Virus record (IMG/VR): IMGVR_UViG_3300028392_000036
Span: 1-64,000 of that record
From: a virus
Length of the DNA: 64,000 bases
Reading direction: 5' to 3' (one strand)
Each line of letters begins with the position of its first letter. Within the stretch, counting starts at the first letter, position 1. A program made the position numbers and the translations under genes. Below, one piece after another: positions 1 through 64,000 of this stretch. Under the pieces are notes generated by a model, which saw nothing but the letters and a program-made list of their open reading frames with translations, did not search any database and was not told the DNA's origin.

Positions 1-2034
1 CCAGTTGATAGTGAAAAAACACACCCATACTATTCAAACCCAAAACACCTTGATAATTACGGTAATTTACAAATCAAACCAGGTCAAGGCAAAGGCGTTG
101 CTGGCGGTCCAAACATGGCCGAAGCCGGCATGGGCGACGTAGTGAAAAAAGTTGGCAGTGCAGTTAAGAAAGCAGGCAGTGCTGTGTTGAACCGCCTGGG
201 CCATGGTGACGATCAAGCCATGCGTAAAGACCTACAACGTAAAATGGGCCTGCCACAGACTGGTGAAAAGCCACAACAAGTTAAAGAAAAAATGTCACCT
301 GCCAAGGCAAAAAGTTTTGCGGCATTGGCACCACCCACAGATAAAATCACTTTTGCCGACAAGATTGCCGGCGCCAAAAAGGAAGTTGACGAAATGTTGG
401 GAGATGTGGCGGCTGAAGCTATCAAAGGCGTACTCAGCCCCAAGCAAAAGAAATTAGATAAAAATCACAACGGCAAACTAGATGCCAACGACTTTGCTAT
501 GTTGCGTCGAGGTGGCAAGAAAGAAGTTGCTGACGAAGGCTGGGACGAAATGGAAAAAGATGTCAAGAGTCGAGCTGACTCTCCGAGAGTTGGTTCAATC
601 ACTCACGGTCACAAACACGATATTGAGCACACTGCTACAGGTCGTAAAGTAACACGTCGCGTTGATGCACAAGGCAATTCAGTTGGTTCTGACACTGATG
701 CAGAAGGTAACACAATTGAAAAACGTGGTCGTGGACGTCCAAAAGGTCCAGAAAAAGCTCCTGAGCGTGTGACCGGCAAAGCCACCAAACACAAAGGCGG
801 TCGCAAGATGGCTGACGAAGATTTTGATCCAGCTGATCGTGGTGAATACGATCAAGAAGGCGAAATGGCCAAAGACACTATCAAGACCGTTGTGCGTCAT
901 GCACAGGCCTTGGAAAAGATCCTGGGCGACAACAACAACTTGCCAGAATGGGTACAATCCAAGTTGGCCAAGATTGAAAGCATGATGACTGCGGTAGATG
1001 ACTACATGCAGAATCAAGACAGCGATCAAGATGACGAAATGTCTGTGGGCGAAGAAAAAACTTCTACTCGTGACAACCGTGCTGAACGAGCCGGCAAGAA
1101 AGTCACCAAAGACATTGAGTATGATGAGAAAAAGAAAGATCACATTCATGGCAAGAAGCGTGGCTCTGAAGATGCCCGGGCTGAGAAAGCCGGCAAAAAA
1201 GTAGCCAAAGATATTGAATACGATGAAAAGAAAAAGAAAGTCAAAGAGCAAGGCGGAACAGACACTCCCACAGCATCAAGTGGCTTTAGTTATGGTCAAG
1301 GCATTTATGATTCAATGAATCATGAACTAGAAACCATGATTCGAGAAAGTATGAATGTTAGCATGAGTATGAACACTGATGCCAATGGTGGACCGAGCAA
1401 AAGCATAACTGTTACTGCCACAGATGATGACGCATTAAAATTAGGTGAGTTGTTGAAAAACGCCGGCCTAGGTGGACACAATCTCCCAAATGTCGAAGGT
1501 GGTGCTGATCTAGATCATCCTGGTGCAATTGAAGTAAATGGCACAATGGATGCCGAAGGTGCGGAAGCACTTGCCGATCAAATTCGCCAGGCCATGGGAG
1601 ACCACGGTCACGAACACGACGGCGGCGAAGTATGTCCAGATTGCGGCCAAGAAGAATGCGGTTGCGACGAAGTGGACGAAGCATATGGTGACAACGCTGT
1701 GAGCCAAAACGAACCTGCATATCCTACCAACACCGAAACATCACATGATGCATTCCAATATTCAGGTGGTTTGAACAAGCCCAAGTCAAGTGGCATGGCA
1801 ACTATTCCTGTTACTGACGTTCAACTCGATGGTGAAGACAAGTTTGCCAGCATTGCACGTTTGCGTGAGATGGCCGGTATTAAAGAAGCCAAGAAACCTG
1901 ACTTCCTGGACGTTGACAAAGATGGCGACAAAGCAGAGCCATTTAAGAAAGCAGTTGACGACAAAAAAGCAGCCGGCGACAAAAAAGTTGCCGAAGGTTT
2001 GATGGCAGAACTAGCACGTTTTAAGAAAGCATAA
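1..2034 (+). CDS. Large charged modular virion/internal head protein (5'-truncated at window edge)
   Basis: Frame is open from position 1 (38 codons upstream of ATG 115). K/D/E-rich, with EF-hand-like DKNHNGKLDAND and DVDKDGDKAE, AT-hook KRGRGRPKG, duplicated RAE.AGKKV.KDIEYDEKKK, CPDC..ECGC and many hydrophobic-X-E sites. Confidence 0.6.
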   Translation, partial: PVDSEKTHPYYSNPKHLDNYGNLQIKPGQGKGVAGGPNMAEAGMGDVVKKVGSAVKKAGSAVLNRLGHGDDQAMRKDLQRKMGLPQTGEKPQQVKEKMSPAKAKSFAALAPPTDKITFADKIAGAKKEVDEMLGDVAAEAIKGVLSPKQKKLDKNHNGKLDANDFAMLRRGGKKEVADEGWDEMEKDVKSRADSPRVGSITHGHKHDIEHTATGRKVTRRVDAQGNSVGSDTDAEGNTIEKRGRGRPKGPEKAPERVTGKATKHKGGRKMADEDFDPADRGEYDQEGEMAKDTIKTVVRHAQALEKILGDNNNLPEWVQSKLAKIESMMTAVDDYMQNQDSDQDDEMSVGEEKTSTRDNRAERAGKKVTKDIEYDEKKKDHIHGKKRGSEDARAEKAGKKVAKDIEYDEKKKKVKEQGGTDTPTASSGFSYGQGIYDSMNHELETMIRESMNVSMSMNTDANGGPSKSITVTATDDDALKLGELLKNAGLGGHNLPNVEGGADLDHPGAIEVNGTMDAEGAEALADQIRQAMGDHGHEHDGGEVCPDCGQEECGCDEVDEAYGDNAVSQNEPAYPTNTETSHDAFQYSGGLNKPKSSGMATIPVTDVQLDGEDKFASIARLREMAGIKEAKKPDFLDVDKDGDKAEPFKKAVDDKKAAGDKKVAEGLMAELARFKKA
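1078..1236 (+). repeat. Intragenic duplication encoding RAE(R/K)AGKKV(T/A)KDIEYDEKKK x2
   Basis: Two near-identical 20-codon copies at about 1078-1137 and 1177-1236. Confidence 0.85.
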
Positions 2035-2035
2035 T

Positions 2036-2209
2036 ATGACAACTAACCAACCTTTTACCGCAGGCTTAACAACACCTCCAGTGATGAACCCACACAGTCC
2101 AGCCACTGGCGGCTATAAACAACAACCTGTGTATATTCCAGGTGTGTTGGACCAATCACGCAACCTGTTTCAACCGGTTGTTGCTATTCCACCTGAGGAT
2201 AAAAAATAA
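2036..2209 (+). CDS. Small Pro-rich hypothetical protein (57 aa)
   Basis: ATG 2036 follows the upstream stop. MTTNQPFTAG...PPEDKK; TAA overlaps next ATG (TAATG). Below the ORF-track cutoff. Confidence 0.65.
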   Translation: MTTNQPFTAGLTTPPVMNPHSPATGGYKQQPVYIPGVLDQSRNLFQPVVAIPPEDKK

Positions 2210-2538
2210 TGGCTGCTGTTCAAGTAATCAAGGACGCACCAGGCAATATTTTGTGGACCACAGACAAGGCTGAAATCAATGCTGAAGGTGCCAATGTTAC
2301 CTATCAAGTTAGTTTGACACAAACAACTTGGATTCAGGCCAATGGCGTGCCAGCCAATACTGCCATGCCCACAGGTAATCTATACGCCAATGCAGTATCT
2401 GTGCCCAACGGGACAACACATCAACTTTATGTTGGAGCAGGTAATTATTTGATTATAACAGGCAATAATTTCACAGCCGTGGCACTAGGCACACAATCAT
2501 CTGCCACTTTTGGTGTGTACGGATCAACCTCGAGTTAA
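2209..2538 (+). CDS. Hypothetical beta-rich virion protein
   Basis: 109 aa, T/A/G/N-rich, GAGGA RBS upstream. Confidence 0.6.
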   Translation: MAAVQVIKDAPGNILWTTDKAEINAEGANVTYQVSLTQTTWIQANGVPANTAMPTGNLYANAVSVPNGTTHQLYVGAGNYLIITGNNFTAVALGTQSSATFGVYGSTSS

Positions 2539-2540
2539 CA

Positions 2541-2921
2541 ATGCGAGCACGTGAATTCGTAGCCGAAGATCGCAAAGGCGAAATACCCGGTGGGCATGAC
2601 AATTCCATGCCTGGTGCATTTCGTGTGCGTGACAACGGCGGCTACGACAGAACCAATCACATGAATCGCATGATGATGGCCATGGCCATGCATGATGGCA
2701 AAGATGCTAAACCTATTCCTAGAGATAAAATGGATCCTGCATCCTGGGTTGAAAAATACAACACAGCACACCCTTACACTGATGAAGAAAGCAACATGAT
2801 TCAAGGCGCCATGAAAACCATTGGATCTGACACACATCATGTGATCAGCGATCATCGCAGTCTAGAACATCCAGAGATACACAAAGTCAGTCCAGTGAGC
2901 GCATTCAAAGGATATAGATAA
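2541..2921 (+). CDS. MRAREF-family paralog 1 (putative internal head protein)
   Basis: N-term MRAREFVAE, C-term SPVSAFKGY; paralogous to the next two ORFs. Confidence 0.6.
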   Translation: MRAREFVAEDRKGEIPGGHDNSMPGAFRVRDNGGYDRTNHMNRMMMAMAMHDGKDAKPIPRDKMDPASWVEKYNTAHPYTDEESNMIQGAMKTIGSDTHHVISDHRSLEHPEIHKVSPVSAFKGYR

Positions 2922-3298
2922 TGCGAGCCCGTGAGTTTGTTACAGAGACCAGGGCAACTCTCACTCCAGACGAAGCCGGACCAATGCGTCAGACTTATAT
3001 TCTTCCTGGCATTAGAAACAATGATGCTTACCACACCTATAGACTCAGCATGGCCATGGCACGTGCTCGAGCAGATGTGGGTGGTGTAACAGATGATTTT
3101 CCTCCATTCCCTGAACAAAGTGCATTTGGACAAAATGCTGTGGTGTCGGGATTTGACGATACAGTGATTCCTGTGTTGGATCAAGCACTAAAGTTGACCG
3201 GCACACCAGGCGGCAAAGTCATGGTCAGCACACCAAAGAGTGAAGAGCCACCGGGCATTGACACACAGAGCCCTATAAAGGCATTTGGGGGATACTGA
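2921..3298 (+). CDS. MRAREF-family paralog 2
   Basis: MRAREFVTE ... SPIKAFGGY; translationally coupled (TAATG). Confidence 0.6.
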   Translation: MRAREFVTETRATLTPDEAGPMRQTYILPGIRNNDAYHTYRLSMAMARARADVGGVTDDFPPFPEQSAFGQNAVVSGFDDTVIPVLDQALKLTGTPGGKVMVSTPKSEEPPGIDTQSPIKAFGGY

Positions 3299-3684
3299 TG
3301 CGAGCAAGAGAATTTATTCCTGAAGGACGCACAGGCAGTTTCACAGCGGATGTGGGCCTAGCCCTGCCTGGTGCTTTTAAAATTCCTGCATTAAAAAATC
3401 AAGATCCATATTTGCAGTATCGTTTTGGCGTGGCCATTGCCGGTGCCAAAGGTGCTAAGGCACGTGCTCAAGATGGTGTGCCACCATTCGATGGCCGTGA
3501 ATCAGTATTTGGTGAAAACGAAATTGTAGTGAGTTATGATCCCGAAGCAGAAGTCTGGATCAAGGATGCACTCAAGAGCATGGGCATGCCACCAAGCGAT
3601 GCTGTGCGCATTGGCACACAAGCGTCGGAAGAGGCTCCAGACGTGGTCAAGGCCAGTCCAGTACAGCCGTTCAAAGGTTACTAA
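3298..3684 (+). CDS. MRAREF-family paralog 3
   Basis: MRAREFIPE ... SPVQPFKGY; coupled (TGATG). Confidence 0.6.
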   Translation: MRAREFIPEGRTGSFTADVGLALPGAFKIPALKNQDPYLQYRFGVAIAGAKGAKARAQDGVPPFDGRESVFGENEIVVSYDPEAEVWIKDALKSMGMPPSDAVRIGTQASEEAPDVVKASPVQPFKGY

Positions 3685-3721
3685 TCTTGGCTAAATACTA
3701 GCCTATTTTAGAGGTATCTTT

Positions 3722-4543
3722 ATGAACAAAATTCTCGCTCTCGTAGTGTTGGCTATGAGTCTTTCGGCTCAGGCCTGGACACAACGTGCTCCAAATCCCC
3801 CTGCACAATGCCAAGTGCATCAGCCCTATGGCTTTGCACAAACAGCCCGCCAACTGCAACCCATCTGTCGCCAAGCATACCTGGTGGCCTATGATGCGGT
3901 TGCCCGGTTGCCCAACTATGTGGCCTACACACTGACACCACCCAACGCACTAGGTTGTGTTGCCCGTACCAATGCATTTGCCGCTGACCAGTCGGTACCA
4001 GGTGGTGCCACCCCTGATGACTATGCTGGCACCGGCTACGACAAAGGACACATGAGTCCCGATGGCGACTTGAGTTGGGATCCACAAGTGGAATATGAAT
4101 CATTCCTGATGACCAACATGAGCCCACAAGCAGGTTCACTCAATCGTGGTATCTGGAAACTGTTGGAAACATCAGTGCGCGGCTGGGCAGTACAACTCAA
4201 TCAGTCATACACCATCATTGCTGGCGGCGTGTATGATGCTACAGACAAGAAAATTGGTAAGGGTGTAGTTGTGCCACATGGCTTCTACAAGATTGTAATC
4301 AACAATCAGACCAAAGAAATCGCTGGTTGGGCATTCCCCCACACAGCACCATATCCCAATCTGGGCAATGACTTGACCAAGTTCCGTTTGCCAATAGCAC
4401 AAATTGAAACCACAGCCGGTGTCAAGTATGCTTTCCCAGCAGGTGCTGTTGAACTACAACCAGGCAAAGAGTGGCCTGTGGATTTTGGCAAGTTGACTCA
4501 GGCCAAACGTGCCAAGTGTGGTGCCAATGCCTCAGCCGACTGA
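3722..4543 (+). CDS. Secreted DNA/RNA non-specific endonuclease (NucA/EndoG family)
   Basis: Signal peptide MNKILALVVLAMSLSAQA; GYDKGHM (DRGH-type), NMSPQ..LNRGIWKLLE and VPHGFYKIV motifs. Confidence 0.9.
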   Translation: MNKILALVVLAMSLSAQAWTQRAPNPPAQCQVHQPYGFAQTARQLQPICRQAYLVAYDAVARLPNYVAYTLTPPNALGCVARTNAFAADQSVPGGATPDDYAGTGYDKGHMSPDGDLSWDPQVEYESFLMTNMSPQAGSLNRGIWKLLETSVRGWAVQLNQSYTIIAGGVYDATDKKIGKGVVVPHGFYKIVINNQTKEIAGWAFPHTAPYPNLGNDLTKFRLPIAQIETTAGVKYAFPAGAVELQPGKEWPVDFGKLTQAKRAKCGANASAD

Positions 4544-4616
4544 TCCCAATCAATATCCTGTATACCCCGAGGACGATGGCTACGATCGACATCGTAATCC
4601 CTATAGTCCGGTGTAA
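4527..4616 (+). CDS. Putative 29-aa peptide MPQPTDPNQYPVYPEDDGYDRHRNPYSPV
   Basis: ATG overlaps the nuclease 3' end and the ORF fills the gap before the radical SAM gene. Confidence 0.45.
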   Translation: MPQPTDPNQYPVYPEDDGYDRHRNPYSPV

Positions 4617-4651
4617 ATATAGCATGTTAAAATTGAGCATGTAAATACTGC

Positions 4652-5791
4652 ATGTCCAATTTCTTTTGTGCCGCACCCTGGCGCGGCCTACACATCAATC
4701 CACAAGGCAATGTTAAAACATGTTGTGCTGGCAACCCTAATATGCTGGGCAATCTCAACACAAACACAATAGAGGAAATCTTAAACAACGATCTCATGAC
4801 CGAGATACGTGCTAGTTTGGCACAAGGTCGACCACACAAGTATTGTAGCAATTGTGTGCAAGCTGAACGTTTTGGTGCAGATTCTGAACGTGCCTGGCAC
4901 AACAATGTAAACCCCAACTTTGATTATGCTGCCGCAGGTGATCAATATCATTATCCTGTAATTGTAGATGTGAGATGGAATACAACTTGTAATCTAAGTT
5001 GTAACTACTGTGGGCCCAGCTGTTCAAGCAAGTGGGCCAGCCTCGAAGGCGTGCCATTCCGGTCAGGCACAAGACCTTATTACGAACAAGTGTGCGACTT
5101 TATTGAACAACATTACGAGCACGTATACGAAGTAGCACTAGTTGGAGGCGAACCGTTGCTGTTGCCCGAGAATGAACGTTTGTTGGATGTTATACCAGAA
5201 ACTGCTATTGTGACACTAATCACAAACATGAGTGTGGATCTAGAAAAGAACCGAATATTTCAAAAACTTACCAAACGAAAAAAAGTAGGTTGGTCGATGA
5301 GTTTTGACAACATTGGTGATAGACTAGAATATGTACGACACGGTGCAGACTGGAATTTATTACAGCAAAACTTACAAACGGTCAAAGAACTCATGCGCAA
5401 TAACGGGCACTGGGGAGGAATACACGCGGTGTACAACATTTATAGCGCCACACGTCTTTGTGAGTTTAGACAGTTTGCTGAAGATACTGGGACCACAGTG
5501 CTGTGGCAGAACTTGTTTCAGCCCGACTATCTTGACCCGTTCCTGCATGGCCCTAGAGTAGCTAAATTGGCCAGCGAAGAGATCAATCGATTCTATGCTA
5601 TGGGTATTGCCACACCTGCCGAACGTCAATTCTTTGATCAGGCATTGGAAAAATATAGTCAATCGAGTCTAGCAACGTTTAGTCCTAGACTACGTCAAAG
5701 ATTTCGTGAACACATCCAAAACAACGAAAAATTATATCATCCAGACAAGGCAGGTGAGTTTGCAAGGTTATGGCCGGAGTTGAACATATGA
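4652..5791 (+). CDS. Radical SAM protein with N-terminal SPASM/twitch-like Cys cluster
   Basis: CAAPW..KTCC..CSNC N-terminal domain; CNLSCNYC (CX3CX2C); GGEP. Confidence 0.9.
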   Translation: MSNFFCAAPWRGLHINPQGNVKTCCAGNPNMLGNLNTNTIEEILNNDLMTEIRASLAQGRPHKYCSNCVQAERFGADSERAWHNNVNPNFDYAAAGDQYHYPVIVDVRWNTTCNLSCNYCGPSCSSKWASLEGVPFRSGTRPYYEQVCDFIEQHYEHVYEVALVGGEPLLLPENERLLDVIPETAIVTLITNMSVDLEKNRIFQKLTKRKKVGWSMSFDNIGDRLEYVRHGADWNLLQQNLQTVKELMRNNGHWGGIHAVYNIYSATRLCEFRQFAEDTGTTVLWQNLFQPDYLDPFLHGPRVAKLASEEINRFYAMGIATPAERQFFDQALEKYSQSSLATFSPRLRQRFREHIQNNEKLYHPDKAGEFARLWPELNI

Positions 5792-7377
5792 TAGGCGCAA
5801 AGAATACCCTCGACACGGTACTGGTCAAAGCACCACACCGTAAAGAAACATTTACTGAACAAGAACTTGAGGACTTTGCTCGGTGTGCCGATCCGGTAAC
5901 AGGTCCAATGTACTTTATGGACAACTTCTTCTACATCCAACATCCTGTTCGCGGCAAGATGCTGTATCATCCCTACGAATATCAAAAACGACTAATCAAC
6001 AACTATCATAACAATCGTTTTTCAATCAGTCTAATGCCTCGACAAACAGGCAAGTCAACATCAGCGGCTGGATACTTGTTATGGTATGCCATGTTTGTGC
6101 CTGATGCTACCATTCTAATTGCCGCACACAAGTACCTAGGCGCACAGGAAATTATGCAACGTATTCGTTACGCTTACGAACTATGCCCTAATCATATACG
6201 TGCTGGTGCTACAAGTTACAACAAAGGATCTTTAGAGTTTGACAACGGTTCGCGTATTGTGAGTCAAACAACAACTGAAAATACCGGTCGTGGTATGAGT
6301 ATTACACTCCTGTACTTAGACGAGTTTGCGTTTGTGAGACCCACAATTGCCAAAGAGTTCTGGACTAGTATTACACCTACACTGAGTACTGGTGGTAAAG
6401 CAATTATCACTTCAACACCCAACTCAGACGAAGATCAATTTGCCTATATTTGGAAGGGTGCCAACAAGATTGAAGACGAGTTCGGCAACCCAAGACCCAA
6501 TGGTCTGGGCACAAACGGATTCAAAGCATTCCGTGCATTCTGGCGTGAGCACCCAGATCGTGATGAAAAGTGGGCTGAAGAACAACGCAGCCAATTGGGA
6601 GACGAGCGTTTTCGTCGAGAGATGGACTGTGACTTTGTTATCAATGACGAAACACTAATCGCCCCTATTAAACTACTGGAACTAGAAGGCCAAGAACCCA
6701 CACACAAAACTGGACAAGTACGTTGGTACAGGCCTGTTGATCGAGACCGGATGTATATTGTAGCCCTTGACCCTAGTCTAGGTACAGGTGGTGATCCTGC
6801 GGCCATACAAGTGTTTGAAGCAGAAACTACTGAGCAAGTGGCAGAATGGCGACACAACAAAACTGATGTGCCCACTCAAATTAAAATCCTAGCAGATATT
6901 ATCAAAGAAATACACTCAGTGGTCAAGGATGAAAAGAAGATTTATTACTCAGTGGAAAATAATACCTTAGGCGAAGCCGCATTGATTTCTATTGCAGAAT
7001 ACGGAGAAGAAAACATACCCGGCTACTTCCTTAGCGACAACTCAGTGCAGAGCTCAAACGGACGTAGAATCCGTAAAGGATTTACCACTACCAACAAGAG
7101 CAAGATTGTGGCCTGTAACAAGTTCAAGGTACTGGTTGAATCTGGGCGTATGAAGCTGTACTCCAAGCCCTTGATCACTGAGTTAAAAACATTTGTGGCA
7201 GCCGGATCCAGTTATGCGGCTAAAATTGGGGAAACAGATGATCTTGTGATGGCTGGTTTGTTGGCTACTCGTATGCTTATGTTACTACAATCCTATCACG
7301 CAGACCTAAATTCCTACCTTAAAGACCATACGGATAATATAATTGAGCCATTTCCGTTCATTGCAATGATGCGATAG
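5788..7377 (+). CDS. terL: Terminase large subunit (T4 gp17-like)
   Basis: Walker A PRQTGKS, Walker B LLYLDEFAF, ITSTPN coupling motif, nuclease ALDPSLGTGGD and DDLVM. ATG 5788 overlaps the upstream stop. Confidence 0.95.
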   Translation: MIGAKNTLDTVLVKAPHRKETFTEQELEDFARCADPVTGPMYFMDNFFYIQHPVRGKMLYHPYEYQKRLINNYHNNRFSISLMPRQTGKSTSAAGYLLWYAMFVPDATILIAAHKYLGAQEIMQRIRYAYELCPNHIRAGATSYNKGSLEFDNGSRIVSQTTTENTGRGMSITLLYLDEFAFVRPTIAKEFWTSITPTLSTGGKAIITSTPNSDEDQFAYIWKGANKIEDEFGNPRPNGLGTNGFKAFRAFWREHPDRDEKWAEEQRSQLGDERFRREMDCDFVINDETLIAPIKLLELEGQEPTHKTGQVRWYRPVDRDRMYIVALDPSLGTGGDPAAIQVFEAETTEQVAEWRHNKTDVPTQIKILADIIKEIHSVVKDEKKIYYSVENNTLGEAALISIAEYGEENIPGYFLSDNSVQSSNGRRIRKGFTTTNKSKIVACNKFKVLVESGRMKLYSKPLITELKTFVAAGSSYAAKIGETDDLVMAGLLATRMLMLLQSYHADLNSYLKDHTDNIIEPFPFIAMMR

Positions 7378-7395
7378 TGCGCTAAATATAATACC

Positions 7396-9636
7396 ATGGC
7401 AACAACGAACTCTATATCACAACAACTGCTGGATTTGCTGGCTACACGCAACTTCCATCCCGAAATGCTGAACAAGATGGGACAACCATCTAACGCAGAA
7501 GACGCCAAAACATTTACGTTTGACTATATTTCGGGTGCAGGTAAGAACTATGGTACTATGGTTATTGTACTAGACAATGACAACGAAATGAAGATCATGT
7601 ACGGGGACAACCTGGGCCGTACCATGGAAGGTGATGACAAGAGTGAGTTCTTTGATTTCTTACAACATTTGAATCAAAAAGCCACAAGCAATCGTTGGAC
7701 ACACAGCATTGCCGATATCAACCAACTCAAGCATACCATGCAAGGCATGGCAGCCATTCAAGAAGGCCTATTTGAAGGCTACTATGGTACACGTAAGGTT
7801 AGCTATGCTGGCGAACCCACTCAAGCCCGACTACAAATTGTACACAGCCAGCCCTTGGGCGAAGGTGATGCACGTTATCGCCACATTGACCGTATGTTTA
7901 TTGAAACAGCCGAAGGTGAAAAGTTCAAACTGGGCTTCAAGAGTCTAAGTGGTGCTAGAGCCATGCTGGAACATGTTCGCCAAGGCGGCAAGCCTTACGA
8001 TATTCGTGGTTGCCATATTTCGGAAACAGTAAACGAAATTGCTGTGCTGAGCCGATTCAATCGTGCCAGTGCAAATCGCATACTAGAAGGCGTCACACAA
8101 GAACTAGTAACAGAAGCACAGGCTTACTATCAAACCCTACGTGAAAATCTCAAGCACATGGCTAGCGGCCGTGGCTATGCCCGGTATTTTGAATCGTGGC
8201 ATCCGGCTACCATAAACGAACAAGAAGGTGTTGTGGACAACATCAAGACTCTGTTTATTGAACAGAGTATAGACAGCCGTATTGAAGCGGCATTACCACT
8301 GCTGGCCAAGATTCAGCAAAGAGGACATGAAATGAAAGAAGCAGAAATATTTGAAAACTGGATTAACAATCTATCAGAAGGTACTTGGACATTGCCAGAA
8401 ACTCCTGAGCAATTGGACAAACTCAAAACATTAATGACCGGCGAATTGATTGTTGGGCCTGATGCTACCAACGCAACAGAACAACTGTATGATCTAGTAG
8501 GCGATGATGAATTGTTTGATCGACTGCATGCTCTTGCCGAACAAGATCCCAGAGCCAATGCCTGGAACGATACTGAAGTCATGCAACGCTTGGCCGAACT
8601 GGGTGTTGAAATGCCTGAGCCCACAGCACCAGGCAATCCTGCTGAACCCCAAACAGGCGCAACTGCTCCTGTGGTACCACAACAAGGTGTGGCAGAAAGT
8701 GATACACCAGCACAACCAGCAGTGAAAATTATCAACGACTTTGATGAAGTAGTTGCAGAATTCGATCATGTACCAAAAGGATTTAGAGATGCACTCCGTA
8801 GTACTGAGTTTGATGCTGTTCAATGGCTTGCAGATGTAATGAAAAAAGATCCCGACTTTGATATAACCACTATCGAAAAAATAGTTTTAGCACCCAATGT
8901 GTCTGGTTACCCAGAGCAATATGTAATTGATGTTACAAAATATTTAGATGCCTTGGATGAAGGTGACAACCTGGCCACATTCGAAGACATCAACAGCCTG
9001 CGCAACTTGGCCGGATTGCCAGTAGCAGAAAGTCGCTTGATGGACAGTGCTGGTGAAACATTACAACACATTCTGGGCCGTTTCAAACACGAAGTTAAAA
9101 ACTTTGAAGCCGACGGCGATCTCAATGATGAGTTGTATCATGCCTTGTATGATTACTACAGTGACAATGGTGAAATGCCTTATGGTGTGGCCAAAGCACG
9201 TGATGGCGATCCTTACAACTGGATCAGCGACAAGTTATCAGCCGAACTAGGTGTAAACGAAAATCTTATCTCTCCCATGGCTATGCCTGTCACTACCGAA
9301 AGCGGCTCATGCAACATGACTGCTGAAGGCGAGTACTGTCCAGAACACGGCCTTGCAGAGTGCGGAATGGGCATGCCAGCAGGTATCATGGGCGAAGAAA
9401 AAGTAGATGAGATCATTGATTATGACACACTAAATCAATTAGCATCGCATCCAATGGCAGGTCCTCTTGCTGCCGCAGGCGGTGCCGCACTTGGTGCCAC
9501 AGTTGGCAAAGGAATTGAAAAACTTGGCAATATGTTTAAAGATAGAAAAGAACAAACCGCACTTGATCGTGCCGCTGGACTCAAAGAAGGCGATGCTGTG
9601 CTGGCAAGAATAAAATCATTGGCTTTGCTAAAATAA
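7396..9636 (+). CDS. Large acidic modular virion/head protein
   Basis: 746 aa after terminase; late-type TAAATA upstream; repeated X-X-E-(G/S) sites, QQGVAESD linker, Cys motif CNMT..YCPEHGLAEC. Confidence 0.55.
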   Translation: MATTNSISQQLLDLLATRNFHPEMLNKMGQPSNAEDAKTFTFDYISGAGKNYGTMVIVLDNDNEMKIMYGDNLGRTMEGDDKSEFFDFLQHLNQKATSNRWTHSIADINQLKHTMQGMAAIQEGLFEGYYGTRKVSYAGEPTQARLQIVHSQPLGEGDARYRHIDRMFIETAEGEKFKLGFKSLSGARAMLEHVRQGGKPYDIRGCHISETVNEIAVLSRFNRASANRILEGVTQELVTEAQAYYQTLRENLKHMASGRGYARYFESWHPATINEQEGVVDNIKTLFIEQSIDSRIEAALPLLAKIQQRGHEMKEAEIFENWINNLSEGTWTLPETPEQLDKLKTLMTGELIVGPDATNATEQLYDLVGDDELFDRLHALAEQDPRANAWNDTEVMQRLAELGVEMPEPTAPGNPAEPQTGATAPVVPQQGVAESDTPAQPAVKIINDFDEVVAEFDHVPKGFRDALRSTEFDAVQWLADVMKKDPDFDITTIEKIVLAPNVSGYPEQYVIDVTKYLDALDEGDNLATFEDINSLRNLAGLPVAESRLMDSAGETLQHILGRFKHEVKNFEADGDLNDELYHALYDYYSDNGEMPYGVAKARDGDPYNWISDKLSAELGVNENLISPMAMPVTTESGSCNMTAEGEYCPEHGLAECGMGMPAGIMGEEKVDEIIDYDTLNQLASHPMAGPLAAAGGAALGATVGKGIEKLGNMFKDRKEQTALDRAAGLKEGDAVLARIKSLALLK

Positions 9637-9822
9637 TATAAATAAACATATGAAAGAAGTGTGTGTAGTAGCGCACACTTCCGTAAACAACAAGTTAGGC
9701 AAAATTCTCTACCGTAAAGGTAGGAAACACAGACAGGCTGTGTTAAAATAACCTTGTAGGCAACACATTTAAGTAAATCTTAAATTTTAAAATCATATTA
9801 ACGCATAGAAAGGCAACACAAT
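9637..9822 (+). promoter_or_regulatory. TATAAATA late promoter plus structured 5' leader of SSB gene
   Basis: TATAAATA at 9637-9644; hairpins at 9656-9681, 9709-9723, 9726-9744, 9767-9785; AGAAAGG RBS. Confidence 0.65.
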
Positions 9823-10815
9823 ATGGCATCATTAGCAGAAATTCGCGCACGTTTGCAAGCGGCAGAATCAAAAGGTGGATCATCCACTGAACGCGGAGAT
9901 AATTCAATTTACCCGCACTGGAATATGGAAGAAGGCCAATCGGCTACATTACGCTTCCTCCCCGACGGTAACACAAAAAACACATTCTTTTGGCAAGAAC
10001 GAGCAATGATTCGTTTGCCCTTCAACGGTGTCAAAGGAGAGATGGAATCCAAACAAGTTATGGTACAAGTACCTTGCGTGGAAATGTGGGGTGAGGCATG
10101 TCCCATCCTGGCAGAAGTACGCACCTGGTTCAAGGACAAAAGCCTTGAAGACATGGGTCGTAAGTACTGGAAGAAACGCAGTTACATCTTCCAAGGTTTC
10201 GTTCGCGAAAACCCTTTGAGCGATGACAAAACACCAGAGAATCCAATTCGTAGATTTATCATTGGTCCTCAAATCTTCACAACTATCAAAGGCGCCTTGA
10301 TGGATCCTGAGTTGGAAGAATTGCCAACAGACTACCTGCGTGGCCTGGACTTCCGTATTAGCAAAGGTGCCAAAGGCGGCTTTGCTGACTACAATGGTTC
10401 AAAGTGGGCTCGTAAAGAGTCAGCACTAACTGAGGTAGAACAAGCGGCTGTGGATCAATACGGTTTGTTTGACTTGAGTACATTCTTGCCCAAGAAACCA
10501 ACTGATGTTGAGTTGAAAGTTATCAAAGAGATGTTTGAAGCATCAGTAGATGGACAGCCATATGACACAGAACGTTGGGGACAATACTTCCGCCCTGCTG
10601 GTGTACAAGCACCTGCTGGTGGCTCCGCTCCAGCACCTGCTGTGGATGAAGATGCTCCTGCTCCAGTGGCAAAACCAGCACTCAAAGTAACTGCTCCTGT
10701 AAGCGACTTTGATGACGAAGAAGCACCAGCCGCTTCAGCACCAGTGTCGGCCGCTAAGCCAGCACAAAAAGCTGAAGATATCTTGGCAATGATTCGCGCA
10801 AGACAAGCAAAGTAA
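9823..10815 (+). CDS. Single-stranded DNA-binding protein (gp32-like)
   Basis: LRFLPDG, CVEMWGEACPI, KYWKKRSY, FADY..SKW motifs; acidic/Ala-rich tail. Confidence 0.88.
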   Translation: MASLAEIRARLQAAESKGGSSTERGDNSIYPHWNMEEGQSATLRFLPDGNTKNTFFWQERAMIRLPFNGVKGEMESKQVMVQVPCVEMWGEACPILAEVRTWFKDKSLEDMGRKYWKKRSYIFQGFVRENPLSDDKTPENPIRRFIIGPQIFTTIKGALMDPELEELPTDYLRGLDFRISKGAKGGFADYNGSKWARKESALTEVEQAAVDQYGLFDLSTFLPKKPTDVELKVIKEMFEASVDGQPYDTERWGQYFRPAGVQAPAGGSAPAPAVDEDAPAPVAKPALKVTAPVSDFDDEEAPAASAPVSAAKPAQKAEDILAMIRARQAK

Positions 10816-10817
10816 TC

Positions 10818-10842
10818 AACAAGGCCTTCGGGCCTTGTTTTA
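10818..10842 (+). terminator. Rho-independent terminator
   Basis: AACAAGGCC-TTCG-GGCCTTGTT-TT, with a C(UUCG)G tetraloop. Confidence 0.9.
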
Positions 10843-11625
10843 TTGTATATGCCAAAACTGTGTTGGACCCAAACTCATGATGTTATAGAACTTGCGGTTA
10901 TCGATCACGATGTGTACGAGTATTTTGTAGAGCAACTAAACGCTCACAGTCTCAATCAATACACAGTGTCAAACCTATGGTATGCCTCTCTGAGCCAAGA
11001 ATTACAAACACGTTTTCGACGTATACAATCTTTTGTTCACAATCGTTTGCAGTTGACCGACTTTGACTTTGAATTTGATCCCGGCAATCAAGATGATCTT
11101 AATCATTTACATAGCCAGTGGGTCAAGCTCCATCAACGTTTTCCTAACATTGATTTACTAGCCGACGCTGTGTCTCCTGGAGATATGGCCGCAATCAACA
11201 AGTTAGTACACGCTGTTGAAGAATCTACACAGAAGTTAAAAGCCACAACACCAAACCCAACCTACACAATGCCCAATCCTTTTGGTACACAAGTATTGGC
11301 ATTCGGAGTCTACAATATATCTGTAGCATACAACAATCTTGGCAGAACAACCTGGCAGAAATGGCAACACAATGATCCAACTACAGACACTGACCATAAT
11401 GACTTTGCAGAGATATATACCACATTGCGACTGAATGTGGGTCGACATGAAAAACGGACAGCGCCATTGGAATACCAGGCCTGGTGTGACCAACACAATT
11501 TACCTTGTGTGGGTAGCCAAATGCCATTGGCAAACTTTGACAAACTAGATCACAATCTGTTATACTATAGGCAATTGTTCTATAAGAATTCACTGATAGA
11601 AAATAATTTTATTACATTGGAGTAA
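10843..11625 (+). CDS. Hypothetical protein inserted between SSB and uvsX
   Basis: 260-aa ORF with no recognisable motif; start may be ATG 10849. Confidence 0.6.
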   Translation: MYMPKLCWTQTHDVIELAVIDHDVYEYFVEQLNAHSLNQYTVSNLWYASLSQELQTRFRRIQSFVHNRLQLTDFDFEFDPGNQDDLNHLHSQWVKLHQRFPNIDLLADAVSPGDMAAINKLVHAVEESTQKLKATTPNPTYTMPNPFGTQVLAFGVYNISVAYNNLGRTTWQKWQHNDPTTDTDHNDFAEIYTTLRLNVGRHEKRTAPLEYQAWCDQHNLPCVGSQMPLANFDKLDHNLLYYRQLFYKNSLIENNFITLE

Positions 11626-11627
11626 AC

Positions 11628-12686
11628 ATGGGAAAACCATTTGACGTAAGTAAGTTCCGCAAGGAAATCACTAAGAGCATTGATGGCCTTAGTATCGGAT
11701 TTAACGATCCAACTGATTGGATTAGTACAGGTAATTTTGCCTTGAACTATTTGATTAGTGGAGACTTTAACCGTGGCATTCCTTTAGGTAAGGTCACTGT
11801 GTTTGCCGGCGACTCAGGTGCAGGTAAAAGTTATATCTGTTCAGGTAACATTGTTAAACACGCACAAGAGCAAGGCATCTTTGTGGTGCTGATTGATAGT
11901 GAAAACGCATTAGACGAGGATTGGCTCAAAGCACTTGGGGTAGACACAAGCGATTCAAAACTTCTTAAATTAAGTATGGCCATGATTGATGATGTAGCAA
12001 AAACTATTTCAACATTCATGAGCGATTACAAAGCACTCGCAGAAGGCGAGCGCCCTAAAGTTATGTTTGTTATTGACTCGCTAGGCATGTTGTTAACACC
12101 CACAGATGTTAATCAATTTGATGCAGGTGAAATGAAAGGTGACTTGGGTCGCAAGCCCAAAGCACTTACTGCACTTGTTCGTAACTGCGTAAACATGTTC
12201 GGTAGTTACAATGTTGGCTTGGTATGTACTAACCACACATACGCCAGCCAGGATATGTTTGATCCAGACGATAAGATTAGCGGTGGACAAGGCTTTATCT
12301 ATGCAAGTTCAATTGTGGTTGCTATGAAGAAGATGAAACTCAAAGAAGATGAAGATGGCAACAAAGTGTCTGAAGTAAACGGTATTCGTGCAGGTTGCAA
12401 GGTTATGAAAACACGCTATGCAAAACCCTTTGAAGGTGTACAAGTCAAGATCCCCTACACAACAGGTATGAGTCCATACTCAGGTCTAGTTGACTTAATT
12501 GAGAAGAAAACAATGCTCAAGCGTGAAGGCAACAGCCTGGTGTTTACCACAAGCGAAGGTGAAGTTATCAAGAAGTTCCGCAAGGCCTGGGAAAAGAATG
12601 ATGAAGGATGCTTGGACAAGGTCATGGCAGACTTTGGAAATCAGAAAGCTGAGGTAAGTACTCCGGAGGAAACAGCAGATGAGTGA
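11628..12686 (+). CDS. uvsX: RecA-like recombinase UvsX
   Basis: Walker A GDSGAGKS, IDSENA, VIDSLG, NHTY, SGG.G..YASS. Confidence 0.93.
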   Translation: MGKPFDVSKFRKEITKSIDGLSIGFNDPTDWISTGNFALNYLISGDFNRGIPLGKVTVFAGDSGAGKSYICSGNIVKHAQEQGIFVVLIDSENALDEDWLKALGVDTSDSKLLKLSMAMIDDVAKTISTFMSDYKALAEGERPKVMFVIDSLGMLLTPTDVNQFDAGEMKGDLGRKPKALTALVRNCVNMFGSYNVGLVCTNHTYASQDMFDPDDKISGGQGFIYASSIVVAMKKMKLKEDEDGNKVSEVNGIRAGCKVMKTRYAKPFEGVQVKIPYTTGMSPYSGLVDLIEKKTMLKREGNSLVFTTSEGEVIKKFRKAWEKNDEGCLDKVMADFGNQKAEVSTPEETADE

Positions 12687-12945
12687 AGCAATAGCCAGTG
12701 AAATTTGGGGTGAACTCAAGCGTTTTGTAAACACAGTGGATCGTGCAGAAGCCGCCGAAACTGTGATACAGATCTTGATGGACAATGATTCGGACGTGGA
12801 AGATATTCGCAACGCTTTCAAAGGCGACACTGACATCAAACGTGCGCTAACAGCATACCTTGACAACGACAAGGATTATGTTGAAGAAGAGGACGAAGAA
12901 GTCGAAGACGAAGATTACAACGAAGACGAAGACTGGGAAAACTAA
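12679..12945 (+). CDS. Hypothetical protein with very acidic C-terminus
   Basis: 88 aa ending EEEDEEVEDEDYNEDEDWEN. Confidence 0.7.
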   Translation: MSEAIASEIWGELKRFVNTVDRAEAAETVIQILMDNDSDVEDIRNAFKGDTDIKRALTAYLDNDKDYVEEEDEEVEDEDYNEDEDWEN

Positions 12946-13397
12946 TGTGGTATAGCCGCGTAGTTGCCAGTTTAGGTGATATTCCAGACTTCATAAATCA
13001 TTATGAGCGTGAGCTCGAAGATGCCAAAAAAGACTGCAAGATCTACGGCGTAGTAGAAAAAAACATTACTGCATTGCCCGGTATAACTGAGCACCGTTTT
13101 AATCAGCTACAAGAGATTGAAGCAGTCTTGAACTATCTCAACATTCAACTGCGTAAAATACGTAGAAAGCACTTTCAAAAGTATTTGGAAGGTTATGCTC
13201 GGGCGTTAACTTCAAGAGATGCTGAAAAATATGTAGATGGTGAGGATGAAGTAATTGACTACGAAACCATCATCAACGAAGTGGCATACTTACGTAATCG
13301 TTGGCTGGGCATACTTAAAGGGCTAGACACTAAACAATGGCAAATGGGCCACGTGGTGCGGCTGAGAACTGCAGGTATGGAAGACATTCAGGTGTAA
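12945..13397 (+). CDS. uvsY: Recombination mediator UvsY-like
   Basis: Helical; KYLE.Y.RAL..RDAEKYVDGE, LKGLD.KQWQ, LRTAGMED; adjacent to uvsX. Confidence 0.75.
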   Translation: MWYSRVVASLGDIPDFINHYERELEDAKKDCKIYGVVEKNITALPGITEHRFNQLQEIEAVLNYLNIQLRKIRRKHFQKYLEGYARALTSRDAEKYVDGEDEVIDYETIINEVAYLRNRWLGILKGLDTKQWQMGHVVRLRTAGMEDIQV

Positions 13398-13405
13398 ATA
13401 TCTGC

Positions 13406-14095
13406 ATGAAAGATATCATACCAATCTTTGTTGGATACGATCCACGTGAAGCCATAGCCTACCATACTTGTGTTAATAGTATTATTAGAAATTCAAGTAA
13501 ACCTGTTAGCATTATACCAGTAGCTCTTAACTTGTTTCGGGACTACAACGAAACACACACTGATGGCAGTAACCACTTTATCTACACTCGATTTTTAGTC
13601 CCGTATCTTATGGGATTCAACGGATCTGCTATTTTTATCGACGGTGATATGATTGTACGCGGAGACATTGCAGAACTTTGGAACTTGAGAGATAGTACAA
13701 AAGATGTACAAGTGGTCAAGCACGACTACAAAACTCGGATGCCTGTAAAGTATCTTGGGTCAAAGAATGAAGACTATCCACGTAAAAATTGGTCCAGTGT
13801 CATACTATGGAACTGTAACAGTTTTCCCAATCGTAAACTTATGCCTGCATTTGTTCAACTTGCTACAGGGTCTGAACTACATAGGTTTTCGTGGTTAGAT
13901 GATTCTCGTATTGGTGAATTACCTCCTGAATGGAATTGGTTGCCCGATGAATACGGGCCAAACCCCGCGGCCAAGCTCTTGCACTATACCTTGGGCACTC
14001 CATGCTTTCACGAATTTGCTGACACTCCGATGGGGGACGAATGGCATAAAGAACGCATACTTACAGAATATTGTCAGCAAAGGTTGATAGAATGA
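13406..14095 (+). CDS. Glycosyltransferase (GT-A, GT8-like)
   Basis: FVGYDPRE, TRFLVPYL, IFIDGD (DxD), YPRKNWSSV, WNWL, LLHYT.GTP. Confidence 0.85.
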   Translation: MKDIIPIFVGYDPREAIAYHTCVNSIIRNSSKPVSIIPVALNLFRDYNETHTDGSNHFIYTRFLVPYLMGFNGSAIFIDGDMIVRGDIAELWNLRDSTKDVQVVKHDYKTRMPVKYLGSKNEDYPRKNWSSVILWNCNSFPNRKLMPAFVQLATGSELHRFSWLDDSRIGELPPEWNWLPDEYGPNPAAKLLHYTLGTPCFHEFADTPMGDEWHKERILTEYCQQRLIE

Positions 14096-15084
14096 CCTGG
14101 GAACTCGAAGACGAAACCTCGTACCTGCCGCCTGTTCCTCCTAGCCCGCCCGACCCGCATGTGTTGGATCAAGTGGTACCTGAGATACGAGAAATATTTG
14201 ATAACATACTAAAGTATCGTGTGGATCCTGCAGGATCCACTTACGGTATTACACTACAAACGCTGAGTGAACAACTGGCGGTATTGCCTGTAAACAACAT
14301 AGTAAGTACAGACAGTGAATACAGATACGAAAGAAAAGGACACATGTACGATCCTATCCTACAAAGTTTTGTACAAGGCGCAGGCGGGCAAATTAGTACC
14401 TGGGCCAAAGAAGAATTTAATATGACTCCGGTTGTGTTACGCGGTATTACCAAACGCAAACAAATGGAAGGATGTCGTCAGGCCGGAAGAGATTTCTACT
14501 ACATTGATACAGGATACTTCGGCAACGACAAGAAAAAACTGTACCACCGTATTACTAAAAACGATGTGCAATGGTTTGGTCCTGTTATAGAACGCCCAGG
14601 CGACAGACTAGAAAAAACCAATGTTAGACCAAAGAAAATGCGTTCTGGTACAAACATTCTTATTGCACCACCTAGTCAGAAGTTATTGAACAACTACGAT
14701 ATTATTTTAGAAGATTGGCTGGCCAGCGTACAAGAAGAAATCAAACAGTATACAGACCGCCCTGTTGTTATAAGAACCAAACAAGGACGTAGTACCAGAG
14801 TCAATGACGATACTATGGAGATGGCTCTAGATCGTGATGTTCATTGCTTGATTACATTCTCTAGTATTGCCGCAGGTGAAGCATTGTTACATGGCAAACC
14901 TGCAATTACACTAGGCCCTAATGCGGCCGGACCGTTATGTAGTCAAAGTCTCAGTGAAATAGAAACCCCACGTAAACCCAGTCTAGATGAAGTAGAAGCC
15001 TGGGCTCGGCACATAGCATATTGTCAATTTACAGAAGTGGAAATGCGTGATGGTACTGCCTGGCGCATATTAAACAATGCTTGA
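14092..15084 (+). CDS. Capsule-polysaccharide-biosynthesis-like (KpsS/KpsC-like GT-B) protein
   Basis: YYIDTGY, RPVVIR, TFSSIAAGEALLHGKP; paralog of the ORFs at 15077, 17844 and 19456. Confidence 0.6.
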   Translation: MTWELEDETSYLPPVPPSPPDPHVLDQVVPEIREIFDNILKYRVDPAGSTYGITLQTLSEQLAVLPVNNIVSTDSEYRYERKGHMYDPILQSFVQGAGGQISTWAKEEFNMTPVVLRGITKRKQMEGCRQAGRDFYYIDTGYFGNDKKKLYHRITKNDVQWFGPVIERPGDRLEKTNVRPKKMRSGTNILIAPPSQKLLNNYDIILEDWLASVQEEIKQYTDRPVVIRTKQGRSTRVNDDTMEMALDRDVHCLITFSSIAAGEALLHGKPAITLGPNAAGPLCSQSLSEIETPRKPSLDEVEAWARHIAYCQFTEVEMRDGTAWRILNNA

Positions 15085-16006
15085 TTGTGTAGTTTACGTT
15101 TCCAGTGTGGCCAATGTAAAAAAACACACTCGCAAAAGCCAATGTTTAGAAAGTTTTGCCACAGGTGTTGCTAGTTCAGGCGGTCAAGTACGTGTAGAAC
15201 ACAATTATGTTTACACCCCCAGTCGACTGGCAGTAATGTTAGGATGGGCAACTACCAACACCGGCGGACGTAACATAACCTTACGCAAAGAAATCATTGC
15301 TGAACAACGTCGACGTGGACTTCAAACCATGTGTATTGATGCCAGTTGCTGGAAATACATTGACGAAGGCAGTAGGTATCTACGCTATAGTTTGAATGGA
15401 CCGTTCTACGACCGTGCTGAATATGCTAATCATAATAGCGACAGCACCAAGTGGGATGAAATCAAACAAGCATTGCATATCAAATTGCAACCGCCGCGAT
15501 CAAACCTTCAAGGGGATATCTTGATGTGTATGCAACGTGATGGGGGCTTTGCTATGAAAGCACTTGACCCACTTGAGTGGTTGGATCAAAAGATTCAGCA
15601 AATACGCAAACATAGCCAACGCACAATTGTGATACGGCCGCACCCTGGTGATTATAGACCTGACGACTTTGTTCAGTATCACGGTCGTGCTGGTATAAAA
15701 ATAGTAGATCCAACAAATACTCAATTGGTAGACAACTTAAACGGTGCCCATGCCGCGGTATTCTTTAACAGTAGTGCAAGCGTAGCGGCTGTATGCGCCG
15801 GCATACCTGTGTTTGCGGATGATGTGAGTTGTGTGGCTTGGGCTGTGGCCAATCAAGATATTGCACAGATTGAATCTCCTGCGACATTTGCAAGAGAACA
15901 GTGGTTATACGATTTGGCTGCCGCACACTGGTCAGATGCGGATGCCCAGGCAGGGCGTATATGGAAAAAGTTTCAACCCTATTTGACTTCTACCACAACG
16001 TCATAA
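15077..16006 (+). CDS. KpsS-like glycan modification protein
   Basis: IVIRPHP, FNSSASVAAVCAGIP. Confidence 0.6.
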   Translation: MLDCVVYVSSVANVKKHTRKSQCLESFATGVASSGGQVRVEHNYVYTPSRLAVMLGWATTNTGGRNITLRKEIIAEQRRRGLQTMCIDASCWKYIDEGSRYLRYSLNGPFYDRAEYANHNSDSTKWDEIKQALHIKLQPPRSNLQGDILMCMQRDGGFAMKALDPLEWLDQKIQQIRKHSQRTIVIRPHPGDYRPDDFVQYHGRAGIKIVDPTNTQLVDNLNGAHAAVFFNSSASVAAVCAGIPVFADDVSCVAWAVANQDIAQIESPATFAREQWLYDLAAAHWSDADAQAGRIWKKFQPYLTSTTTS

Positions 16007-16536
16007 TTGTGCCCTACGACGTCGGGCCACTTGTGACTCTTGTCAAACTCAGTAATAGATTCTGACACAATAGAAATATCCATATTAGCCAGCAACTGTT
16101 CACGCCACCACACAGGTAACTCCACAATCAAGTGAGCATTGCGTCCGTCGGGCAGGTGTTTTTTTGCAGGATAACAAGCAATTCTAAACCAACCAGCAAC
16201 GATCATCTTGTCGCTGATTGTACGTAATGTTTCTGCTAGATGGTCGGGTTCAATATGCTCAAATACATCTGCACTGACCACAGCATCAAATGATCTTTTG
16301 GGAACTCGATTATGAGCAGGGTTACCAGGATCGTACCCTTCTACACGTATGTCAGGATAAGCCTGTTGTATGCTAGCCATCAACGCACCGTGCCCACAAC
16401 CAAAATCTAATACGCTGGTGGGTTGATACAGTTTGAGGAACGGTTGTATACTACCAAAAGTTTTGCTACCTCTAACAAAGCGGCCCTGGCTGTGCATAGT
16501 GGCTAGTTGAGCCTGATATTCGGGATCTACGATCAT
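15979..16536 (-). CDS. Class I SAM-dependent methyltransferase
   Basis: VLDFGCGHG, GYDPG, DVFEHI. Confidence 0.88.
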   Translation of the reverse strand: MIVDPEYQAQLATMHSQGRFVRGSKTFGSIQPFLKLYQPTSVLDFGCGHGALMASIQQAYPDIRVEGYDPGNPAHNRVPKRSFDAVVSADVFEHIEPDHLAETLRTISDKMIVAGWFRIACYPAKKHLPDGRNAHLIVELPVWWREQLLANMDISIVSESITEFDKSHKWPDVVGHNYDVVVEVK

Positions 16537-17210
16537 CGGTGATTTACCTCTACATATCGGTACTTACCAGTCCATATACTAGGAACATCTGTCCAGGTCC
16601 CGTTGAGTTGATCGTTGATCCATTCTGGATAGTGTTCGCGATCTTTCCACCACCAGAATAGATCACTGCCTTTCCAATTTTGATAGTAACTGCGAAAGAA
16701 CTCTCTAGTGCGAGGCTCTCGAAAGAACTTGGGATCATACATTGTCTTTTTTTCTTTGGCTTCTCGTTGAAAGTTAAGTCCGATAAAGCAAAACTTTGTG
16801 GCATAATTTTCCAAGGCTTCCCGTACCCAGATCATATCATCATCGGGAATACTGTTTAACACCTGTGTACAAATAACACCATCAAACTTGGCACCCGCAG
16901 GAGGTGGTTGCTCAAAGCCTGCCACACAAGGATCATACTTGTATACAGTTACACCCAGGTACTCGTCAAATGTTTTCCACTCGGATTCTGGTAACTCATG
17001 ACCAACAGCACCACCATAGGGCAGTCGTTCTTGGTATTGCAGTCCCTTGCCACAGCCGTAGTCTAATATAGTCCGGGCGCCGTAGTGATCTACCAGGCCC
17101 TTGATCTTTTTTTGATATTTTACAACATCATATCCTGCCCAGGCTTTGTTGCTTGCTTGAAACTCACGACCCTGGCGAACTGACTCTTCGTAGTATGAAC
17201 TTACTGCCAT
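16533..17210 (-). CDS. Class I SAM-dependent methyltransferase
   Basis: ILDYGCGKG, YDPC, FDGVICTQVL; start set at ATG 17210. Confidence 0.85.
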   Translation of the reverse strand: MAVSSYYEESVRQGREFQASNKAWAGYDVVKYQKKIKGLVDHYGARTILDYGCGKGLQYQERLPYGGAVGHELPESEWKTFDEYLGVTVYKYDPCVAGFEQPPPAGAKFDGVICTQVLNSIPDDDMIWVREALENYATKFCFIGLNFQREAKEKKTMYDPKFFREPRTREFFRSYYQNWKGSDLFWWWKDREHYPEWINDQLNGTWTDVPSIWTGKYRYVEVNHR

Positions 17211-17851
17211 CCCATGATCCAATCATCTCTAACTTGATCTAGTTTGGTCATCCCCCAACTTTGTAATAATTCAACCGCCGCAAACTGTCCGTATTGTTTG
17301 CTGTAAGCGTCGTGTGGTTTTTGCTCTATTACCACAACAGGTCTACAACGTCGAATAGTTTGTTCAGCACCTTGCAGTATACGATACTCATAGCCTTCAC
17401 AGTCAATTTTGATATAATTTATGTCGTGAAAGTTTAAGTTATCAAGACGCATAACTTTTACATCGCCGGTGCCCATGGTAGCAGGGTCAAGATGACTATG
17501 ACCTGAATTGTCTTCGGTAATGATCATAGTGCCCTGAGTATCTTGATCTCCTAATGCAAAAGGACTTATCCATAATTTTTCATTCTGGACATTTTTTTCC
17601 AAACATTCTCTAAATATCGACACTGGTTCAAACGCCATAACCTTACTAAAATGTTTCACAAGATCACGACTCCATAGGCCTACATTGGCACCGATGTCTA
17701 ACGCTACATCTCGTTTGTTGCATAACTCAATACTGCGACGGCGCACAGCCACTTGATATTCAGCTGGTAATCCTTTGTCCACGCTTTTCTTTAACATTTT
17801 TGGCAAGTGTGTTTCGAAGTCGGGAAATTGCCATCCATAATGTTCACGCAT
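17201..17851 (-). CDS. FkbM-family methyltransferase
   Basis: LDIGANVG, FEP, IKIDCEGYEYRILQGA. Confidence 0.92.
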   Translation of the reverse strand: MREHYGWQFPDFETHLPKMLKKSVDKGLPAEYQVAVRRRSIELCNKRDVALDIGANVGLWSRDLVKHFSKVMAFEPVSIFRECLEKNVQNEKLWISPFALGDQDTQGTMIITEDNSGHSHLDPATMGTGDVKVMRLDNLNFHDINYIKIDCEGYEYRILQGAEQTIRRCRPVVVIEQKPHDAYSKQYGQFAAVELLQSWGMTKLDQVRDDWIMGWQ

Positions 17852-18647
17852 TTTGAGTCTCCTTGAGTATTGCGGCTGCGGTGCCATCTGCTAGTTCTGT
17901 GGTATGGAATTGTCCATACGCCAAGTGACAGGCCCACTTATATACCTGGTCACTGTCTGGGAACCAAGGTGTTTCTATAGTGCTTAAATCTGTATTGCTT
18001 ACAGGACGTGCGGCATTGGCGGGTGCTGTGACAAATGTCGGCACTCCAGCCAGCACTGCTTCTGTTGCGGCTGTGCTGTTAAATGTAACTATGGCATGCA
18101 CATCGTTTAACCACTCTTCTGGCCGTTGTGTTTTGCGATCCCATCTTGATGCAGGGCGTTCTCTCATGCGTATAGGGCGATCAGTGTGTTGCTTGATAGT
18201 ATTGACTGTGGTCTTTAGCCACTCGTCTAGTGTGATGCCGTAGAACGTGCAAGGTTTTTCGTCAGGGGCAACTACAAGTATGTCTCTGCAGTGATTCTGC
18301 CGGGGACGAATTTTTACGTTTAATCTCTGGAATCTATCTGCGGGCCTATCAATTACTGCTCCGTGTTGTAGATCGTTGGGTACAATTCTATGCCAAAATT
18401 TCCAACCGTTGGGATTGGCCATACTGGGTCTATTACCCAAGTAACCTGAATCCATATAATAGAACTGTCTATGATCCGCCCAACAACGTCGGATAATCTT
18501 GTGTTTCATGATACCACGTAACACAAGTGGAGCATCACTGTCTTCGTAGTGCCATGTTTCTAAACAAGTAGGTACAGTACTAGATCCTGCCGCAAACATT
18601 TCAATGTACTCATCGGCGTTGTTTTTGTTTAGGAATATCCAGGTCAT
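17844..18647 (-). CDS. KpsS-like glycan modification protein
   Basis: LVLRGI.K, YYMDSGY, RPIRMRERP, FNSTAATEAVLAGVP. Confidence 0.6.
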   Translation of the reverse strand: MTWIFLNKNNADEYIEMFAAGSSTVPTCLETWHYEDSDAPLVLRGIMKHKIIRRCWADHRQFYYMDSGYLGNRPSMANPNGWKFWHRIVPNDLQHGAVIDRPADRFQRLNVKIRPRQNHCRDILVVAPDEKPCTFYGITLDEWLKTTVNTIKQHTDRPIRMRERPASRWDRKTQRPEEWLNDVHAIVTFNSTAATEAVLAGVPTFVTAPANAARPVSNTDLSTIETPWFPDSDQVYKWACHLAYGQFHTTELADGTAAAILKETQNA

Positions 18648-19444
18648 TGCCAGTATGCTTCTGTCCGTTTTACTTTTAGATCCGCTCGTTTGCTACGACC
18701 CTGATCTTTTCTAGCACCTTTGAGATGATCCAAGTATGCGCCCCATTCGCAGTTGATCAAGGGATGACCTTCACCTGTGATCAAATGTCCAGACCAATCT
18801 AGTTCAACAAGATTACATTGCTTTCTTACAGCATCAAACACAAATGAGTCATGCCATTCTTCAAGAGTAAATATTCCGTGTTCAGCATCATCATAATAAC
18901 GCTGAAACAGTTGTAAGAAAGTTTTCACAGCCGGACGACCAAGATTCATTGCATACAATCCGCATTCGGTATATTTGTCTTTACGTCCTAAAAAACATAG
19001 ATCTCTGTCTGGGGGACACAACCGATCTAGATCTGCTAATGTAATAGGACTGTGGCATACTGTATCCGCGTCCATCCATATCAACCAATCGGTACTGATA
19101 GCTCTAGCACAGTGAAATATTGAATATACTTTATGAGCAAAACGCACAGCGTTCCATTTGAATCCTTTGCTAGAATCTTTTCTTTTGTTACGAACAGGAT
19201 CGTCACTAACATCTCCGTTGGCTCGCGGTATATCTTGCCATACTGCTTTAAATGTAGTTAATGCATCAGCTACAGCAATACCATGTATCACAAGATTAGG
19301 TGCTGTTTCGGCAATGGTACAATCTTCTGCATAAACCACAAGGGTAACTTCTTGCGGCCAGTTCTGTAGAAAGGTCTGGATCATGCGTTGGCCGTATTGT
19401 TTATAGCCAGGCTCGTTAAAGGTGGTAATTACTGTGTACTTCAT
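18644..19444 (-). CDS. Glycosyltransferase (GT-A)
   Basis: RFAHKVY, LIWMDAD (DxD), EWHDS, DHLKG. Confidence 0.75.
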   Translation of the reverse strand: MKYTVITTFNEPGYKQYGQRMIQTFLQNWPQEVTLVVYAEDCTIAETAPNLVIHGIAVADALTTFKAVWQDIPRANGDVSDDPVRNKRKDSSKGFKWNAVRFAHKVYSIFHCARAISTDWLIWMDADTVCHSPITLADLDRLCPPDRDLCFLGRKDKYTECGLYAMNLGRPAVKTFLQLFQRYYDDAEHGIFTLEEWHDSFVFDAVRKQCNLVELDWSGHLITGEGHPLINCEWGAYLDHLKGARKDQGRSKRADLKVKRTEAYWQ

Positions 19445-19455
19445 TAAAAATACTT

Positions 19456-20310
19456 ATGATCGAAAACATAGCCTATTATCCTTTGCAATGTGCAAAAAAT
19501 TCTCAGCCTGTTATGAATGCAGTACTAGATTGTTTACAAGCCAGAGGTATCCAAACACAAGAAAACTCCATGACAAGTGATGCGGCAATCATTTGGTCAG
19601 TGCTATGGGCCGGCCGGATGGCTGCTAATCAAACAGTATACGAACACTATAGATCACAAGGCAAACCAGTTGTTATAATTGAAATTGGAGCATTATATCG
19701 GGGCAATACCTGGAAGATCGCGGTAAACAATATCACCTATGACGGGTACTACGGCAACCAAGACAATTTGGATTGGGATAGACCTAAAAAATTACGCATC
19801 AGTTTGGCTACACAACTCAGTCCCAAGCCCAACATTATTGTGGCATTACAACATGATCGCAGTCTACAGGTAACCGGAATTGACATCACAGCGTGGTTGC
19901 ATAGTACCTTAAAAATACTCAAAAATTCAACGGATCGGCCCATCACAGTACGACCACATCCACGATGCAAATTAGCATTGAACAACTTGCCACAAGGGGT
20001 AACAGTAGAAATACCCAATCAATTACCAAACACTTACGATAGTTTTGACATGCATTATGATTGCCATACTTTAGTAAATATCAATTCAGGACCGGGAATA
20101 CAAGCGGCCATAGCCGGAGTTAGGCCATTGGTATCACCATCTAGTTTGGCATATCCTGTGGGCATTGGGTTTGCTGAAATTGAACAGCCTTATGCAAAAG
20201 ATCGAGAACTTTGGCTTACACAAATCTGTCATACAGAGTATACATTAGATGAACTGCGTCGAGGCATGTGGATAAGTAGAGTTGCACCAGCACTTGAAAG
20301 AAAACCATGA
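19456..20310 (+). CDS. KpsS-like glycan modification protein
   Basis: LQHDRS, ITVRPHPR, NSGPGIQAAIAGV. Confidence 0.6.
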   Translation: MIENIAYYPLQCAKNSQPVMNAVLDCLQARGIQTQENSMTSDAAIIWSVLWAGRMAANQTVYEHYRSQGKPVVIIEIGALYRGNTWKIAVNNITYDGYYGNQDNLDWDRPKKLRISLATQLSPKPNIIVALQHDRSLQVTGIDITAWLHSTLKILKNSTDRPITVRPHPRCKLALNNLPQGVTVEIPNQLPNTYDSFDMHYDCHTLVNINSGPGIQAAIAGVRPLVSPSSLAYPVGIGFAEIEQPYAKDRELWLTQICHTEYTLDELRRGMWISRVAPALERKP

Positions 20311-20942
20311 ACATCTGGCTTGATCACTATAGACGAATTTACTACCCTTTGTTAAACATTCAATTTGATGGAGTACAGGGTGTGCTGGCTGACGGCTTTT
20401 ACAATCGTGCAGTGGGATTTGATATTATCTTTAGACTATTATTAAATCAAAAACAATCCAATTTTAACATTGTTGAAACAGGCACACTGAGAACTCCGGG
20501 CAACTGGATGGACGGGCAAAGTGCTAGATTGTTTACAGAGTTTGTGGACCTGTACAATGGTCAGATGCGTAGTGTGGATATAGATTCAGTGGCCTGCGAA
20601 GCCGCACGTAACACTATTGTCAGCGACAAGTTTTCAGTTGCACTTAGTGACAGCGTAGATTGGCTCAAACAACAAACAGACTTAGATCAAGTTGATTTGT
20701 TTTATCTAGACAGTTATGATGTAGACTGGAACGATGATACCACGAGTGCTGAGCATCATTTAAATGAATTTATGGTCATTGAACCATACATTCGCCCGGG
20801 CGTTGTGGTAGTTGTAGACGATAACTCACGTTGGGTCAACAACAATCGGCGCACTGGTAAAGGTCGTAGAGTAGTTGAGTATCTCGAAACTCAAGGCCAT
20901 TTTCCCATTTACGACGAATACCAAATTATTTTTCAATTCTAA
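20307..20942 (+). CDS. SAM-dependent methyltransferase (Methyltransf_24-like)
   Basis: IVETGT, SVDID, SDSV, FYLDSYD, VVVDD. Confidence 0.75.
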   Translation: MNIWLDHYRRIYYPLLNIQFDGVQGVLADGFYNRAVGFDIIFRLLLNQKQSNFNIVETGTLRTPGNWMDGQSARLFTEFVDLYNGQMRSVDIDSVACEAARNTIVSDKFSVALSDSVDWLKQQTDLDQVDLFYLDSYDVDWNDDTTSAEHHLNEFMVIEPYIRPGVVVVVDDNSRWVNNNRRTGKGRRVVEYLETQGHFPIYDEYQIIFQF

Positions 20943-21667
20943 TGTCGAAGAAGAATCCCGGACGCATTGATTGTGCCTGCGTTATACACGGGAATGGTTA
21001 TGACTGGCAATATGTAGAAAGACTGTACAATATGCTGTGTCGAAATCTTGATCGAGAAGTTCGCTTGCACGTATACACAGAACACGACAGATCAGTTCCG
21101 CCACACATGGTCAAACATATCTTGGAAGATTGGGGCATATCTGGTCCCAAACGTAGTTGGTGGTACAAGATGCAGTTGTTCAATCCTGTTCATTTTGCGG
21201 GAAACTTATTGTACTTTGATCTAGACGTTGTGATTGCCAACCAACTAAACTGGGTGCGTGAACTTAGTACAGACTATCTATGGACCATTAGAGACTTTAG
21301 ATATCTACAACGTAGAGACACAGTCACAATGAACTCTAGTATGATGTGGTTTAATGTCGAACGATTCAGTTGGATATGGGACAAGTTCTCAGCGGCAGAT
21401 TTCAAAGCCACAATCAAGAGCTATCCTGGTGATCAAGATTACTTGGGTGCGGTACTAGATGTTAATCAGAGACGCTTTGCGGAAGACTTTCGTTTTGAAA
21501 GTTTCCGCTGGCAATGCCTAGATGGTGGATACGATTTTGCTCGACGCAAACACCTCAAGCCCGGCACTGGGGTTCGAATACAATCCGGCACCAGTGTAGT
21601 GGTGTTTCACGGCAACCCCAAGCCCGCACAAGTACACGATCCCCTAATACAACAACTGTGGCAGTAA
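20942..21667 (+). CDS. Glycosyltransferase (GT-A)
   Basis: WWYKMQLF, LYFDLDVV, NSSMM, GDQDY, VVFHGNPKP. Confidence 0.85.
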   Translation: MSKKNPGRIDCACVIHGNGYDWQYVERLYNMLCRNLDREVRLHVYTEHDRSVPPHMVKHILEDWGISGPKRSWWYKMQLFNPVHFAGNLLYFDLDVVIANQLNWVRELSTDYLWTIRDFRYLQRRDTVTMNSSMMWFNVERFSWIWDKFSAADFKATIKSYPGDQDYLGAVLDVNQRRFAEDFRFESFRWQCLDGGYDFARRKHLKPGTGVRIQSGTSVVVFHGNPKPAQVHDPLIQQLWQ

Positions 21668-21688
21668 AAACTAGTACTAGAGTAGTAC

Positions 21689-21717
21689 TTGACCAATAAT
21701 TCCCTTTTTGCTATAAT
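21689..21717 (+). promoter_or_regulatory. sigma70-type early promoter (repeat family)
   Basis: TTGACC-N17-TATAAT with extended -10 TG. Confidence 0.85.
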
Positions 21718-21746
21718 AATGGCATACAAAGCAAAAAGGGGTTGAC

Positions 21747-21977
21747 GTGGGATACAAAATTATTGCAGACAAGTTTGAAACAGATTCAATGCGCCAAAAG
21801 TATGGCCCACGTGCAGGGCTCGAAGGCCCATTCAAGTATGCATCTGGACGAGTGCTGTATTACGATCCCAAAGAAGGTCGCTATTATGACCCTACTACAG
21901 ACTTCTATCTTAGCCACGAGGAAATGGACGCTGAACACGGAATTCTTGTGAAACGACTGGTTGATTTCCAAAAGTAA
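21747..21977 (+). CDS. Small early hypothetical protein
   Basis: 76 aa, GLEGPF..GRVLYYDPKEGRYYDP; lies between two promoter repeats. Confidence 0.7.
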   Translation: MGYKIIADKFETDSMRQKYGPRAGLEGPFKYASGRVLYYDPKEGRYYDPTTDFYLSHEEMDAEHGILVKRLVDFQK

Positions 21978-22020
21978 TACTTTTGCTGTAATTGACAACT
22001 AATTGCCCTTTTGTTATAAT
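21969..22020 (+). promoter_or_regulatory. Palindrome plus sigma70 promoter
   Basis: CAAAAGTA-A-TACTTTTG, then TTGACA-N17-TATAAT. Confidence 0.85.
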
Positions 22021-22047
22021 ACACACATAAAGAAACAAAGGAAACAT

Positions 22048-22269
22048 ATGAATTTAAAACTCAAAGCCGCATTACAGACAGTAGGAATTCTTGCTGTGAC
22101 TTCTACCATGGTAATTGGTGTACAACTTTTAGTTACAACTTTAACTGCAAAAGAATTGACTACCCTGCTTGCAGTAGGAAGTATTACATTTTTGGTGTAT
22201 TGTATGTACCAAGTGGTGCTAAGTCGCCTAGAATACGAACAAAAAGTTGATGAAATCTCACAAAAGTAA
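22048..22269 (+). CDS. Small two-TM membrane protein
   Basis: AAGGA RBS, two hydrophobic segments. Confidence 0.7.
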   Translation: MNLKLKAALQTVGILAVTSTMVIGVQLLVTTLTAKELTTLLAVGSITFLVYCMYQVVLSRLEYEQKVDEISQK

Positions 22270-22312
22270 TACTTTTGTAGTACTTGACCAATAATTCCAA
22301 ATTTGCTATAAT
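22260..22312 (+). promoter_or_regulatory. Palindrome plus sigma70 promoter
   Basis: ACAAAAGTA-A-TACTTTTGT, then TTGACC-N17-TATAAT. Confidence 0.85.
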
Positions 22313-22358
22313 ATACACATAGACAGTAAGATAAACCCGCACACAAAAGGAGCCAACC

Positions 22359-23381
22359 ATGAGTGCAATCCGCGTAGTAAAAGGTACATACCGCAACAAA
22401 CCCGTCCGTAACCAAGAATTCGTTCTTGTGAGCGGTTTCCAAACTGGTGCCAAAGGTAACTTTGTTACTGTTAAAAATAACGGCATCTTCCCAAACTGCC
22501 CTGATACGGTACGTATTAGTGTAGACAACATCTCTGACATAGAGTATACTAACGGCATGACACACGACAACACTGTACATTTTGAAAAGCAGGTTCTTGT
22601 TACAGAGACTGACGAGCAAGCAATGGACCGTATCCGCGAGCGTTTTGATATCTTGACAGAGATGACAAAGGCCACTGTGAGCGGCGACATCCGTGCAATG
22701 ATTGTATCCGGCCCTCCCGGAGTTGGCAAGAGCTACGGTGTTGAGACTGAGATTGAAAAGGCTTGTTTGTTTGACAAACTTGCAGGCAAGCGCCTCCGTG
22801 CTGAGGTTGTTAAAGGTAGTGCCACCCCAATTGGTTTGTTCCAAACATTGTACAAATACTCAGATGAGAATTGTGTCATTGTGTTTGACGACTGTGATAG
22901 TATTTTGCTAGACGACGTGGCTCTTAACTTGCTGAAGGGTGCCTTGGACTCAGGTAAGAAGCGTACTATTTCATGGTTATCAGAGTCCAGTGCCTTACGC
23001 CGTGAAGGTATCCCAGATCGTTTCGAGTTCAAAGGCTCAGTAATCTTTATTACCAACCTTAAATTTGATCAGATGAAGTCGCAAAAATTGCGTGACCACT
23101 TGGATGCACTGCAATCACGCTGTCACTATCTGGACTTGACCTTAGACACAATGCGTGACCGTTTGTTGCGTATCAAACAGATTGCCAAAGATGGTGTACT
23201 GTTCCAGGACTATGAGTTTGAAGAGGCTGTGCAAGAAGACATTATTGAGTTTATGCACACCAACAAGGACCGTTTGCGTGAAGTGAGTTTGCGTATGGCT
23301 CTTAAGATTGCAGACTTGCGTAAGATGTCAGTGTTGAACTGGAAGCGTTTGGCAGAGACAACTTGTATGAAGGTTGCCTAA
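22359..23381 (+). CDS. AAA+ / P-loop ATPase
   Basis: GPPGVGKS, IVFDDCD, FITN, ALQSR. Confidence 0.85.
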   Translation: MSAIRVVKGTYRNKPVRNQEFVLVSGFQTGAKGNFVTVKNNGIFPNCPDTVRISVDNISDIEYTNGMTHDNTVHFEKQVLVTETDEQAMDRIRERFDILTEMTKATVSGDIRAMIVSGPPGVGKSYGVETEIEKACLFDKLAGKRLRAEVVKGSATPIGLFQTLYKYSDENCVIVFDDCDSILLDDVALNLLKGALDSGKKRTISWLSESSALRREGIPDRFEFKGSVIFITNLKFDQMKSQKLRDHLDALQSRCHYLDLTLDTMRDRLLRIKQIAKDGVLFQDYEFEEAVQEDIIEFMHTNKDRLREVSLRMALKIADLRKMSVLNWKRLAETTCMKVA

Positions 23382-23382
23382 T

Positions 23383-23475
23383 ATGGCTTGGATAGGTGTC
23401 TTAATGTTGCTAATGTTAGGACACCTTTGGTGGGCACTACTTTTATCGTTTATTATTTTAATGTTTGGAAATTGA
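23383..23475 (+). CDS. Putative 30-aa hydrophobic peptide
   Basis: MAWIGVLMLLMLGHLWWALLLSFIILMFGN, tightly packed after the ATPase. Confidence 0.5.
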   Translation: MAWIGVLMLLMLGHLWWALLLSFIILMFGN

Positions 23476-23476
23476 T

Positions 23477-23584
23477 ATGTACGAAATTTATGATGGTGAC
23501 TTGTTGTTGTTTACTGTAGCAACTCGTGCCGAAGCAGACGAACAACGGCAAATGGGATTTCGGATAGTGCGTGTGGCAAAGTAA
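23477..23584 (+). CDS. Putative 35-aa protein
   Basis: MYEIYDGDLLLFTVATRAEADEQRQMGFRIVRVAK. Confidence 0.5.
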   Translation: MYEIYDGDLLLFTVATRAEADEQRQMGFRIVRVAK

Positions 23585-23631
23585 CTCTTAAAGTTTCCCC
23601 GGGCATTGGTTGGCTCCGGCCCGGGTTTTAT

Positions 23632-23665
23632 AACAGACACCCTTAAAAAAGGTGTCTGTTTTTTT
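23632..23665 (+). terminator. Rho-independent terminator
   Basis: AACAGACACC..GGTGTCTGTT followed by a T-run; preceded by a CCCGGGC/GCCCGGG hairpin near 23598-23625. Confidence 0.85.
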
Positions 23666-23692
23666 GACTTCTTGTTGCAATAAGTATATACT
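23664..23692 (+). promoter_or_regulatory. sigma70 promoter for uvsW (probably leaderless)
   Basis: TTGACT-N17-TATACT, with ATG 6 nt downstream. Confidence 0.7.
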
Positions 23693-23698
23693 AACATA

Positions 23699-25168
23699 AT
23701 GAAACGATGCACAATACAGATTAAAGACGAAGTAAACATCAAGTTAGAAGGCTTGGATTTGGACGTGCGCAAGGCACTGGTCAACGCTTTCAAATACGAA
23801 AACCCCGCCGCCCGTTACATGCCAGCGGTGCGACTGGGACGTTGGGATGGCAAGGTTGCATACTTCCAACTGGGCGGATCCACTTACACCAATTTGCTAC
23901 CCGAGATTGTTCCTATACTTGAAAAGTTTGATTACGATATTGAACTGGATGATCAAAGAGATTACTCTACTAAGTTTGAGTTTGAACAGGTGCGTGAGGA
24001 TAGTTTTGCACACGTGACCTGGCCTAAAGGACATCCTGCCGAAGGTGAGCCTATCATGATGCGAGATTATCAGGTGGAAATTGTCAACAACTTTCTGGCC
24101 AATCCGCAGTGCCTGCAAGAAGTGGCCACAGGTGCAGGCAAAACAATCATGACAGCGGCCTTGTCAAACGCTGTGGCACCATATGGACGAAGCATTGTGA
24201 TTGTGCCCAACAAGAGCTTGGTAACACAAACAGAAAAAGACTATATCAACATGCAACAGGATGTGGGTGTGTTCTTTGGCGATCGTAAAGAATATGGCCG
24301 TACACATACCATTTGCACCTGGCAAAGTCTAAACGTGCTGTTGAAGAACACCAAGGCCGGTACAGGCGAAGTCACAATACAAGAGTTCCTGGAAGACGTT
24401 GTGTGTGTTATTGTAGACGAAGTACACATGGCCAAAGCAGATGCACTCAAAACCTTGCTGACAGGCGTGATGGCTAGAGTGCCAATTCGCTGGGGTTTGA
24501 CCGGAACTATTCCCAAAGAGAAGTTTGAGAGCCAGGCCCTGTTGGTTGGACTGGGTCCTGTTATTGGTCGCTTGAGTGCAAATGAACTGCAACAGCAAGG
24601 TGTGTTAGCCAACTGTCACGTGAATATTGTGCAGTTGGTGGATCACGTGGAGTATAAAGAGTATCAATCGGAACTTAAATACTTGCTTGAAGAGTCGGGC
24701 AGGTTAGACACCATGGCTGACTTGATCCGTCGAGTAAACGAAACAGGCAACACTCTTGTGCTGGTGGATAGAGTAGCCGCAGGGCATGCTCTAGTAGAGC
24801 GACTGGGTGATCGTGCTGTGTTTGTGTCGGGCGCGACCAAAGCAAAGGACCGTCAAGATGAATACGATGAAGTTGCTGACAGCACTGATAAGATTTTAGT
24901 ATGTACCTATGGGGTCGCCGCTGTAGGAATCAACGTTCCTAGGTTGTTTAACGTTGTTATGGTCGAACCAGGAAAAAGTTTTGTACGTGTTATTCAAAGT
25001 ATAGGTAGGGGATTAAGAAAAGCAGAGGATAAAGATTATGTTAATATTTACGATATAACTAGCACATGTAAATTTGCTAAAAGGCACCTACAAAAAAGAA
25101 AAGTTTTTTATAAGGAAGCCGGATATCCAATGTCCTTAGAGAAATTAGAATGGATGAAAATTAAGTAG
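23699..25168 (+). CDS. uvsW: SF2 DNA helicase UvsW-like
   Basis: RDYQ, ATGAGKT, IVDEVH, GLTGT, QSIGRGLR. Confidence 0.92.
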   Translation: MKRCTIQIKDEVNIKLEGLDLDVRKALVNAFKYENPAARYMPAVRLGRWDGKVAYFQLGGSTYTNLLPEIVPILEKFDYDIELDDQRDYSTKFEFEQVREDSFAHVTWPKGHPAEGEPIMMRDYQVEIVNNFLANPQCLQEVATGAGKTIMTAALSNAVAPYGRSIVIVPNKSLVTQTEKDYINMQQDVGVFFGDRKEYGRTHTICTWQSLNVLLKNTKAGTGEVTIQEFLEDVVCVIVDEVHMAKADALKTLLTGVMARVPIRWGLTGTIPKEKFESQALLVGLGPVIGRLSANELQQQGVLANCHVNIVQLVDHVEYKEYQSELKYLLEESGRLDTMADLIRRVNETGNTLVLVDRVAAGHALVERLGDRAVFVSGATKAKDRQDEYDEVADSTDKILVCTYGVAAVGINVPRLFNVVMVEPGKSFVRVIQSIGRGLRKAEDKDYVNIYDITSTCKFAKRHLQKRKVFYKEAGYPMSLEKLEWMKIK

Positions 25169-25757
25169 TTTTTAACTTTAGTCCTTTATTCCAGGCGACC
25201 TGAGACCCCGTTTTTCCTTTATTCCACGGAACTCTTCCTTTAAGTTTTGCCTTTATTTTTTCAATTGATTCTTCACTGTGTTTTTTACCATAGAAAGGAT
25301 TTAAATCTTGGTAATTACCTTTATTTGGAGAAGGACGACCTTTTAATGCATTTGATCTTTTTAAATTAGATTCAGCACTTTGTTCATAACACCCAATCTT
25401 TCCTTTGTTCCAAGGTACGCGGCCCTGGATTGACTTTGAATAGGCTTCTTTTATTGCACTATATGTATGGCTTTTAATTTTATAATTACCTTGCCGCTCA
25501 GTTAACATAGACATACACCACAATGCACCATACATTTTAGATTGATGTATACCTAAACACATTTTTGGTAATAACAAATGACAGATAAAATGTTCTCGAG
25601 CAGTAAGTACAACAAGATTTTCTTCTTTGTTATTCCCACCTAAACTTCGAGGAATGATATGATGTTTTTCGGTGTAGATTTCTTTTGATAATTCTCTTGA
25701 CTTCGCACGATTAACGATGTTATAATAGCAACATGAATACTTATTTTGTAAATACAT
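25161..25757 (-). mobile_element. Free-standing HNH homing endonuclease with NUMOD3-like/PWNKG repeats
   Basis: EKHHIIPRSLGGNN..NLV.LTAREHFICHLLL; PFYGKKHSEESIEKI; AT-rich; on the opposite strand to its neighbours. Confidence 0.9.
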
Positions 25758-25826
25758 GGCTGATTGCTCCTTGTAGCATTAGAGTAGTTGGGAATCCCCA
25801 TTCCGCGAACTACACCTATATTTATA
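25758..25826 (-). promoter_or_regulatory. Late promoter and stem-loop leader of HNH gene
   Basis: Minus strand: TATAAATA (25826-25819), GTAGTT..GGAAT-GGGG-ATTCC..AACTAC stem, TGCT-ACAAGG-AGCA hairpin over the AGGAG RBS. Confidence 0.7.
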
Positions 25827-25842
25827 CTTCAAGGAAAATATT

Positions 25843-26343
25843 TTGCGTATTTTGACCCTCGACAACACCTATTACGACCTAAATCAACTGCCCGAAGAAG
25901 TAGATGACATGCGATTTGCCATACTAGATAATTCAAATCCAGCAGATCCAGACTATCATTTCATTCCGTTAATTTTCTTAGAGAGTTTTAATGCGCCAGC
26001 TCTAGTGTTACGTATAGGAACACAAACAATCAAAATGCCCATGGATTGGCAGATACTGATTGGAGAACCAGACATTGGTGATCTAGAAGTACTACCGCTA
26101 ACTTCAATCAATGATAGAGGTTTTAGAGTATTCCAGTTCAATCCATTAAGCAGTTATAGACCCAGTTTCCCGGATATTGAAATACTAGATGTGTATCATG
26201 AAGTCAACTGGTACGCACCCAAACTCAAGAACGGTCAGATGTTAGCCGTGCCCATAAACGATGAACCCGAACCTGACTGTGTGTACTTTGTTAAAGATGT
26301 TAGCCGCAACTGCGAGATTGTGGACTACAACAAGGCCTGGTAA
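25843..26343 (+). CDS. Conserved-looking phage hypothetical protein
   Basis: 166 aa, TTG start with AAGGA RBS. Confidence 0.7.
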   Translation: MRILTLDNTYYDLNQLPEEVDDMRFAILDNSNPADPDYHFIPLIFLESFNAPALVLRIGTQTIKMPMDWQILIGEPDIGDLEVLPLTSINDRGFRVFQFNPLSSYRPSFPDIEILDVYHEVNWYAPKLKNGQMLAVPINDEPEPDCVYFVKDVSRNCEIVDYNKAW

Positions 26344-26642
26344 TGTCGCAACTCAAGCCCGGCGCCACATACATTTACGAACGTGCCAACGGCGTTGTGT
26401 ATGCCCGTGAGTTGGGTGCCGATCCTAGCACCAGATTTGAAGTGGGATACGAGTATGATCCCATAACAGGACACCGCATGGATCACGATTCTAGAACAAG
26501 CGATGGCAGACCATTGTTTGAACACATACAAGAAAACAAGTTGTGGGGCGAAATTCGCCGCGAAGCACGAACCAATCCCACTTTACAAGATGCCCTGGAC
26601 CATGCTATAATGATCTATCAATTGACCAAAACACATGAGTGA
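26343..26642 (+). CDS. Hypothetical protein
   Basis: 99 aa, translationally coupled. Confidence 0.7.
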   Translation: MSQLKPGATYIYERANGVVYARELGADPSTRFEVGYEYDPITGHRMDHDSRTSDGRPLFEHIQENKLWGEIRREARTNPTLQDALDHAIMIYQLTKTHE

Positions 26643-27081
26643 TAAACTAAACATTGCCAATGAGATGCGTATGTTTGACCGCAAGGTCAGAACATTCTAT
26701 GATGACTTGACAGCAGAAGAAAAGAAAAAGTTTTCAAACTATCTCATGATACGCTGGGGTTCGGCTGTGGAAGGTTCGAGAGAACTACAAGAGTTTTATG
26801 TGATTGCGTGTAATGAACGATTGAACAAACACTTCTTCAATGTGAGCCGGCATCCTAAACTGCAATGGCTCATGGCCACAACAGTTAGCCCTGACATGGG
26901 CACACCAAGACATCCCTGGATCGCTCCAAAGAAAAAAGAAGCAGGGTTGAGTGCCAAACGTAAGGCATTGATAGCCATGTATCCCACCTACAAAGATGAC
27001 GAGATAGATGTCATGTGTGAAATCACAACACAAAAAGAAATAGACGCATACAACCGTGCCGCAGGCAACGACAAGAAATGA
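26635..27081 (+). CDS. Putative clamp-loader small subunit (gp62-like)
   Basis: Size and Y.MIRW.S...HPKLQW...WI.PKKK pattern reminiscent of gp62; sits in the replication region. Confidence 0.45.
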   Translation: MSDKLNIANEMRMFDRKVRTFYDDLTAEEKKKFSNYLMIRWGSAVEGSRELQEFYVIACNERLNKHFFNVSRHPKLQWLMATTVSPDMGTPRHPWIAPKKKEAGLSAKRKALIAMYPTYKDDEIDVMCEITTQKEIDAYNRAAGNDKK

Positions 27082-27752
27082 CATTCACGTGCGAGTATTG
27101 TAAGAAAACGTTTATCAAAGAAACGTCACTGTTGGTGCATTCATGCGAGCCCAAGCGCAGACGACTGGCCAGAGATGAAGCAGGTGTACGCATAGGCTTC
27201 CAGGCCTACATCCGATTCTATGAAACCATGCAAGGCTCGGCTAAAAACAAAACACACGATGACTTTTGTGACAGCCCTTACTACCGAGCATTTGTGAAAT
27301 TTGGAAACTATTGTGTAAACACCCATGTGATTGCCCCGGCAAGATTTATGGCCTGGTTGCTGAAAGCACAAAAGAAGATTGACCACTGGTGCAGTGACAA
27401 TGTGTACACAGAGTACTTGATTGAATATCTGCGTGTGGAAGCAGTGGATGATGCCCTGGCTCGTGCAATAGAACACAGCATGAGATGGGCAGAAGAAACA
27501 GGTAATCCCCCACACGACTGGATGCGTTATGGCAATACCAATAGTTTATGTTATGCGGTCACAGCAGGACGTATCTCACCTTGGATAATCTACAATTCAG
27601 AATCGGGACAAAAGTTCCTGAGTGAACTCACAACAGAACAAGTGGCCATGGTATGGCCCTATATTGATTCGGATGCCTGGCAAAAGAAATTCACAAATTA
27701 TCCAGCAGATCAAGAGTATGTGAAAGATATATTAAACAAAGCAGGATGGTAA
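27078..27752 (+). CDS. Zn-finger-containing hypothetical protein
   Basis: N-terminal CEYC...H.C. Confidence 0.65.
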   Translation: MTFTCEYCKKTFIKETSLLVHSCEPKRRRLARDEAGVRIGFQAYIRFYETMQGSAKNKTHDDFCDSPYYRAFVKFGNYCVNTHVIAPARFMAWLLKAQKKIDHWCSDNVYTEYLIEYLRVEAVDDALARAIEHSMRWAEETGNPPHDWMRYGNTNSLCYAVTAGRISPWIIYNSESGQKFLSELTTEQVAMVWPYIDSDAWQKKFTNYPADQEYVKDILNKAGW

Positions 27753-27753
27753 C

Positions 27754-28104
27754 ATGATTAAAAACATTTGGCACGATGGTCCAGGACTCCTTGTACAACA
27801 TTCTCAATCTGACCCTCGCTTTAGCATGAATCAGCAGGATGCTGGGCGTGTGCGTTACAACGGTGACATGGCCTGTTTAGAAACATATAATGGTTATAGT
27901 TGGGTCCAATTTCAGACCACTGCAATGATTGGGCTAAATCACGATTACATCAGTGCCGTCGAATGGGCCAAAGGCAAGATGACAGAAGAACATCAAATTC
28001 GTCAACTTGCGGCCAAACACCCTGCTGTGGCAGATGCATTAGAGGCAGTGAAAAAGGCTGAAGAAAGAGTTCGAATTGTAGCCGCATTGGTGGATACTGA
28101 ATGA
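27754..28104 (+). CDS. Hypothetical protein
   Basis: 116 aa, G.VRYN...LE.YNG.SW motif and C-terminal helix. Confidence 0.65.
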   Translation: MIKNIWHDGPGLLVQHSQSDPRFSMNQQDAGRVRYNGDMACLETYNGYSWVQFQTTAMIGLNHDYISAVEWAKGKMTEEHQIRQLAAKHPAVADALEAVKKAEERVRIVAALVDTE

Positions 28105-28130
28105 TATTGACTTTGCGGATAAATAACAAT

Positions 28131-28766
28131 ATGAATCCGTTAAACAACAAATATGCTAAATGGTATTATCAATTAATTGAATTTGCACGTCAGCGTGATT
28201 TATCTTTTGACATTTATAAAGAACGACATCACATTATTCCTCGATCTCTCGGTGGGAATAATCGCAAGGAAAATATAGTCAATCTTTTACCACGTGAACA
28301 TTTTGTTGCACACCTATTGTTATCTAAAATGTTTGACGGTCAGGAAAAATTTAAAATGTGGAAAGCATTTAACATGATGCTTACTGAAAATACAGTTGAT
28401 CAAACTCGTTACACACCAACATCTCGTTTTTATGAATTAGCAAGAAAGTTAGTCGGTGCGGCATCGTCGGATTGTAACAAAGGTCGCATACCTTGGAACA
28501 AAGGAATTCCTCGTAGTGAAACGGTAAAAAAAGCAGTAAGCGATGCTAACAAAGGAAAAATTCCGTGGAACAAAGGAAATGATAGATCTGCTAACGATAA
28601 ACAACGTATGAAAGATGGTTGGGAAAAACGAATTGAGAATGGATTTGTGCCACATAATAAAGGCAAAAAACAAACTACAATTTTTTGCGAGAATTGTAGA
28701 ACAGAGATTGGCGGAGTTGGTAATTATACTCGGTGGCATGGACCAAATTGTAAAAAGGTAAAATAA
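28131..28766 (+). mobile_element. Free-standing HNH homing endonuclease
   Basis: ERHHIIPRSLGGNN..NIV.LLPREHFVAHLLL; PWNKG repeats; C-terminal CENC..RWHG.NC; related to the HNH at 25161-25757. Confidence 0.88.
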
Positions 28767-29335
28767 TGAGTGCTGATATAGATTTAGATTTTGCTGACAG
28801 AGAAGATGTGCTGAAATTGATCTCTCATACTCCTGCACGACAAAGCAATGGTAGGAAACACAACTCGGGTATCTATGTAACAGACATACCTGTGGATCCT
28901 GTTGCAGGCTGTGCGTCACTAGATTCAGAAACTGCTGAATCTCGTGGATACTTTAAACTGGACTTTTTGAATATGAGTGTGTACCAGTTGGTTCGGGATC
29001 CTGCACACTATGAAGCCATGCTCATGGCCACACCACCTTGGCAACGATTGTGGACAGATGGTGCTTGGGCTAGTCAACTGGTACACGTGGGCAACTACAC
29101 AGACCTGCTGAAAAAGATGAGGCCAGATAGCATACCTAGGATGGCTGCTTTTATCTCAATTATACGTCCAGGTAAAGCACATTTACAAATGAAACCCTGG
29201 AATGAAGTGTTTGAGAGTGTGTGGGACGGAGATGACTCGCAAGGCTATACATTTAAGAAAAGCCACGCAGTTTCCTACGCGGCCCTGGTAGTACTACACA
29301 TGAATCTCACTAGTCAAGACGTCGCACGAGCGTAA
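28766..29335 (+). CDS. Miniature DNA polymerase III alpha (DnaE)-like protein
   Basis: DIDLD, KHNSG, KLDFL, IIRPG and YTFKKSHAVSY motifs in DnaE order. Confidence 0.75.
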   Translation: MSADIDLDFADREDVLKLISHTPARQSNGRKHNSGIYVTDIPVDPVAGCASLDSETAESRGYFKLDFLNMSVYQLVRDPAHYEAMLMATPPWQRLWTDGAWASQLVHVGNYTDLLKKMRPDSIPRMAAFISIIRPGKAHLQMKPWNEVFESVWDGDDSQGYTFKKSHAVSYAALVVLHMNLTSQDVARA

Positions 29336-29687
29336 TTGATTTTCTTTTTGATTTCTTGCGTACTATGTCCAGCAGGCTACAAGCTGGGCCGTGTAAGATT
29401 TCCAAATCTTTGTTGACAAAAGTACGCAGGGTGTAGCGGAACTGTTCCCAATCTTTGCGCAGGAATATGTTTATGGGGATAGATCTATTGCTTTCCCACC
29501 ACCAAGTACTTGCTAGTTCTAGAAATAATACCTTGGATTCTTGGTCCAAGATGCTGCCAAAGTCGTAGATAGTGGTGACGATATCGTCCCTGTTCTGCAC
29601 TACACCCAGATATTCTGCATTGGCATAAACGCACAATGTCATAAAAGGATATTTTTCTGTCAATTTTTCAAAGATATTGTTACCCAT
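29310..29687 (-). CDS. Hypothetical protein
   Basis: 125 aa, WWWESNRSIPINIFL, basic C-terminus. Confidence 0.7.
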   Translation of the reverse strand: MGNNIFEKLTEKYPFMTLCVYANAEYLGVVQNRDDIVTTIYDFGSILDQESKVLFLELASTWWWESNRSIPINIFLRKDWEQFRYTLRTFVNKDLEILHGPACSLLDIVRKKSKRKSITLVRRLD

Positions 29688-29707
29688 AAATACTTGCTGA
29701 GGATCCT

Positions 29708-30778
29708 ATGTATTCAACCACCGTTTACTTATACCAACAACTCGTCCGGGTACTTTTGATAGACACCAGTGGCGGATATTTTACAGCGAGGTACGACCCA
29801 GTGTACGCAAAACAATTAACAATCAACAAGGGAGTGGATAACGTTCTGCTCTTTGAATTTATCAATCAAGACCAGAAGCCTGTGAATATTGCAGGCTCTA
29901 GTTTTGTTTTCCGTGTGGTAAATCAAACAGGAGATGAACTCCTAGTTACCAAGCCCATGGACATCTTGAGTTCTGCCCTGGGCAGAGTCAAAGTTGTGCT
30001 CGGCAACGAAGATACTATTAATATACAAGCACAACCTGCCAGTTACAGTATACAGCGCACAGCAGGTGACTATGTGCAAGCCGCTTATACAGATGCCAAC
30101 AGCCAAGCCAGAGCAGACTGCAACATTGTGGATTCAGTATTGCCCCAACACATTCCGGCCGCAGAATGTACTGTGCCCGATATGTATGGCAAGAACAACT
30201 ACTTTGGTATAGGACCAACACAATGGCCGGACTGGGCATTAACACCACAGCCGATCAATGCCATTCAAGCAACTGAATTCTATAGCAGTTTTATGCCTAC
30301 TAACGGCTCAAGTTTGACCACAGTCAAGTATGACCTGGTGGGCTACACAGGCACAGTCAAAGTACAAGCCGCCCAGAACTACGAATCAATTTGGTATAAT
30401 GTCACTGCATCAAGACAGTACCTTAGTGAAACTGTAAGTGATTACTTTAATGTAGTTGGATTCCATCCACTCCTGCGCCTGGCGTTCAACAACTCGATTG
30501 GGTATGGCGCACAAGGTAATGTACAAGTTTCTGGTGGTGTGGTAACTGGGATCAGTATTACCAACGCAGGTGTTGGTTATGTGGCACCCCCGCTGATCCA
30601 AATACTTGGTGACGGTTCTGGAGCAACAGCAACTTGTACAATTGGTGACAATAACCAAATTTCGGGTGTGACCGTCACCAATGGTGGATCGGGATATCTA
30701 CCAGTGCAATTTCAAAGTAATGTAAGTGCCACAGCAGTATTCACAAACGGACGAGTTCAAAACGTTCAATATCGTTGA
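29708..30778 (+). CDS. Virion structural protein (tail/baseplate-associated)
   Basis: TAAATA upstream; duplicated (V/I).G(I/V).(I/V)TN.G.GY beta repeat. Confidence 0.6.
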   Translation: MYSTTVYLYQQLVRVLLIDTSGGYFTARYDPVYAKQLTINKGVDNVLLFEFINQDQKPVNIAGSSFVFRVVNQTGDELLVTKPMDILSSALGRVKVVLGNEDTINIQAQPASYSIQRTAGDYVQAAYTDANSQARADCNIVDSVLPQHIPAAECTVPDMYGKNNYFGIGPTQWPDWALTPQPINAIQATEFYSSFMPTNGSSLTTVKYDLVGYTGTVKVQAAQNYESIWYNVTASRQYLSETVSDYFNVVGFHPLLRLAFNNSIGYGAQGNVQVSGGVVTGISITNAGVGYVAPPLIQILGDGSGATATCTIGDNNQISGVTVTNGGSGYLPVQFQSNVSATAVFTNGRVQNVQYR

Positions 30779-30803
30779 TCTAGTGTGATTAATCTGTTAT
30801 ACT
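30775..30803 (+). promoter_or_regulatory. sigma70 promoter for primase (probably leaderless)
   Basis: TTGATC-N17-TATACT, with ATG 6 nt downstream. Confidence 0.65.
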
Positions 30804-30809
30804 ATACAG

Positions 30810-31799
30810 ATGCTAGATGTCCTTGCTTACCTACCTGCAAAAAGAAAACCCAGTCCACAAGGTTGGCTGAGTTTCAATGCAGTATGTTGTACACATAACG
30901 GTAACACTCCGGACAAACGTGGGCGTGGCGGTATCAAGGTAACCGAACAAGGTTGGAGTTATCATTGCTTCAACTGCTCATACACAGCCAGTTTTGTTCT
31001 GGGCCGCACAGTTAGTTTCAAGGCTAAAAGATTATTGTCGTGGATGGGTGTGCCAGACAATGAGGTTGACGTGCTTAATCTCGAAAGCCTACGTCATCGT
31101 AGCATTCACGGCATCCTAGAAGATCGCCAGCGAGTATTCAACACACTCAGTGCTATAGAGTTTGAAGAGGCAGATGACTTTCCACCGTGTTCAGAAGTAG
31201 TTACTACAGAACACCCTTATTACTGGAACTACATTCGTCAGCGTGGTGTGCCGGAAGACTTTCCTATAATGACATCAATCAAGAACGATGGCGTTCATTG
31301 GGTTAGACCGTTTGTATTGGTTCCGTTTACCTATGACAACCGGGTAGTAGGTTGGACTGCTAGATTTTTAGACAACAAGCAACCCAAATACATCAATCAC
31401 TCACAACCGGGTTATGTGTTTGGTACAGACTTACAACACTCCAATTGGCAACATGTGCTAGTGATGGAAGGTATCTTTGACGCACTATCAATTGGTGGGC
31501 TTGCAGTAATGCACAATACCATCAGCGATAGTCAAGCAAGGCTAATTCGCAGTCTTGGACGTGAAGTCACTGTGGTACCCGATCAAGATATAGCAGGTGT
31601 AGAATTAATAGATCGTGCTGTGGAACTGGGTTGGGCAGTGAGCATACCCGAGTGGCCGGCGGGTTTTAAAGATGTCAATGACGCTGTGATAAAATTAGGA
31701 AAATTAGGAGCCTTGCTAACTATTATGCAAGCAAGAGAAACTAGTAAAATTAAAATAGAGATAAGGAAGAAACAACTTGTTAAAAGACTACGGACTTGA
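30810..31799 (+). CDS. DNA primase (gp61-like)
   Basis: Zn-binding CC..YHCFNC; TOPRIM EGIFDA, PDQD.AG, KDVND. Confidence 0.9.
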   Translation: MLDVLAYLPAKRKPSPQGWLSFNAVCCTHNGNTPDKRGRGGIKVTEQGWSYHCFNCSYTASFVLGRTVSFKAKRLLSWMGVPDNEVDVLNLESLRHRSIHGILEDRQRVFNTLSAIEFEEADDFPPCSEVVTTEHPYYWNYIRQRGVPEDFPIMTSIKNDGVHWVRPFVLVPFTYDNRVVGWTARFLDNKQPKYINHSQPGYVFGTDLQHSNWQHVLVMEGIFDALSIGGLAVMHNTISDSQARLIRSLGREVTVVPDQDIAGVELIDRAVELGWAVSIPEWPAGFKDVNDAVIKLGKLGALLTIMQARETSKIKIEIRKKQLVKRLRT

Positions 31800-33216
31800 T
31801 GTCCAAAGATTATTTCTAGAAATGATGTTGGAAGATGCAAGCAGTTATGTGCGTGTGCAAAACATTTATAACCCACAAAACTTTGACCGTAGTCTAAGAC
31901 CAGCGGCTGAGTTTATTAAAGAACACACAGACAAACACAAGACCATGCCCGACAGGACACAGATAAGTGCAACCACAGGCATTAAACTTGCACCAGTGCC
32001 AGATCTAAATGAAGGGCACTTTGACTGGTTCATGGGCGAGTTTGAAGCATTTACTCGACGCCAAGAACTTGAACGTGCAATTTTAAAATCAGCGGACTTA
32101 CTGGAAAAAGGTGAGTTTGAACCAGTTGAAAAACTTATCAAAGATGCAGTACAAATATCGCTTACTAAAGACATGGGCACGGATTACTTTGCTGATCCTG
32201 CGGCTCGCATTAACAAATACTTCAACTCGGGTGGGCAAGTCTCAACAGGCTGGCCGCAACTAGACAGACTGCTGTATGGCGGATTCAGTCGCGGTGAACT
32301 AAACATCTTTGCTGGAGGATCTGGTTCTGGTAAGTCATTGGTTATGATGAACATTGCATTGAACTGGTTGCAACAAGGACTGAGTGGCGTTTACATCACA
32401 CTAGAACTGAGTGAAGAACTTACAAGTTTGCGAACAGATGCTATGTTGACTAATATGAGTACAAAGGATATCCGCAAGGATATTGACACAACAGAACTCA
32501 AGGTTAAACTGATCGCTAAAAAGTCTGGGCAATATCGGGTTAAAGCATTGCCGGCGCAAAGCAACATCAACGACATCCGTAGTTATATTAAAGAAGTACA
32601 AATTCAAACAGGGATTAAAGTAGACTTTATGATGATTGACTATTTGGACTTGTTGATGCCCGTGAGTGCCAAGGTCAGCCCCAACGACTTGTTTGTGAAA
32701 GACAAGTATGTTTCAGAAGAACTACGAAACTTGGCCAAAGAACTTGGGGTGCTAATGGTCACGGCGTCGCAGTTGAATCGTAGTGCAGTGGAAGAAATTG
32801 AATTTGACCACTCGCACATTTCGGGTGGTATATCCAAGATCAATACTGCGGACAATGTGTTTGGTATTTTTACAAGCCGTGCCATGAAAGAACGTGGCAA
32901 GTATCAAATACAATGTATGAAATCACGCTCATCAACTGGTGTGGGACAAAAGATTGATTTGGAATACAATATTGAAACCATGCGTATCACAGACGAGGGC
33001 GGCGACGAAGGCACAGGTTATAACAAGCCACAGAGTTCAATTATGGATTCAATCAAAGCTCGCAGTCAAGTTAAACCTGCGGAGGGCGATGCTAGTTCGC
33101 CGCCTTGGGAAAGAGCCAAGCCCCGAGAAGACTTTGATCTAGAAACACCCAAGGTCACAGCAGATGTGCAAAGTGCAAAACTAAAACAACTGCTGGGACA
33201 GATCAAACAGTCATAA
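31777..33216 (+). CDS. Replicative DnaB-like helicase (gp41-like)
   Basis: GGSGSGKS, ITLELSE, IDYLDL, TASQLNR, KSR. Confidence 0.93.
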   Translation: MLKDYGLDVQRLFLEMMLEDASSYVRVQNIYNPQNFDRSLRPAAEFIKEHTDKHKTMPDRTQISATTGIKLAPVPDLNEGHFDWFMGEFEAFTRRQELERAILKSADLLEKGEFEPVEKLIKDAVQISLTKDMGTDYFADPAARINKYFNSGGQVSTGWPQLDRLLYGGFSRGELNIFAGGSGSGKSLVMMNIALNWLQQGLSGVYITLELSEELTSLRTDAMLTNMSTKDIRKDIDTTELKVKLIAKKSGQYRVKALPAQSNINDIRSYIKEVQIQTGIKVDFMMIDYLDLLMPVSAKVSPNDLFVKDKYVSEELRNLAKELGVLMVTASQLNRSAVEEIEFDHSHISGGISKINTADNVFGIFTSRAMKERGKYQIQCMKSRSSTGVGQKIDLEYNIETMRITDEGGDEGTGYNKPQSSIMDSIKARSQVKPAEGDASSPPWERAKPREDFDLETPKVTADVQSAKLKQLLGQIKQS

Positions 33217-33217
33217 T

Positions 33218-33730
33218 ATGATGAATCAGTCTGCATTGGATAATGCTGTGTGTCTTACGCAAGATCTGTATCATGTGCATGATTTATTAAATGAACACAC
33301 ACTCGCAACAATTCTGCAACAACTAGAATTGCAAACACACTGGCAATCGGTGTTGATGCAAGAAAACAAGCCTAGGAAGTCACTGTCATGGATTGACAAT
33401 GGATTGCTGGATCAGATATGGTGCATGCTTGACAAGTTAGATTATTCAAGATTTGGATTAAAATTTACACATGTGTCGTTGTGGAAAGATCAACATCCGT
33501 ATTTCATTGGACAACATGTTGACAACGATCAAGTGTCGGCAGCCATGCAAATTTACCTCAATTCGGGACTAGCTGAATTAGGCACTTGGTTTGAAGGTAT
33601 ACCAATTCCTTTTGTTCCAAACTCCGGGTATATCATGCACAATCGAAACAAATTAAAACATGGCATGAAGCATGCTGTACCACCAGGATTCGTTCGATAC
33701 AGTTTGTACGCATTATTTGACTATGTATAA
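33218..33730 (+). CDS. 2OG-Fe(II) oxygenase-like protein
   Basis: HVD...MQIYL...KHGM...RYSLY facial-triad pattern. Confidence 0.75.
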   Translation: MMNQSALDNAVCLTQDLYHVHDLLNEHTLATILQQLELQTHWQSVLMQENKPRKSLSWIDNGLLDQIWCMLDKLDYSRFGLKFTHVSLWKDQHPYFIGQHVDNDQVSAAMQIYLNSGLAELGTWFEGIPIPFVPNSGYIMHNRNKLKHGMKHAVPPGFVRYSLYALFDYV

Positions 33731-34751
33731 TATCTCAGACATTCGTGATGTACACTTAGAAATATCTAGTTTATGCAATGCCGCCTGTCCATTGTGTCCT
33801 AGAAACTTTTACAGTTATCCTTACAACGATGGATACATTGAACACAACATGACGTTGGCAGAAGCAAAACAAATATTTGCCCCGGCCTTTTTACAACAAA
33901 TTAACACAATAAACATCAACGGAAATTTTGGAGATGCAGTAATGAATCCTGAAACTGTTGATATTGTTGAATATTTTAAAAAAGCAAATCCTGATATCAC
34001 AATCATAATGAGTACCAATGGTGGTGCTCGAGACACAACGTACTGGCAACAATTGGCTGTGTTAGGAGTCCAAGTTGATTTTTGCCTGGATGGTCTTGAA
34101 GACACACACAGCCTGTACAGACAAAACACGATCTACGGCACAGTGATCAAAAATGCCAAGGCATTTATTGCAGCCGGCGGCTTGGCTGTCTGGAAAATGA
34201 TTCGGTTTGATCACAACGCTCATCAAATTGATCAGGCTCGTTTGCTGAGCAAGCAAATGGGTTTTGCAGATTTTAAGATTCATGACCACGGTCGTGATCA
34301 GGCACCGGTATTTGATTTGAACCAACAAGTAAAACATACTATTGGTAAACCACAACAAACTGAATTTTCAATATTGTGGAAGTCAAGAACACAAGATGAA
34401 GTTTTGCTTGAAGATGTGGTTGGTCAGCGCACGCCAGCACCGATCAAGTGCAAGGTTGTGTCAAGGAAATCTTTGTATGTGTCCAGCACTGGCGATGTTT
34501 ACCCTTGCTGTTGGCTAGGATTCAATCCAAAAAATTATGGACATGGTAATTACCATCAAGCGGCCAATGCACAGTTCAAACACTTTGTGGTCGAAAACAA
34601 TGCACTTGACCATGATCTTGAGCATTGTATTCAGTGGTTCAACAACATAGAGCAAAGTTGGCACAAGCCCAGTTTTGAATCAGGACGACTGATTATCTGC
34701 AATGACGTCTGTGGCGTTAAGACGCAACACCTTCAATCACAGCAAAAGTGA
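33723..34751 (+). CDS. Radical SAM protein with C-terminal SPASM/twitch
   Basis: CNAACPLC, GNFGDA, STNGG, LDG, GDVYPCC. Confidence 0.9.
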   Translation: MYNISDIRDVHLEISSLCNAACPLCPRNFYSYPYNDGYIEHNMTLAEAKQIFAPAFLQQINTININGNFGDAVMNPETVDIVEYFKKANPDITIIMSTNGGARDTTYWQQLAVLGVQVDFCLDGLEDTHSLYRQNTIYGTVIKNAKAFIAAGGLAVWKMIRFDHNAHQIDQARLLSKQMGFADFKIHDHGRDQAPVFDLNQQVKHTIGKPQQTEFSILWKSRTQDEVLLEDVVGQRTPAPIKCKVVSRKSLYVSSTGDVYPCCWLGFNPKNYGHGNYHQAANAQFKHFVVENNALDHDLEHCIQWFNNIEQSWHKPSFESGRLIICNDVCGVKTQHLQSQQK

Positions 34752-35634
34752 ATACAGGTGCATCAGTGGCTGTACCACTTGCGGCAGAGAATGTGATTCT
34801 GAAACTGCCATCTGCCACTGCACTGATGTATGTTTCGTAGATGTTGGTACCTGATTTCTGATTGACGATGATCACATCATTTGCAGTCACTAGACTGTTG
34901 GTCACTGTGAAAGAAGTATATGCAGAAGTACCTGCCGCAGAATACAAAGTGATAGCACCGCACTTTTTGTTGAGTGTGACACCGGTTGTGCGTGATGATG
35001 TTTGTGTTACAGCACCACCAGCACCAGCAACAAAGCCAACTCCTAGCCCTGCACCAGCCAGTAGTGGTCGAATCAAATCATAGATGGCAATTGTGGTACC
35101 TGAATCCACACTGCTGAAAGCAAATCTATAGGTTCCAGTGGCACCAAATGTGATAACGTTGGCAGCATATCCTTGTATGCCAGTGGTTCCCACACTCACT
35201 GCACCGGGTAATGTAACTGTGTAAGCAGTATTGGTCACAACAAAGTCAACATAAACAACACCTTCTGATCCTGAAGCAGGCCAGTTTGAAAAACTCAAAC
35301 TAACATTAGCAGTGGGCGCAATCAACTGATACTGTCCAGCTGAATAATCAATGGGGATAGCACCTGCAGTCACAGTTTGTTGCACATAGGTGTAACTGAC
35401 ATCTTGTAATTTAACGGCGTATATTAAATTATCCGCCATGTTGTTGTCAAGTGTGGTGCCGGTTAACGCGGCTTTGAAAACACCTTTGTTTTCCAAGTCA
35501 GTGATCTCATTTTTTGCTGTTGTAAAGTTAGTTTTGATGTTGGTAAAATTATCTCTAAAGCCCTGTGTGTTATTGGGCTGGCCAGCAACGGGGTATGTAC
35601 CGTCTATGTTGTTGGGGTTGATTTGACTTGTCAT
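34717..35634 (-). CDS. Virion structural protein
   Basis: YPVAGQPNNTQGFRDNF N-terminus; T/A/G-rich beta body; minus-strand TAAATA at 35661-35656. Confidence 0.65.
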   Translation of the reverse strand: MTSQINPNNIDGTYPVAGQPNNTQGFRDNFTNIKTNFTTAKNEITDLENKGVFKAALTGTTLDNNMADNLIYAVKLQDVSYTYVQQTVTAGAIPIDYSAGQYQLIAPTANVSLSFSNWPASGSEGVVYVDFVVTNTAYTVTLPGAVSVGTTGIQGYAANVITFGATGTYRFAFSSVDSGTTIAIYDLIRPLLAGAGLGVGFVAGAGGAVTQTSSRTTGVTLNKKCGAITLYSAAGTSAYTSFTVTNSLVTANDVIIVNQKSGTNIYETYISAVADGSFRITFSAASGTATDAPVFTFAVIEGVAS

Positions 35635-35704
35635 TGAGTATTCCTGTATAATAGATATTTATTAGAATCCCTAAAGCACTAAATAATCCAAAGGCCCAGA
35701 TCGA

Positions 35705-35953
35705 ATGCAGAAAAAGACCCGAAGTTTGCTGGAAGAATTAGATTCAATGTATGTGGAGCGGGATCGCCGCCTGATCATTGAAACTAGAGCTGACAGCGTG
35801 ATTGTCAGTGCCATACGCTTGATTGAACAAATTGAATCAGAGTTTGGACCTGAGCAAGCAGACAACCTCACACGCAAACTGCTCAATGCCATACGCACCA
35901 AAGATGCCGGCAAGTTTTCAAGATCTGTCAGGAGAACCAATGCAGATTCATGA
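35705..35953 (+). CDS. Hypothetical protein
   Basis: 82 aa, helical; TAAATA at 35680-35685. Confidence 0.7.
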   Translation: MQKKTRSLLEELDSMYVERDRRLIIETRADSVIVSAIRLIEQIESEFGPEQADNLTRKLLNAIRTKDAGKFSRSVRRTNADS

Positions 35954-36689
35954 AATAACCAAGCGTAACCTAAACGAAGCAGGATTTGGAGCAGGATTGG
36001 CCAGCGGCCTAACTTCGGCCCTAAGCAAGGTTGGAGTTGGTGGACCTGATGCTAGTGCGTATCAACAATCCAAAATAGGAGGCCCAGGTGGACAACCGGG
36101 TGCCTACAAAGCCACGGCTGGCCTGGTCAAAACACTAACAACAACCATGCAAACAGCCTGGGCACAGACTATAAAATCATATCTAGAACAAACCAAGGAT
36201 GAACAGGGTAATCCTGTCATGGGCATTGCACAGTTACCTCCTGCCGCACAATCAATGTTGCACAAAGATCTAATGGCAATGATCAATAACACCATACGTC
36301 CCAGTATGCGTAACTTTGATTATCAGACCATGGGCAATCAATCTAACGATCCTGATGTAGTGGGCGCAGCCGCAGATATCAAAGATACTATCGCTAAAAA
36401 TGCAGACAAAATTTATCAACTCACAGTCAGCGGCACTGCTAAAACAGCCCAACTGACTCAGTTGTTTCAAGACATGGTAACCAATGGTATAGCTCCAGCA
36501 CAGAATTTATTGACTTTTACAACACAAAGAATAACTCCTAAATGGGGCAGAGACCCCACAACTGGAGAGATCACCATTGACACTCGCGGCGGTCAACCTG
36601 AAGTATTCGATTCATCCAATCCTCAACACAAAGAAGCCTGGGCCGATATACAAAATGGCATGGCCTCAAAAGGCCATCCTCCGGTATGA
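35940..36689 (+). CDS. Putative internal head protein
   Basis: GGAG RBS; N-term MQIHEITKRNLNE-AG followed by a Gly-rich segment. Confidence 0.55.
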   Translation: MQIHEITKRNLNEAGFGAGLASGLTSALSKVGVGGPDASAYQQSKIGGPGGQPGAYKATAGLVKTLTTTMQTAWAQTIKSYLEQTKDEQGNPVMGIAQLPPAAQSMLHKDLMAMINNTIRPSMRNFDYQTMGNQSNDPDVVGAAADIKDTIAKNADKIYQLTVSGTAKTAQLTQLFQDMVTNGIAPAQNLLTFTTQRITPKWGRDPTTGEITIDTRGGQPEVFDSSNPQHKEAWADIQNGMASKGHPPV

Positions 36690-38593
36690 TCAATCTCAAC
36701 GAAGGTGGCAATGTTTTCAAAGATGCACAAGGACAGCCACTAACACAACGCATCAAACAAACTGATATTCCTTCCACAGTGGCCTGGTTGGAAAAACTTA
36801 CTGGACTAGATCTGTCAGCTACCAAGGACGAATTAGGTGTCCCAGTTAAATGGTTAGGATCAACTGGCAAAAAACCTGACTCAGGTGATCTGGATCTTGC
36901 TGTAGATTCCAACGAAATAACCAAGGCCGAGCTAAAAGGCCGACTAGATGCCTGGGCCACAAAGAACAAGCAAGACCCCAAAGCCTGGACAAAACTCACA
37001 GGCGAAGCAGTACATTTTAAAACACCCATACAAGGTGATCCCAAGCGTGGTTATGTACAAACGGACTTTATGTTCATGCCCAACATGGAATGGGGCACAT
37101 TCTGGCTGGGTGGCGGTGCAGGATCAGCATACAAAGGTGTGTTCCGTAACGTACTGATGTCAAGTATTGCCAAAGCACTAGGACTCAAAGCCTCAGCCAA
37201 AGGTATTATCAGTCGTCAAACAGACAAAATGGTCACAATGGATCCAGATCAAGCCGCTGGTATCTTGTTGAGCCCTAATCTCAATAGCCGTAAAAATCTC
37301 GCCACAGTAGAAAGCATTTACAAAGCACTGGCAATGGATCCTGACCGTGATGCCAAACTGGCAGACTTCCGTGAGTATCTTGCACGTGAAGGCGTAAAAG
37401 AACCCGAACAGGGAGTGGCCGAAAGTGATGTCAACTTCTTGGCTCGCCTGCGTGACCGTATTGTGAACCAGGGCTATGTTGCCCTGGTAGAAGCAGAACA
37501 AGCTGGTGTGGGTGGCAGAGCCAAGGGCATCGAGCACCTGGAAGATCTAGTGTTCCGTCGTGGTACACAAGGCATCCGAGACGCACTCGAAATTGTTAAA
37601 CATGCCACAACACAGCCGTCAACTGTGACAGCTAAATGGGACGGCAAACCTGCTGTGATATTTGGACGCAAACCTGCCACTGGAGAGTTTGTGCTAACTG
37701 ATGGATCGGGCTTTGAAGCCAAAGGCTACGATGGTCTAGCAACAAGTCCACAAATGATGGCTGACATACAAAGCCATCGACCGGGCGACAGAACTGAAAT
37801 AATTCAAATCTATGCCACATTGTTTCCTATACTAGAAGCCGCATTGCCGCCCAACTTCCGTGGCTATGTCAAAGGCGACTTGCTGTACATGCAGACACCT
37901 CCTAATATTTCTGGCAACTATGTGTTCCGTCCTAACACAGTAGAATACAAAATTCCTGCCAAGTCCCCACTGGGACAGCGCATCGGAAACTCAGATATCG
38001 GCATTGCTATTCACTCAATGTATGCCGACGCAGGTGATGCACGTCAACCGTTAAGTGGTGTACGTTTTAACGACGTTCCAGGATTGATGTTAGAAAAGCC
38101 AGCAAGTCCCAAGCAGTTACAAACTGAAACCAACGCCGAAAAACAACTCAAGGCGTTGATCAAAACACATGGCAAAAACATAGATATCTTGTTTAATCCT
38201 ACAGAATTGCGAGCACACAAGATTACAGATCTAGCAAAACTGTGTGTGGACTTTATCAACACCAAAGTTGGCAGCCCGCTTAATGGTGCTACACTATTGC
38301 CCGAGTTTGGAAAGTGGCTAGAAACCAAGGTGACCCCACAAAAGTTCCGCAATATTGTGGAATACTTGAATAGCCCTACATCTAATACCCCTGCACTGGC
38401 AGCCGCATTTAATGCGTTTAACTTGTTACACGATGTCAAAATGCACTTGTTACAGCAAGCAGATACCGAGCACCCGGGACAAGAAGGCTGGGTCATGGCC
38501 ACCCCTGTAGGCTATGCAAAAGCAGTAAACAGATTTGATCCCAACGCATTTGCCGCTCAAAACCGCCTGAGAAACAATCCTCAACAGGCGTGA
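36686..38593 (+). CDS. Pol-beta-like nucleotidyltransferase fused to ATP-dependent ligase-like domain
   Basis: LGSTGKKPDSGDLDLAV plus VQTDF; then HLED, KWDG, KGDLL, EGWV, KAVNR; QGVAESD linker between the two. Confidence 0.65.
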   Translation: MINLNEGGNVFKDAQGQPLTQRIKQTDIPSTVAWLEKLTGLDLSATKDELGVPVKWLGSTGKKPDSGDLDLAVDSNEITKAELKGRLDAWATKNKQDPKAWTKLTGEAVHFKTPIQGDPKRGYVQTDFMFMPNMEWGTFWLGGGAGSAYKGVFRNVLMSSIAKALGLKASAKGIISRQTDKMVTMDPDQAAGILLSPNLNSRKNLATVESIYKALAMDPDRDAKLADFREYLAREGVKEPEQGVAESDVNFLARLRDRIVNQGYVALVEAEQAGVGGRAKGIEHLEDLVFRRGTQGIRDALEIVKHATTQPSTVTAKWDGKPAVIFGRKPATGEFVLTDGSGFEAKGYDGLATSPQMMADIQSHRPGDRTEIIQIYATLFPILEAALPPNFRGYVKGDLLYMQTPPNISGNYVFRPNTVEYKIPAKSPLGQRIGNSDIGIAIHSMYADAGDARQPLSGVRFNDVPGLMLEKPASPKQLQTETNAEKQLKALIKTHGKNIDILFNPTELRAHKITDLAKLCVDFINTKVGSPLNGATLLPEFGKWLETKVTPQKFRNIVEYLNSPTSNTPALAAAFNAFNLLHDVKMHLLQQADTEHPGQEGWVMATPVGYAKAVNRFDPNAFAAQNRLRNNPQQA

Positions 38594-38656
38594 TTTTTCC
38601 AAACTGACTAAATAAAAGCAGGTCCTACAAGACCACTAACTTAAAGGAAAATCGAA

Positions 38657-39097
38657 ATGGCAACATTTACAAAAATAAACGGTACTACCCAACCAGTATT
38701 TGCACTGGACGTAGCAAATGGTTCTATCGCTGGTACAGCAAACGTCGCGGCCCAAGGCCCAGTGATGTTGTCTGGCCCAAAGCTAGACTTCTTCTCATTG
38801 ACAGCAAACACAGCATTGACAAGTGCAGGTAACGTTAACGGTTACTTGAACAACGTGTTCCAAGCTATCCAATCTGGTGCTGGCATTGTTGGCGGCGGTG
38901 CAGGCGGAACAATTGCGTTCTACCAAGCAGGCCCAACAGCAGGTTTAATCAGTCTTGCTATCTACCCAAGTGGTGCTTACACAACAGCAACATTGGTAGC
39001 GGCTGCTCAAACAGCCAACGCAACTGGTGGTTTGAACATCGGCATCCCAACTGGTAACGTTTCTAACGTGGCCACATTCACTGGCTTGCAGACTTAA
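38657..39097 (+). CDS. Abundant virion structural protein (decoration-like)
   Basis: A/G/T-rich; own TAAATA (38609), strong AAGGA RBS, highly biased codons and a terminator. Confidence 0.6.
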   Translation: MATFTKINGTTQPVFALDVANGSIAGTANVAAQGPVMLSGPKLDFFSLTANTALTSAGNVNGYLNNVFQAIQSGAGIVGGGAGGTIAFYQAGPTAGLISLAIYPSGAYTTATLVAAAQTANATGGLNIGIPTGNVSNVATFTGLQT

Positions 39098-39117
39098 TAA
39101 CTAATTTTTAGTTAATG

Positions 39118-39151
39118 AACCCTGGACGTAAAAACTCCAGGGTTTCTTTTT
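39118..39151 (+). terminator. Rho-independent terminator
   Basis: AACCCTGGA..TCCAGGGTT-TCTTTTT. Confidence 0.85.
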
Positions 39152-39170
39152 GGCATTAAATACTCATAGA

Positions 39171-39602
39171 ATGAAAATCGTATGCCGTACTCTTTTTGAT
39201 TGTAGTCTCACTGGCGTGACCGGCCATTTCAGGCCAAGCGAAATTCCTTTTGTGGATCGTGCTGGTCAACAGGTGCGTAGTCAACACGATTGGAATCATT
39301 CACGCAATCAACAACGCAATTGGGAAACACTACTACAGATCATAAGTCTGCGTACACAGCCTGCTGACCTTACGGTACCTGTACATCGAGACGGAGTATG
39401 GGAATTTGAATTCAAGAGCGAAAGTGAAGGTGTATTTGAGATGTACGGAGATCCTGATCCACTAGCAGGACTCCGAGTTGATTGCGAAGGTGTGCCAATG
39501 ATGTTGAATCTCACTGAACAACCAAGTCTAGCACCAACTATTACTACCAATGGCAAAGGCCAAAACATTTGGTTCATTGCGGTAAATAATGCATTGGAGT
39601 AA
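39171..39602 (+). CDS. Hypothetical protein
   Basis: TGVTG, RNQQRNWETL.Q..SLR, W.FEF. Confidence 0.7.
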   Translation: MKIVCRTLFDCSLTGVTGHFRPSEIPFVDRAGQQVRSQHDWNHSRNQQRNWETLLQIISLRTQPADLTVPVHRDGVWEFEFKSESEGVFEMYGDPDPLAGLRVDCEGVPMMLNLTEQPSLAPTITTNGKGQNIWFIAVNNALE

Positions 39603-39604
39603 TC

Positions 39605-39868
39605 ATGGTTGACACAACTGATATCGAAAAGAAAAGTCTCGAAGCCCACGTTGAATTATGTGCTCAACGTTATACTGCCTTAGAACAACGCATCGATGAT
39701 GTCAAGCAAGACACAGCAGAATTAAAGTCTACTATACAAGAAGTGCATAGATTGGTACATAAAATGAGTGACAATCGTAACACACAGTTGATTGGTTGGG
39801 GAGTAGGAATCATTGGATTCTTGACAGCCGTCATAGGATACTTGGTCACTCACTACGTACTAAAATGA
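39605..39868 (+). CDS. Coiled-coil plus C-terminal TM protein (XhlA/holin-like)
   Basis: LEAHVELCAQRY coiled coil, single C-terminal TM helix. Confidence 0.55.
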   Translation: MVDTTDIEKKSLEAHVELCAQRYTALEQRIDDVKQDTAELKSTIQEVHRLVHKMSDNRNTQLIGWGVGIIGFLTAVIGYLVTHYVLK

Positions 39869-40350
39869 CACGAGACCAGAAATTAGAACAATGGGCCGAA
39901 CGTGAGCTCAAACGCAACATCGATTCTATTATCATAGACAATGGTGCAGGCGGTATCGTGGTTTTTGGCAAATATTGTATTGAATCTATTGACAATAGAT
40001 TTAGTGTTAGTACTTGGGATAGAGAAATACACAGTTTTAGCAGTAAAAAAACAGCCATGAGTTGGTGCACTGCTGATCACCAACAACAGTACAATTTAAG
40101 TAATTTGATACTGGTGTTGGACCGTAAAAAACAGGCATTAGCCGCAGATATATACTGTCGTAAGACAGTGGGCGAACGTGGACGCCATGAGAATTTTTAT
40201 GAAATCATAAACATGAAAATTCAACCCAAAATAGACCTATATAATTCTGTAAATGCAGAATTAGAAAATTGTGTAAATCGGGCTAAATATCTACAGATTA
40301 GAGGATTCAATAATGAAACTGCAAGAACTAGCGGCTCCCAAGCCAAGTAA
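39865..40350 (+). CDS. Hypothetical protein
   Basis: ATGA overlap with the upstream gene. Confidence 0.65.
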   Translation: MTRDQKLEQWAERELKRNIDSIIIDNGAGGIVVFGKYCIESIDNRFSVSTWDREIHSFSSKKTAMSWCTADHQQQYNLSNLILVLDRKKQALAADIYCRKTVGERGRHENFYEIINMKIQPKIDLYNSVNAELENCVNRAKYLQIRGFNNETARTSGSQAK

Positions 40351-41272
40351 ACAAATCGCCAAAGTATTCGAAAGTTACTTTGGTTCACGTATCCGTTTTG
40401 ACCAATTAAACCGTGGCCAAACTCGTGTGATGTTGGGCAAAGTACAAGGTGTATTAAAAGAACACCGTGGCACAACAGCTCGTCACCGCAGTGAAACAAA
40501 TCCCAAATATTTGCAACTGGTAATGATGGAACAGGCATTGAGTGCTAGACTACAAGAAATGCAAACCACACTTCCACCAAGTGGCGGAGTCGGTGCTCCT
40601 GCTGGTACCCCTGCACAACCCGGTGCCATTGGTGCCGCCACTCAGCCAGGTGCCGCACCTGCTGCCGGTGCAAAGCCACCACAAGATCCTAAATTGGCAG
40701 CCGCGTTAAAGAAATCTACTGCCGGTCAAGCACTGACCCCAGAAGAACAAAAATTAATAGCTGGTGCCGCAATGATGCAAGCCGAAAGCCGACTACGTCG
40801 TGCAATGAAACGCCTTAACGAATCAGAAGTACAACAGGCTCAAGTTGTGTTGGCCGCTCAAGACATGGTTGACAAAATGCAAGGCATGTTGGAAGATGTT
40901 TCAGAATTGCAATTTAAAGAATTGCCAGCTCTGGTCGACTCGATCAAGAACCAAGTTGGCATTGATCAAGCCACACAATTTAATACAGATGCCACTGCCG
41001 CCTTGACTGGCCTGATACAAAATCTGGGAGGTGCCAAGCAACAACTTGATGCCGCTCTAGGTGTTGTAACTGGCCAAGCTCCGTCAGGTGCCGCGGCCGC
41101 TGGTGCAATGGGTGCTGACATTGCCGCTGGTGCAGGCGATATGGCCGCTGCCGGTGCCGACATGGGTGCTGACATGGGTGCTGACATGGGTGCAGATGCC
41201 GCACTGGATGCCGCTGCCGCAGAAGCCGGTGCTGAACCTCCTGCTGCCGCATTAGGCCGCGCCAAGAGATAA
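40313..41272 (+). CDS. Putative prohead core/scaffold-like protein
   Basis: MKLQEL leader; helical domains separated by P/A/G linkers; RLQE, QAES, RLNES sites. Confidence 0.5.
   Translation: MKLQELAAPKPSKQIAKVFESYFGSRIRFDQLNRGQTRVMLGKVQGVLKEHRGTTARHRSETNPKYLQLVMMEQALSARLQEMQTTLPPSGGVGAPAGTPAQPGAIGAATQPGAAPAAGAKPPQDPKLAAALKKSTAGQALTPEEQKLIAGAAMMQAESRLRRAMKRLNESEVQQAQVVLAAQDMVDKMQGMLEDVSELQFKELPALVDSIKNQVGIDQATQFNTDATAALTGLIQNLGGAKQQLDAALGVVTGQAPSGAAAAGAMGADIAAGAGDMAAAGADMGADMGADMGADAALDAAAAEAGAEPPAAALGRAKR
41153..41197 (+). repeat. 12-bp tandem repeat (GGTGCNGACATG, encoding GADM)
   Basis: About 3.7 copies in frame. Confidence 0.85.
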
Positions 41273-41634
41273 TGAAAATTTTTGAAGTTGACAGTAGCAT
41301 GGGAATGGCGCCGCCGCCTAACCCAGCACAACTGTCAGGATTGGTACAGTTTCTTAATGGTCGTGCTAATGATACCAATGCCAAAAAAGAAATCAGCCAG
41401 GATGCGTTTATCAAACTGGCCAATGATTTGGACATCAATGTTACTCCCCAAAATCTAGCCGATATTGTGAGTCAAGAACCACTCAGCAACCTGTTGGAAC
41501 CAATGGATCCAAATACAAAAATTTTAGCATTCAAGGGCGCTGGTACCCCAGATGTTGCCATGCCCGTAAACAAAGCACAAGACATTGTGGCTTCGGCAGC
41601 CAAATCGGCAATGAACAAAGACCGCGGCGTCTAA
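41272..41634 (+). CDS. Hypothetical (putative head-associated) protein
   Basis: MKIFEV leader; translationally coupled. Confidence 0.6.
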   Translation: MKIFEVDSSMGMAPPPNPAQLSGLVQFLNGRANDTNAKKEISQDAFIKLANDLDINVTPQNLADIVSQEPLSNLLEPMDPNTKILAFKGAGTPDVAMPVNKAQDIVASAAKSAMNKDRGV

Positions 41635-41654
41635 CCAAATTAGTCAACCAAAGG

Positions 41655-41683
41655 TTGACATAAAACGTTAAATATAGTATACT
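41655..41683 (+). promoter_or_regulatory. sigma70 promoter for the isc/radical SAM/exonuclease unit
   Basis: TTGACA-N17-TATACT, TAAATA inside the spacer, AGGAGG RBS. Confidence 0.8.
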
Positions 41684-41702
41684 ACCACAATAGGAGGTCT
41701 GT

Positions 41703-42023
41703 ATGAAACAACTCATCGCTTTGTTCTTTTTAACTGTGTCTGTGTCAGCAATGGCACAACCAGGATTCAGATACTATCATCATCATCACGGATACTATCC
41801 AGGACCCAATTACGGCTGGGCGGCTCCTACCATCATCGGTGGTGTAATTGGTTATGAAATCGCTCGCAACCAACAGCCAGTGATCGTACAACAACCGGTA
41901 ATAGTTCAACCTACCACTGTACCTCCCACAGTTTACTATGGTCAGACACAAACATGTTCTGAATGGATAGAAGTACAACAACCAGATGGAACCATCAATA
42001 GAACAAGGACTTGCAGACAATGA
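41703..42023 (+). CDS. Exported glycine-zipper/Pro-Gln-rich small protein
   Basis: Signal peptide, HHHH, IIGGVIG, QPVIVQ repeats, terminal Cys pair. Confidence 0.7.
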   Translation: MKQLIALFFLTVSVSAMAQPGFRYYHHHHGYYPGPNYGWAAPTIIGGVIGYEIARNQQPVIVQQPVIVQPTTVPPTVYYGQTQTCSEWIEVQQPDGTINRTRTCRQ

Positions 42024-42151
42024 AACTACGACAGTTAAGACAAAAATTATACAGTGCTATCTTTGCACACGATAGCAAAAAAGAAAAGAAAGTTTGGTTC
42101 AAGATCCTTAAAAAATCTACCAAACACAAACACACTGAGGATATACGATAA
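42020..42151 (+). CDS. Putative 43-aa basic protein
   Basis: MKLRQLRQKLYSAIFAHDSKKEKKVW...; coupled on both sides. Confidence 0.5.
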   Translation: MKLRQLRQKLYSAIFAHDSKKEKKVWFKILKKSTKHKHTEDIR

Positions 42152-42531
42152 TGGCCTATTCAGAAAAAGTAATCGATCATTATGAAAATCCCCGAAATGT
42201 GGGCAGTTTTAGCACTACTGACGATACCGTTGGCACTGGTATGGTTGGTGCACCTGCTTGCGGAGATGTTATGAAGTTACAGATAAAAGTAACAGATGGA
42301 ATTATTACAGATGCAAAATTCAAAACATACGGGTGCGGTTCCGCCATCGCGAGCTCAAGTCTCGTTACAGAATGGGTCAAAGGTCGAACACTTGAGGAAG
42401 CAGGATCCATACGAAATAGCGAAATTGCTGAAGAGCTTGCTCTCCCCCCAGTCAAAATCCACTGCTCCATTCTTGCCGAAGACGCCATCAAAGCCGCGGT
42501 AGAGGACTATCGCAAAAAGCATGTTCAATGA
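42151..42531 (+). CDS. iscU: Fe-S cluster scaffold IscU
   Basis: MAYSEKVIDHYENPRNVG, APACGDVM, GCGSAIAS, LPPVKIHCS. Confidence 0.97.
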   Translation: MAYSEKVIDHYENPRNVGSFSTTDDTVGTGMVGAPACGDVMKLQIKVTDGIITDAKFKTYGCGSAIASSSLVTEWVKGRTLEEAGSIRNSEIAEELALPPVKIHCSILAEDAIKAAVEDYRKKHVQ

Positions 42532-43586
42532 ATCTGTCAGATATTCAGACTTTAACGTTTGAACCTTCTTCCTACTGCAATGCACAGTGTCCGCATTGCC
42601 CTAGATTTAACATAACCAATCATGATGTTTTTGAATCCACAGGAATCCTACATCCTAATTTAAAACTTTTAAATTTAGATTTTTCAACGATAATACCAAA
42701 TTTGCAACTTGACCAAATGACCTCGTTGACAAAGATCATAATTGAAGGTGACAAAGGGGATCCATTAATGAATCCCGACATAGATATTCTATTAGACGCA
42801 TTTGCATCAATGAAAGTTGCGCCAACTGTGGTGCTTACCACCAATGGTAGTATTCGTAATGCAAGTTGGTGGCAAAATCTTGCTAAAAAATATCCTTTTT
42901 TAATAGTACAATTTAGTATAGATGGTCTGGCTGATACAAATCATTTGTATCGCCTGGGATTGAACTATAAGACTATTATAAAAAATCTTTCAACATTTAC
43001 TGAATCTGGTGGACGTGCAATTTGGAAAATGATTGTATTCAAACATAATCAACATCAGACAAAGGAAGTTGAGAATCAATCCAGACAACTGGGTTGTGAA
43101 AAAATTGTTTATATAAGATGTCAGATCGAGAGATTTAAAGGATTGGCGCAATGGCCAGTTATATATAACAATCAAACTCATTATATCTCCCCACCTGATA
43201 TTAATATTCCGTCGTCAGTGACATTTAAAAATACACCAAGTAAAACAATAAAAATCAATAAAGTATTAGATAAAAATTGCCCCTGGGGCAAAAATGGCCA
43301 TGTATATATTGGGTATCAAGGGCATGTGCTACCTTGTTGTATGATGCATTTTGATACTGAATTAAATTACGTAGGACAAACTTATTTAGAAAATTTATCT
43401 CAGGGTTTTGACAATCAGAATTTGCTATTAAATAGCATGGAAAAAATATTAAATAATCCATTGTTCAATGGTTCACTGGAGCAAAGTCTCCAACTTGGAA
43501 AATGGCATAGCACCTGTGTTCAGAATTGTAAACAACAAATTCTAACAAATATTTCAAATCGTAAATCCTATGATATCGTTCACTGA
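42528..43586 (+). CDS. Radical SAM protein with SPASM/twitch
   Basis: CNAQCPHC, GDKGDP, TTNGS, SIDG, GHVLPCC; paralog of the ORF at 33723; AT-rich. Confidence 0.9.
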   Translation: MNLSDIQTLTFEPSSYCNAQCPHCPRFNITNHDVFESTGILHPNLKLLNLDFSTIIPNLQLDQMTSLTKIIIEGDKGDPLMNPDIDILLDAFASMKVAPTVVLTTNGSIRNASWWQNLAKKYPFLIVQFSIDGLADTNHLYRLGLNYKTIIKNLSTFTESGGRAIWKMIVFKHNQHQTKEVENQSRQLGCEKIVYIRCQIERFKGLAQWPVIYNNQTHYISPPDINIPSSVTFKNTPSKTIKINKVLDKNCPWGKNGHVYIGYQGHVLPCCMMHFDTELNYVGQTYLENLSQGFDNQNLLLNSMEKILNNPLFNGSLEQSLQLGKWHSTCVQNCKQQILTNISNRKSYDIVH

Positions 43587-43893
43587 CGCGGCTCGAACAA
43601 AAATACAAAAATTAGTCACAGCCAAAAACTATGCTGGTATTCGTCTTGGCGTAAAAACTACCGGTTGCTCGGGACTTGCTTATGTGTTAGAATACGTTAA
43701 AGAATACAAGTCTGAACCGTATGTTACCAACTATGCACAAAATGATTTTGTAGTACTAGTAAATCATAAAGACGACATCTATCTTAAAAATATGACAGTA
43801 GACTATGTGCGTCAAGGACTAAACGAAGGTTTTGAATTTAGCAATCCTAATGAACGTGACCGATGTGGTTGCGGAGAATCATTTAGAGTATGA
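43570..43893 (+). CDS. iscA: Fe-S assembly A-type carrier IscA
   Basis: TTGCSGLAY, F.NPN, CGCGESF. Confidence 0.95.
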   Translation: MISFTDAARTKIQKLVTAKNYAGIRLGVKTTGCSGLAYVLEYVKEYKSEPYVTNYAQNDFVVLVNHKDDIYLKNMTVDYVRQGLNEGFEFSNPNERDRCGCGESFRV

Positions 43894-45170
43894 CCACCCA
43901 AACAATAGAATGGATTAAAAATAATCCTGCATTCTGCACGGCACCTTACGCTGTTTATGATTTTAGATATTATAATGATAAATGTAAAATAACAACCTGC
44001 TGTAACTTAGACTTATCCAGCACCAACAATACTTTGGATCTTGATTTTATAGAAAAGGTCAAGCAAGATATGGCACAGGATGTGGTACCCAACTCTTGTT
44101 GGAGGTGTACATCAGAAGAACAAAACCAAGCGCAAAGTGAGCGTGTGAAATATTTAATAGGACACACGGTTGCTGACTTAGAACAGTTTAAGCAAAATAA
44201 AAAAACAAATGAATTTCAAATTGGTATGAAATTCAGCAACCTATGTAATCTGGCTTGCCGTAGTTGTAATGAAACTGACAGCAGTTTATGGTCAAAGTTA
44301 ATGACTCGTCCCACCAGTCCGGAATATGAAATTGATATTTCGTCTGACGAGATTCTTTGGGACACAATAACTCGTATGATTCGGGCCAAGCATTCAGAAA
44401 CTGACAATTTTATTGTACACCCAATTGGTGGTGAAACAATGATTCAGCCAGGGTTTGCAAAATTAGTTGATTGGCTTATTACAGAAAATCTAGCCAGCAC
44501 AACCACTTTACGTATTACTACTAGTTTGGTTCCTAACATTGCTGACAAGTTTTTGGAAAAGTTTACGTTATTTCAACGTGTACAATTTTTGTCAAGCATA
44601 GATAGCGTGGGTGAAAATTATCATTATGTTCGCTGGCCGGCCCGATTTAACAAAATACAAGATAACCTAAAAACATTCAAAACTTTATCGTCGCAATACC
44701 CTAACAAATTTTCGCTAAGTGTTAGTCCAGTATTTTCATTAAACAATATCTTTTACGCTGTGGACTTCTTGGACTGGTGGGAAAACTGGGCAGATCAAAC
44801 ACAAACTGATTTATGGTTATCTAATATACATTTGTATAATCCAGAAATGTTAATGGTAGAAAGTTTACCATTTGAATACCGCCTGCAATTAACGGTATTG
44901 TTAGACCAGTGTGTTGATCACAATGTTTTTAAAAAATATAAACAAACTGATGTGCTCAGGGGATATTTTTCTGCCATGCAAGCCACAACACAAAACAACC
45001 CAACAGATACACAAACATTGTTCACACAGTATTTAGAATTCACTGCCGACTACGACAACCGTACAAATACCAACAGTTATCAATTAAATTCAAAACTATT
45101 TGACTTACTATCTAGCACACACCAAAATATATACAACTCTCACTTGAAATATGTACAATCCAAAATTTGA
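43890..45170 (+). CDS. Radical SAM protein with N-terminal twitch-like domain
   Basis: CTAPY..TCC..CWRC; CNLACRSC; GGE; SIDS..YVRWP; paralog of the ORF at 4652. Confidence 0.88.
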   Translation: MTTQTIEWIKNNPAFCTAPYAVYDFRYYNDKCKITTCCNLDLSSTNNTLDLDFIEKVKQDMAQDVVPNSCWRCTSEEQNQAQSERVKYLIGHTVADLEQFKQNKKTNEFQIGMKFSNLCNLACRSCNETDSSLWSKLMTRPTSPEYEIDISSDEILWDTITRMIRAKHSETDNFIVHPIGGETMIQPGFAKLVDWLITENLASTTTLRITTSLVPNIADKFLEKFTLFQRVQFLSSIDSVGENYHYVRWPARFNKIQDNLKTFKTLSSQYPNKFSLSVSPVFSLNNIFYAVDFLDWWENWADQTQTDLWLSNIHLYNPEMLMVESLPFEYRLQLTVLLDQCVDHNVFKKYKQTDVLRGYFSAMQATTQNNPTDTQTLFTQYLEFTADYDNRTNTNSYQLNSKLFDLLSSTHQNIYNSHLKYVQSKI

Positions 45171-45867
45171 TTATCAACCAATTCCTCGCGTGACCATAGA
45201 GGGCAAGCGTTACTACGCCACCCCAGATGGCAACAACTTACCTAGTGTGACCACGATCCTTGACAAGACCAAACCACCAGAAAAAGTTGAAGCACTGAAT
45301 CAATGGCGTCGTCGTGTGGGCGCAGAAAAAGCACAACAGATCACCACTGAAGCCGCCAATCGCGGCACACGTATGCACACCTATCTTGAACACTATGTCA
45401 AAACAGGCGAACGAAAAGAACGTGGATCAAATCCCTTCTCTTGGCCCAGTCACGCAATGGCGGATGTGGTAATTGATCAAGGACTAAAGAATGTAGGTGA
45501 ATTTTGGGGAATTGAAGTTCCATTGTATTTTCCTAGTGTGTATGCAGGCACAACAGACGGCGCGGGCATACATTTAAATGAAGAAGCCATACTAGACTAC
45601 AAGCAAACCAACCGGCCCAAAAAGCGTGAATGGATTGATGATTACTTTGTACAACTATGTGCCTATGCAGAAGCACATAATGAATTGCACGGTACACGAA
45701 TACGAAAAGGCGTAATTTTGATGTGTGTTAAACCGGACTTAGACGAACAACACAACATCATTGGAAAGCCCCAATACCAGGAATTTGTGCTGGAAGGCCA
45801 AGAATACGACCGTTATCGGGACTTATGGTGGAAAAAGGTCGAACAGTACTACTTGCTAAATATGTAA
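45151..45867 (+). CDS. PD-(D/E)XK exonuclease
   Basis: LPSVTTIL, RGTRMH, YAGTTD, ILDYK, QLCAYA. Confidence 0.88.
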   Translation: MYNPKFDYQPIPRVTIEGKRYYATPDGNNLPSVTTILDKTKPPEKVEALNQWRRRVGAEKAQQITTEAANRGTRMHTYLEHYVKTGERKERGSNPFSWPSHAMADVVIDQGLKNVGEFWGIEVPLYFPSVYAGTTDGAGIHLNEEAILDYKQTNRPKKREWIDDYFVQLCAYAEAHNELHGTRIRKGVILMCVKPDLDEQHNIIGKPQYQEFVLEGQEYDRYRDLWWKKVEQYYLLNM

Positions 45868-45886
45868 TATCGCAAGGACTATTACT

Positions 45887-47689
45887 GTGGCAATTGTACA
45901 AATATCACGAATCACACAACGCAAGGGTTTAGCACAAGACTTACCCTCTCCTTTGGCCGGCGCTGAATTGGGCTGGGCAACAGACACACGCAGACTTTAC
46001 ATTGGCAACGGCACATTACAAGAAGGTGCACCTGTTGTGGGCAACACTGAAGTGTTAACTGAGTTCAGTGATATTCTCAATTATGCTACAGAATACACTT
46101 ATCGGGGAGAAGATTTTGGTTTACTTCCGCCGGTACAAACTGGCACAAGCTCAAGCACCGCTGTAAGTCAGAGTTTGCAGTCCAGACTAGATAGTAATGC
46201 TATAATTACAGATTTTGGCGCCACTGGCGATGGTGTAACTGATGTTACTGCCAATATCAATAATGCATTAAATCAATTGTATTGTCAAAACGCGGCATTG
46301 ACCAGTGTTCGCAGAAGTTTATATTTTCCAGCTGGAACTTATATTATCTCTGACACATTAAACATACCGCCGTATTGTAATCTATACGGCGATGGTCCAG
46401 AAAGTACGATTATATATTTTTATGTGTCAACATGGACCAATACTGTTACCTATGCTGGTGGCGTGTTAGTGAAAAACGGCACCAGCTATTATAGAAGTAC
46501 TGGCGCGGTACCTATTGGCACTGCAATTGGCAATACCACTTATTGGACTCCAGCTACATTGCCAAGTTATATTGCAAGAACTGCCGATAGTATACAACAA
46601 ACTGGAGACAACATCGGAACCAATGGTGCATTACTACCGGGTAGTTTTGAAATAGCTAGAATGAAGTTCACTACCAATCAAATCATGAATGGATTTTATG
46701 TTGAAGCCGCACAAGATTGTGCTTTTCAAAGTGTAAACATTGCTGGCCCAGAGACAACAAGTTCGTTAAATGTGTCCACAAACAATACTGCCTGCGTTCG
46801 TTGGAATTCGACAAACGCTTCTGTTTGTAGTAATATTGAATGGAATCATTGTTCGTTCTCTGGCATGGTATATGGCAGCAACACTGACGAGCAAATTCAA
46901 GGAGCCACAATTAGTAATTGCTCATTTGACACATTGTATCAAGGGATCTACTTAGGCAATGCTGTGGCACCAACTGTGGGCCCAACTGGCTTCCGTATTA
47001 TAGCCAACAACTTTGATAATATCTATGCAGAAGGCATAGTGATAGTGAATGTGGGACTCAATTGTTCAGCATATAATATATTCTATGATGTAGGTAATAG
47101 TTTTAACGGCACAACTAATCCTGCCACTCCAGTGATCGACATGAACGGAATTGATAATGTCAGCGTAGGCGATATGTTCCAACGTTCGAATCCGTACGCC
47201 ACAGCACTCAAGCCGAGAATCAAACTCAATGACCTCAATGGTATTGCACTGGGTATGAATGTCAGTAACTTTGTATTCTGGAAAAATGGGTCGAACCCAG
47301 CAATCAATGCCAATCCTGCAAATGCTTTCAACCAGGCCAATCAATTAGCATTGGGAGTTTATCAGCGTACCTCTGGTATTACCGATGCCTTAACAGACAA
47401 CTCTACCAACATTACTTTGTTTACGTTTGATGCAATTTATATCAAGGCCATAAAGTTTGATTACACCATCGTGCGAGGCACGGCTGTGCGAACAGGAAAC
47501 TACACAGTGGTAGTAGGAACTGACTCGTCCGGTACAGGAATACAAGGTGTAGATGATGGCGTACAAAATTCTGTACCAGGTGTGACTTTTACTCAAAGCG
47601 AATCTGGCAGTGTGGTCACGGTCAAATACACCACTACCTCAACTGGTAGTAACGGAACCATTTATTATTCAGTTACAAAACTAGCCTAA
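45887..47689 (+). CDS. Tail fibre/spike-like protein with beta-helix (pectate lyase-like) region
   Basis: N-term QRKG..L..AELGW.TD.RRLYIGNG; DFGATGDGVTD..LYFPAGTY; Asn/Cys-ladder repeats. Confidence 0.75.
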   Translation: MAIVQISRITQRKGLAQDLPSPLAGAELGWATDTRRLYIGNGTLQEGAPVVGNTEVLTEFSDILNYATEYTYRGEDFGLLPPVQTGTSSSTAVSQSLQSRLDSNAIITDFGATGDGVTDVTANINNALNQLYCQNAALTSVRRSLYFPAGTYIISDTLNIPPYCNLYGDGPESTIIYFYVSTWTNTVTYAGGVLVKNGTSYYRSTGAVPIGTAIGNTTYWTPATLPSYIARTADSIQQTGDNIGTNGALLPGSFEIARMKFTTNQIMNGFYVEAAQDCAFQSVNIAGPETTSSLNVSTNNTACVRWNSTNASVCSNIEWNHCSFSGMVYGSNTDEQIQGATISNCSFDTLYQGIYLGNAVAPTVGPTGFRIIANNFDNIYAEGIVIVNVGLNCSAYNIFYDVGNSFNGTTNPATPVIDMNGIDNVSVGDMFQRSNPYATALKPRIKLNDLNGIALGMNVSNFVFWKNGSNPAINANPANAFNQANQLALGVYQRTSGITDALTDNSTNITLFTFDAIYIKAIKFDYTIVRGTAVRTGNYTVVVGTDSSGTGIQGVDDGVQNSVPGVTFTQSESGSVVTVKYTTTSTGSNGTIYYSVTKLA

Positions 47690-48114
47690 TGTGGCCTCGA
47701 ACTTTTGCCGAAAGGCTTGAGAGTTGGGCACAACTCCGTCAACAAGCCGCCACCGCTGATGTAGAAACAGCACTCCGAGCCATCAATTCATGGTGGTTTC
47801 AAACCCCCTGGCGAGCATATCATTTGCACTGGGACGATCGTGCCAGTTGGCCAGATCCCTGGCAATTATTGAGCGATGATATCTATTGTCCTCTTGCTCG
47901 CGGACTAGGAATCCTGTATACTATAACTATGCTAGATCGTGCAGATCTGCAGGATGCTGTGTTGGCGGAGTTTGGTAGCGACAATTTAGTCCTGGTTGCC
48001 AAAAAGAAATATATACTGAATTGGGATCCAGAGCAGATGTTAAATATCACTTTAGGGCGTTCCAAACCCCAACACAGCATTACGCAAGAGCAAATACAAC
48101 AACAAATTAGGTAA
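47689..48114 (+). CDS. Hypothetical protein (possible transglutaminase-like cysteine fold)
   Basis: WPDPWQLL...YC..ARGLGILYT. Confidence 0.55.
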   Translation: MWPRTFAERLESWAQLRQQAATADVETALRAINSWWFQTPWRAYHLHWDDRASWPDPWQLLSDDIYCPLARGLGILYTITMLDRADLQDAVLAEFGSDNLVLVAKKKYILNWDPEQMLNITLGRSKPQHSITQEQIQQQIR

Positions 48115-48116
48115 CA

Positions 48117-50432
48117 ATGAAGCAAATAACAGTACAAAAACGCAGTGGTCGCCGTGAACCACTAGCATTAGAAAAATGGCAGGCACAGATAGCCAAGGTT
48201 TGTGCAGGCATAGCAGATGTAAGTCAGTCAATGATAGAGATCAAAGCCCAGTTGCATTTTTATGATGGTATCACAACCAACGAAATTGATGGTATCACGC
48301 TCAGAGCCATAGTGGATCTAATTGACGTAGAATCAAATCCCGATGTGGGGCACACCAACTATCAGTACGTGGCAGGCAAACAACGACTATCAATGTTGCG
48401 TAAGGATGTGTATGGCTCATACGATCCTCCTCACCTGTATGAAATTGTAAAGAAGAATGTGGAAACAGGACTTTACACTAGTGAACTATTAGAATGGTAT
48501 AGTGAAGAAGACTGGAATCGTATGGAAGACATGATTGATCATGGCAAGGACGAACAATATTCATATGCGGCAGTGGAACAATTGATTGAAAAATATCTTG
48601 TGCGTAACAGAAGCACAAAGGAAATCTATGAAACGCCACAAGTTCGTTATATGATTGCGGCTGCCACGGTGTTCCACACGGAAGAACCCAACACAGCCCG
48701 TATGCGTTACATAAAGGAATACTACAATGCCGCAAGTGATGGATTATTTACCCTTGCTACTCCCGTGCTTGCTGGTCTCGGTACCCCTACTAAGCAATTC
48801 AGTTCGTGCGTACTCATTCGCAGTGATGATGACCTGGATAGTATTTTTGCTAGTGGCGAAATGATGGCCAAGTATGCCAGCAAACGTGCTGGTATTGGCC
48901 TAGAGATTGGACGATTGCGTCCACTAGGCTCACCCATTCGTGGTGGCGAAATCATGCACACAGGCATGATACCATTTTTAAAGAAGTGGTTTGGCGACCT
49001 ACGTAGTTGCTCACAAGGAGGTATTCGCAATGCAAGTGCTACTGTATTCTATCCTATTTGGCATCTTCAGTTTGATGATCTTATCGTTCTTAAAAACAAC
49101 CAAGGCACAGAAGAAACCCGTGTCCGGCACATGGACTATGGGGTTGTTCTTTCCGCATTTTTCTGGAGACGATTCAAGAACAAAGAAAACATAACATTCT
49201 TTGATCCCAACCAAGTACCTGAACTGTACGAAGCGTTCTATGCCAACACTGAACGTTTTGAAAAACTCTATGTGGAATACGAAAAGCGTCGGGACCTGCG
49301 TACCAAGACCATGAGTGCAGAAGAAGTGTTCAAGTCAGGCATACTCAAAGAGCGTACTGACACTGGACGTATCTATCTTGTGTTTATCGACAACGTTCAG
49401 AACCAAGGACCGTTTGATACTGAATATCATACCATTTACCAGAGTAACCTTTGCTGTGAAATCTTACTTCCTACAAAACCTTTCAAACGTCTTGACGATG
49501 CCGAAGGACGCATTGCTCTTTGCACACTGGGCTCAATTAACTGGGGTGCGTTCAGGAATCCTGAGGATATGCGTAGGGCTTGTAGAATTCTGCAACGCAG
49601 TCTCTGTAACATTCTCGACTACCAAGACTTCCTGTCGATCCAGAGTCAGTTATCAAATGACGAAATTCAGCCGCTTGGTATCGGCATTACTAACTTGGCT
49701 TACTGGCATGCCAAGCGAGGACTGCAATATGGTAACAAAGACGCTCTTGGAGAGGTCAAATCTTGGATGGAACACCAGGCCTTCTATCTTACCGAAGCAA
49801 CAGTTGAACTTGCTAAGGAAAGAGGCCGTTGCAAAGATTCTGACCGCACCTACTACGGTCGTGGTATATTTCCTTGGGAACGACGTGCCAACGGCGTAAA
49901 TGAATTAACAGACTTCTCTCCTGAACTGAACTGGGAAGGCCTACGTGCCGAGATGCGTAGTTATGGAGTACGCAATGCTACACTGATGGCCATTGCACCT
50001 GTAGAGTCTAGTAGTGTAGTAATTAACTCTACCAATGGTATCGAAATGCCAATGAGCCTGATCAGTGTAAAAGAATCTAAGGCAGGGAGCCTTACACAAG
50101 TTGTACCTGAGTATCACAAGTTGAAAAACAAGTATCAAATGATGTGGGCACAGAAAGACTGCGATGGTTATTTGAAAACAGCGGCTGTGTTGGCGGCCTA
50201 TGTTGATCAAAGCATCAGCACCAACACATTCTACAACCCAGCACACTTTGCTGACCGTAAAGTTCCAACAACGTTAATTGCCCGGAACTTGATGCAGGCA
50301 CACCACTGGGGATTGAAAACATTCTATTACAGTTTGATTAACAAAGCAGGTAGTAAACAAACTGCTGAAGTGGCCCCTCTTGAAATCATTGACTTTGATC
50401 TTGAGGAAGACTGCGAAGCCTGTAAGTTATGA
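48117..50432 (+). CDS. nrdA: Ribonucleotide reductase class Ia alpha
   Basis: ATP cone, FSSCVL, SNLCCEI, ALCTL, KTFYY, C-terminal CEAC. Confidence 0.97.
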   Translation: MKQITVQKRSGRREPLALEKWQAQIAKVCAGIADVSQSMIEIKAQLHFYDGITTNEIDGITLRAIVDLIDVESNPDVGHTNYQYVAGKQRLSMLRKDVYGSYDPPHLYEIVKKNVETGLYTSELLEWYSEEDWNRMEDMIDHGKDEQYSYAAVEQLIEKYLVRNRSTKEIYETPQVRYMIAAATVFHTEEPNTARMRYIKEYYNAASDGLFTLATPVLAGLGTPTKQFSSCVLIRSDDDLDSIFASGEMMAKYASKRAGIGLEIGRLRPLGSPIRGGEIMHTGMIPFLKKWFGDLRSCSQGGIRNASATVFYPIWHLQFDDLIVLKNNQGTEETRVRHMDYGVVLSAFFWRRFKNKENITFFDPNQVPELYEAFYANTERFEKLYVEYEKRRDLRTKTMSAEEVFKSGILKERTDTGRIYLVFIDNVQNQGPFDTEYHTIYQSNLCCEILLPTKPFKRLDDAEGRIALCTLGSINWGAFRNPEDMRRACRILQRSLCNILDYQDFLSIQSQLSNDEIQPLGIGITNLAYWHAKRGLQYGNKDALGEVKSWMEHQAFYLTEATVELAKERGRCKDSDRTYYGRGIFPWERRANGVNELTDFSPELNWEGLRAEMRSYGVRNATLMAIAPVESSSVVINSTNGIEMPMSLISVKESKAGSLTQVVPEYHKLKNKYQMMWAQKDCDGYLKTAAVLAAYVDQSISTNTFYNPAHFADRKVPTTLIARNLMQAHHWGLKTFYYSLINKAGSKQTAEVAPLEIIDFDLEEDCEACKL

Positions 50433-50620
50433 ACAGTTTAGAAAAGATCTGGGCCCGGGCTACTGGGCACTTGATGGGCGAGTCTGATCATGATCGTCCA
50501 GATGTACCTATATTGACCTTGAGTGAAGCTCGCATTGCTTTGTTTTTGAAAACTTTCTGGGTAACCATACACGTGATAACTTGTTGTTTTATTATTGCTG
50601 GCGTTGTAAGACACTGGTAA
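50429..50620 (+). CDS. Small membrane protein
   Basis: 63 aa, IWARATG, C-terminal TM, RHW. Confidence 0.7.
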   Translation: MNSLEKIWARATGHLMGESDHDRPDVPILTLSEARIALFLKTFWVTIHVITCCFIIAGVVRHW

Positions 50621-50621
50621 A

Positions 50622-51872
50622 ATGAATATCCTATTTTCGTATCAATCTCACGTGATGACAATACTAATTGATAGTTTGTCTCGAGCTGGGCATACTGTTG
50701 ATGTTGTCGTGCCCGGCTGGGTTCCTGGTTTAAGAATAGAAGGATTGTCTAAATACAAAACTACAATTTGTAAAGATAGCAATGAGTTTCTGTCTATTGT
50801 TAACAATAGTCTTGATAGCGGTCAATACGATTATTTTTATCCCAGCTGGTCAGATTTTGTTACATCAAAAGCAGTCGAAGCAAATGAACGCAACAACTTG
50901 CCAACTATACCAGGTTCAGCCGCTGAATATATCAACACCAAGGATTCCTATTATAAAATTTTTGAACAGTTAGATATTCCTGTTCCCGAAATATATGCAA
51001 TGATACCGTTGGGTCAAAATCTTGATACAGTTCCTGACAACATAAATTTTCCTTGCGTTGCAAAACCCAGTCATGCAGTAAGCAAACCTGGCATGCAAAT
51101 ACTCAACAATCAACAAGAATTAATTGATTTTTTCTCATCACAATCTCAACGTATCAATCCTCAATACAATCCTCGTGGCAAGCCATATATGCTACAACAA
51201 TACATAGTTGGAGATGCATTTAGTATCATGGGGCATGTGGTTGATGGCCAAGTCACTATTGATTTTGCGTATGATATCGAAACTGACTGTAAGCCTTACG
51301 CATCCGAGACTGGTTGTGTATTTCCTAGCAAACAAAATACAGAGCAGTTGATTCCTTACATTCAAAAGTTCTTTGATCATATCAAAATAGATAATACTAT
51401 TTGGATGTTTGATCTCATAGTTGATCAAGAACAAAAGTTTTATTTTATAGATTTTGGGGCACGAGCACCTACCAACCCGCAGTTGTTGGTCAAATACAGT
51501 GGCGAACCGGACTATGCGGCCAAAATAATAGACCGTTTGTTTAACCACAAGAAATTTGTGTTAAATAACACTCACGCAGTGATTTGGAGGCAATTAAAAA
51601 TGCCAGCAGGGTTAATTGAGTCTCTAGAGTGCTATCGACCAGAACTAGCAGTAGAACTTAACTTGCCACAAGATGCAATTTGGACACCTACTAATGATTA
51701 CGAAGTACATCAAAATCCATATGCTGTAGTGGTTGCAGATACTTTGGAACAAGCAGAACAAAAGTTCATTGACTTACAACAATCGATTGTAGTAAAATAC
51801 AAGATGCAGTTCAAAGATCGGTATTCTGAAATCTTTTGGAAAAAGAAATGTCAAAACAACAATATAATTTAA
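50622..51872 (+). CDS. ATP-grasp domain protein
   Basis: FPCVAKP, MLQQYIVG, FYFIDFGAR; AT-rich. Confidence 0.8.
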   Translation: MNILFSYQSHVMTILIDSLSRAGHTVDVVVPGWVPGLRIEGLSKYKTTICKDSNEFLSIVNNSLDSGQYDYFYPSWSDFVTSKAVEANERNNLPTIPGSAAEYINTKDSYYKIFEQLDIPVPEIYAMIPLGQNLDTVPDNINFPCVAKPSHAVSKPGMQILNNQQELIDFFSSQSQRINPQYNPRGKPYMLQQYIVGDAFSIMGHVVDGQVTIDFAYDIETDCKPYASETGCVFPSKQNTEQLIPYIQKFFDHIKIDNTIWMFDLIVDQEQKFYFIDFGARAPTNPQLLVKYSGEPDYAAKIIDRLFNHKKFVLNNTHAVIWRQLKMPAGLIESLECYRPELAVELNLPQDAIWTPTNDYEVHQNPYAVVVADTLEQAEQKFIDLQQSIVVKYKMQFKDRYSEIFWKKKCQNNNII

Positions 51873-52948
51873 AAACAAAAACAGATTATCTAAACCGTAA
51901 AATGTTTCTGGACCCAGCAGGCCCTGTTACAGTCCAACGGTTTGAAGAAGTCAAGTATAACAAACTGGTCAAGTACGAACAAGAAGCACGTGGGTTCTTT
52001 TGGGTACCAGAAGAAATCTCTTTGACCAAAGATGCACAAGACTTTAAAGATGCCAGTGACACTGTCAAACATATTTTTACATCAAACTTACTACGCCAAA
52101 CAGCACTAGACTCGTTGCAAGGCCGTGGCCCCAGTCAAATCTTTACACCTGTTGTATCGATTCCTGAACTTGAAGCCTTGATCTACAACTGGACCTTCTT
52201 TGAAACCAACATTCACAGTCGCTCATACAGTCACATTATTCGCAACATCTACAACGTGCCCAAGGATGTGTTCAACACAATCCACGACACACAAGAGATT
52301 GTGGATATGGCATCGAGTGTGGGCAAATACTACGATGATTTGCACCGGTTCAATTGTAGTGTTGAACTAGGCATTACTGGTAGCGAACCCGAACATATCA
52401 AGGCAGTTTGGCTGGCACTGAACGCAAGTTACGCATTAGAAGCATTCCGCTTCATGGTATCATTTGCCACAAGTTTAGCCATGGTGGAGAACAAAATCTT
52501 TATCGGCAACGGTAACATCATTCAGTTGATCCTACAAGATGAAATGCTACACAAAGAGTGGACTGGGTGGTTGATCAATCAAGTGGTCAAAGAAGATCCA
52601 AGATTTGCCGCTGCCAAAGCCGAATGCGAAGGCGAAGTGTATCAGATGTATCTGGATGTGATCCGTGAAGAAAAAGCCTGGGCTGACTACTTGTTCAACA
52701 AAGGCCCGGTGATCGGACTTAATGCTAACATTCTCAAAGACTTTGTGGACTTCACAGCATTCAACGCACTCAAAGAAATTGGCATCAAGTACACACAAGA
52801 GCATCCACGTTCAACGCCTATCCCTTGGTTTACCAAGCACGTGGACACCAGCAAGAAACAAACAGCATTACAAGAAAACGAAAGCACCAACTATGTTATT
52901 GGTGTCATGAGTGACAGCATTGACTACGACGAGTTACCAGAACTATAA
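51848..52948 (+). CDS. nrdB: Ribonucleotide reductase class Ia beta
   Basis: FFWVPEE, LDS.Q, ETNIHSRSY (radical Tyr), LEAFRF, DEMLH. Confidence 0.96.
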   Translation: MSKQQYNLKTKTDYLNRKMFLDPAGPVTVQRFEEVKYNKLVKYEQEARGFFWVPEEISLTKDAQDFKDASDTVKHIFTSNLLRQTALDSLQGRGPSQIFTPVVSIPELEALIYNWTFFETNIHSRSYSHIIRNIYNVPKDVFNTIHDTQEIVDMASSVGKYYDDLHRFNCSVELGITGSEPEHIKAVWLALNASYALEAFRFMVSFATSLAMVENKIFIGNGNIIQLILQDEMLHKEWTGWLINQVVKEDPRFAAAKAECEGEVYQMYLDVIREEKAWADYLFNKGPVIGLNANILKDFVDFTAFNALKEIGIKYTQEHPRSTPIPWFTKHVDTSKKQTALQENESTNYVIGVMSDSIDYDELPEL

Positions 52949-52962
52949 CAAGGAGAATAAAA

Positions 52963-53187
52963 ATGAAAGCAATTGTATGGTCAAAAGACCAATGTCCCTA
53001 CTGTGTCCAGGCCAAGGCATTGTTAGAGTCAAGAGGAATTGAATACGAAGAGCGAAACATCAACAACGGCTGGGACAAAGAAGATTTGCTAGCCGCCGTA
53101 CCTGGTGCTAGAACATTACCACAAATCTTTTTAGATGAACAACTTGTGGGTGGATTTACTGAACTAAGAAAGCGACTAACCGAATGA
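52963..53187 (+). CDS. Glutaredoxin
   Basis: CPYC, TLPQIF, VGGF. Confidence 0.95.
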   Translation: MKAIVWSKDQCPYCVQAKALLESRGIEYEERNINNGWDKEDLLAAVPGARTLPQIFLDEQLVGGFTELRKRLTE

Positions 53188-53483
53188 CATTCGAACAAAA
53201 TCAAGTGTACACTTTTAAACTCAACTCCGGTGAAGAGTTGATTGCTCGTGTTGAAAAACCCGGCACTGAGTGGATCACTATCAGCGATCCTGTGAGCGTG
53301 GCTCCTGGACCACAAGGCATGGGACTTGTGCCCAGTTTGTTTACCGCAGATATCAAGCGGGAAATCCAACTAAATATCAACAGCATATCACTTTATGCCT
53401 ATGCTGAAGATGCTGTTAAAATGAAATACATTGAAGCAACTACAGGCATCAAAGTTCCAGACAAGAAACTCATACTAGGATAA
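53184..53483 (+). CDS. Sm-like fold phage protein
   Basis: FKLNSGEELIARV...Y..ATTGI pattern. Confidence 0.55.
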   Translation: MTFEQNQVYTFKLNSGEELIARVEKPGTEWITISDPVSVAPGPQGMGLVPSLFTADIKREIQLNINSISLYAYAEDAVKMKYIEATTGIKVPDKKLILG

Positions 53484-53484
53484 A

Positions 53485-53775
53485 ATGCCAGCAGTACAGA
53501 GAGACGGTGATCTAAATGATGCAGGCGGAGCAACTTCCGGCGGCGTAGCCTCTGTACGAGTAAATGGCATTCCGGTTACTGTAAACGGAAATCCAGTGTC
53601 TGAACACGCACCCTGGAGTCCAAAAGCCGCTCACGCACCTCACATAGCGGCTGCTACTGCTGGCGGGTCAGGATCGGTCAGTGCTGGAGGCATACCCATA
53701 GTGTATACCGGTGCTAGTGACACCTGCGGTCATTCGCGCACAGGTGGTAGCGACAACGTGAATGTGGCCGCATAA
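53485..53775 (+). CDS. PAAR-repeat baseplate spike tip
   Basis: MPAVQRDGD, VNGIPV, H..H, DTCGH, GS.NV. Confidence 0.88.
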   Translation: MPAVQRDGDLNDAGGATSGGVASVRVNGIPVTVNGNPVSEHAPWSPKAAHAPHIAAATAGGSGSVSAGGIPIVYTGASDTCGHSRTGGSDNVNVAA

Positions 53776-55814
53776 TGGCCACTATTACTAGTCCTTTACA
53801 GTTAACAGTATTCGCTGCCTTGGCTCAGAACCAAGGACTCAAGCCATTCCCTCCAGCCTTGGCTGCCGCAATTGCCGCATTCAATGCCACCACAGTGATG
53901 CAAAACTTTTTTGCGGCTGTGAGTTTTTACAAAGCACAAACATTTGCCACACAGTCCACACTGACCAGTTTGTTGAGCATTGGTAACTCGGTATGTCCGG
54001 CACTGGGCAACAGTATCCCAGTTAGTCCTATTGGAACATATCCTTACCTGAATAGCGAATATCTGATCAATTATCTTGGTGCAGTAGATGGATCCACAAT
54101 TGATCCGTCGGGCTTTAGTATGTTGATAGAACAAACCTGTGCCGCCTACCTTGGCAATGGCGACGCCAGTAAATTTGCCCAAGGGTTTATGGCTGTACAA
54201 GGTTATATTACCAGCACCAACAAATATATCAACAGTTCTGTAAATGCCAATCAGTATCTTGGTCCATTGTTTACCAACATGGATAATTTAACAACAGCCA
54301 ACATATCCAGCATGACCACTGATTTACCCAGTTACGGAATTGATCTTGCCAATCAGGGTAATCTATGGAGCATGAAAAAATTAGACCTGTACGGAACACC
54401 GGCTGGGCTGTTACAACAAATATCTTCGCTGGCAGGGATCAAAGCACGTACAGTACCAGATTTACAAAATGCCTTGCTTGCCCAAGGACTGTCTGCAACG
54501 GATATTGCCAATCTAGTCAATGATAATCGTGTGGGTTTAAACAAACCCAATGGATTAACACCAAACGAATTTGATAAATTACAAATATCAATTTACAACG
54601 CCATGGCCAATGTATCAGGTGATGCATTAACTCAAATACTAGACATCTTGGGAGTGACCACCCCAAATGTTAATACTCTTGCTGACTTATTAAATCCTGT
54701 GATTATGTTTCCCTTGAGTTATGCGTCATTGCAGACACCCAGTCCCAATGGTGCCATACCAATCTTTAATTCAACCGGCGCAGTAAATTCCAACATTACT
54801 CCCATAGTCAACAGTTATCTACCCACAGCATCAGGATGTGATGAACTAGGCAAGATCATTCCGCCGGCACAGGCCACCGCCAACAAAGCCATTCAAGTGG
54901 CATTCCAACAAATTAACAATGTGCCTAACACCACGTTGCCACGATTGGCTGACGCTGTATTAGGCACGGTTGATAATCCTTGGATGGTCACACAACCATA
55001 CTTGGCAAATACCGTGGTCAGCTACGGCAGTCCTGTACCAAGTTATTATCGCGCCATCGTTGATGTTCCAGCTGGCATTGATATTAACAATACTGCTTAT
55101 TGGTCTCCTACCACACTAGGAGGTCTTAGTACCATGGCCGACTTGCCATTGATACAGGCGCAAACTACACCAGTTGACAGTTCGGTGACTGATTATATTT
55201 CAACCACAATGGCCACAGGCACAGGCCCTGATGGTACCATTACCACTTATGATGTATTGGGCCTGGCTATTGACAGTGACAACTTTGCCGCACAACTAAA
55301 CACCGCCACTGCCGCGATTAATACGTTGCAAGGTGCAGGCAGTCTTGCTACATTGAATACCGCTTACATAAACATCTTGTCAGCAGTGAGTGATGCCAAC
55401 GTACAAACACAAATTACCAATGCCAATGCGGCCATTGCCGCACTCAGTGCCAATCCAAATGTAACCACATTGAATTCGGCCTGGACCTACATGGCCAACC
55501 TGATGAATCTCTCGGCTAAATACACTAGCCAAGCAGGTATTGATTATTTCAACTTGCAATCCAGTGATAAGAACAGCGTATACAGTTTTTCACAGAACTT
55601 GGCTTATTATGGATTACTCACAGCCAATGGCGATGCGGCTGAGTTTTTGGAAAACATCGCTGACATCACGACCCTAGGTGGCCAAGCCATTGTGGGTGCC
55701 ATGCGTGAAGGTCGCAACAATGCAAGATTGGGTGCGGCCAGTTTATACAATACCAATCAGATTCCTAGCAATCCTGAAGTAGCGCCGATCCCAGTAATTA
55801 CACCAATTACCTGA
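53775..55814 (+). CDS. Large virion (baseplate/tail-associated) protein
   Basis: 679 aa, N/T/A-rich, coupled to PAAR; GQAIVGAMREGRN. Confidence 0.6.
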   Translation: MATITSPLQLTVFAALAQNQGLKPFPPALAAAIAAFNATTVMQNFFAAVSFYKAQTFATQSTLTSLLSIGNSVCPALGNSIPVSPIGTYPYLNSEYLINYLGAVDGSTIDPSGFSMLIEQTCAAYLGNGDASKFAQGFMAVQGYITSTNKYINSSVNANQYLGPLFTNMDNLTTANISSMTTDLPSYGIDLANQGNLWSMKKLDLYGTPAGLLQQISSLAGIKARTVPDLQNALLAQGLSATDIANLVNDNRVGLNKPNGLTPNEFDKLQISIYNAMANVSGDALTQILDILGVTTPNVNTLADLLNPVIMFPLSYASLQTPSPNGAIPIFNSTGAVNSNITPIVNSYLPTASGCDELGKIIPPAQATANKAIQVAFQQINNVPNTTLPRLADAVLGTVDNPWMVTQPYLANTVVSYGSPVPSYYRAIVDVPAGIDINNTAYWSPTTLGGLSTMADLPLIQAQTTPVDSSVTDYISTTMATGTGPDGTITTYDVLGLAIDSDNFAAQLNTATAAINTLQGAGSLATLNTAYINILSAVSDANVQTQITNANAAIAALSANPNVTTLNSAWTYMANLMNLSAKYTSQAGIDYFNLQSSDKNSVYSFSQNLAYYGLLTANGDAAEFLENIADITTLGGQAIVGAMREGRNNARLGAASLYNTNQIPSNPEVAPIPVITPIT

Positions 55815-55845
55815 TCAAATTGGCTATTTTGAGATTGATTTCCTA

Positions 55846-55874
55846 TTGACTTAGTACTAACACGCATATATAAT
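55846..55874 (+). promoter_or_regulatory. sigma70 promoter with TTAGTACTAA palindrome
   Basis: TTGACT-N17-TATAAT. Confidence 0.75.
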
Positions 55875-55918
55875 ACAGATTGACTCACGTCATTCTACTT
55901 TTAAAAGGAAAAAACTAA

Positions 55919-56473
55919 ATGAAGAAAATCTTCGCAATCTTGGCTTTGGCCATTACAGGTTCTGCTTTTGCGGTCGACAGCGTTACTGTTGAATCACAGA
56001 ATATCAAAACCATCAATAGTAGCACAGCACAACACGCTTATGTTTTGGGTGTGAAACACGACTTCAACAGCACATTTGCTGGCGACGTTGCATTCACCAA
56101 CACACAAACTGACAGCACCTATGCATTAGGCACACGCCTGGAAGCAGGTTTAACCGCTACTCAACCATTGTTTGGTTCAGTCAAAGGTTACACTCGCGTG
56201 GCTTTGGGCGAGAAGTACAGCAATACTGCCGCTACATCTTTCTATTCAATTGAGCCAGGTGTAACTACTCCAATCGGTCCATTCACTGCAAAGTTGGGTG
56301 TGCGCTGGCGCAGTGCCATTGACTCTGGTGCAAACAATGACCAGACTCACACAGTTCGTGCAACATTGGGTTACCCATTGACTGCTAACGACAATGTTTA
56401 CATTCGTTATGATCGCATCCGCGGCGATAGCGAGCAAAACTCTGTTATTGTGGGACTTACACACGCTTTCTAA
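55919..56473 (+). CDS. Outer-membrane beta-barrel (porin-like) protein
   Basis: Signal peptide ...SAFA; amphipathic beta strands; C-terminal GLTHAF BAM signal. Confidence 0.8.
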   Translation: MKKIFAILALAITGSAFAVDSVTVESQNIKTINSSTAQHAYVLGVKHDFNSTFAGDVAFTNTQTDSTYALGTRLEAGLTATQPLFGSVKGYTRVALGEKYSNTAATSFYSIEPGVTTPIGPFTAKLGVRWRSAIDSGANNDQTHTVRATLGYPLTANDNVYIRYDRIRGDSEQNSVIVGLTHAF

Positions 56474-56495
56474 AAAGTAATACTTTAGTACTACA

Positions 56496-56525
56496 AAAAC
56501 CCTGCTCTATGCAGGGTTTTCTTTT
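56496..56525 (+). terminator. Rho-independent (bidirectional) terminator
   Basis: AAAACCCTGC-TCTAT-GCAGGGTTTT. Confidence 0.88.
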
Positions 56526-56527
56526 GG

Positions 56528-56556
56528 TTGACCGATAATTGCTCTTTTGCTATAAT
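56528..56556 (+). promoter_or_regulatory. sigma70 early promoter (repeat family)
   Basis: TTGACC-GATAATTGCTCTTTTGC-TATAAT. Confidence 0.85.
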
Positions 56557-56587
56557 ATAGACATAGAGTAACAAAACAGGAGCCAAA

Positions 56588-56728
56588 ATGACTGTAGCAG
56601 ACTTGATTGAAATACTCCGCACCATGCCCGCAGACGCTCGTGTGGTTGCACATGACAGTGACTGGGGTTACACTGTGCCACTGGTAGAGGTGGATGGTGA
56701 CGGCGAAATTGTAATCTCAGCAGGTTGA
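56588..56728 (+). CDS. Small early protein (46 aa)
   Basis: AGGAG RBS; MTVADLIEILRTMPADARV. Confidence 0.7.
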   Translation: MTVADLIEILRTMPADARVVAHDSDWGYTVPLVEVDGDGEIVISAG

Positions 56729-56753
56729 CCCGAAATTCCCAATTTGTTATAAT
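56725..56753 (+). promoter_or_regulatory. sigma70 early promoter (repeat family)
   Basis: TTGACC-CGAAATTCCCAATTTGT-TATAAT. Confidence 0.85.
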
Positions 56754-56783
56754 ACTTGTATAGAAACTTAACAGGAGCCCGAA

Positions 56784-57095
56784 ATGGAACGACTCACAGA
56801 TATTCAGCAAATTAATTCTTCTATCATGTTTGGCAAGTGGACCGACGTTGAACTTCGTAGCATGGCAGACGCCATCCGTTTTTCCCAGATTAATCTTCGC
56901 AAGCAGGTCAAACGTAATCTGGATGTGGGCGTTCGTGTTCGTTGGGTTAGCACTAAGAACCCCTCAGGTGCCACAGGCACAGTCAAAAAGATTGCTATCA
57001 AGTATGTCACGGTCCGTAATGACCGAGACGGTGGCTTGTGGAAGATCCCGGCCAATATGTTGGAAGTAGAGTCAGGACAAATGGAGGCAGTATGA
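56784..57095 (+). CDS. Early hypothetical protein (SH3/KOW-like C-term)
   Basis: VGVRVRW..TGTVKKI..KYV.V..WKIPANML. Confidence 0.7.
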   Translation: MERLTDIQQINSSIMFGKWTDVELRSMADAIRFSQINLRKQVKRNLDVGVRVRWVSTKNPSGATGTVKKIAIKYVTVRNDRDGGLWKIPANMLEVESGQMEAV

Positions 57096-57322
57096 ACAGG
57101 TTAGCACCACGTAGTTTTACATTCAACGTCATAGTAAGAGAAACCGCAGATGGAAGAGTAACCAAAAGCTCTCAAGGTGGTCCTTGGTTAAGATTGGCTA
57201 GAAAAATGGTCAAGAATGGTACAGCCAGGTTGACCAGTGTAGATGGTGGGTTTTATGGATATGGTGCTTCCTATGATGTTGGATACCATAAGGTAGTTTA
57301 TACTGTGACGGAGACCGTATGA
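57092..57322 (+). CDS. Hypothetical protein
   Basis: GGAGG RBS, ATGA overlap. Confidence 0.6.
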   Translation: MNRLAPRSFTFNVIVRETADGRVTKSSQGGPWLRLARKMVKNGTARLTSVDGGFYGYGASYDVGYHKVVYTVTETV

Positions 57323-57474
57323 ACTTCCGCTCTTGGTGCAGAGAAAAGTGGTACGAGCACGTTGACGAACTGATCAGTTACGGGCTTGAACCACAGTTTA
57401 CCGCACAAGAATATTTCGATCGATATAAATTTTGGCTCAAACGTGAATTTAAACACCAGCAAGGAGTAAGGTAA
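57319..57474 (+). CDS. Hypothetical protein (51 aa)
   Basis: MNFRSWCREKWYEH...YKFWLKREF; coupled on both sides. Confidence 0.6.
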   Translation: MNFRSWCREKWYEHVDELISYGLEPQFTAQEYFDRYKFWLKREFKHQQGVR

Positions 57475-57830
57475 TGGGTCTCGATATGTATGCATACACC
57501 GCCGCCAAAGAACAGGCAGACTACGAAACTGGTCAACGTGAACTCGCCTACTGGCGTAAACATCCTAATCTGCACGGTTGGATGGAACGACTTGCCAAAT
57601 CTAAAAATGTAGAGTACAATTCATTTAATGGTGTTGAACTGGAACTCACTTGGGAAGATCTAGATGAACTAGAACGTGCAGTAACGCACAATCAATTGCC
57701 CTCTACCCAAGGTTTCTTCTTTGGTAATGAGTCAGATGATTTCTACAAAGAACAAGATCTTGAATTTATCAGGAAAGCCCGAGCAGAATTGTTCATGGGT
57801 TTAAAAGTGTTTTATAACTCCTCGTGGTAA
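57474..57830 (+). CDS. Conserved phage hypothetical protein
   Basis: MGLDMY, YWRKH..LHGWM, GFFFG, YNSSW. Confidence 0.75.
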   Translation: MGLDMYAYTAAKEQADYETGQRELAYWRKHPNLHGWMERLAKSKNVEYNSFNGVELELTWEDLDELERAVTHNQLPSTQGFFFGNESDDFYKEQDLEFIRKARAELFMGLKVFYNSSW

Positions 57831-57842
57831 TCACGTAAATAT

Positions 57843-59216
57843 ATGAATGAAACAGACTTCTCAAACGAAAGGTTTGACAGCATAGTGGCGGCAGGGTGGA
57901 TCCGTGATCTAGAAAGTTCGGACAGTCGCATACACAAAGAAAAAACAATTGAAAAAGCACTTATGGCCGCCAAGTTGGGCAGTGCCGATGCACAATGTTT
58001 CCTCTTTAATTGTTATCAGGCTTACAATCCTTTCTACACCTTTAACATCCGTCAAGTGCCCGAGACTGAAGGCTTGACTGGTAGGCCTAACCCTTGGACA
58101 AAATTTTGGGCCTTGCTAGAAGCCTTGCGTACAAGATCTACTACAGGTAATCGTGCTCGCGAAAGCATTGAATCGATGAGTCAGATGTTTGACTCAGACG
58201 AGTGGAACAACTTGGCTCGCCGTGTGATGATCAAAGATCTACGATGCGGTATCTCAGAAAAAACACTTAACAAAGTACTGGGCAAGACTGAGTACCGGAT
58301 TCCTGTGTTTACTTGTCAACTGGCACAAGACTCCACAGACCAACCCAAGAAACTCCGAGGCATCAAACGCCTGGAAGTCAAACTGGATGGTGTGCGTGTG
58401 TTAGCAGTAGTTGACGGTGACAATGTTACCTTGTTCAGTCGCAACGGTAAAGAGTTTGAAAACTTTCCGCAGATTGCAGATGTTATTGAAGATGTTCGAA
58501 AGCACTTTCAATGGGGTCGTGGTACCGGTGGTCGCTATGTGTTAGATGGTGAGATTGTGGGAGAGAGTTTTCAGAAACTCATGAAACAAGCACATCGCAA
58601 GAGCGATGCTGTGACTGATGGTATGATGTATCATATTTTTGATATCATCCCGTTGGAGTCATTGCAAGAAGGACATTGTAACCTGCAACAGTACAAACGC
58701 ATCGAGTGGCTCGAAAGGTCCAAGGAACGTCTTTTGGAAACCTCTTGCCTGCGTATCATGAATGGCCTAGAAGTGGATCTGGACACAGCCGAAGGGCACG
58801 ATATAATGCAACGATTTGCTGAAGCATCAGTAGCCGAAGGCTTTGAGGGCATTATGATCAAGAGTATGGATGCACCTTATGAGTGCAAACGTTCGGACTC
58901 GTGGATGAAATGGAAACCTACAATAAGTGTTGATCTCAATATTGTGGGTTTTGAACAAGGTACTGGTCGCAATGCTGACCGGTTGGGTGCTATAATTTGT
59001 GAAGGAGAAGACAATGACCGTAGAATTCGTGTTAATGTTGGTAGTGGGTTTAGTGATACTCTTCGTGATGAGTATTGGGCCAATAGGGATCAGTTACTTG
59101 GTCACTTGGTTGAAGTCCAAGCGGACGCAGTCACCCAAAATCAAGACGGAACCTACAGCCTCCGATTCCCCCGGTTCTTGAGATTCCGTGACTTTGAAGC
59201 AGGAGAGAAAGTTTGA
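57843..59216 (+). CDS. ATP-dependent DNA ligase
   Basis: EVKLDGVR, LDGEI, FDII, EGIMIK, KWK, SLRFPRF. Confidence 0.95.
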   Translation: MNETDFSNERFDSIVAAGWIRDLESSDSRIHKEKTIEKALMAAKLGSADAQCFLFNCYQAYNPFYTFNIRQVPETEGLTGRPNPWTKFWALLEALRTRSTTGNRARESIESMSQMFDSDEWNNLARRVMIKDLRCGISEKTLNKVLGKTEYRIPVFTCQLAQDSTDQPKKLRGIKRLEVKLDGVRVLAVVDGDNVTLFSRNGKEFENFPQIADVIEDVRKHFQWGRGTGGRYVLDGEIVGESFQKLMKQAHRKSDAVTDGMMYHIFDIIPLESLQEGHCNLQQYKRIEWLERSKERLLETSCLRIMNGLEVDLDTAEGHDIMQRFAEASVAEGFEGIMIKSMDAPYECKRSDSWMKWKPTISVDLNIVGFEQGTGRNADRLGAIICEGEDNDRRIRVNVGSGFSDTLRDEYWANRDQLLGHLVEVQADAVTQNQDGTYSLRFPRFLRFRDFEAGEKV

Positions 59217-59407
59217 TGACCCCTCTATATGATGTTGTACTAGTAGCAGTCATGGTAGCACATAGTGCGTTTGGACCTGCACAACTGGAATATCAATCAG
59301 TTGATTATTATAATTCTTGGACTCGGTGCAATCAAGAACAACGTCGATTGAGCCAAAAACAAGACAAACGAACTGCATATATTTGTTTAAAAGTTGATAG
59401 GAATTAA
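59213..59407 (+). CDS. Small hypothetical (exported?) protein
   Basis: Hydrophobic N-terminus, Cys pair. Confidence 0.5.
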   Translation: MMTPLYDVVLVAVMVAHSAFGPAQLEYQSVDYYNSWTRCNQEQRRLSQKQDKRTAYICLKVDRN

Positions 59408-59411
59408 ATCA

Positions 59412-59639
59412 ATGACAGCAAAACCAGCTGATGGTGTTCGAGGACATCTACTAAATCTAATTGACGGCACAGTAGTATTCCGTGTGTATGATGATAAACA
59501 CAACTTTGTGGACTATGACATACATCACAGTGACTTGTGTGTTACAATCACAGATCCTGATGCATACTTTTATCGCCAAGATGATCAGGACATACTAGAT
59601 CATGCTCCAGTGACTCTGGGGACACAAGATGGTACTTGA
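59412..59639 (+). CDS. Hypothetical protein
   Basis: FRVYD..F.DYDI.H.DL. Confidence 0.65.
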   Translation: MTAKPADGVRGHLLNLIDGTVVFRVYDDKHNFVDYDIHHSDLCVTITDPDAYFYRQDDQDILDHAPVTLGTQDGT

Positions 59640-59748
59640 AATTCTTTTATACGGGTTTGTAACAGCATTTGGTTGGTGGGGTGCCAATCACTATGTAATC
59701 GAACCTTACTTTCCTCCGCCTATTGAAAAGAAAGTGGAACAAAAATGA
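59629..59748 (+). CDS. Putative 39-aa membrane peptide
   Basis: MVLEILLYGFVTAFGWWGANHYV... Confidence 0.5.
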   Translation: MVLEILLYGFVTAFGWWGANHYVIEPYFPPPIEKKVEQK

Positions 59749-60185
59749 AAATTGGGCTAAGTTACAGTCGTTGTGTTCGTGATATCGTGGACGGTGTGGT
59801 AGACATTGATGATGTATTAGTTCTCATCACTCGTACGGATTTTGATCCGCATGATGACGACCAGTGGCGAGGCATTTGGATCGGTTATGGCGGTGGTACT
59901 GAAAATGCTTACAGCCGTGGATTCTTTAGCCAAAGCAATCCTGAATGGGCCGGCTATCACGATGAGGATCAATTCCGCAGTGTCAGCATTGAACTTTGGG
60001 AAACTGGTAAGTTACATCAGCCACGCAAATTTGGTTCGAAGCCTGCTCGTCGTCCTGAGATATGGTTGGAAACTGTGTTACCAGATTCAGAGATGATGAA
60101 TCGTCCTGCAGTGAAAGATGCTTGGGATCAGTTTCAGACCATCGCAGGTTTGACCAACACCAAACTAGATCGTAACTACAGATGA
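59745..60185 (+). CDS. Hypothetical protein
   Basis: MKIGLSYSRCVRDI, GKLHQPRKFG. Confidence 0.7.
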   Translation: MKIGLSYSRCVRDIVDGVVDIDDVLVLITRTDFDPHDDDQWRGIWIGYGGGTENAYSRGFFSQSNPEWAGYHDEDQFRSVSIELWETGKLHQPRKFGSKPARRPEIWLETVLPDSEMMNRPAVKDAWDQFQTIAGLTNTKLDRNYR

Positions 60186-60292
60186 AGATTTCATCTAAAA
60201 ATCTTGAAATACAGTTGCCATGGGAACCGGGCCTACTAGAATGGTTGCAAGAACACTATCCAGTTTCGGGATATTTTTTAATAGAGGAATAA
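60182..60292 (+). CDS. Putative 36-aa protein
   Basis: Fills the gap with an ATGA overlap; LLEWLQEHYP. Confidence 0.45.
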   Translation: MKISSKNLEIQLPWEPGLLEWLQEHYPVSGYFLIEE

Positions 60293-60293
60293 T

Positions 60294-61217
60294 ATGGCCA
60301 CAGTTAAAGAACAAGAAAAACTATTAGAAGTTTTAAAATTTACACCACGCACCTACAAAATCAATATGTGGGGGTACGGTGGTGAGTATGTTATGGGCAC
60401 CGTGGATCGCAAGATTTACGATTACTTCAAACATCGTAGACTAGATCTTAGCGACTTTGCGTGGGATTCAGACTATGCAGAAGAAAACAATATTCCCGAA
60501 GAAATGTGGCCATTTCCGCCGGGCAGTTATTATGACTGTGACGATATGGGTCACATACACGGTGTTGATCGTGCGGCTGGCACACTTCAAATCGATGACG
60601 AAGATGGTGAAACAGTTTATCAACGTGAATTGTCTGACATCTCGGGAGACGAAGAAGATGACCCTCAATGGGGTGGCGGAGAAGAAGTTTGGATTACTAG
60701 CCAGCCCGCAGGCTATGTGGTGTTCCTGGGCGTGAGCAACGAGAAAGGCACATTCTTTGAAGGCGATATCCATCTCAATACACCGTTTGATATTTCCAAG
60801 CTCACAATCAGCTACGACGAGTTTGACGGTAATGATATTATCACCGGAGTAGAATATGATGGTGAATCAGTTGACAACTACGGCGGCGACACCAATGGTA
60901 AGAGCTCAGACTTTGGGTTTTACTTGATCAAAGATTCAAACTCCTGGGAAAAATATTCAAATATGAATGATATTGAATACTCAATGACCGATTGGTTTCC
61001 TAAAAAAATCAAACCAGCGTATGTGGGCAACTACTTGGTCAAGACTGCTGGCAAAAATTCTTGGACACATCAGTGTATGTGGACTGGAAAACAATGGGTA
61101 AATATGTGGACTGATGAAAAAGACTACGACGATCCTGAAAAAGCAGTTAAGATAAAAGAGTGGCAAGGACTAACACAGGATCCAGATGCTACCGAGTGGC
61201 CAACCAATAGACCTTAA
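60294..61217 (+). CDS. Acidic hypothetical protein
   Basis: 307 aa, D/E/W/Y-rich. Confidence 0.7.
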   Translation: MATVKEQEKLLEVLKFTPRTYKINMWGYGGEYVMGTVDRKIYDYFKHRRLDLSDFAWDSDYAEENNIPEEMWPFPPGSYYDCDDMGHIHGVDRAAGTLQIDDEDGETVYQRELSDISGDEEDDPQWGGGEEVWITSQPAGYVVFLGVSNEKGTFFEGDIHLNTPFDISKLTISYDEFDGNDIITGVEYDGESVDNYGGDTNGKSSDFGFYLIKDSNSWEKYSNMNDIEYSMTDWFPKKIKPAYVGNYLVKTAGKNSWTHQCMWTGKQWVNMWTDEKDYDDPEKAVKIKEWQGLTQDPDATEWPTNRP

Positions 61218-61228
61218 AGGAGAAAACT

Positions 61229-61918
61229 ATGAATGATACCCTTATATTTAATGACGAGCAATACCGTTCGGCTGAACAAATCAACTCGGCTATGGGCCGT
61301 GTTTACGGACACATGAGTCTAGCAGTGATTGTGTCAATGCTGGTCAGTTATTTGGTAGGAACCACACCTGAGTTGCTACAGTTCTTTTTCACTGGCGTAA
61401 TAAAGTGGATTGTGATCTTTGCACCGCTAGCGGCCATATTTGGTGTGAGCATGGTGCTGGGCAACGATCCGAGTAAACCAGTGGCACAGTTGTGCCTACA
61501 TGGCTTTGCGGCCCTGATGGGCCTGAGTTTCTCAATGATCTTTGCTGTGTTTGCCATGGGATCAATTGTTAGTGCATTTATGGGCGCGGCCATCTTGTTT
61601 GGTGTTATGAGTGGCTATGGCTACTTTACCAAGCGCAGTCTAGACAGTGTTGGTAAGTTTATGTTTGTGGGTTTGATCGCCATCTGTATTGCCAGTATAG
61701 TCAACATCTTTATTGGCAGCACCGTGATGCAGATGGTGATCTCTGCACTTGCTATTATAATCTTTCTTGGCCTTACTGCCTATGACACACAACAGATCCG
61801 CGAAGAACTTGTGTACGAAACCAACGATGCCGCAGAAGTGCGTGGTGCGCTAACTTTGTACATGGACTTTATTAACTTGTTCTTGAATTTGTTACAACTA
61901 TTTGGTGATAGGAAATAA
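61229..61918 (+). CDS. Bax inhibitor-1/YccA family membrane protein
   Basis: About 7 TMs, GLTAYDTQ, ALTLYMDFINLFL.LL. Confidence 0.92.
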   Translation: MNDTLIFNDEQYRSAEQINSAMGRVYGHMSLAVIVSMLVSYLVGTTPELLQFFFTGVIKWIVIFAPLAAIFGVSMVLGNDPSKPVAQLCLHGFAALMGLSFSMIFAVFAMGSIVSAFMGAAILFGVMSGYGYFTKRSLDSVGKFMFVGLIAICIASIVNIFIGSTVMQMVISALAIIIFLGLTAYDTQQIREELVYETNDAAEVRGALTLYMDFINLFLNLLQLFGDRK

Positions 61919-61920
61919 TC

Positions 61921-62304
61921 ATGGCTACCTGGGTACTAACAACCACTGAAAAGAAAAACGTTGAAGAAATTGAATTTTGGTACAAAGACGGAAAGACAAT
62001 CAAACGCACCACTGGGTTTCGTTGGGGCACAGTGTATTGTGAAAGCGATGAACGTCCTGATATTGATTTAGCGAATCCAGACGGTCTTGAAGTATTTGCT
62101 ACTGATTATGACTTTGAACTTGATAACTTGGATGATGGACATTACTGCGATGTTGAATATCCAGACGACATGAGCGAGGAAGAACAAGAACGCATGGATG
62201 AACTATGGGATGAAGATTCCTACGGTGCCTGGGAAGAAGAGGGTTGGTCAAATGATGATACAGAAACTTGGTTCAATGGCCCACTAGATTTAGAACAACA
62301 GTAA
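61921..62304 (+). CDS. Highly acidic small protein
   Basis: 127 aa; C-terminal half dominated by D/E with spaced W. Confidence 0.7.
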   Translation: MATWVLTTTEKKNVEEIEFWYKDGKTIKRTTGFRWGTVYCESDERPDIDLANPDGLEVFATDYDFELDNLDDGHYCDVEYPDDMSEEEQERMDELWDEDSYGAWEEEGWSNDDTETWFNGPLDLEQQ

Positions 62305-62305
62305 G

Positions 62306-62335
62306 TTGACAACGCCACTACTTTCCTTGTATAAT
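62306..62335 (+). promoter_or_regulatory. sigma70 promoter
   Basis: TTGACA-N18-TATAAT. Confidence 0.75.
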
Positions 62336-62341
62336 GTACGT

Positions 62342-62506
62342 GTGCATGAGCAAGGAGATTGGTGGCGATCTAATGGTGTGAGCGGGGTGATTGAACGCCC
62401 GGGCCCGACACAACCGTGGCAGGTAGATATAATGCCCACAAGGTTGAGACACTGTCCAAGATCCGGCAACGGATCAAAACCGGCTGATACCCGGTGTATG
62501 CTCAAG
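62342..62506 (+). ncRNA. Putative structured ncRNA / cis-regulatory leader
   Basis: GC-rich; closing stem TGAGCA/TGCTCA encloses five hairpins, including GATCCG-GCAA-CGGATC. Confidence 0.6.
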
Positions 62507-62534
62507 TTGGAAATCACAGTGAAAGGAAGTTTAA

Positions 62535-62852
62535 ATGTCTGTTAAAATAGAAGCCTCTGATTCCACGCTTCCGTCCCTTGACTCTCTTAAAACAACGGCT
62601 TTGCCCATGCACAAATTATATTTCGAATTGTCTAGTGTGGACACATGGTATACTATCATGCGAGAAGCACGAGCACAGTTTGGCAAGAACTGGCGTAGTC
62701 AGGCACACGTCAAACGGCGACTAGAACATGCCGCACTTTGGCGACTAAACGACCAAGCAGAACGTGTATGGTTTGAAGTGCCAGATCCTAAGTTTGGAAC
62801 CTGGATAGCAATTAAACATGCTGTTAGACAGGTTGAACCCACCGGTAAATAA
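62535..62852 (+). CDS. Hypothetical protein
   Basis: AAGGA RBS; FGKNWRSQ.HVKRRL, VWFEVPD. Confidence 0.7.
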   Translation: MSVKIEASDSTLPSLDSLKTTALPMHKLYFELSSVDTWYTIMREARAQFGKNWRSQAHVKRRLEHAALWRLNDQAERVWFEVPDPKFGTWIAIKHAVRQVEPTGK

Positions 62853-62858
62853 TACTCT

Positions 62859-64000
62859 ATGATATTTGGTTTTAGCATCCTGGCCACAGCAATCTTACTC
62901 AGTTGCGTGGCCGCTTATTATTCTGTAGCAGGCTTAACAGCCATCTTCAGTGCGGCAACCATACCAGTTATCATCATGGGTGGCAGTCTAGAACTAGGCA
63001 AAATTGTGGCCACTGTATGGTTGCACAATAATTGGAAACGTGCTGGAATCTTGTTCAAAGCATATCTAGTGCCTGCGGTAGCGTTCCTAATGCTGTTGAC
63101 ATCAATGGGCATTTTTGGCTATCTCTCCAAGGCCCATTCAGATCAAAGCCTAGTGTCAGGTGATGCAGTAGCAAAGGTAGCAATCTACGATGAAAAGATC
63201 AAGATATCTCGTGACAATATTGAAGCCGACCGCCGGGCACTTAAACAGATGGATGAGGCTGTGGACCAAGTTATGGGCCGATCAGCAGATGAAAAAGGTG
63301 CCGACAAAGCAGTTGCAATACGAAGAGGCCAGCAACGAGAACGGTCTAGGATACTTGCTGACATCGAAGCCGAACAGAAAAAGATTACTGGTCTTAATGA
63401 AGAACGGGCGCCATTAGCGGCCGAGTTCCGCAAGGTTGAGTCAGAAGTAGGACCAATCAAGTACATTGCGGCCTTGGTGTATGGCGACAATCCTGACTCA
63501 AATGTACTAGAACGTGCTGTACGACTTGTGATCATCATGATTGTGCTGGTGTTTGACCCGCTAGCCCTTACCTTAATTCTAGCCGCCAACAAACAATTTC
63601 AATGGGCAAGAGAAGGCACCGGAGGCTTTGTACACGACGAGCCCAAGTACGATCCCGACAATGGTCCATTAACTGAGGACCAAATAGAACAAATAAAAGT
63701 GTCAGTGCCAGAACCACCCGATGATCCTATACCTTGCTACAAATGTGGTACACCATTGGTTGACGCTCCGGGCATTGGCCTGTTCTGCCCCAACAAGGAA
63801 TGTGATGTTATAGACAATGTCAACGGTGAAGAACCTGTTAAGTTTGCACCAATTGAAATTGAATACAAGTTTGTAGACGAACACCACGAATCTGATTATG
63901 CTCCAGCCCTTCACGTGTACGATGATGAACGACTGGTATCAAAGTTTGACAAGATACAGGCGATTGAGCCACCAGACGATGAACTTGACGATGATGACGA
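62859..64000 (+). CDS. Membrane-anchored coiled-coil protein (3'-truncated at window edge)
   Basis: ATG 62859 after TAAATA; N-terminal TMs (VAAYYSVAGL, LELGK, TSMGIFGYLSKAH), coiled coil, EVGPIKYIA, FDPLA, CYKC..CPNKEC; I found no stop before the window edge. Confidence 0.8.
   Translation, partial: MIFGFSILATAILLSCVAAYYSVAGLTAIFSAATIPVIIMGGSLELGKIVATVWLHNNWKRAGILFKAYLVPAVAFLMLLTSMGIFGYLSKAHSDQSLVSGDAVAKVAIYDEKIKISRDNIEADRRALKQMDEAVDQVMGRSADEKGADKAVAIRRGQQRERSRILADIEAEQKKITGLNEERAPLAAEFRKVESEVGPIKYIAALVYGDNPDSNVLERAVRLVIIMIVLVFDPLALTLILAANKQFQWAREGTGGFVHDEPKYDPDNGPLTEDQIEQIKVSVPEPPDDPIPCYKCGTPLVDAPGIGLFCPNKECDVIDNVNGEEPVKFAPIEIEYKFVDEHHESDYAPALHVYDDERLVSKFDKIQAIEPPDDELDDDD

Follow-up and report, generated by a model that had tools for sequence, protein, structure and literature searches.

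Genes and leader peptides of the window

The window analysed here, 64,000 nucleotides of IMG/VR record IMGVR_UViG_3300028392_000036, belongs to a giant phage from a lake, an uncultured member of the Rak2-like/T4 superfamily; the contig is ~41% complete. Several hundred related viral contigs formed the comparison set, and in one large relative, G001, P0002, P0004 and P0005 all have orthologs (55-75% identity). Neither a megablast search of GenBank phages with 36000-42000 nor PADLOC gave a match; an ESM Atlas search returned viral clusters only (0.76-0.78). Matches to the T4 late promoter TATAAATA show no enrichment (2 versus 2.2 expected). All features described below lie on the + strand, and the six ORFs at the centre of this study, when compared with each other within the contig, exhibit no detectable common modules.

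The first of these, P0001 (1..2034), is a mosaic Lys/Glu-rich protein whose 5' part is lost at the contig end. It contains EF-hand-like loops (457-495 and 1909-1944), an AT-hook-like KRGRGRPKGP (721-750), a Cys-rich piece (1633-1665) and a tag plus site, IARLREMAGIKE (1852-1887). Full-length orthologs have ~70-350 extra residues, with a conserved leader (type MTFFYDLNKKLDSIREKPETTHKQLNE) that ends in QLNE and is followed by shuffled modules. Downstream lie three tandem paralogs (2541-2921, 2921-3298 and 3298-3684), which the initial annotation missed, each with a nine-residue, T4-like leader, MRAREF[V/I]xE (MRAREFVAE, MRAREFVTE and MRAREFIPE, respectively). This leader is kept in 65-69 related loci, and the sequence beyond its Glu varies.

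Four further genes begin similarly. The product of 35940..36689, whose ATG is preceded by AGGAG 6 nt upstream, carries the leader MQIHEITKRNLNE (35940-35978) followed by a Gly/Ala-rich stretch; in 68 relatives this leader spans 13 to 19 aa and nearly always ends in hydrophobic-x-Glu (h-x-E), with varying sequence downstream. P0004 (36686..38593) begins with MINLNE (36686-36703). P0005 (40313..41272), a coiled, Ala/Gly/Asp-rich protein without tblastn matches, begins with MKLQE and has a second site, KVFE (40361-40372), while the small protein of 41272..41634 begins with MKIFE (41272-41286). Leaders of ~5-20 residues ending in h-x-E are hence found at 2541, 2921, 3298, 35940, 36686, 40313 and 41272, and in the full-length orthologs of 1-2034. 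Every string that the initial annotation cited was recovered in place, and its leaders at 35940, 36686, 40313 and 41272 stand, but P0002 (7396-9636) has no N-terminal leader.

The leaders MRAREFVAE (three copies), MQIHE..LNE, MINLNE and MKIFE are conserved as protein and not as DNA. Leaders are kept across orthologs while their length and downstream sequence vary. The codons of the three paralog leaders differ synonymously; selection acts on the peptide and not on the DNA.

Modular anatomy of P0002 and P0004

In P0002 (7396..9636), a virion-protein domain comes first, then a Pro-rich linker, and further modules are attached behind it. Residues 1-400 (about the first 430 residues) are homologous and syntenic to gp276 of Pectobacterium phage CBB, with the same gene order of terminase large subunit, P0002 and ssDNA-binding protein, and the match to phrog_13484 (E = 4.8e-10) agrees in conserved gene position. 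Mass spectrometry has placed CBB_276 in virions (PMC5259590). Matches to P0002 were found by tblastn in 80 jumbo-phage records, and its orthologs span 611 to 968 aa.

The conserved part ends at junction 1, QQGVAE (8680..8697), a predicted coil of low pLDDT, where a variable insert (aa 435-522) starts. In relatives this junction reads QQP[V/I/M]AE or EQG[V/M]AE and is followed by unrelated inserts or by none. The insert ends in ALDE, and homology to other orthologs restarts right around the E of LDE; next come GDNLATFED, the tag INSLRNLAGL (8989-9018; a short predicted helix, aa 529-538) and the cut-type site PVAE (8950..9030 in all). A conserved, portable helical module (HILGRFKHEVKNF...; 9031..9261; pLDDT 65-84) follows and ends in GVNE. 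It was found in at least eight other protein contexts among the related contigs, always with h-x-E in front and usually with another behind; no match occurs among 50,697 GenBank phage records, nor did tblastn with the tag plus the FKHEVKNF module return any. The final part (9262..9633) has a Cys-rich piece that ends in IMGE (9385-9396); the tail behind it is variable, and the C-terminal tag LARIKSLALLK (9601-9633) is conserved. The junctions at residues 434, 522, 545 and 622 are predicted coil between modules, in an AlphaFold model of low overall confidence (mean pLDDT 50).

Among 26 P0002 orthologs, 98 ends of homology fall precisely on the Glu of an h-x-E, versus 27 expected; counting distinct contexts, the figures are 51 versus 17.0 (3.0x), whereas the control motifs reached 1.19x (non-hydrophobic-x-E) and 1.46x (h-x-D); these are BLAST HSP-end statistics, and the counted events are not independent because the orthologs have common ancestry. 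In the P0001 family, homology breaks at h-x-E at 1.97x expectation. Small P1' residues are enriched at the P0001-family breakpoints (0.55 versus 0.34) and not at those of P0002 (0.47 versus 0.47). In the P0002 alignment, inserts begin after QQP[V/I]AE or EQG[V/M]AE and finish with another xAE, directly followed by GDNLATFED; the joints bounding inserts are of the [V/M/I]-A-E type. Indel borders were also read from gaps in the multiple alignment, where 20 of 414 events lay at a site and the per-position background was 4.4%; with unrelated inserts aligned together and gaps sliding over the repeated xAE, this reading was too noisy and was replaced by the HSP-end statistics. Conservation does not single out the junctions, since in-domain h-x-E sites are equally conserved. 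The initial annotation had proposed that the linkers serve as cassette boundaries and that indels among orthologs would begin and end at QGVAE/xxE sites. Homology ends do fall on h-x-E more often than expected and insert borders lie at such joints, and the cassette-boundary role, as judged from these alignments, is well supported.

That annotation also pointed to a linker shared by two unrelated genes, QQGVAESD (8680-8703) in P0002 and EQGVAESD (37406-37429) in P0004. Both are present, but a single common 7-mer, QGVAESD, is the number expected by chance (0-4 between unrelated ORFs in shuffles). The two sites are identical at 20 of 24 bases, as might be expected if the joints were DNA-level recombination signals driving cassette exchange, with the peptide as a by-product. 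However, three of the differences between them are synonymous, as are most of those between the paralog leaders, and where residues are identical, the codons agree no more often at junction 1 (0.49) or in the tag (0.58) than they do within the N-terminal domain (0.61). On this codon evidence we rejected the DNA-level explanation, which we regard as very improbable. The amphipathic tag proposed to recur fared better, with 81 matches across these loci against 5-14 in shuffles, including IARLREMAGI (1852-1881) in P0001; LARLRDRI of P0004 (within 37424-37492), cited as a further instance, falls outside the pattern.

P0004 is a fusion of two effector-type domains in one chain, while the other proteins have small modules. 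Residues 7-236 form a Pol-beta-type nucleotidyltransferase domain with GS-x-DxD, and residues 282-617 a ligase-like DUF6267 domain (PF19782; 110.3 bits versus a gathering cut-off of 27) with KWDG at 37634-37645; a PDB sequence search with P0004 gave no match. The inter-domain joint (37391..37492) reads GVKE, EQGVAE and then SDVNFLARLRDRIVNQGYVALVE, a leader-like segment between two sites, and its VKE, [V/M]AE and LVE are kept in 65 of 65 orthologs. Whole-record searches revealed that G003 and G002 encode the two halves of P0004 as separate genes, and that both halves carry a Glu-ended leader: MQINE or MILNE for the nucleotidyltransferase, and MYFEFVEYLME or MRLLELKELME for the ligase-like half, the latter at the place equivalent to the joint. 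The internal junction of P0004 thus corresponds, in these two relatives, to a gene border with a new leader behind it. A large protein search for stand-alone DUF6267 recovered close fused orthologs only; leaders also open the DUF6267 homolog of phage Melnitz and the genes on either side of it.

The initial annotation envisaged separate effectors released from each chain. Judged by domain content, this seems credible only for the nucleotidyltransferase and ligase-like pair, which, fused or split, is a candidate virion-delivered nucleic-acid repair or modification activity; even here, MINLNE-GGNVFK could be the mere beginning of the folded enzyme. The modules of P0001 and P0002 are small and non-enzymatic, and look more like parts of DNA-associated internal head proteins.

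Head protease and the proposed packaging and processing

A T4-type protease, presumed in the initial annotation, is indeed found in this lineage. Protease and capsid genes are absent from the present contig, at its ~41% completeness; among five large relatives examined for head genes, four, including G001, encode a gp21-type protease (PF03420, Peptidase_S77; 85-91 bits). In G001, G002 and G004, a scaffold-like gene and a gp23-like gene come after that of the protease, and the propeptide sites of the gp23-like gene resemble those of T4.

The sites themselves might nonetheless be chance or translation-start constraints in cytoplasmic proteins that form no head cargo system. A comparison of motif frequency with other proteins, which the initial annotation had suggested, gave no enrichment of the generic motif, an outcome that the annotation itself had named as refuting its idea: given Glu, P3 is hydrophobic at a frequency of 0.434 in the six ORFs and 0.41 elsewhere, and 34 of 202 ORFs begin with M-x(2-11)-h-x-E, versus 47 for its Asp counterpart. 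The ssDNA-binding protein, clearly cytoplasmic, also begins MASLAE. Furthermore, virion evidence, by way of the CBB homolog, exists for one of the six ORFs only, and in G001 the orthologs of these genes (82-123 kb) lie far from the head module (35-37 kb). Structural genes are, however, scattered in Rak2-like phages, the leaders are conserved despite their length variation, and P0005 as well as P0002 matches a PHROG family annotated 'virion structural protein'. Together with the presence of CBB_276 in virions, this makes a purely cytoplasmic role, in our judgement, decidedly unlikely.

We favour, at slightly better than an even chance, the reading in which these genes encode cargo and internal proteins of a T4-type head assembly pathway. 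The N-terminal h-x-E leader, or the virion-protein domain in P0002, would bring the protein into the prohead core, where the gp21-type head protease would take off the leader and cleave the exposed [V/M/I/L]-x-E joints that separate the modules; the products would stay inside the head alongside the DNA and reach the host together with it. Such a system could tolerate gain, loss, exchange, fusion or splitting of modules, because each of them brings a joint of its own and, in many cases, an amphipathic xxLRxxAG[L/I] tag at the C-terminus. Packaging and cutting at these Glu sites are plausible from the sequences; leader removal, cleavage at internal joints and injection are likewise steps that we infer.

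The proteins may instead be ordinary multi-domain virion or internal proteins in which [V/M]-A-E is a favoured flexible linker and which, trimmed of a leader at most, persist as single chains. Any domain-shuffled family would show modularity and linker breakpoints, and the chance-level motif counts fit this explanation too. The known protease cuts in SPN3US, protease self-cleavage apart, remove N-terminal propeptides only, and delivery leaves the N4 virion RNA polymerase and several polyvalent proteins intact. Conversely, the leaders end by the same P3/P1 rule as the joints, a leader obeying this rule takes the place of the internal joint when the gene is split, and breakpoints favour hydrophobic-x-Glu over x-x-Glu or hydrophobic-x-Asp; moreover, in T4 both ends of Alt and many sites in the core proteins are cut. 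We consider such single chains a possible, if fairly unlikely, outcome.

More tentatively, and in our view with rather less than an even chance, the favoured reading may extend to a portable load-and-cut grammar of leader, [V/M]-A-E joints and the xxLRxxAG[L/I] tag, the last as a second, undescribed head-docking signal, by which any module attached to a head protein would be packed, freed by the head protease and injected as an independent factor. As a docking signal the tag would follow a logic comparable to that of encapsulin cargo-loading peptides. If such a grammar operates, the injected proteins of giant lake phages would form a large and quickly reshuffled arsenal. Proteins co-injected with phage DNA act before phage gene expression and therefore decide early conflicts with host defences. 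If the cutting occurs, the injected proteome of uncultured giant phages could become predictable from sequence, and a compact design principle for multi-protein loading into T4-type capsids would follow.

Comparison with known head cargo systems

In T4, a 10-residue leader suffices for loading a protein into the head, and the present lineage appears to extend this leader logic to strings of modules with a simple joining rule. The T4 capsid-targeted proteins (IPI, IPII, IPIII and Alt, with gp22, gp67, gp68 and gp24, all cut by gp21) likewise bear short (I/L/V)-x-E leaders, which those of this lineage resemble; the T4 record and papers give MKTYQEFIAE, MELITE (cut at ITE-6) and MAKINELLRE, and MEGLIE is a further example. 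Shared with T4 are a gp21-family protease in the lineage and diverse, fast-evolving cargo behind a conserved leader. The likeness is one of layout and not of descent, as there is no homology to the internal proteins or Alt (no Pfam or PHROG match to the IPI, IPII, IPIII and Alt families). Unlike in T4, several modules parted by internal sites make up long mosaic proteins, known here from sequence alone, and P0002 is headed by a virion-protein domain in place of a leader. No T4 counterpart is known to us for the xxLRxxAG[L/I] tag that recurs at C-termini here.

Polyvalent proteins of phages and conjugative elements (Iyer, Burroughs, Anand, de Souza and Aravind, 2017) also combine unrelated domains in one polypeptide, and are predicted to be packaged and delivered with DNA, with processing into parts proposed (PMC5512222). 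Several unrelated domains per chain and genes near packaging genes are common to both. In polyvalent proteins an embedded zincin-like metallopeptidase is the proposed processor, whereas Pfam found no peptidase domain in the six proteins; in this lineage the cutter would be the head protease, whose site is present at the joints. Most modules here, in addition, are small and non-enzymatic.

The inner-body and ejection proteins of phiKZ, 201phi2-1 and SPN3US are likewise packed in giant-phage heads and trimmed behind Glu residues by a gp21-related protease, with several sites per substrate. These phages belong to a different lineage with a family S80 protease, their proteases gp175/gp245 cut at S/A/G-x-E or A-x-E (a small P3, hydrophobic here), and the reported cuts take off N-terminal propeptides and release no multiple retained modules. 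Closest to P0002 is the Rak2-like virion protein (CBB gp276, GAP32 gp270, phrog_13484), homologous to its residues about 95-383. CBB gp276, at 429 aa, ends where the Pro-rich linker of P0002 begins, while the ~310-residue modular tail is found in the uncultured lineage only. Probable modular head cargo with cut-type sites, as seen here, is an extension of both the T4 capsid-targeting and the polyvalent-protein themes.

Source phage and the hydrophobic-x-Glu motif

The window spans the opening 64 kb of its source contig, which is 142.9 kb long in IMG/VR, with a completeness estimated by CheckV at ~41%. No near relative of the window at the DNA level was found among 50,697 GenBank phage records, while related metagenomic contigs number in the hundreds. 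P0002 (ORF 7396-9636) sits between the genes for the terminase large subunit (5770-7377) and an ssDNA-binding protein (9823-10815). Its residues ~95-383 match virion structural proteins of the Rak2-like jumbo phages (RaK2, GAP32, CBB, PA5oct and others). The homolog in Pectobacterium phage CBB, gp276, occupies the same gene position and has been observed in virions by mass spectrometry (8 peptides; PMC5259590). Judged from this homology and the position in CBB, the phage, which is uncultured, belongs to the giant phages of the T4 superfamily.

The initial annotation had proposed that P0002 and five further ORFs, P0001 (1-2034), P0003 (35940-36689), P0004 (36686-38593), P0005 (40313-41272) and P0006 (41272-41634), carry hydrophobic-x-Glu (h-x-E) sites, the cutting rule of the T4-type gp21 head protease, in short N-terminal leaders (such as MINLNE and MQIHEITKRNLNE) and/or in internal joints between modules. 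Every string that it cited is present in the sequence where it was placed. The generic motif claim fails on comparison with other proteins: the P3 position before Glu is hydrophobic in 43.4% of cases in the six ORFs versus 41.0% elsewhere on the contig, with no enrichment beyond Glu content, and 34 of 202 N-termini fit M-x(2-11)-h-x-E, compared with 47 for the Asp version. The ssDNA-binding protein likewise begins with MASLAE. Shuffled proteomes of equal size yield 0-4 7-mers common to two unrelated ORFs. Taken alone, the h-x-E pattern is no more than chance.

Joints as cassette boundaries

The P0002 family was represented by 26 aligned non-redundant orthologs, 611-968 aa in length. Conservation covers the first ~430 residues and a Pro-rich linker, and this part ends in QQP[V/I/M]AE or EQG[V/M]AE. 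Downstream of this Glu the relatives differ, possessing unrelated inserts or none; each insert closes with another xAE, immediately after which comes a conserved unit, GDNLATFED-INSLRNLAGL-PVAE, and in insert-less orthologs GDNLATFED adjoins the first joint. When all orthologs were compared with each other by BLAST, 98 internal homology ends coincided exactly with the Glu of an h-x-E site versus 27 expected, although these counts are not independent events owing to shared ancestry of the orthologs. Counted as distinct 6-residue contexts, the breakpoints at h-x-E number 51 versus 17.0 expected (3.0x), with controls at 1.19x (non-hydrophobic-x-Glu) and 1.46x (hydrophobic-x-Asp), and the breakpoint sites favour Met or Val in the P3 position and Ala in P2. 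The P0001 family exhibits the same bias, albeit weaker (1.97x).

Furthermore, the post-tag module of P0002 (HILGRFKHEVKNF..., 9031-9261) recurs in at least 8 other protein contexts in related contigs, always preceded and usually followed by h-x-E. These other proteins have leaders such as MKLFE, MNMRDLIDLFE, MKKLADYFVE and MKDMLKKLSE. They also hold P0001-type modules (AT-hook, KPDFLDxDKDG, MNVSTNMSS...LLKxAG), which shows that gene families exchange modules. The role of the joints as cassette boundaries, as proposed in the initial annotation for the linker, is well supported.

P0001 itself contains an AT-hook-like KRGRGRPKGP (721-750) and two EF-hand-like loops, DKNHNGKLDANDF and DVDKDGDKAEPF (457-495, 1909-1944). 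RGRP motifs of a similar kind are also present in mosaic proteins from other contigs of the group (L048, L049, L063, L065), which suggests DNA binding in the head or in the host.

The recurring amphipathic tag, xxLRxxAG[L/I], was largely upheld, its pattern matching 81 times across the ORFs of all loci versus 5-14 times after shuffling. LARLRDRI does not match and more plausibly forms part of an internal leader-like segment of P0004. Of 62 distinct tag contexts, 37 have the Glu of h-x-E or the protein C-terminus no more than 4 residues after the tag; tags of a second class, D(E)DAxxLAxLLKMAGMG, are located within a module. An AlphaFold2 model of P0002, built with the ortholog alignment, has low overall confidence (mean pLDDT 50); it resolves the module at residues 555-621 (pLDDT 65-84), predicts the tag as a short helix, and shows residues 434, 522, 545 and 622 as lying between modules, where the chain is coil or modelled with low confidence.

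The joints might instead reflect a recombination signal in the DNA. Codon identity at identical residues is, however, 0.49 at junction 1, the QQGVAE of P0002, and 0.58 at the tag, neither value exceeding the 0.61 of the N-terminal domain, and this alternative is disfavoured as a result. The leaders of three tandem paralogs starting at 2541 (MRAREFVAE), 2921 (MRAREFVTE) and 3298 (MRAREFIPE), which the initial annotation did not list and which fit the same picture, differ by synonymous codons. Together with the codon identities, this indicates that selection acts on the peptide, rather than on a DNA or RNA signal.

Leaders and the split and fused forms of P0004

The leader claim stood in part: ORF 1-2034 is cut at its 5' end by the contig end, and 7396-9636 has no N-terminal leader. 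Orthologs of P0001 are ~70-350 residues longer and open with a conserved MTFFYDLNKKLDSIREKPETTHKQLNE-type leader. Across 68 related loci, the leader at 35940 is 13-19 residues long and nearly always ends in [L/I/V]-x-E, followed by variable sequence; MKIFEV, MKLQEL..KVFE and MRAxEF[I/V/L]xE are likewise conserved in relatives.

P0004 joins a nucleotidyltransferase half to a ligase-like DUF6267 half. Its residues 1-250 and 284-609 match two separate genes, adjacent in the related contig G003 and nearby in another, G002. The first begins MQINE-GGNIF or MILNE-GGDVF, while the second begins MYFEFVEYLME-A or MRLLELKELME-A, just 5' of a conserved ligase-like core. The corresponding position in the window is internal to P0004 and reads GVKE, EQGVAE, then SDVNFLARLRDRIVNQGYVALVE-A; its VKE, [V/M]AE and LVE are kept in 65/65 orthologs. 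The internal joint thus corresponds to what is, in the split forms, a gene boundary together with an N-terminal leader. Leaders of the same kind also open the DUF6267 homolog of the T4-like phage Melnitz and the two genes beside it; the S-CAM1 homolog begins directly at the core.

Genes around the split nucleotidyltransferase and ligase-like pair in relatives also begin with leaders that end in Glu, namely MKINDILRE, MRINE (downstream of an earlier start) and MKIRDIVSE (L234 1784-2443, 4006-4416; L233 6129-6821), and the leader seems common to whole gene clusters. Directly after the 35940 leader lies a Gly/Ala-rich hydrophobic stretch (AGFGAGLASGLTSALSKVGVGG, 35979-36100), replaced in relatives by different but similar Gly/Ala-rich stretches; it is possibly a glycine zipper or a segment active on membranes.

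Other signals were noted near these genes. The last 16 codons of P0002 (9601-9644 region) have an ortholog codon identity of 0.73 versus 0.49-0.61 in the rest of the gene, and an exact copy of TATAAATA is located after the stop codon (9637-9644); a DNA-level signal may overlap the gene end. CTAAATA is similar to the T4 late promoter TATAAATA and is present in 13 copies versus 8.25 expected. On the + strand, 7 of 10 copies coincide with, or shortly precede, the starts of + strand genes or operons (3691, 7382, 35679, 38608, 40283, 45856, 53370), including those of P0002, P0003-P0004 and P0005-P0006, and may represent a late promoter. Finally, a gene downstream of the P0005/P0006 pair (42151-42531; L233 261-641; L235 8062-8514) begins MAYS..V.DHYENPRNVG, has CGD...C...C motifs and looks like a putative IscU/NifU-type iron-sulfur scaffold. 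It directly follows the pair in G003, with one or two small ORFs between in the window and the related contig G001, and its position downstream of the pair is kept in all three phages.

The head protease and comparison with known systems

No Peptidase_S77 was found on this ~41% complete contig; it is present in 4 of 5 large relatives (85-91 bits), among them G001, where the gp21 homolog lies at 34694-35149 and which holds orthologs of P0002 (55%), P0004 (75%) and P0005 (70%). Downstream of the protease gene, G001, G002 and G004 have a scaffold-like gene that is rich in Glu and in h-x-E sites, and then a gp23-like capsid gene, whose N-terminal region contains the sites ALLE-G, ILE-N and LKE-N, similar to those in T4 gp23 (PLLE-G, IFE-N and LTE-A).

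In the reading that fits best, leaders and inter-module joints would act as head-protease substrates in a T4-type cargo system, a chain that, taken whole, we consider somewhat probable. Packaging and leader removal are likely, while internal cutting into separate pieces has about an even chance. The main rival, that these are uncut multi-domain proteins with a favoured linker sequence, we regard as possible though rather unlikely.

In T4, the capsid-targeting sequence (CTS) is MKTYQEFIAE (PMC8442874), and Alt is cut at ITE-6 and LTE-619 (PMC5694885). The T4 record gives the N-termini MAKINELLRE (gp24), MEGLIE (gp67), MLLIPE (gp68) and MLKEQLIAE (gp22). The internal proteins of T-even phages are diverse and defence-related, with only the CTS in common (PMC3012670). 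The layout in the window is an extension of the CTS principle of T4. Our literature search found no published description of this module-and-joint grammar. In SPN3US, known removals are N-terminal propeptides only, apart from protease self-cleavage (PMC10052503). Polyvalent proteins (Iyer et al. 2017, PMC5512222) have a similar layout; in contrast to these, the six window proteins have no embedded peptidase in a Pfam search and would use head-protease sites instead.

Follow-up and report, generated by a model that had tools for sequence, protein, structure and literature searches.

The ORF at 36686..38593 appears to encode a two-step nucleic-acid end-repair enzyme, in which a PolX-like nucleotidyltransferase (NTase) domain would fill a break and a ligase-like DUF6267 domain would then seal it. 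We give this reading, with the processing and packaging set out below, a probability of about 0.6. The window, i.e., the whole stretch of DNA that was analysed, covers 64,000 nucleotides (positions 1 to 64,000 of IMG/VR record IMGVR_UViG_3300028392_000036), and the record is a 143-kb, 41%-complete fragment of an uncultured giant lake phage. More than 4000 homologues of the 635-aa protein were found. What the analysis supports directly is the predicted folds, the conserved residues, the pairing of both domains and the L-x-E sites kept at their borders. In the proposed mechanism, the N-domain, with a three-Asp metal site formed by D68, D70 and D127, would restore a missing nucleotide, or a few of them, at a 3'-OH; the OB-less DUF6267 domain would then nucleotidylate itself on K317 and seal the resulting 3'-OH/5'-P break. 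The precursor would be cut by a T4-type prohead protease after E6 and E269 into two enzymes, which would be carried in the head and delivered along with the DNA. The catalytic activities, the substrate, the cleavage and the packaging are what we infer. For the broken substrate, RNA stands just short of even odds and could be, e.g., tRNA that host nucleases have damaged, in parallel with RlaP and its RNA ligase; DNA stands somewhat further below even odds and could be gaps or nicks in phage DNA, as for PolX and ligase in ASFV or PgV; any other substrate is quite unlikely. The features of the ORF are as follows.

36686..38593, plus strand: fusion ORF, 635 aa, stop codon included; matched 100% by its own record
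36686..36703, plus strand: MINLNE pre-domain peptide (residues 1-6), ending in L-x-E; predicted disordered, pLDDT <50
36704..37405, plus strand: PolX-like nucleotidyltransferase domain (residues 7-240); predicted model pLDDT 92.5
36887-36895 and 37064-37066, plus strand: putative catalytic residues D68, D70 and D127 of the N-domain, assigned by conservation
37406..37528, plus strand: interdomain linker (residues 241-281), one helix and then a disordered stretch
37484-37492, plus strand: L267-V268-E269 in the linker, whose predicted disordered part is residues 263-279
37529..38590, plus strand: DUF6267 domain (residues 282-635); PF19782, E 1.8e-31; predicted model pLDDT 90.1
residues 284-288, plus strand: HxEDL element of the C-domain
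37634-37636, plus strand: K317 of C-domain motif I
residues G393/D398, plus strand: C-domain motif III
38129-38470, plus strand: helical insert of the C-domain (residues 482-595, about 115 residues) between motifs IIIa and IV
38483-38533, plus strand: C-domain motifs IV-V, E600-R616

The N-domain carries the signature of the Pol-beta NTase superfamily that the sequence-only reading had recognised, namely hG[GS]x(7-13)DhDh, present as LGSTGKKPDSGDLDL, and a third carboxylate in VQTDF; in 33 diverse sequences D70 is invariant and G58, D68 and D127 are at least 90% conserved. That reading had proposed a fold search against CCA-adding and cGAS-like enzymes, and the superfamily was borne out, but a PolX palm plus thumb matches better than either of these enzymes. 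In a VIA search with the predicted model, the ten highest-ranking rows are PolX without exception, with Z 7.3-10.3 over 150-180 aligned residues; Pol beta aligns over 164 residues (Z 10.3, rmsd 3.4), and ASFV PolX over 156/176 (Z 9.2), so that the whole of ASFV PolX is covered. Residues 20-209 correspond to the palm and thumb of a minimal PolX, as seen on superposition of the predicted model with Pol beta and ASFV PolX. Foldseek returns 80 matches at E<1e-3, and all among the matches listed are PolX (E 4e-5). Non-PolX Pol-beta NTases match the palm only (~85 residues, Z <=6.9); CCA-adding enzymes, cGAS/OAS and TUTase were rejected as the best description because the palm alone aligns (Z 4.5-6.9), whereas PolX reaches Z ~10. 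The confidently predicted N-domain fold is therefore described here as specifically like that of family X DNA polymerases, more than that of a generic NTase. By sequence, neither DNA_pol_B_palm nor DNA_pol_B_thumb is matched, DUF6267 being the only Pfam match at E<=1; sequence and profile searches of PDB return no match for the N-domain, and the lone sequence trace of PolX comes from ESM-Atlas, a weak lead in which 17% of a cluster carries PF14792 (score 0.84). Since the predicted N-domain is PolX-like, with both palm and thumb, DNA gap-filling is a serious alternative to RNA repair.

The C-domain contains the ordered motifs KWDG, KGDLL, EGWV and KAVNR that had been picked out from the letters. 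In 40 sequences, K317-x-D319-G320 (KWDG), G393/D398 (GDLLY), E600-G601 (EGWV) and K612/R616 (KAVNR) show no variation or almost none, and KWDG is kept in 120/120 close relatives; catalytic-residue conservation in homologues, on which the proposal of an enzyme depended, thus holds for both domains. In the predicted structure the conserved motif residues sit on the expected strands, with motifs I, III, IIIa, IV and V in order on an NTase fold. With few exceptions, the best 34 VIA rows belong to ligases or capping enzymes. RNA ligases match best (174-214 residues aligned), i.e., NgrRnl (Z 7.7), Trl1 (7.2) and the suggested comparators Rnl2 and Rnl1 (6.5 each), and DNA ligases score 5.5-6.4. Foldseek likewise finds ligases, with a best E of 5e-3. 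With moderate Z (<=7.7), the model points to a covalent nucleotidyltransferase (ligase/capping) fold. As had been anticipated, the model contains no OB domain; the helical insert is found instead. This counts against the sealing reading, since step 1 of ligases commonly depends on an OB domain or another domain at the C-terminus, and neither is present.

Like the OB-less RNA ligases Naegleria Rnl5/NgrRnl, fungal Trl1-LIG, and T4 Rnl2 and Rnl1, the C-domain has the motif order I, III, IV, V and no canonical OB. Unlike them, it carries the ~115-residue helical insert and a conserved N-terminal HxEDL and has no detectable sequence similarity to them; its motif III has Asp in place of the usual ligase Glu, and its motif V reads K-x-V-x-R. 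Pfam, PHROGs and PDB searches with the protein and with a profile per domain turn up DUF6267 and phrog_455 alone, and no relative of solved structure. PF09414 (Rnl2-type) has no match on the fusion ORF, and PF01068 matches a separate gene alone (58350-58916). When the DUF6267 profile was aligned by hhalign with the phage's own DNA ligase, or with the ligase-like neighbours in Atu_ph07, Phosso and PA5oct, only insignificant, motif-I-sized matches were obtained. Pfam and PDB HMM searches give no sequence-level link of the fusion to PolX, RlaP or any ligase family, and a literature search on DUF6267 found nothing.

The two domains are recurrently coupled. Among 150 family representatives at 50% identity, 63/150 have both domains fused, 57 in the order N>C and 6 in the order C>N; another 35 have the N-domain alone and 52 the C-domain alone. 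Two N-only genes have a ligase-like gene directly upstream (Atu_ph07 gp066 and Phosso 446), and in PA5oct the ligase-like gp228 lies three genes upstream of the N-only gene. By fusion and by adjacency, a Pol-beta NTase is thus genomically associated with a putative polynucleotide ligase, as in RlaP-type systems. In relatives the fusion partners include ART-PolyVal, Acb1, Amidoligase_2, HAD/NT5C and HIGH NTases, the window protein itself having two domains only. Matches to DUF6267 number in the hundreds among cultured T4-like cyanophage records and in the thousands among metagenomic phage proteins; pelagiphage HTVC008M also carries one, and in marine T4-like cyanophages DUF6267 is a near-universal “hypothetical” gene. 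The two proposed activities stay together, as a pair that is both conserved and mobile, in T4-related phages and jumbo phages. Collectively, fold prediction, conservation and recurrent fusion or adjacency give good support to the earlier idea of a two-enzyme module acting on nucleic-acid ends.

The surroundings of the gene differ from those first described. The following elements of the locus are relevant.

35623..35652, plus strand: sigma-70-type promoter-like site, TTGACT-18-TATAAT, 11/12 consensus matches, upstream of the gene run 35705 / 35940 / 36686
35705..35953, plus strand: 82-aa gene, first in the three-gene run; phrog_11854 “virion structural protein”, E 2.3e-15
35940..36689, plus strand: 249-aa gene, overlapping the fusion start by 4 nt (ATGA)
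40313..41634, plus strand: two neighbour genes with leaders of the same type (MKLQEL..., MKIFEV...), the first weakly matching a virion structural protein PHROG
57843..59216, plus strand: separate canonical ATP-dependent DNA ligase, outside the module; phrog_114, E 3.2e-94; PF01068, E 1.5e-22

The DNA ligase is a distinct gene, as had been noted, but the placement of the fusion “among late structural genes” does not hold: its neighbours encode a primase, a DnaB-type helicase, radical SAM enzymes, RNR and unknowns, and nearby “virion structural protein” PHROG matches are confined to the 82-aa gene and the gene at 40313. The fusion gene lies downstream of the primase and helicase genes, behind the promoter-like site, which is suggestive only, because in a consensus scan the total number of such sites is not above that in shuffles. 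Relatives with 49% and 41% identity keep the order primase, DnaB helicase, fusion; in Atu_ph07 and Phosso the N-only gene likewise follows DnaB (DnaB, ..., N-only gene). The fusion is probably made from a host-type promoter beside replisome genes. The T4 late promoter TATAAATA occurs at 2 sites against 2.2 expected, none near the fusion gene; it is not enriched, and the scan therefore says nothing about timing.

The 82-aa gene is 62% identical to the syntenic gene of relative L011, 47% identical to PA5oct 148406-148621, which RefSeq calls a virion structural protein, and 42% identical to Phosso 327781-328002. Its equation with the 81-83-aa “structural” genes adjoining the PA5oct and Atu_ph07 NTase genes was ruled out; these are different genes, and the true PA5oct homologue is 4.5 kb further upstream. 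The 249-aa gene has a conserved leader, MQIHEITKRNLNE, and a divergent remainder; its L011 counterpart begins MEIHELTQRH and is otherwise unalignable. It has no family match and no detectable homologue in Atu_ph07 or L007.

This context and the predicted PolX palm and thumb fold favour a cytoplasmic enzyme of DNA replication or repair, with the minimal PolX filling in short gaps and DUF6267 sealing the remaining nick, in base-excision or single-strand-break repair or in Okazaki-fragment finishing, with no virion role. The conserved gene orders and the sigma-70-type promoter agree with it, as do the cyanophages, where DUF6267 is located among uvsX, gp61 and nrd genes; on this account DUF6267 alone would be the “missing” DNA ligase of T4-like cyanophages, since gp30 is reported absent from marine cyanophages (PMC2993671) and no PF01068, PF01653 or PF09414 ligase turned up in Sf-CH1b, the single cyanophage genome checked. 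Upstream of the cyanophage DUF6267 lies a gene that is not homologous to the N-domain. A working precedent is the PolX-ligase of Phaeocystis globosa virus (PMC5537341). Like PgVPolX and the ASFV PolX/ligase pair, whose job is gap filling and nick sealing, the fusion joins a PolX-type core to a ligase in a large DNA virus (PMC5537341), and ASFV PolX likewise consists of palm and thumb only. Unlike those systems, the fusion has no sequence similarity to PolX and a bacterial host; PgVPolX has an NAD+-dependent LigA-type domain and a dRP lyase, whereas here an OB-less, unclassified ligase-like family is found with no 8-kDa lyase domain. A canonical ATP ligase is already present in this phage and in PA5oct, and an NAD+ ligase in Atu_ph07, which argues against this reading, as do the missing OB domain, RNA ligases as the nearest structures, and the weak match of the Atu_ph07 partner gp066 to Pfam RNA_ligase (PF09414, E 0.002, below the cut-off). 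AP endonucleases of the ExoIII or EndoIV type were not found in the 143-kb fragment, a negative that carries no information at 41% completeness. Such a role also leaves unexplained the L-x-E borders, the leaders, the polyvalent-type fusions and the PA5oct virion annotation described below, and we regard it as possible, with the odds against it.

The linker with LVE and the MINLNE leader, both reported in the sequence-only reading, are there, and both are predicted to be disordered. Across the family, [LIMV]xE stands immediately before GGN in 81/87 N-domain copies and in 26/27 internal copies, and within 16 residues of the C-domain start in 81/88 copies. Among 120 close relatives, otherwise 84-94% identical, the pre-domain peptide is hypervariable save for LxE. 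At least four sampled homologues that start at the domain itself (P0129, P0135, Atu_ph07 gp065 and PA5oct gp231) begin with M-GG or M-SG, without an LxE site. CTS-like leaders occur on 33/141 representatives, versus ~11/198 genes in the genome; the leader of this protein has 6 residues only, and full-length leaders occur in relatives. Homologues in cyanophages, PA5oct and Atu_ph07 have no leader. The conserved, disordered L-x-E before each domain suggests a precursor cleavable by a T4-type prohead protease, following the L/I-x-E cleavage rule and the CTS concept (PMC9026906). As in T4 internal proteins and Alt, which carry a CTS and undergo L/I-x-E processing by gp21, leaders of the form M-[KR]-h-x-[ED]-h...[LI]-x-E are found here on unrelated proteins (PMC9026906). 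As in polyvalent proteins too, the enzymes may travel with the DNA. Like the phage “polyvalent proteins” of Iyer et al. 2017, the domains are shuffled with ART-PolyVal, Acb1 and Amidoligase_2 (PMC5512222); unlike polyvalent proteins linked to packaging by MuF or portal domains, no such fusion was seen among the relatives. That survey reported no Pol-beta NTases in phage-type polyvalent proteins, nor ligase-associated 2H domains (PMC5512222).

The fullest form of the proposal is a polyprotein cut after E6 and E269 by a T4-type prohead protease, with a free PolX-like extender and a DUF6267 ligase stored in the capsid and injected as a ready-made kit to repair phage DNA or host tRNA that defence nucleases have cut, ahead of any phage gene expression; we put the odds clearly against it. 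Virion delivery, as originally envisaged, is partly supported: the comparative evidence speaks for it, i.e., the LxE borders, the CTS-like leaders, the fusions to ART-PolyVal and Acb1, and the PA5oct homologue, annotated in its record as “structural protein, ESI-MS/MS”, but the late-gene context adduced for it fell away. An S77 prohead protease (PF03420) is present in PA5oct, Atu_ph07 and a cyanophage; neither this record, at 41% completeness, nor four related contigs, including a 75%-complete relative, yielded one. The sigma-70-like promoter, the replisome neighbourhood, the failure to find an S77 protease in the record or in the 75%-complete relative and the leaderless homologues speak against packaging, and LxE might be no more than an inherited feature of the domain borders.

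If the LxE motifs and short leaders were mere features of domain borders and translation starts, the protein could be an uncut cytoplasmic RNA (tRNA) repair enzyme comparable to RlaP with Rnl. Pairs of RlaP and RNA ligase are common in jumbo phages (PMC7824862; preprint 10.64898/2025.12.29.696909) and supply a paradigm: a Pol-beta-superfamily NTase, composed of NTase and helical domains in RlaP, is genomically coupled to a ligase, and the logic is the same as proposed here, 1-2 lost nucleotides being restored at the 3'-OH before ligation. The RNA-ligase-like nearest folds without an OB domain are in line with such an enzyme, as are the many homologues that lack a leader and the HAD/NT5C and Acb1-type 2H phosphoesterase fusions, which resemble end-healing partners. 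RlaP itself is a poor match: PF10127 has no match at E<=1 in the window protein or in G000, G001, PA5oct or Phosso, nor in N-only homologues, and its single match in Atu_ph07 is a different gene, a separate true RlaP. Unlike in RlaP pairs, the NTase looks like a PolX palm and thumb, and the partner is DUF6267 rather than Rnl1, Rnl2 or RtcB, often fused and flanked by LxE. The fusion belongs to neither the RlaP-RNA ligase family nor the PgV PolX-ligase family. No Pnkp- or RtcB-type partner was seen. End-healing kinases and phosphatases also failed to turn up in the 143-kb fragment, where the targeted searches were for ExoIII and EndoIV; this weighs on the two-step repair reading as a whole. The LxE sites lie in predicted disordered segments and are missing exactly where a protein begins at the domain, and virion detection is annotated for the PA5oct homologue; with these points against it, an uncut RNA-repair enzyme is unlikely.

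The domains might instead act on small molecules, one or both making, capping or destroying a small nucleotide (immune-signalling interference or NAD-related chemistry), or nucleotidylating a protein. HIGH-motif (cytidylyltransferase/NMNAT-like) NTases are frequently fused or adjacent to family members, including in S-PM2, Acb1 and ART-PolyVal fusions occur, and Pol-beta NTases of conflict systems often modify proteins (PMC5512222). Since polyvalent proteins combine unrelated activities, such partners tell little about the extender-sealer pair. The predicted thumb subdomain, typical of template-reading PolX, the fully conserved ligase motif set I, III, IV and V, and the close coupling of an enzyme that would extend 3' ends to one that would seal them, a classic repair logic, all point away from these activities, and interference with nucleotide signalling, one of the uses first suggested, found no specific support; we consider this group of readings very unlikely.

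The two-step end-repair reading gives DUF6267 a testable function: the predicted ligase fold with a defined putative active-site lysine, K317, is a concrete biochemical hypothesis. If the polyprotein reading is true, DUF6267 would be a new family of OB-less polynucleotide ligases. With the N-domain, a minimal PolX-like enzyme family would be recognised for the first time in tailed phages, and the PolX-like and DUF6267 pair would be a second “extend then seal” lineage, independent of RlaP-Rnl. If a protease does cut at the L-x-E borders, the anti-defence proteins that phages inject would be joined by nucleic-acid repair enzymes, and jumbo phages would load the head with sets of enzymes through polyprotein processing.

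The window comes from a 142.9-kb IMG/VR phage record to which CheckV assigns 41% completeness, so the whole genome probably measures ~350 kb. The fusion gene is as follows:

36686–38593, plus strand: ORF of the fusion, 635 aa

Residues 282–617 match Pfam DUF6267 (E 1.8e-31) and the protein matches phrog_455, whose function is not known; Pfam and PHROG searches returned nothing beyond these two, and a sequence search against solved structures gave no match. The family is very large (>4000 proteins at E ≤ 1e-3, the best 120 sharing 84–100% identity) and was clustered at 50% identity into 1473 representatives. The family alignment bears out the residues picked by the sequence-only reading: G58, D68, D70 and D127 in the N-domain and K317/D319/G320, G393/D398, E600/G601 and K612/R616 in the C-domain are conserved, with KWDG in 120/120 close relatives. 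The canonical DNA ligase at 57843 is indeed distinct from the fusion.

AlphaFold2 models of each half were built from family alignments. The N-domain (residues 7–240) is confidently modeled (pLDDT 92.5), and its best ten matches among 48,161 PDB representatives are family X DNA polymerases (10/10). It aligns with Pol beta residues 140–335 (Z 10.3, 164 aligned residues, rmsd 3.4), Thermus PolX (Z 9.8), Pol lambda and TdT (Z 9.6) and whole ASFV PolX (Z 9.2, 156/176 residues), whereas TUTases, poly(A) polymerases, CD-NTases, OAS and CCA-adding enzymes match just the ~85-residue palm (Z ≤ 6.9). Foldseek gave 80 matches at E < 1e-3; among the matches listed, all are PolX. Because these structural matches are PolX-specific, residues 20–209 would correspond to a minimal PolX made up of palm and thumb, and the N-domain is, as modeled, narrower in kind than a generic Pol-beta nucleotidyltransferase. 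The C-domain (residues 282–635) is also confidently modeled (pLDDT 90.1). Rows 1–34 of its VIA-align list are covalent nucleotidyltransferases almost throughout, unrelated helical proteins starting only beneath them: NgrRnl/Rnl5 (Z 7.7), Trl1-LIG (Z 7.2 and 6.8), T4 Rnl2 and Rnl1 (Z 6.5), DNA ligases (Z 5.5–6.4) and capping enzymes (Z about 4.5). Foldseek lists ligases nearly alone, with weak scores (best E 5e-3). In the model, the conserved residues sit on the strands where motifs I, III, IV and V would be expected, the OB domain is lacking as anticipated, a ~115-residue helical module (482–595) interrupts the fold ahead of motif IV, and N-terminal of the domain lies a conserved HxEDL element. 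With CCA-adding/cGAS-like enzymes and Rnl1/Rnl2 proposed as references, the Pol-beta fold therefore stands but PolX fits best, and the C-domain is nearest to RNA ligases. Profile and PDB-level sequence comparisons revealed no PolX link for the N-domain and no ligase link for the C-domain; both assignments rest on predicted structure and motif conservation.

Among 150 diverse representatives, the N-domain precedes the C-domain in 57, follows it in 6 and occurs without it in 35, and 52 have the C-domain only. In the phages Atu_ph07, Phosso and PA5oct, stand-alone N-domain genes have a ligase-like gene directly upstream or at most three genes upstream:

Atu_ph07 gp066, immediately upstream of gp065: weak Pfam RNA_ligase match (E 0.002), motif I EKLDGS
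Phosso 446, directly upstream of 447: ligase-like protein
PA5oct gp228 (446 aa), three genes upstream of gp231: similar to the DUF6267 model in predicted structure (E 7e-6)

BFVD names gp066 'RNA ligase'. The C-domain alone occurs in 321 phage records, mainly T4-like cyanophages, plus pelagiphage HTVC008M; the cyanophage gene has uvsX, gp61 and nrd genes around it and adjoins a HIGH-motif 'cytidylyltransferase', and in S-PM2 and many uncultured phages both are joined in one protein. A nucleotidyltransferase working with a ligase-like enzyme is thus supported. DUF6267 is repeatedly fused or adjacent to the HIGH-motif (GGFKPPHxGH) cytidylyltransferase/NMNAT-like domain, as in relatives P0138, P0143, P0147, P0149, P0172, P0173, P0191, P0225 and P0258, a cyanophage locus (L002, 5179–5742) and S-PM2 (BFVD A0A0M6VVW4), with as many as three distinct nucleotidyltransferase folds per protein.

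Fill-and-seal repair would be the plainest account of such a pair: the N-domain would extend a 3' end, and DUF6267 would then seal 3'-OH to 5'-P. Two precedents exist. RlaP proteins are Pol-beta nucleotidyltransferases that accompany RNA ligases, frequently in jumbo phages (PMC7824862), and extend damaged RNA 3' ends by 1–2 NMPs (preprint 10.64898/2025.12.29.696909); PolX and ligase serve DNA base-excision repair as a fusion in Phaeocystis globosa virus (PMC5537341) and also in ASFV. By profile, the pair belongs to neither: the RlaP profile PF10127 matches neither the fusion nor its N-only homologues, Atu_ph07 encodes a genuine RlaP as a separate gene distinct from its N-only homologue, and the fusion gives no match to PolX or ligase profiles. 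Two readings of the substrate follow. RNA is favored by the predicted OB-less ligase domain with RNA ligases as nearest structures, the RNA_ligase similarity of the Atu_ph07 partner, HAD and 2H-type domains among fusion partners, and the canonical DNA ligases already present in these phages. DNA is favored by the predicted PolX-specific thumb, the linkage to replisome genes and the cyanophage examined, Synechococcus phage Sf-CH1b (PV340850.1, a complete T4-like genome), which carries DUF6267 and in which PF01068, PF01653 and PF09414 ligases were not found; DUF6267 may therefore be the sole ligase-fold enzyme of such phages, and marine cyanophages reportedly lack gp30 (PMC2993671).

The placement among late structural genes is unsupported as worded, because the fusion lies in a T4-like replication region (TerL, gp32, UvsX, helicase, primase, DnaB-type helicase, RNR, DNA ligase) behind a putative sigma-70-type promoter:

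35623–35652: near-consensus sigma-70-type promoter upstream of a three-gene run

The run encodes 82-aa and 249-aa proteins and the fusion, the last two genes overlapping at ATGA. Relatives with 49% and 41% identity share the gene order primase, DnaB, (small ORFs), fusion, and Atu_ph07 and Phosso keep DnaB, ..., N-only gene. The 82-aa product has a match in phrog_11854 'virion structural protein' (E 2e-15) and shares 47% identity with a PA5oct ORF listed in RefSeq as a virion structural protein. Radical SAM/SPASM genes are dotted across the region (33218–34751, 42528–45170, 4652–5791); the one between DnaB and the fusion operon looks like an insertion, since relatives have no such gene there. 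In the relative at 49% identity (L011), the DnaB helicase (6842–9037) and RNR large subunit (21721 onward) show intein/HINT matches that are missing from the window versions.

[LIMV]-x-E directly precedes the first structured residues, GGN[VI]FK, in 81/87 N-domain copies, including 26/27 copies located inside longer proteins. Among the homologues sampled, at least four that start at the domain itself (P0129, P0135, Atu_ph07 gp065, PA5oct gp231) begin M-GG or M-SG, without L-x-E. MINLNE of the fusion is predicted to be disordered, and across 120 relatives (84–100% identical otherwise) the length and sequence of this peptide differ (MMYLNE, MYLKE, MNLLE and MRLLE, among others) but L-x-E is kept. 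[LIMV]-x-E also occurs in 81/88 C-domain copies no more than 16 residues ahead of the HxEDL start, with a peak 5–7 residues before it; the fusion's site is L267-V268-E269, in a disordered linker. A leader, M-[KRQNE]-h-x-[ED]-h, begins 33/141 representatives (for example MRFNEFKIVE, MRYNDLKIVE, MRFNELRKPILSE-GGNIFK) and about 11 of about 198 genes of the window phage, including the 249-aa upstream gene, genes at 40313 and 41272 and three tandem paralogue-like genes (2541–3684). These features agree with T4 rules, in which gp21 cuts after L/I-x-E and positions 8 and 10 of the 10-residue capsid-targeting sequence are determinants of processing (PMC9026906).

The tandem trio (~126 aa each), upstream of a radical SAM gene and TerL, starts MRAREF[VI]xE, likened to the T4 capsid-targeting sequence, and has no family match; its members are candidate internal (ejected) head proteins. 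The 319-aa protein at 40313–41272 has an MKLQEL leader, a repetitive, extremely Ala/Gly/Met/Asp-rich C-terminus (GADMGADMGADMGAD) and a weak match to phrog_14154 'virion structural protein'. Further M-[KR]-h-x-[ED]-h genes lie on contig G000 at 104633–105448 (minus strand), 135832–137640, 137801–138004 and 142338–end (loci L092, L093, L006; leaders MRFNEFIPE, MKINDVLVE, MRANEFVTE, MKINDILNE), and a short segment of a 602-aa leader-bearing product matches 'virion structural protein' PHROGs.

Processing and packaging of the fusion are suggested by independent lines: the L-x-E borders, leaders, fusion partners, PA5oct mass-spectrometry annotation and S77 proteases. Longer relatives join the domains to ART-PolyVal, Acb1, Amidoligase_2, NT5C/HAD and HIGH-type nucleotidyltransferases, an architecture like that of phage 'polyvalent proteins', for which packaging and processing are predicted (PMC5512222). 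The N-only homologue of PA5oct, 32% identical across 111 residues that cover the catalytic motifs (E 4e-12), and its neighboring block are annotated 'structural protein, ESI-MS/MS', in a phage with 93 virion-linked products (PMC7318152), and an S77 (gp21-type) protease gene is present in PA5oct, Atu_ph07 and the cyanophage. However, no S77 protease was found in the window's record (41% complete) or in a 262-kb relative that is 75% complete, the fusion's leader is just six residues, cyanophage homologues have none, the promoter appears early, and the border motifs could persist through shared ancestry alone. Virion delivery is thus plausible on comparative grounds, with the protease and promoter evidence against it, and we put processing and packaging somewhat below even odds, at about 0.3–0.45. 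Metagenomic P0258 (866 aa) fuses the PolX-like domain to ART-PolyVal and a HIGH nucleotidyltransferase, and P0235 (754 aa) fuses DUF6267 to an Acb1-family (anti-CBASS 2H phosphoesterase) domain, whereas the 2017 polyvalent-protein survey did not report a ligase–2H association (PMC5512222).

Collectively, the original observation is confirmed and made more precise: the enzyme pair holds and delivery is plausible, while neither the late structural context nor the proposed interference with nucleotide signalling finds support. The widespread DUF6267 gains a concrete functional hypothesis, and the N-domain/DUF6267 pair may provide a first instance of repair enzymes that are injected.

What the first reader, a model, noticed from the sequence alone, without database searches (positions are those of the whole stretch)
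62306..62534. Candidate novel multi-stem ncRNA behind its own sigma70 promoter
Seen: TTGACA-N18-TATAAT, then about 190 nt of GC-rich sequence in an otherwise gap-free genome. Closing stem TGAGCA (62347-52)/TGCTCA (62499-504). Inner helices: AGATTG/CGATCT (62356-71), CGGG/CCCG (62383-401), CAACC-GTGGCA/TGCCCAC-GGTTG (62411-46), possible TGGTGT/ACACTG, GATCCG-GCAA-CGGATC (62460-75, GNRA loop) and ACCGG/CCGGT (62479-95). It is not a tRNA and I do not recognise a known riboswitch. Inference: a multibranch sRNA, ribozyme or cis-regulator linked to the downstream 105-aa basic/aromatic protein, possibly an RNA-protein pair.
Basis: partly seen in the sequence, partly recalled or inferred. Interest (0 to 1): 0.7.

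Follow-up and report, generated by a model that had tools for sequence, protein, structure and literature searches.

The report
New folded leader RNA, lake phages
Behind a perfect bacterial-type promoter, this uncultured giant lake phage and over a hundred relatives make an uncatalogued, intricately folded RNA of about 267 bases that wraps around the start of one small gene and most likely controls its translation.

Summary
It matches no Rfam family (E<=1) and is not a tRNA. Its single-sequence folding energy is unremarkable (z -0.4 to -0.8), so all the evidence is comparative.

- **Occurrence:** a covariance model finds one copy in 80 viral loci and in 52 of 52 metagenome loci that were collected through the downstream protein alone. 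The RNA always ends at that gene's start codon.
- **Promoter:** it lies behind TTGACA-N17/18-TATAAT in 73 of 75 distinct copies.
- **Structure:** 59 base pairs in 12 helices are 92.5% paired across 34 diverse sequences, against 27-42% when the partners are slid. 37 pairs show compensatory changes.
- **Closing helix:** the transcript's first 12 nt (62344-55) pair with codons 22-26 of the 105-aa gene (62599-610). The element therefore spans about 62344-62610 and encloses the ribosome-binding site and AUG.
two hairpins are confirmed, one stem has the wrong 3' partner, and three are unsupported.
- **Apical loop:** it carries palindromes whose sequences switch between relatives, which suggests RNA-RNA kissing.

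The most likely role is translational control of the first gene of an early operon that runs on into clpX. The trigger is unknown. This scan found the same family earlier on other phage DNA.

The parts
62306..62335 (+). Sigma70-type promoter: -35 TTGACA (62306-11), 18-nt spacer, -10 TATAAT (62330-35)
   Evidence: 12/12 match. The hexamers are conserved while the spacer varies in 73 of 75 distinct family members. The conserved GCAUG lies 6 or 8 nt after the -10 box.
62344..62355 (+). P1 5' strand (GCAUGAGCAAGG), at or next to the inferred transcript 5' end
   Evidence: Pairs with 62599-62610: 96.6% of cells paired and 7 of 12 pairs with compensatory changes. An RNA contig starts matching at 62343.
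62368..62376 (+). P2 5' strand: AUCUA (P2a) plus AUGG (P2b)
   Evidence: Pairs with UAGAU 62424-28 and CCGU 62414-17. All 5 P2a pairs covary, and pairing is 98-100%.
62383..62407 (+). P3 hairpin: CGGG 62383-86 with CCCG 62404-07. The 17-nt apical loop ends in the palindrome CCCGGG (62398-403).
   Evidence: 3 of 4 pairs covary. Loop palindromes switch sequence across relatives (CCCGGG/CCTAGG/ACCGGT/TCCGGA; ATCGAT/TTCGAA/TAGCTA/AGATCT and others). The longest palindrome averages 6.5 nt against 3.3 in shuffles.
62414..62428 (+). P2 3' strand: CCGU 62414-17, 6-nt bulge GGCAGG 62418-23, UAGAU 62424-28
62418..62421 (+). Pseudoknot strand GGCA, in the P2 bulge, pairing with UGCU at 62499-62502
   Evidence: 98.5% paired. 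The first pair is GC 19, GU 9, AU 4. AGCA always goes with UGCU, in 12 of 12 distinct sequences. This may reflect only one or a few evolutionary events.
62450..62459 (+). P4 5' strand: CACUGU (P4a) plus CCAA (P4b). P4 closes a three-way junction.
   Evidence: Pairs with ACAGUG 62516-21 and UUGG 62507-10. 7 of 10 pairs have compensatory changes. P4a has an internal mismatch in some subtypes.
62460..62475 (+). P5 hairpin GAUCCG-GCAA-CGGAUC (GNRA loop)
Evidence: 5-6 covarying pairs.
62476..62480 (+). Conserved junction AAAAC between P5 and P6. Its last two bases overlap the start of P6 in this window.
   Evidence: Nearly invariant in 75 sequences.
62479..62495 (+). P6 hairpin ACCGG-CUGAUAC-CCGGU
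Evidence: Compensatory G-C to A-U and C-G to U-A changes. Loop size varies in distant members.
62496..62502 (+). Conserved GUAUGCY. Its UGCU (62499-502) is the 3' strand of the pseudoknot.
62507..62521 (+). P4 3' strand: UUGG 62507-10 and ACAGUG 62516-21, ending next to the ribosome-binding site
62522..62537 (+). Initiation region: Shine-Dalgarno AAAGGAAG (62522-29) and AUG (62535-37). It lies in a 19-nt unpaired stretch between P4a and P7.
   Evidence: The SD GAAAGG is conserved. The ORF is 62535-62852.
62541..62582 (+). P7/P8 hairpin inside the ORF: GUUAA 62541-45 with UUGAC 62578-82, and AAGC 62551-54 with GCUU 62567-70
   Evidence: 98.8% and 97.8% paired. 2 of 5 and 4 of 4 pairs have compensatory changes. 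These bases encode the low-confidence N-terminus of the protein.
62599..62610 (+). P1 3' strand CUUUGCCCAUGC (codons about 22-26, the L-x-M-H motif)
62535..62852 (+). p105 gene: 105-aa basic protein of unknown function, found so far only in viral and metagenome sequence, with a ferredoxin-like fold
   Evidence: No Pfam, PHROG, NCBIfam or PDB sequence hit. AlphaFold2 mean pLDDT 76.9. Fold matches are generic, Z<=6.5. 124 close and 85 distant clusters.

Best explanation
The feature is a previously uncatalogued, deeply conserved structured RNA of about 267 nt (about 62344-62610). It forms the 5' end of an early, host-RNA-polymerase-transcribed mRNA in giant lake phages whose terminase resembles that of Pseudomonas phage PA5oct.

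Shown by comparison:
- **Helices:** twelve in all. A 12-bp closing helix (P1) joins the first transcribed bases to codons 22-26 of the first gene.
- **Arms:** there is a long bulged arm (P2-P3), a three-way junction (P4-P5-P6), a bulge-to-junction pseudoknot and a hairpin inside the ORF (P7-P8).
- **Initiation region:** the Shine-Dalgarno sequence and AUG sit in a stretch of about 19 unpaired nt between P4a and P7, all enclosed by P1.

Inferred: when fully folded, the RNA limits or gates 30S access and so sets translation of p105. It probably also sets translation of the genes that follow (p518 membrane protein, clpX). A base-paired 5' end may in addition protect the mRNA.

The trigger is unknown. 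Candidates are p105 itself (autogenous control), a small ligand bound at the conserved junctions and pseudoknot, or self-association through the palindromic P3 loop.
For: - **No known family:** there is no Rfam match at E<=1 and no tRNA.
- **Conservation:** the intergenic DNA is 84-95% identical in about 20 related contigs.
- **Model hits:** covariance model R1 matches 80 loci in viral contigs and 52/52 loci that were fetched through the protein alone. There is a single copy in this genome.
- **Covariation:** 59 pairs are 92.5% paired against 27-42% when slid. 37 pairs have double changes, and 0/500 shuffles reach the observed values for percentage paired, number of pairs or cells with double changes, or covariation score. 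An independent set gives 85.9% paired and 23 covarying pairs.
- **P1:** 96.6% paired with 7/12 pairs compensated. One relative has the strand rewritten as GCACAGGCAUG/CAUGCCUGUGC.
- **Promoter:** conserved in 73/75 distinct copies.
- **Not a protein:** open frames sit in inconsistent phases, and element lengths fall in all three classes modulo 3.
- **Transcription:** lake metatranscriptome contigs from 4 studies cover 62343-62725, 62354-62608, 62412-62562 and 62406-62598. They bridge the leader and the ORF, and none of the contigs shown reaches upstream of 62343.
- **Linkage:** loci that keep the upstream or downstream neighbour genes but lack p105 also lack the RNA.
Against: - The SD and AUG are themselves unpaired in the model, so the direction of control (repression or presentation) is not shown.
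- No ligand, protein partner or alternative conformer was demonstrated.
- The single-sequence folding energy is not better than that of shuffles.
- All members come from one phage lineage with conserved gene order, so the link to p105 cannot separate function from shared descent.
- Some distant p105 homologues have no such leader (L308/L309, a 65-nt gap).
- Contigs cannot prove transcript ends or levels.
Confidence: 0.55

Rival explanations
1. The element works mainly as a stable RNA in its own right, released or left over from the mRNA. It self-associates through the palindromic P3 loops, as the ornate RNAs OLE, GOLLD and ROOL do, and acts in trans, for example by binding a host or phage factor. 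The overlap with the p105 start would then be secondary.
For: - The P3 apical loop carries one or two palindromes whose sequences switch while staying self-complementary. More than 10 variants are seen. The longest palindrome averages 6.5 nt against 3.3 in shuffles.
- The same signature was used to support intermolecular kissing loops in OLE and GOLLD (10.1101/2024.12.08.627333).
- Three of the four RNA contigs stop at or within the element's 3' part (62608, 62598, 62562).
- The listed lake RNA runs (21 on record as RNA) each hold only 9-20% of the words of an 801-nt stretch.
Against: - One contig runs on to 62725, and all four bridge into the ORF.
- There is no terminator or other visible 3'-end signal.
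- At 267 nt the element is far smaller than the ornate RNAs.
- This window's own loop has only one palindrome (CCCGGG), which also overlaps an alternative intramolecular pairing.
- Contig ends and word shares are biased, because the RNA is better conserved than the flanking codons.
Confidence: 0.2
2. It is a metabolite- or ion-sensing riboswitch. The conserved junction and pseudoknot nucleotides would form the ligand pocket, and P1, P4 and P7 would be the expression platform around the initiation region.
For: - Many invariant unpaired nucleotides cluster in junctions and bulges (AAUGG/CCGU, RGCA, GUAGGNUGCGAC, AAAAC, GUAUGC), while the stems vary with compensation.
- The size and complexity resemble those of large aptamers.
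Against: - It is found before a single gene family only.
- The downstream genes give no hint of a metabolic or transport pathway.
- No anti-SD or terminator alternative was found.
- Extending 76 nt into an ORF is unusual for a riboswitch.
Confidence: 0.15
3. The conservation reflects something other than RNA structure: a small protein encoded on either strand, or DNA-level operators (the palindromes) for a dimeric regulator.
For: - The window has open frames of 79 aa (+) and 75 aa (-) across the region.
- 49 of 75 members have a stop-free stretch of at least 60 codons in some frame, mostly on the - strand.
- Palindromes are typical of operators.
Against: - The open frames sit in different phases relative to fixed anchors, and single-base indels are common.
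- 37 base pairs change on both sides in a way that keeps the pairing, which neither a coding constraint nor an operator explains.
- The palindrome sequences differ widely between close relatives.
Confidence: 0.03

Closest known systems
Autogenous translational operators whose fold embraces the initiation region: E. coli alpha-operon leader bound by S4 (Rfam Alpha_RBS), rpsO/S15 pseudoknot, phage T4 gene 32 leader pseudoknot (from established knowledge)
   Same: A structured, pseudoknotted 5' leader of a single operon. The fold surrounds the SD and AUG and reaches into the first codons. It is always attached to one particular gene.
   Different: There is no sequence or covariance-model similarity. 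The element is much larger, at about 267 nt and 12 helices. Its closing helix pairs the very 5' end with codons 22-26. Binding by the encoded protein is untested, and p105 has no recognisable RNA-binding family.
Ornate self-assembling RNAs OLE, GOLLD and ROOL (10.1101/2024.12.08.627333)
   Same: The RNA is found in phages of lake environments. It has an elaborate covarying structure with a pseudoknot. Its loop palindromes switch sequence while staying self-complementary, which is the signature of symmetric kissing loops.
   Different: The element does not match the Rfam models of these RNAs. It is 267 nt against about 600-800 nt. It overlaps a ribosome-binding site and 25 codons of a gene, rather than being a free-standing gene.
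Translational riboswitches
   Same: Conserved junction nucleotides with variable, compensated stems. The position is directly before and around an SD.
   Different: No known class matches. Only one gene family is associated with it. No SD-sequestering alternative helix was seen, and no ligand is known.
Candidate structured RNAs predicted in IMG/VR viruses (Fremin, Bhatt and Kyrpides 2023, PMC10690425)
   Same: The same data source. That paper also describes cis-regulatory candidates placed consistently upstream of one gene (GP20, GP32).
   Different: Whether this family is among their 10,006 unnamed candidates could not be checked, because no supplementary file is held. The text does not describe it.

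Membership tests
Any Rfam 15 family (riboswitches, ribozymes, sRNAs, leaders, OLE/GOLLD/ROOL) | Covariance-model match at or near the gathering score | tested here: not met
   cmscan of 60000-64000 at E<=1 gave 0 matches. The whole window at gathering score also gave 0.
tRNA / tmRNA | Cloverleaf or tmRNA detected by ARAGORN | tested here: not met
   0 genes in the window.
Autogenous translational operator (S4 / S15 / T4 gp32 type) | A structured element on the regulated mRNA that includes or encloses the SD and start codon | tested here: met
   P1 (62344-55 with 62599-610), P4 and P7 flank the SD and AUG. All are supported by covariation.
Autogenous translational operator (S4 / S15 / T4 gp32 type) | Pseudoknot or comparable tertiary pairing | tested here: inconclusive
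   GGCA with UGCU is 98.5% paired, with GC, GU and AU at one position. This may reflect only one or a few evolutionary events.
Autogenous translational operator (S4 / S15 / T4 gp32 type) | The encoded protein binds its own leader and represses translation | not testable with these tools
   The p105 fold is a generic ferredoxin-like fold. No binding test is available.
Riboswitch | A conserved aptamer with covarying stems and invariant junction nucleotides | tested here: met
Riboswitch | Association with several genes of one pathway or transport function | tested here: not met
   It occurs only upstream of the p105 family, with one copy per genome.
Riboswitch | Ligand-dependent alternative structure (expression platform) | tested here: inconclusive
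   There is no terminator, and no covarying anti-SD helix turned up in the scan of unpaired columns. A ligand cannot be tested here.
Ornate self-assembling RNAs (OLE/GOLLD/ROOL type) | Loop palindromes that covary while remaining self-complementary (symmetric kissing loops) | tested here: met
   More than 10 different palindromes at the same loop sites. The longest averages 6.5 nt against 3.3 in shuffles. The criterion is taken from 10.1101/2024.12.08.627333.
Ornate self-assembling RNAs (OLE/GOLLD/ROOL type) | A large (over 500 nt), free-standing non-coding gene | tested here: not met
   The element is about 267 nt and overlaps the SD and 25 codons of p105.

The most novel reading that the evidence does not exclude
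The element is a new class of self-associating 'RNA cage' built into an mRNA. Two copies would kiss through the palindromic P3 loops, so that the concentration of the early transcript itself (or capture of a partner such as p105, a ribosome or ribosomal protein S21) switches translation of a phage proteostasis operon. In this reading the first 25 codons of the gene evolve mainly as RNA structure.
Probability: 0.15. Interest if true: 0.85.

Novelty: new variant of a known kind. Interest (0 to 1): 0.66.

Why it matters
Large structured RNA families with dozens of covarying pairs are rare, and each one found so far has turned out to have an interesting function. This family is abundant in lake giant phages, is expressed in lake metatranscriptomes, and heads an early operon that runs on into clpX.

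It folds across a ribosome-binding site and into 25 codons. It therefore offers a tractable case of coding sequence constrained by RNA structure, and possibly of mRNA self-association. Because it uses a consensus sigma70 promoter, it can be tested directly in E. coli even though the phage is uncultured.

Tried and rejected
- **Rfam and ARAGORN:** nothing found.
- **Single-sequence folding:** not significant.
rejected on covariation.
- **My own first closing-helix idea:** I paired the 5' GCAUG with GUAUGC at 62496-501. I dropped it once the 5' end was found to pair with ORF nt 62599-610, with compensatory changes.
- **Hairpin CGGG with the inner CCCG (62398-401):** the outer partner is the one that covaries.
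- **P6 as an anticodon-arm mimic** (7-nt loop CUGAUAC): rejected, because loop size and sequence vary in distant members.
- **A further helix between the 5' junction (62356-67) and ORF nt +26 to +55:** duplex predictions are strong (mean -24.7 against -17.7 kcal/mol for shuffled segments, which includes P1), but the positions are inconsistent between sequences.
- **Cellular genomes:** a loose DNA pattern gave 120 hits. The covariance model was run on 80 of those loci and none proved real.
- **Cultured phages:** no DNA or p105 match.
- **p105 function:** Pfam, PHROGs, NCBIfam, PDB sequence search, Foldseek, VIA-align and the ESM Atlas gave only a generic ferredoxin-like fold.
- **Supplement of PMC10690425:** not held.
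- **Missing RNA coverage upstream of 62343 and over the rest of the ORF:** I treat this only as a weak hint.

Full report
**Context**

The window is part of an IMG/VR virus record of 142.9 kb, estimated 41% complete. It encodes a T4-type large terminase, ribonucleotide reductase, DnaB-type helicase, DNA ligase and other phage genes. The nearest cultured terminases, at 52% identity, belong to the 287-kb Pseudomonas giant phage PA5oct group.

The finding lies between a 127-aa acidic protein gene (61921-62304) and a 105-aa gene (62535-62852, called p105 here). A 518-aa membrane and coiled-coil protein follows, and a ClpX gene overlaps its end.

**Checking the observation**

- The promoter is a 12/12 consensus match, and there is no terminator nearby.
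- Rfam gives nothing, even at E<=1, and ARAGORN finds no tRNA.
The sequence alone gives no statistical support, so everything below is comparative.

**Relatives**

- Searching viral contigs with the two flanking proteins gave about 40 loci. In these the intergenic DNA is 84-95% identical to the window. The promoter hexamers are kept while the spacer varies, and compensatory changes are visible in two hairpins.
- More divergent copies gave a DNA pattern that retrieved 61 viral loci, of which 7 were chance hits.
- A covariance model built from 24 diverse sequences matched 80 loci, one copy in each.
- The cleanest test used 52 metagenome loci collected only through similarity to p105, down to 50% protein identity. 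All 52 carry the RNA ending at the start codon. This includes 7 loci cut off at a contig end, and the two weakest of these (E 0.002 and 0.006) cover only the last 35 or so model positions.
- The genome has a single copy.
- Loci that keep the upstream 127-aa gene or the downstream membrane-protein gene but lack p105 also lack the RNA.
- Very distant p105 homologues either have a barely recognisable leader (L312/L313, 20 bits) or none at all (L308/L309, a 65-nt gap after a ligase gene).
- No true copy was found in cellular genomes or in cultured phages.

**Structure**

RNAalifold and pair counting established the helices.

- **P2** pairs AUCUA-AUGG (62368-76) with CCGU (62414-17) and UAGAU (62424-28). 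A 6-nt bulge, GGCAGG, lies between the two 3' segments.
- **P3** pairs CGGG (62383-86) with CCCG (62404-07).
- **P4** pairs CACUGU-CCAA (62450-59) with UUGG (62507-10) and ACAGUG (62516-21). It closes a three-way junction.
- **P5** (62460-75, GNRA loop) and **P6** (62479-95) are the two arms of that junction.
- **Pseudoknot:** the bulge GGCA can pair with UGCU at 62499-502. Relatives with AGCA always have UGCU (12 of 12), and GGCA goes with UGCC or UGCU in all but two.

I tested that claim and it holds.

- **P1:** the first 12 transcribed bases (62344-55) pair with 62599-610 in the ORF. The helix is 96.6% paired, and 7 of its 12 pairs have compensatory changes. One relative has both strands rewritten together (GCACAGGCAUG with CAUGCCUGUGC).
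- **P7/P8:** a scan of the remaining unpaired columns found a further covarying hairpin inside the ORF (62541-45 with 62578-82, and 62551-54 with 62567-70).

The complete model has 59 pairs in 12 helices. On 34 diverse sequences it is 92.5% paired, against 27-42% for slid partners. 37 pairs have changes on both sides, and 0 of 500 shuffles reach the observed values for percentage paired, number of pairs or cells with double changes, or covariation score.

**Not a protein**

Open frames are common, mostly on the minus strand. However, they lie in different phases relative to fixed anchors, single-base indels are frequent, and element lengths fall in all three classes modulo 3.

**Transcription**

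- 73 of 75 distinct copies have a near-consensus promoter, with GCAUG 6 or 8 nt after the -10 box. The RNA therefore probably begins at or just before G62344.
- Lake metatranscriptome contigs from four studies cover 62343-62725, 62354-62608, 62412-62562 and 62406-62598.
- All four bridge the leader into the ORF, and none of the contigs shown reaches upstream of 62343.
- Contigs cannot prove ends or levels, so this shows only that the stretch occurs in RNA libraries as one piece with the ORF start.

**The P3 loop**

In most members the apical loop of P3 holds one or two 6-12-nt palindromes. Their sequences differ between relatives:

- Site A: ATCGAT, TTCGAA, CAATTG, TAGCTA, AGATCT, TGATCA and others.
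- Site B: CCCGGG, CCTAGG, ACCGGT, TCCGGA.
- One subtype carries a single long palindrome, ATCTCGAGAT.

The longest palindrome averages 6.5 nt against 3.3 in shuffled loops. Such short palindromes cannot fold on themselves. The same palindrome-switching signature was used to support intermolecular kissing loops in OLE and GOLLD RNA (10.1101/2024.12.08.627333).

In this window only CCCGGG (62398-403) is palindromic, and it also overlaps an alternative pairing with CGGG. I therefore treat dimerisation as a good lead, not as shown.

**The protein**

p105 has no family assignment in Pfam, PHROGs, NCBIfam or PDB sequences. Its homologues come from viral and environmental metagenome sequence.

The AlphaFold2 model has mean pLDDT 76.9. 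It shows a disordered N-terminus of about 20 residues and a ferredoxin-like beta-alpha-beta core. The fold matches only generic folds (Z<=6.5). The disordered N-terminus is encoded exactly by the P7/P8 part of the RNA.

**How it most likely works**

Shown: the SD (62522-29) and AUG (62535) lie in about 19 unpaired nt. P4a ends immediately upstream of them, P7 starts 6 nt after the AUG, and P1 encloses the whole region.

Inferred:
- A 30S subunit needs roughly 35 nt of accessible mRNA. The folded state should therefore gate initiation on p105, and by coupling probably on the genes that follow.
- A paired 5' end may also stabilise the mRNA.

The trigger could be p105 itself, a ligand, or RNA self-association, and none of these could be tested here.

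I give 0.55 to cis translational or stability control, 0.20 to a mainly trans-acting, self-associating stable RNA, 0.15 to a classical riboswitch, and 0.03 to non-RNA explanations.

**Novelty**

This is a new RNA family within a known kind, namely structured leaders that embrace an initiation region. Its unusual traits are its size, a closing helix that reaches 76 nt into the ORF, and the loop palindromes.

This scan had already met the same family on other phage contigs. Whether it is among the 10,006 unnamed candidates of PMC10690425 could not be checked.

Noticed in passing
window 61229-61918 (+): The phage encodes a Bax-inhibitor-1/YccA family membrane protein (Pfam PF01027, E 5e-54). In a related contig (L040:3406-4080) the same gene sits on the other side of the 127-aa gene.
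   Followed up: partly
L315:60-1616 and 1616-2830 (window 62859 onwards, running beyond the window end): The gene after p105 encodes a 518-aa protein with N-terminal membrane helices, a coiled coil, a CxxC...CxxxxC motif and an acidic tail, and has no family match. A ClpX gene (zinc finger plus AAA+ domain) starts at its stop codon, which suggests one operon headed by the RNA.
   Followed up: partly
window 62405-62433 (+): A second promoter-like site (CCGACA-17-TATAAT, 10/12) lies inside the RNA. Its TATAAT overlaps the P2a 3' strand and is not kept in other subtypes (GACGTAAA and similar), so it is probably a by-product.
   Followed up: partly
window 62340-62536, minus strand: 49 of 75 family members have an entirely stop-free minus-strand frame across the RNA, but in inconsistent phases. 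This is probably a composition effect of the structured plus strand and not a gene.
   Followed up: yes
L312:1020-1310 and L311:1150-1505: Distant p105 homologues carry leaders of about 230-300 nt behind TGTTATAAT/TGTTATACT promoters. These leaders keep only fragments of the motif (GGCACAAUCAAAGAAAU, GGCACUGUCC ... ACAGUGAA). This hints at an older and more diverse superfamily of leaders.
   Followed up: partly
window 62535-62610 (codons 1-26 of p105): Coding sequence for the poorly modelled N-terminus covaries as RNA helices (P7, P8, P1). The variable residue before the invariant Met-His changes together with leader bases 62349-51.
   Followed up: yes
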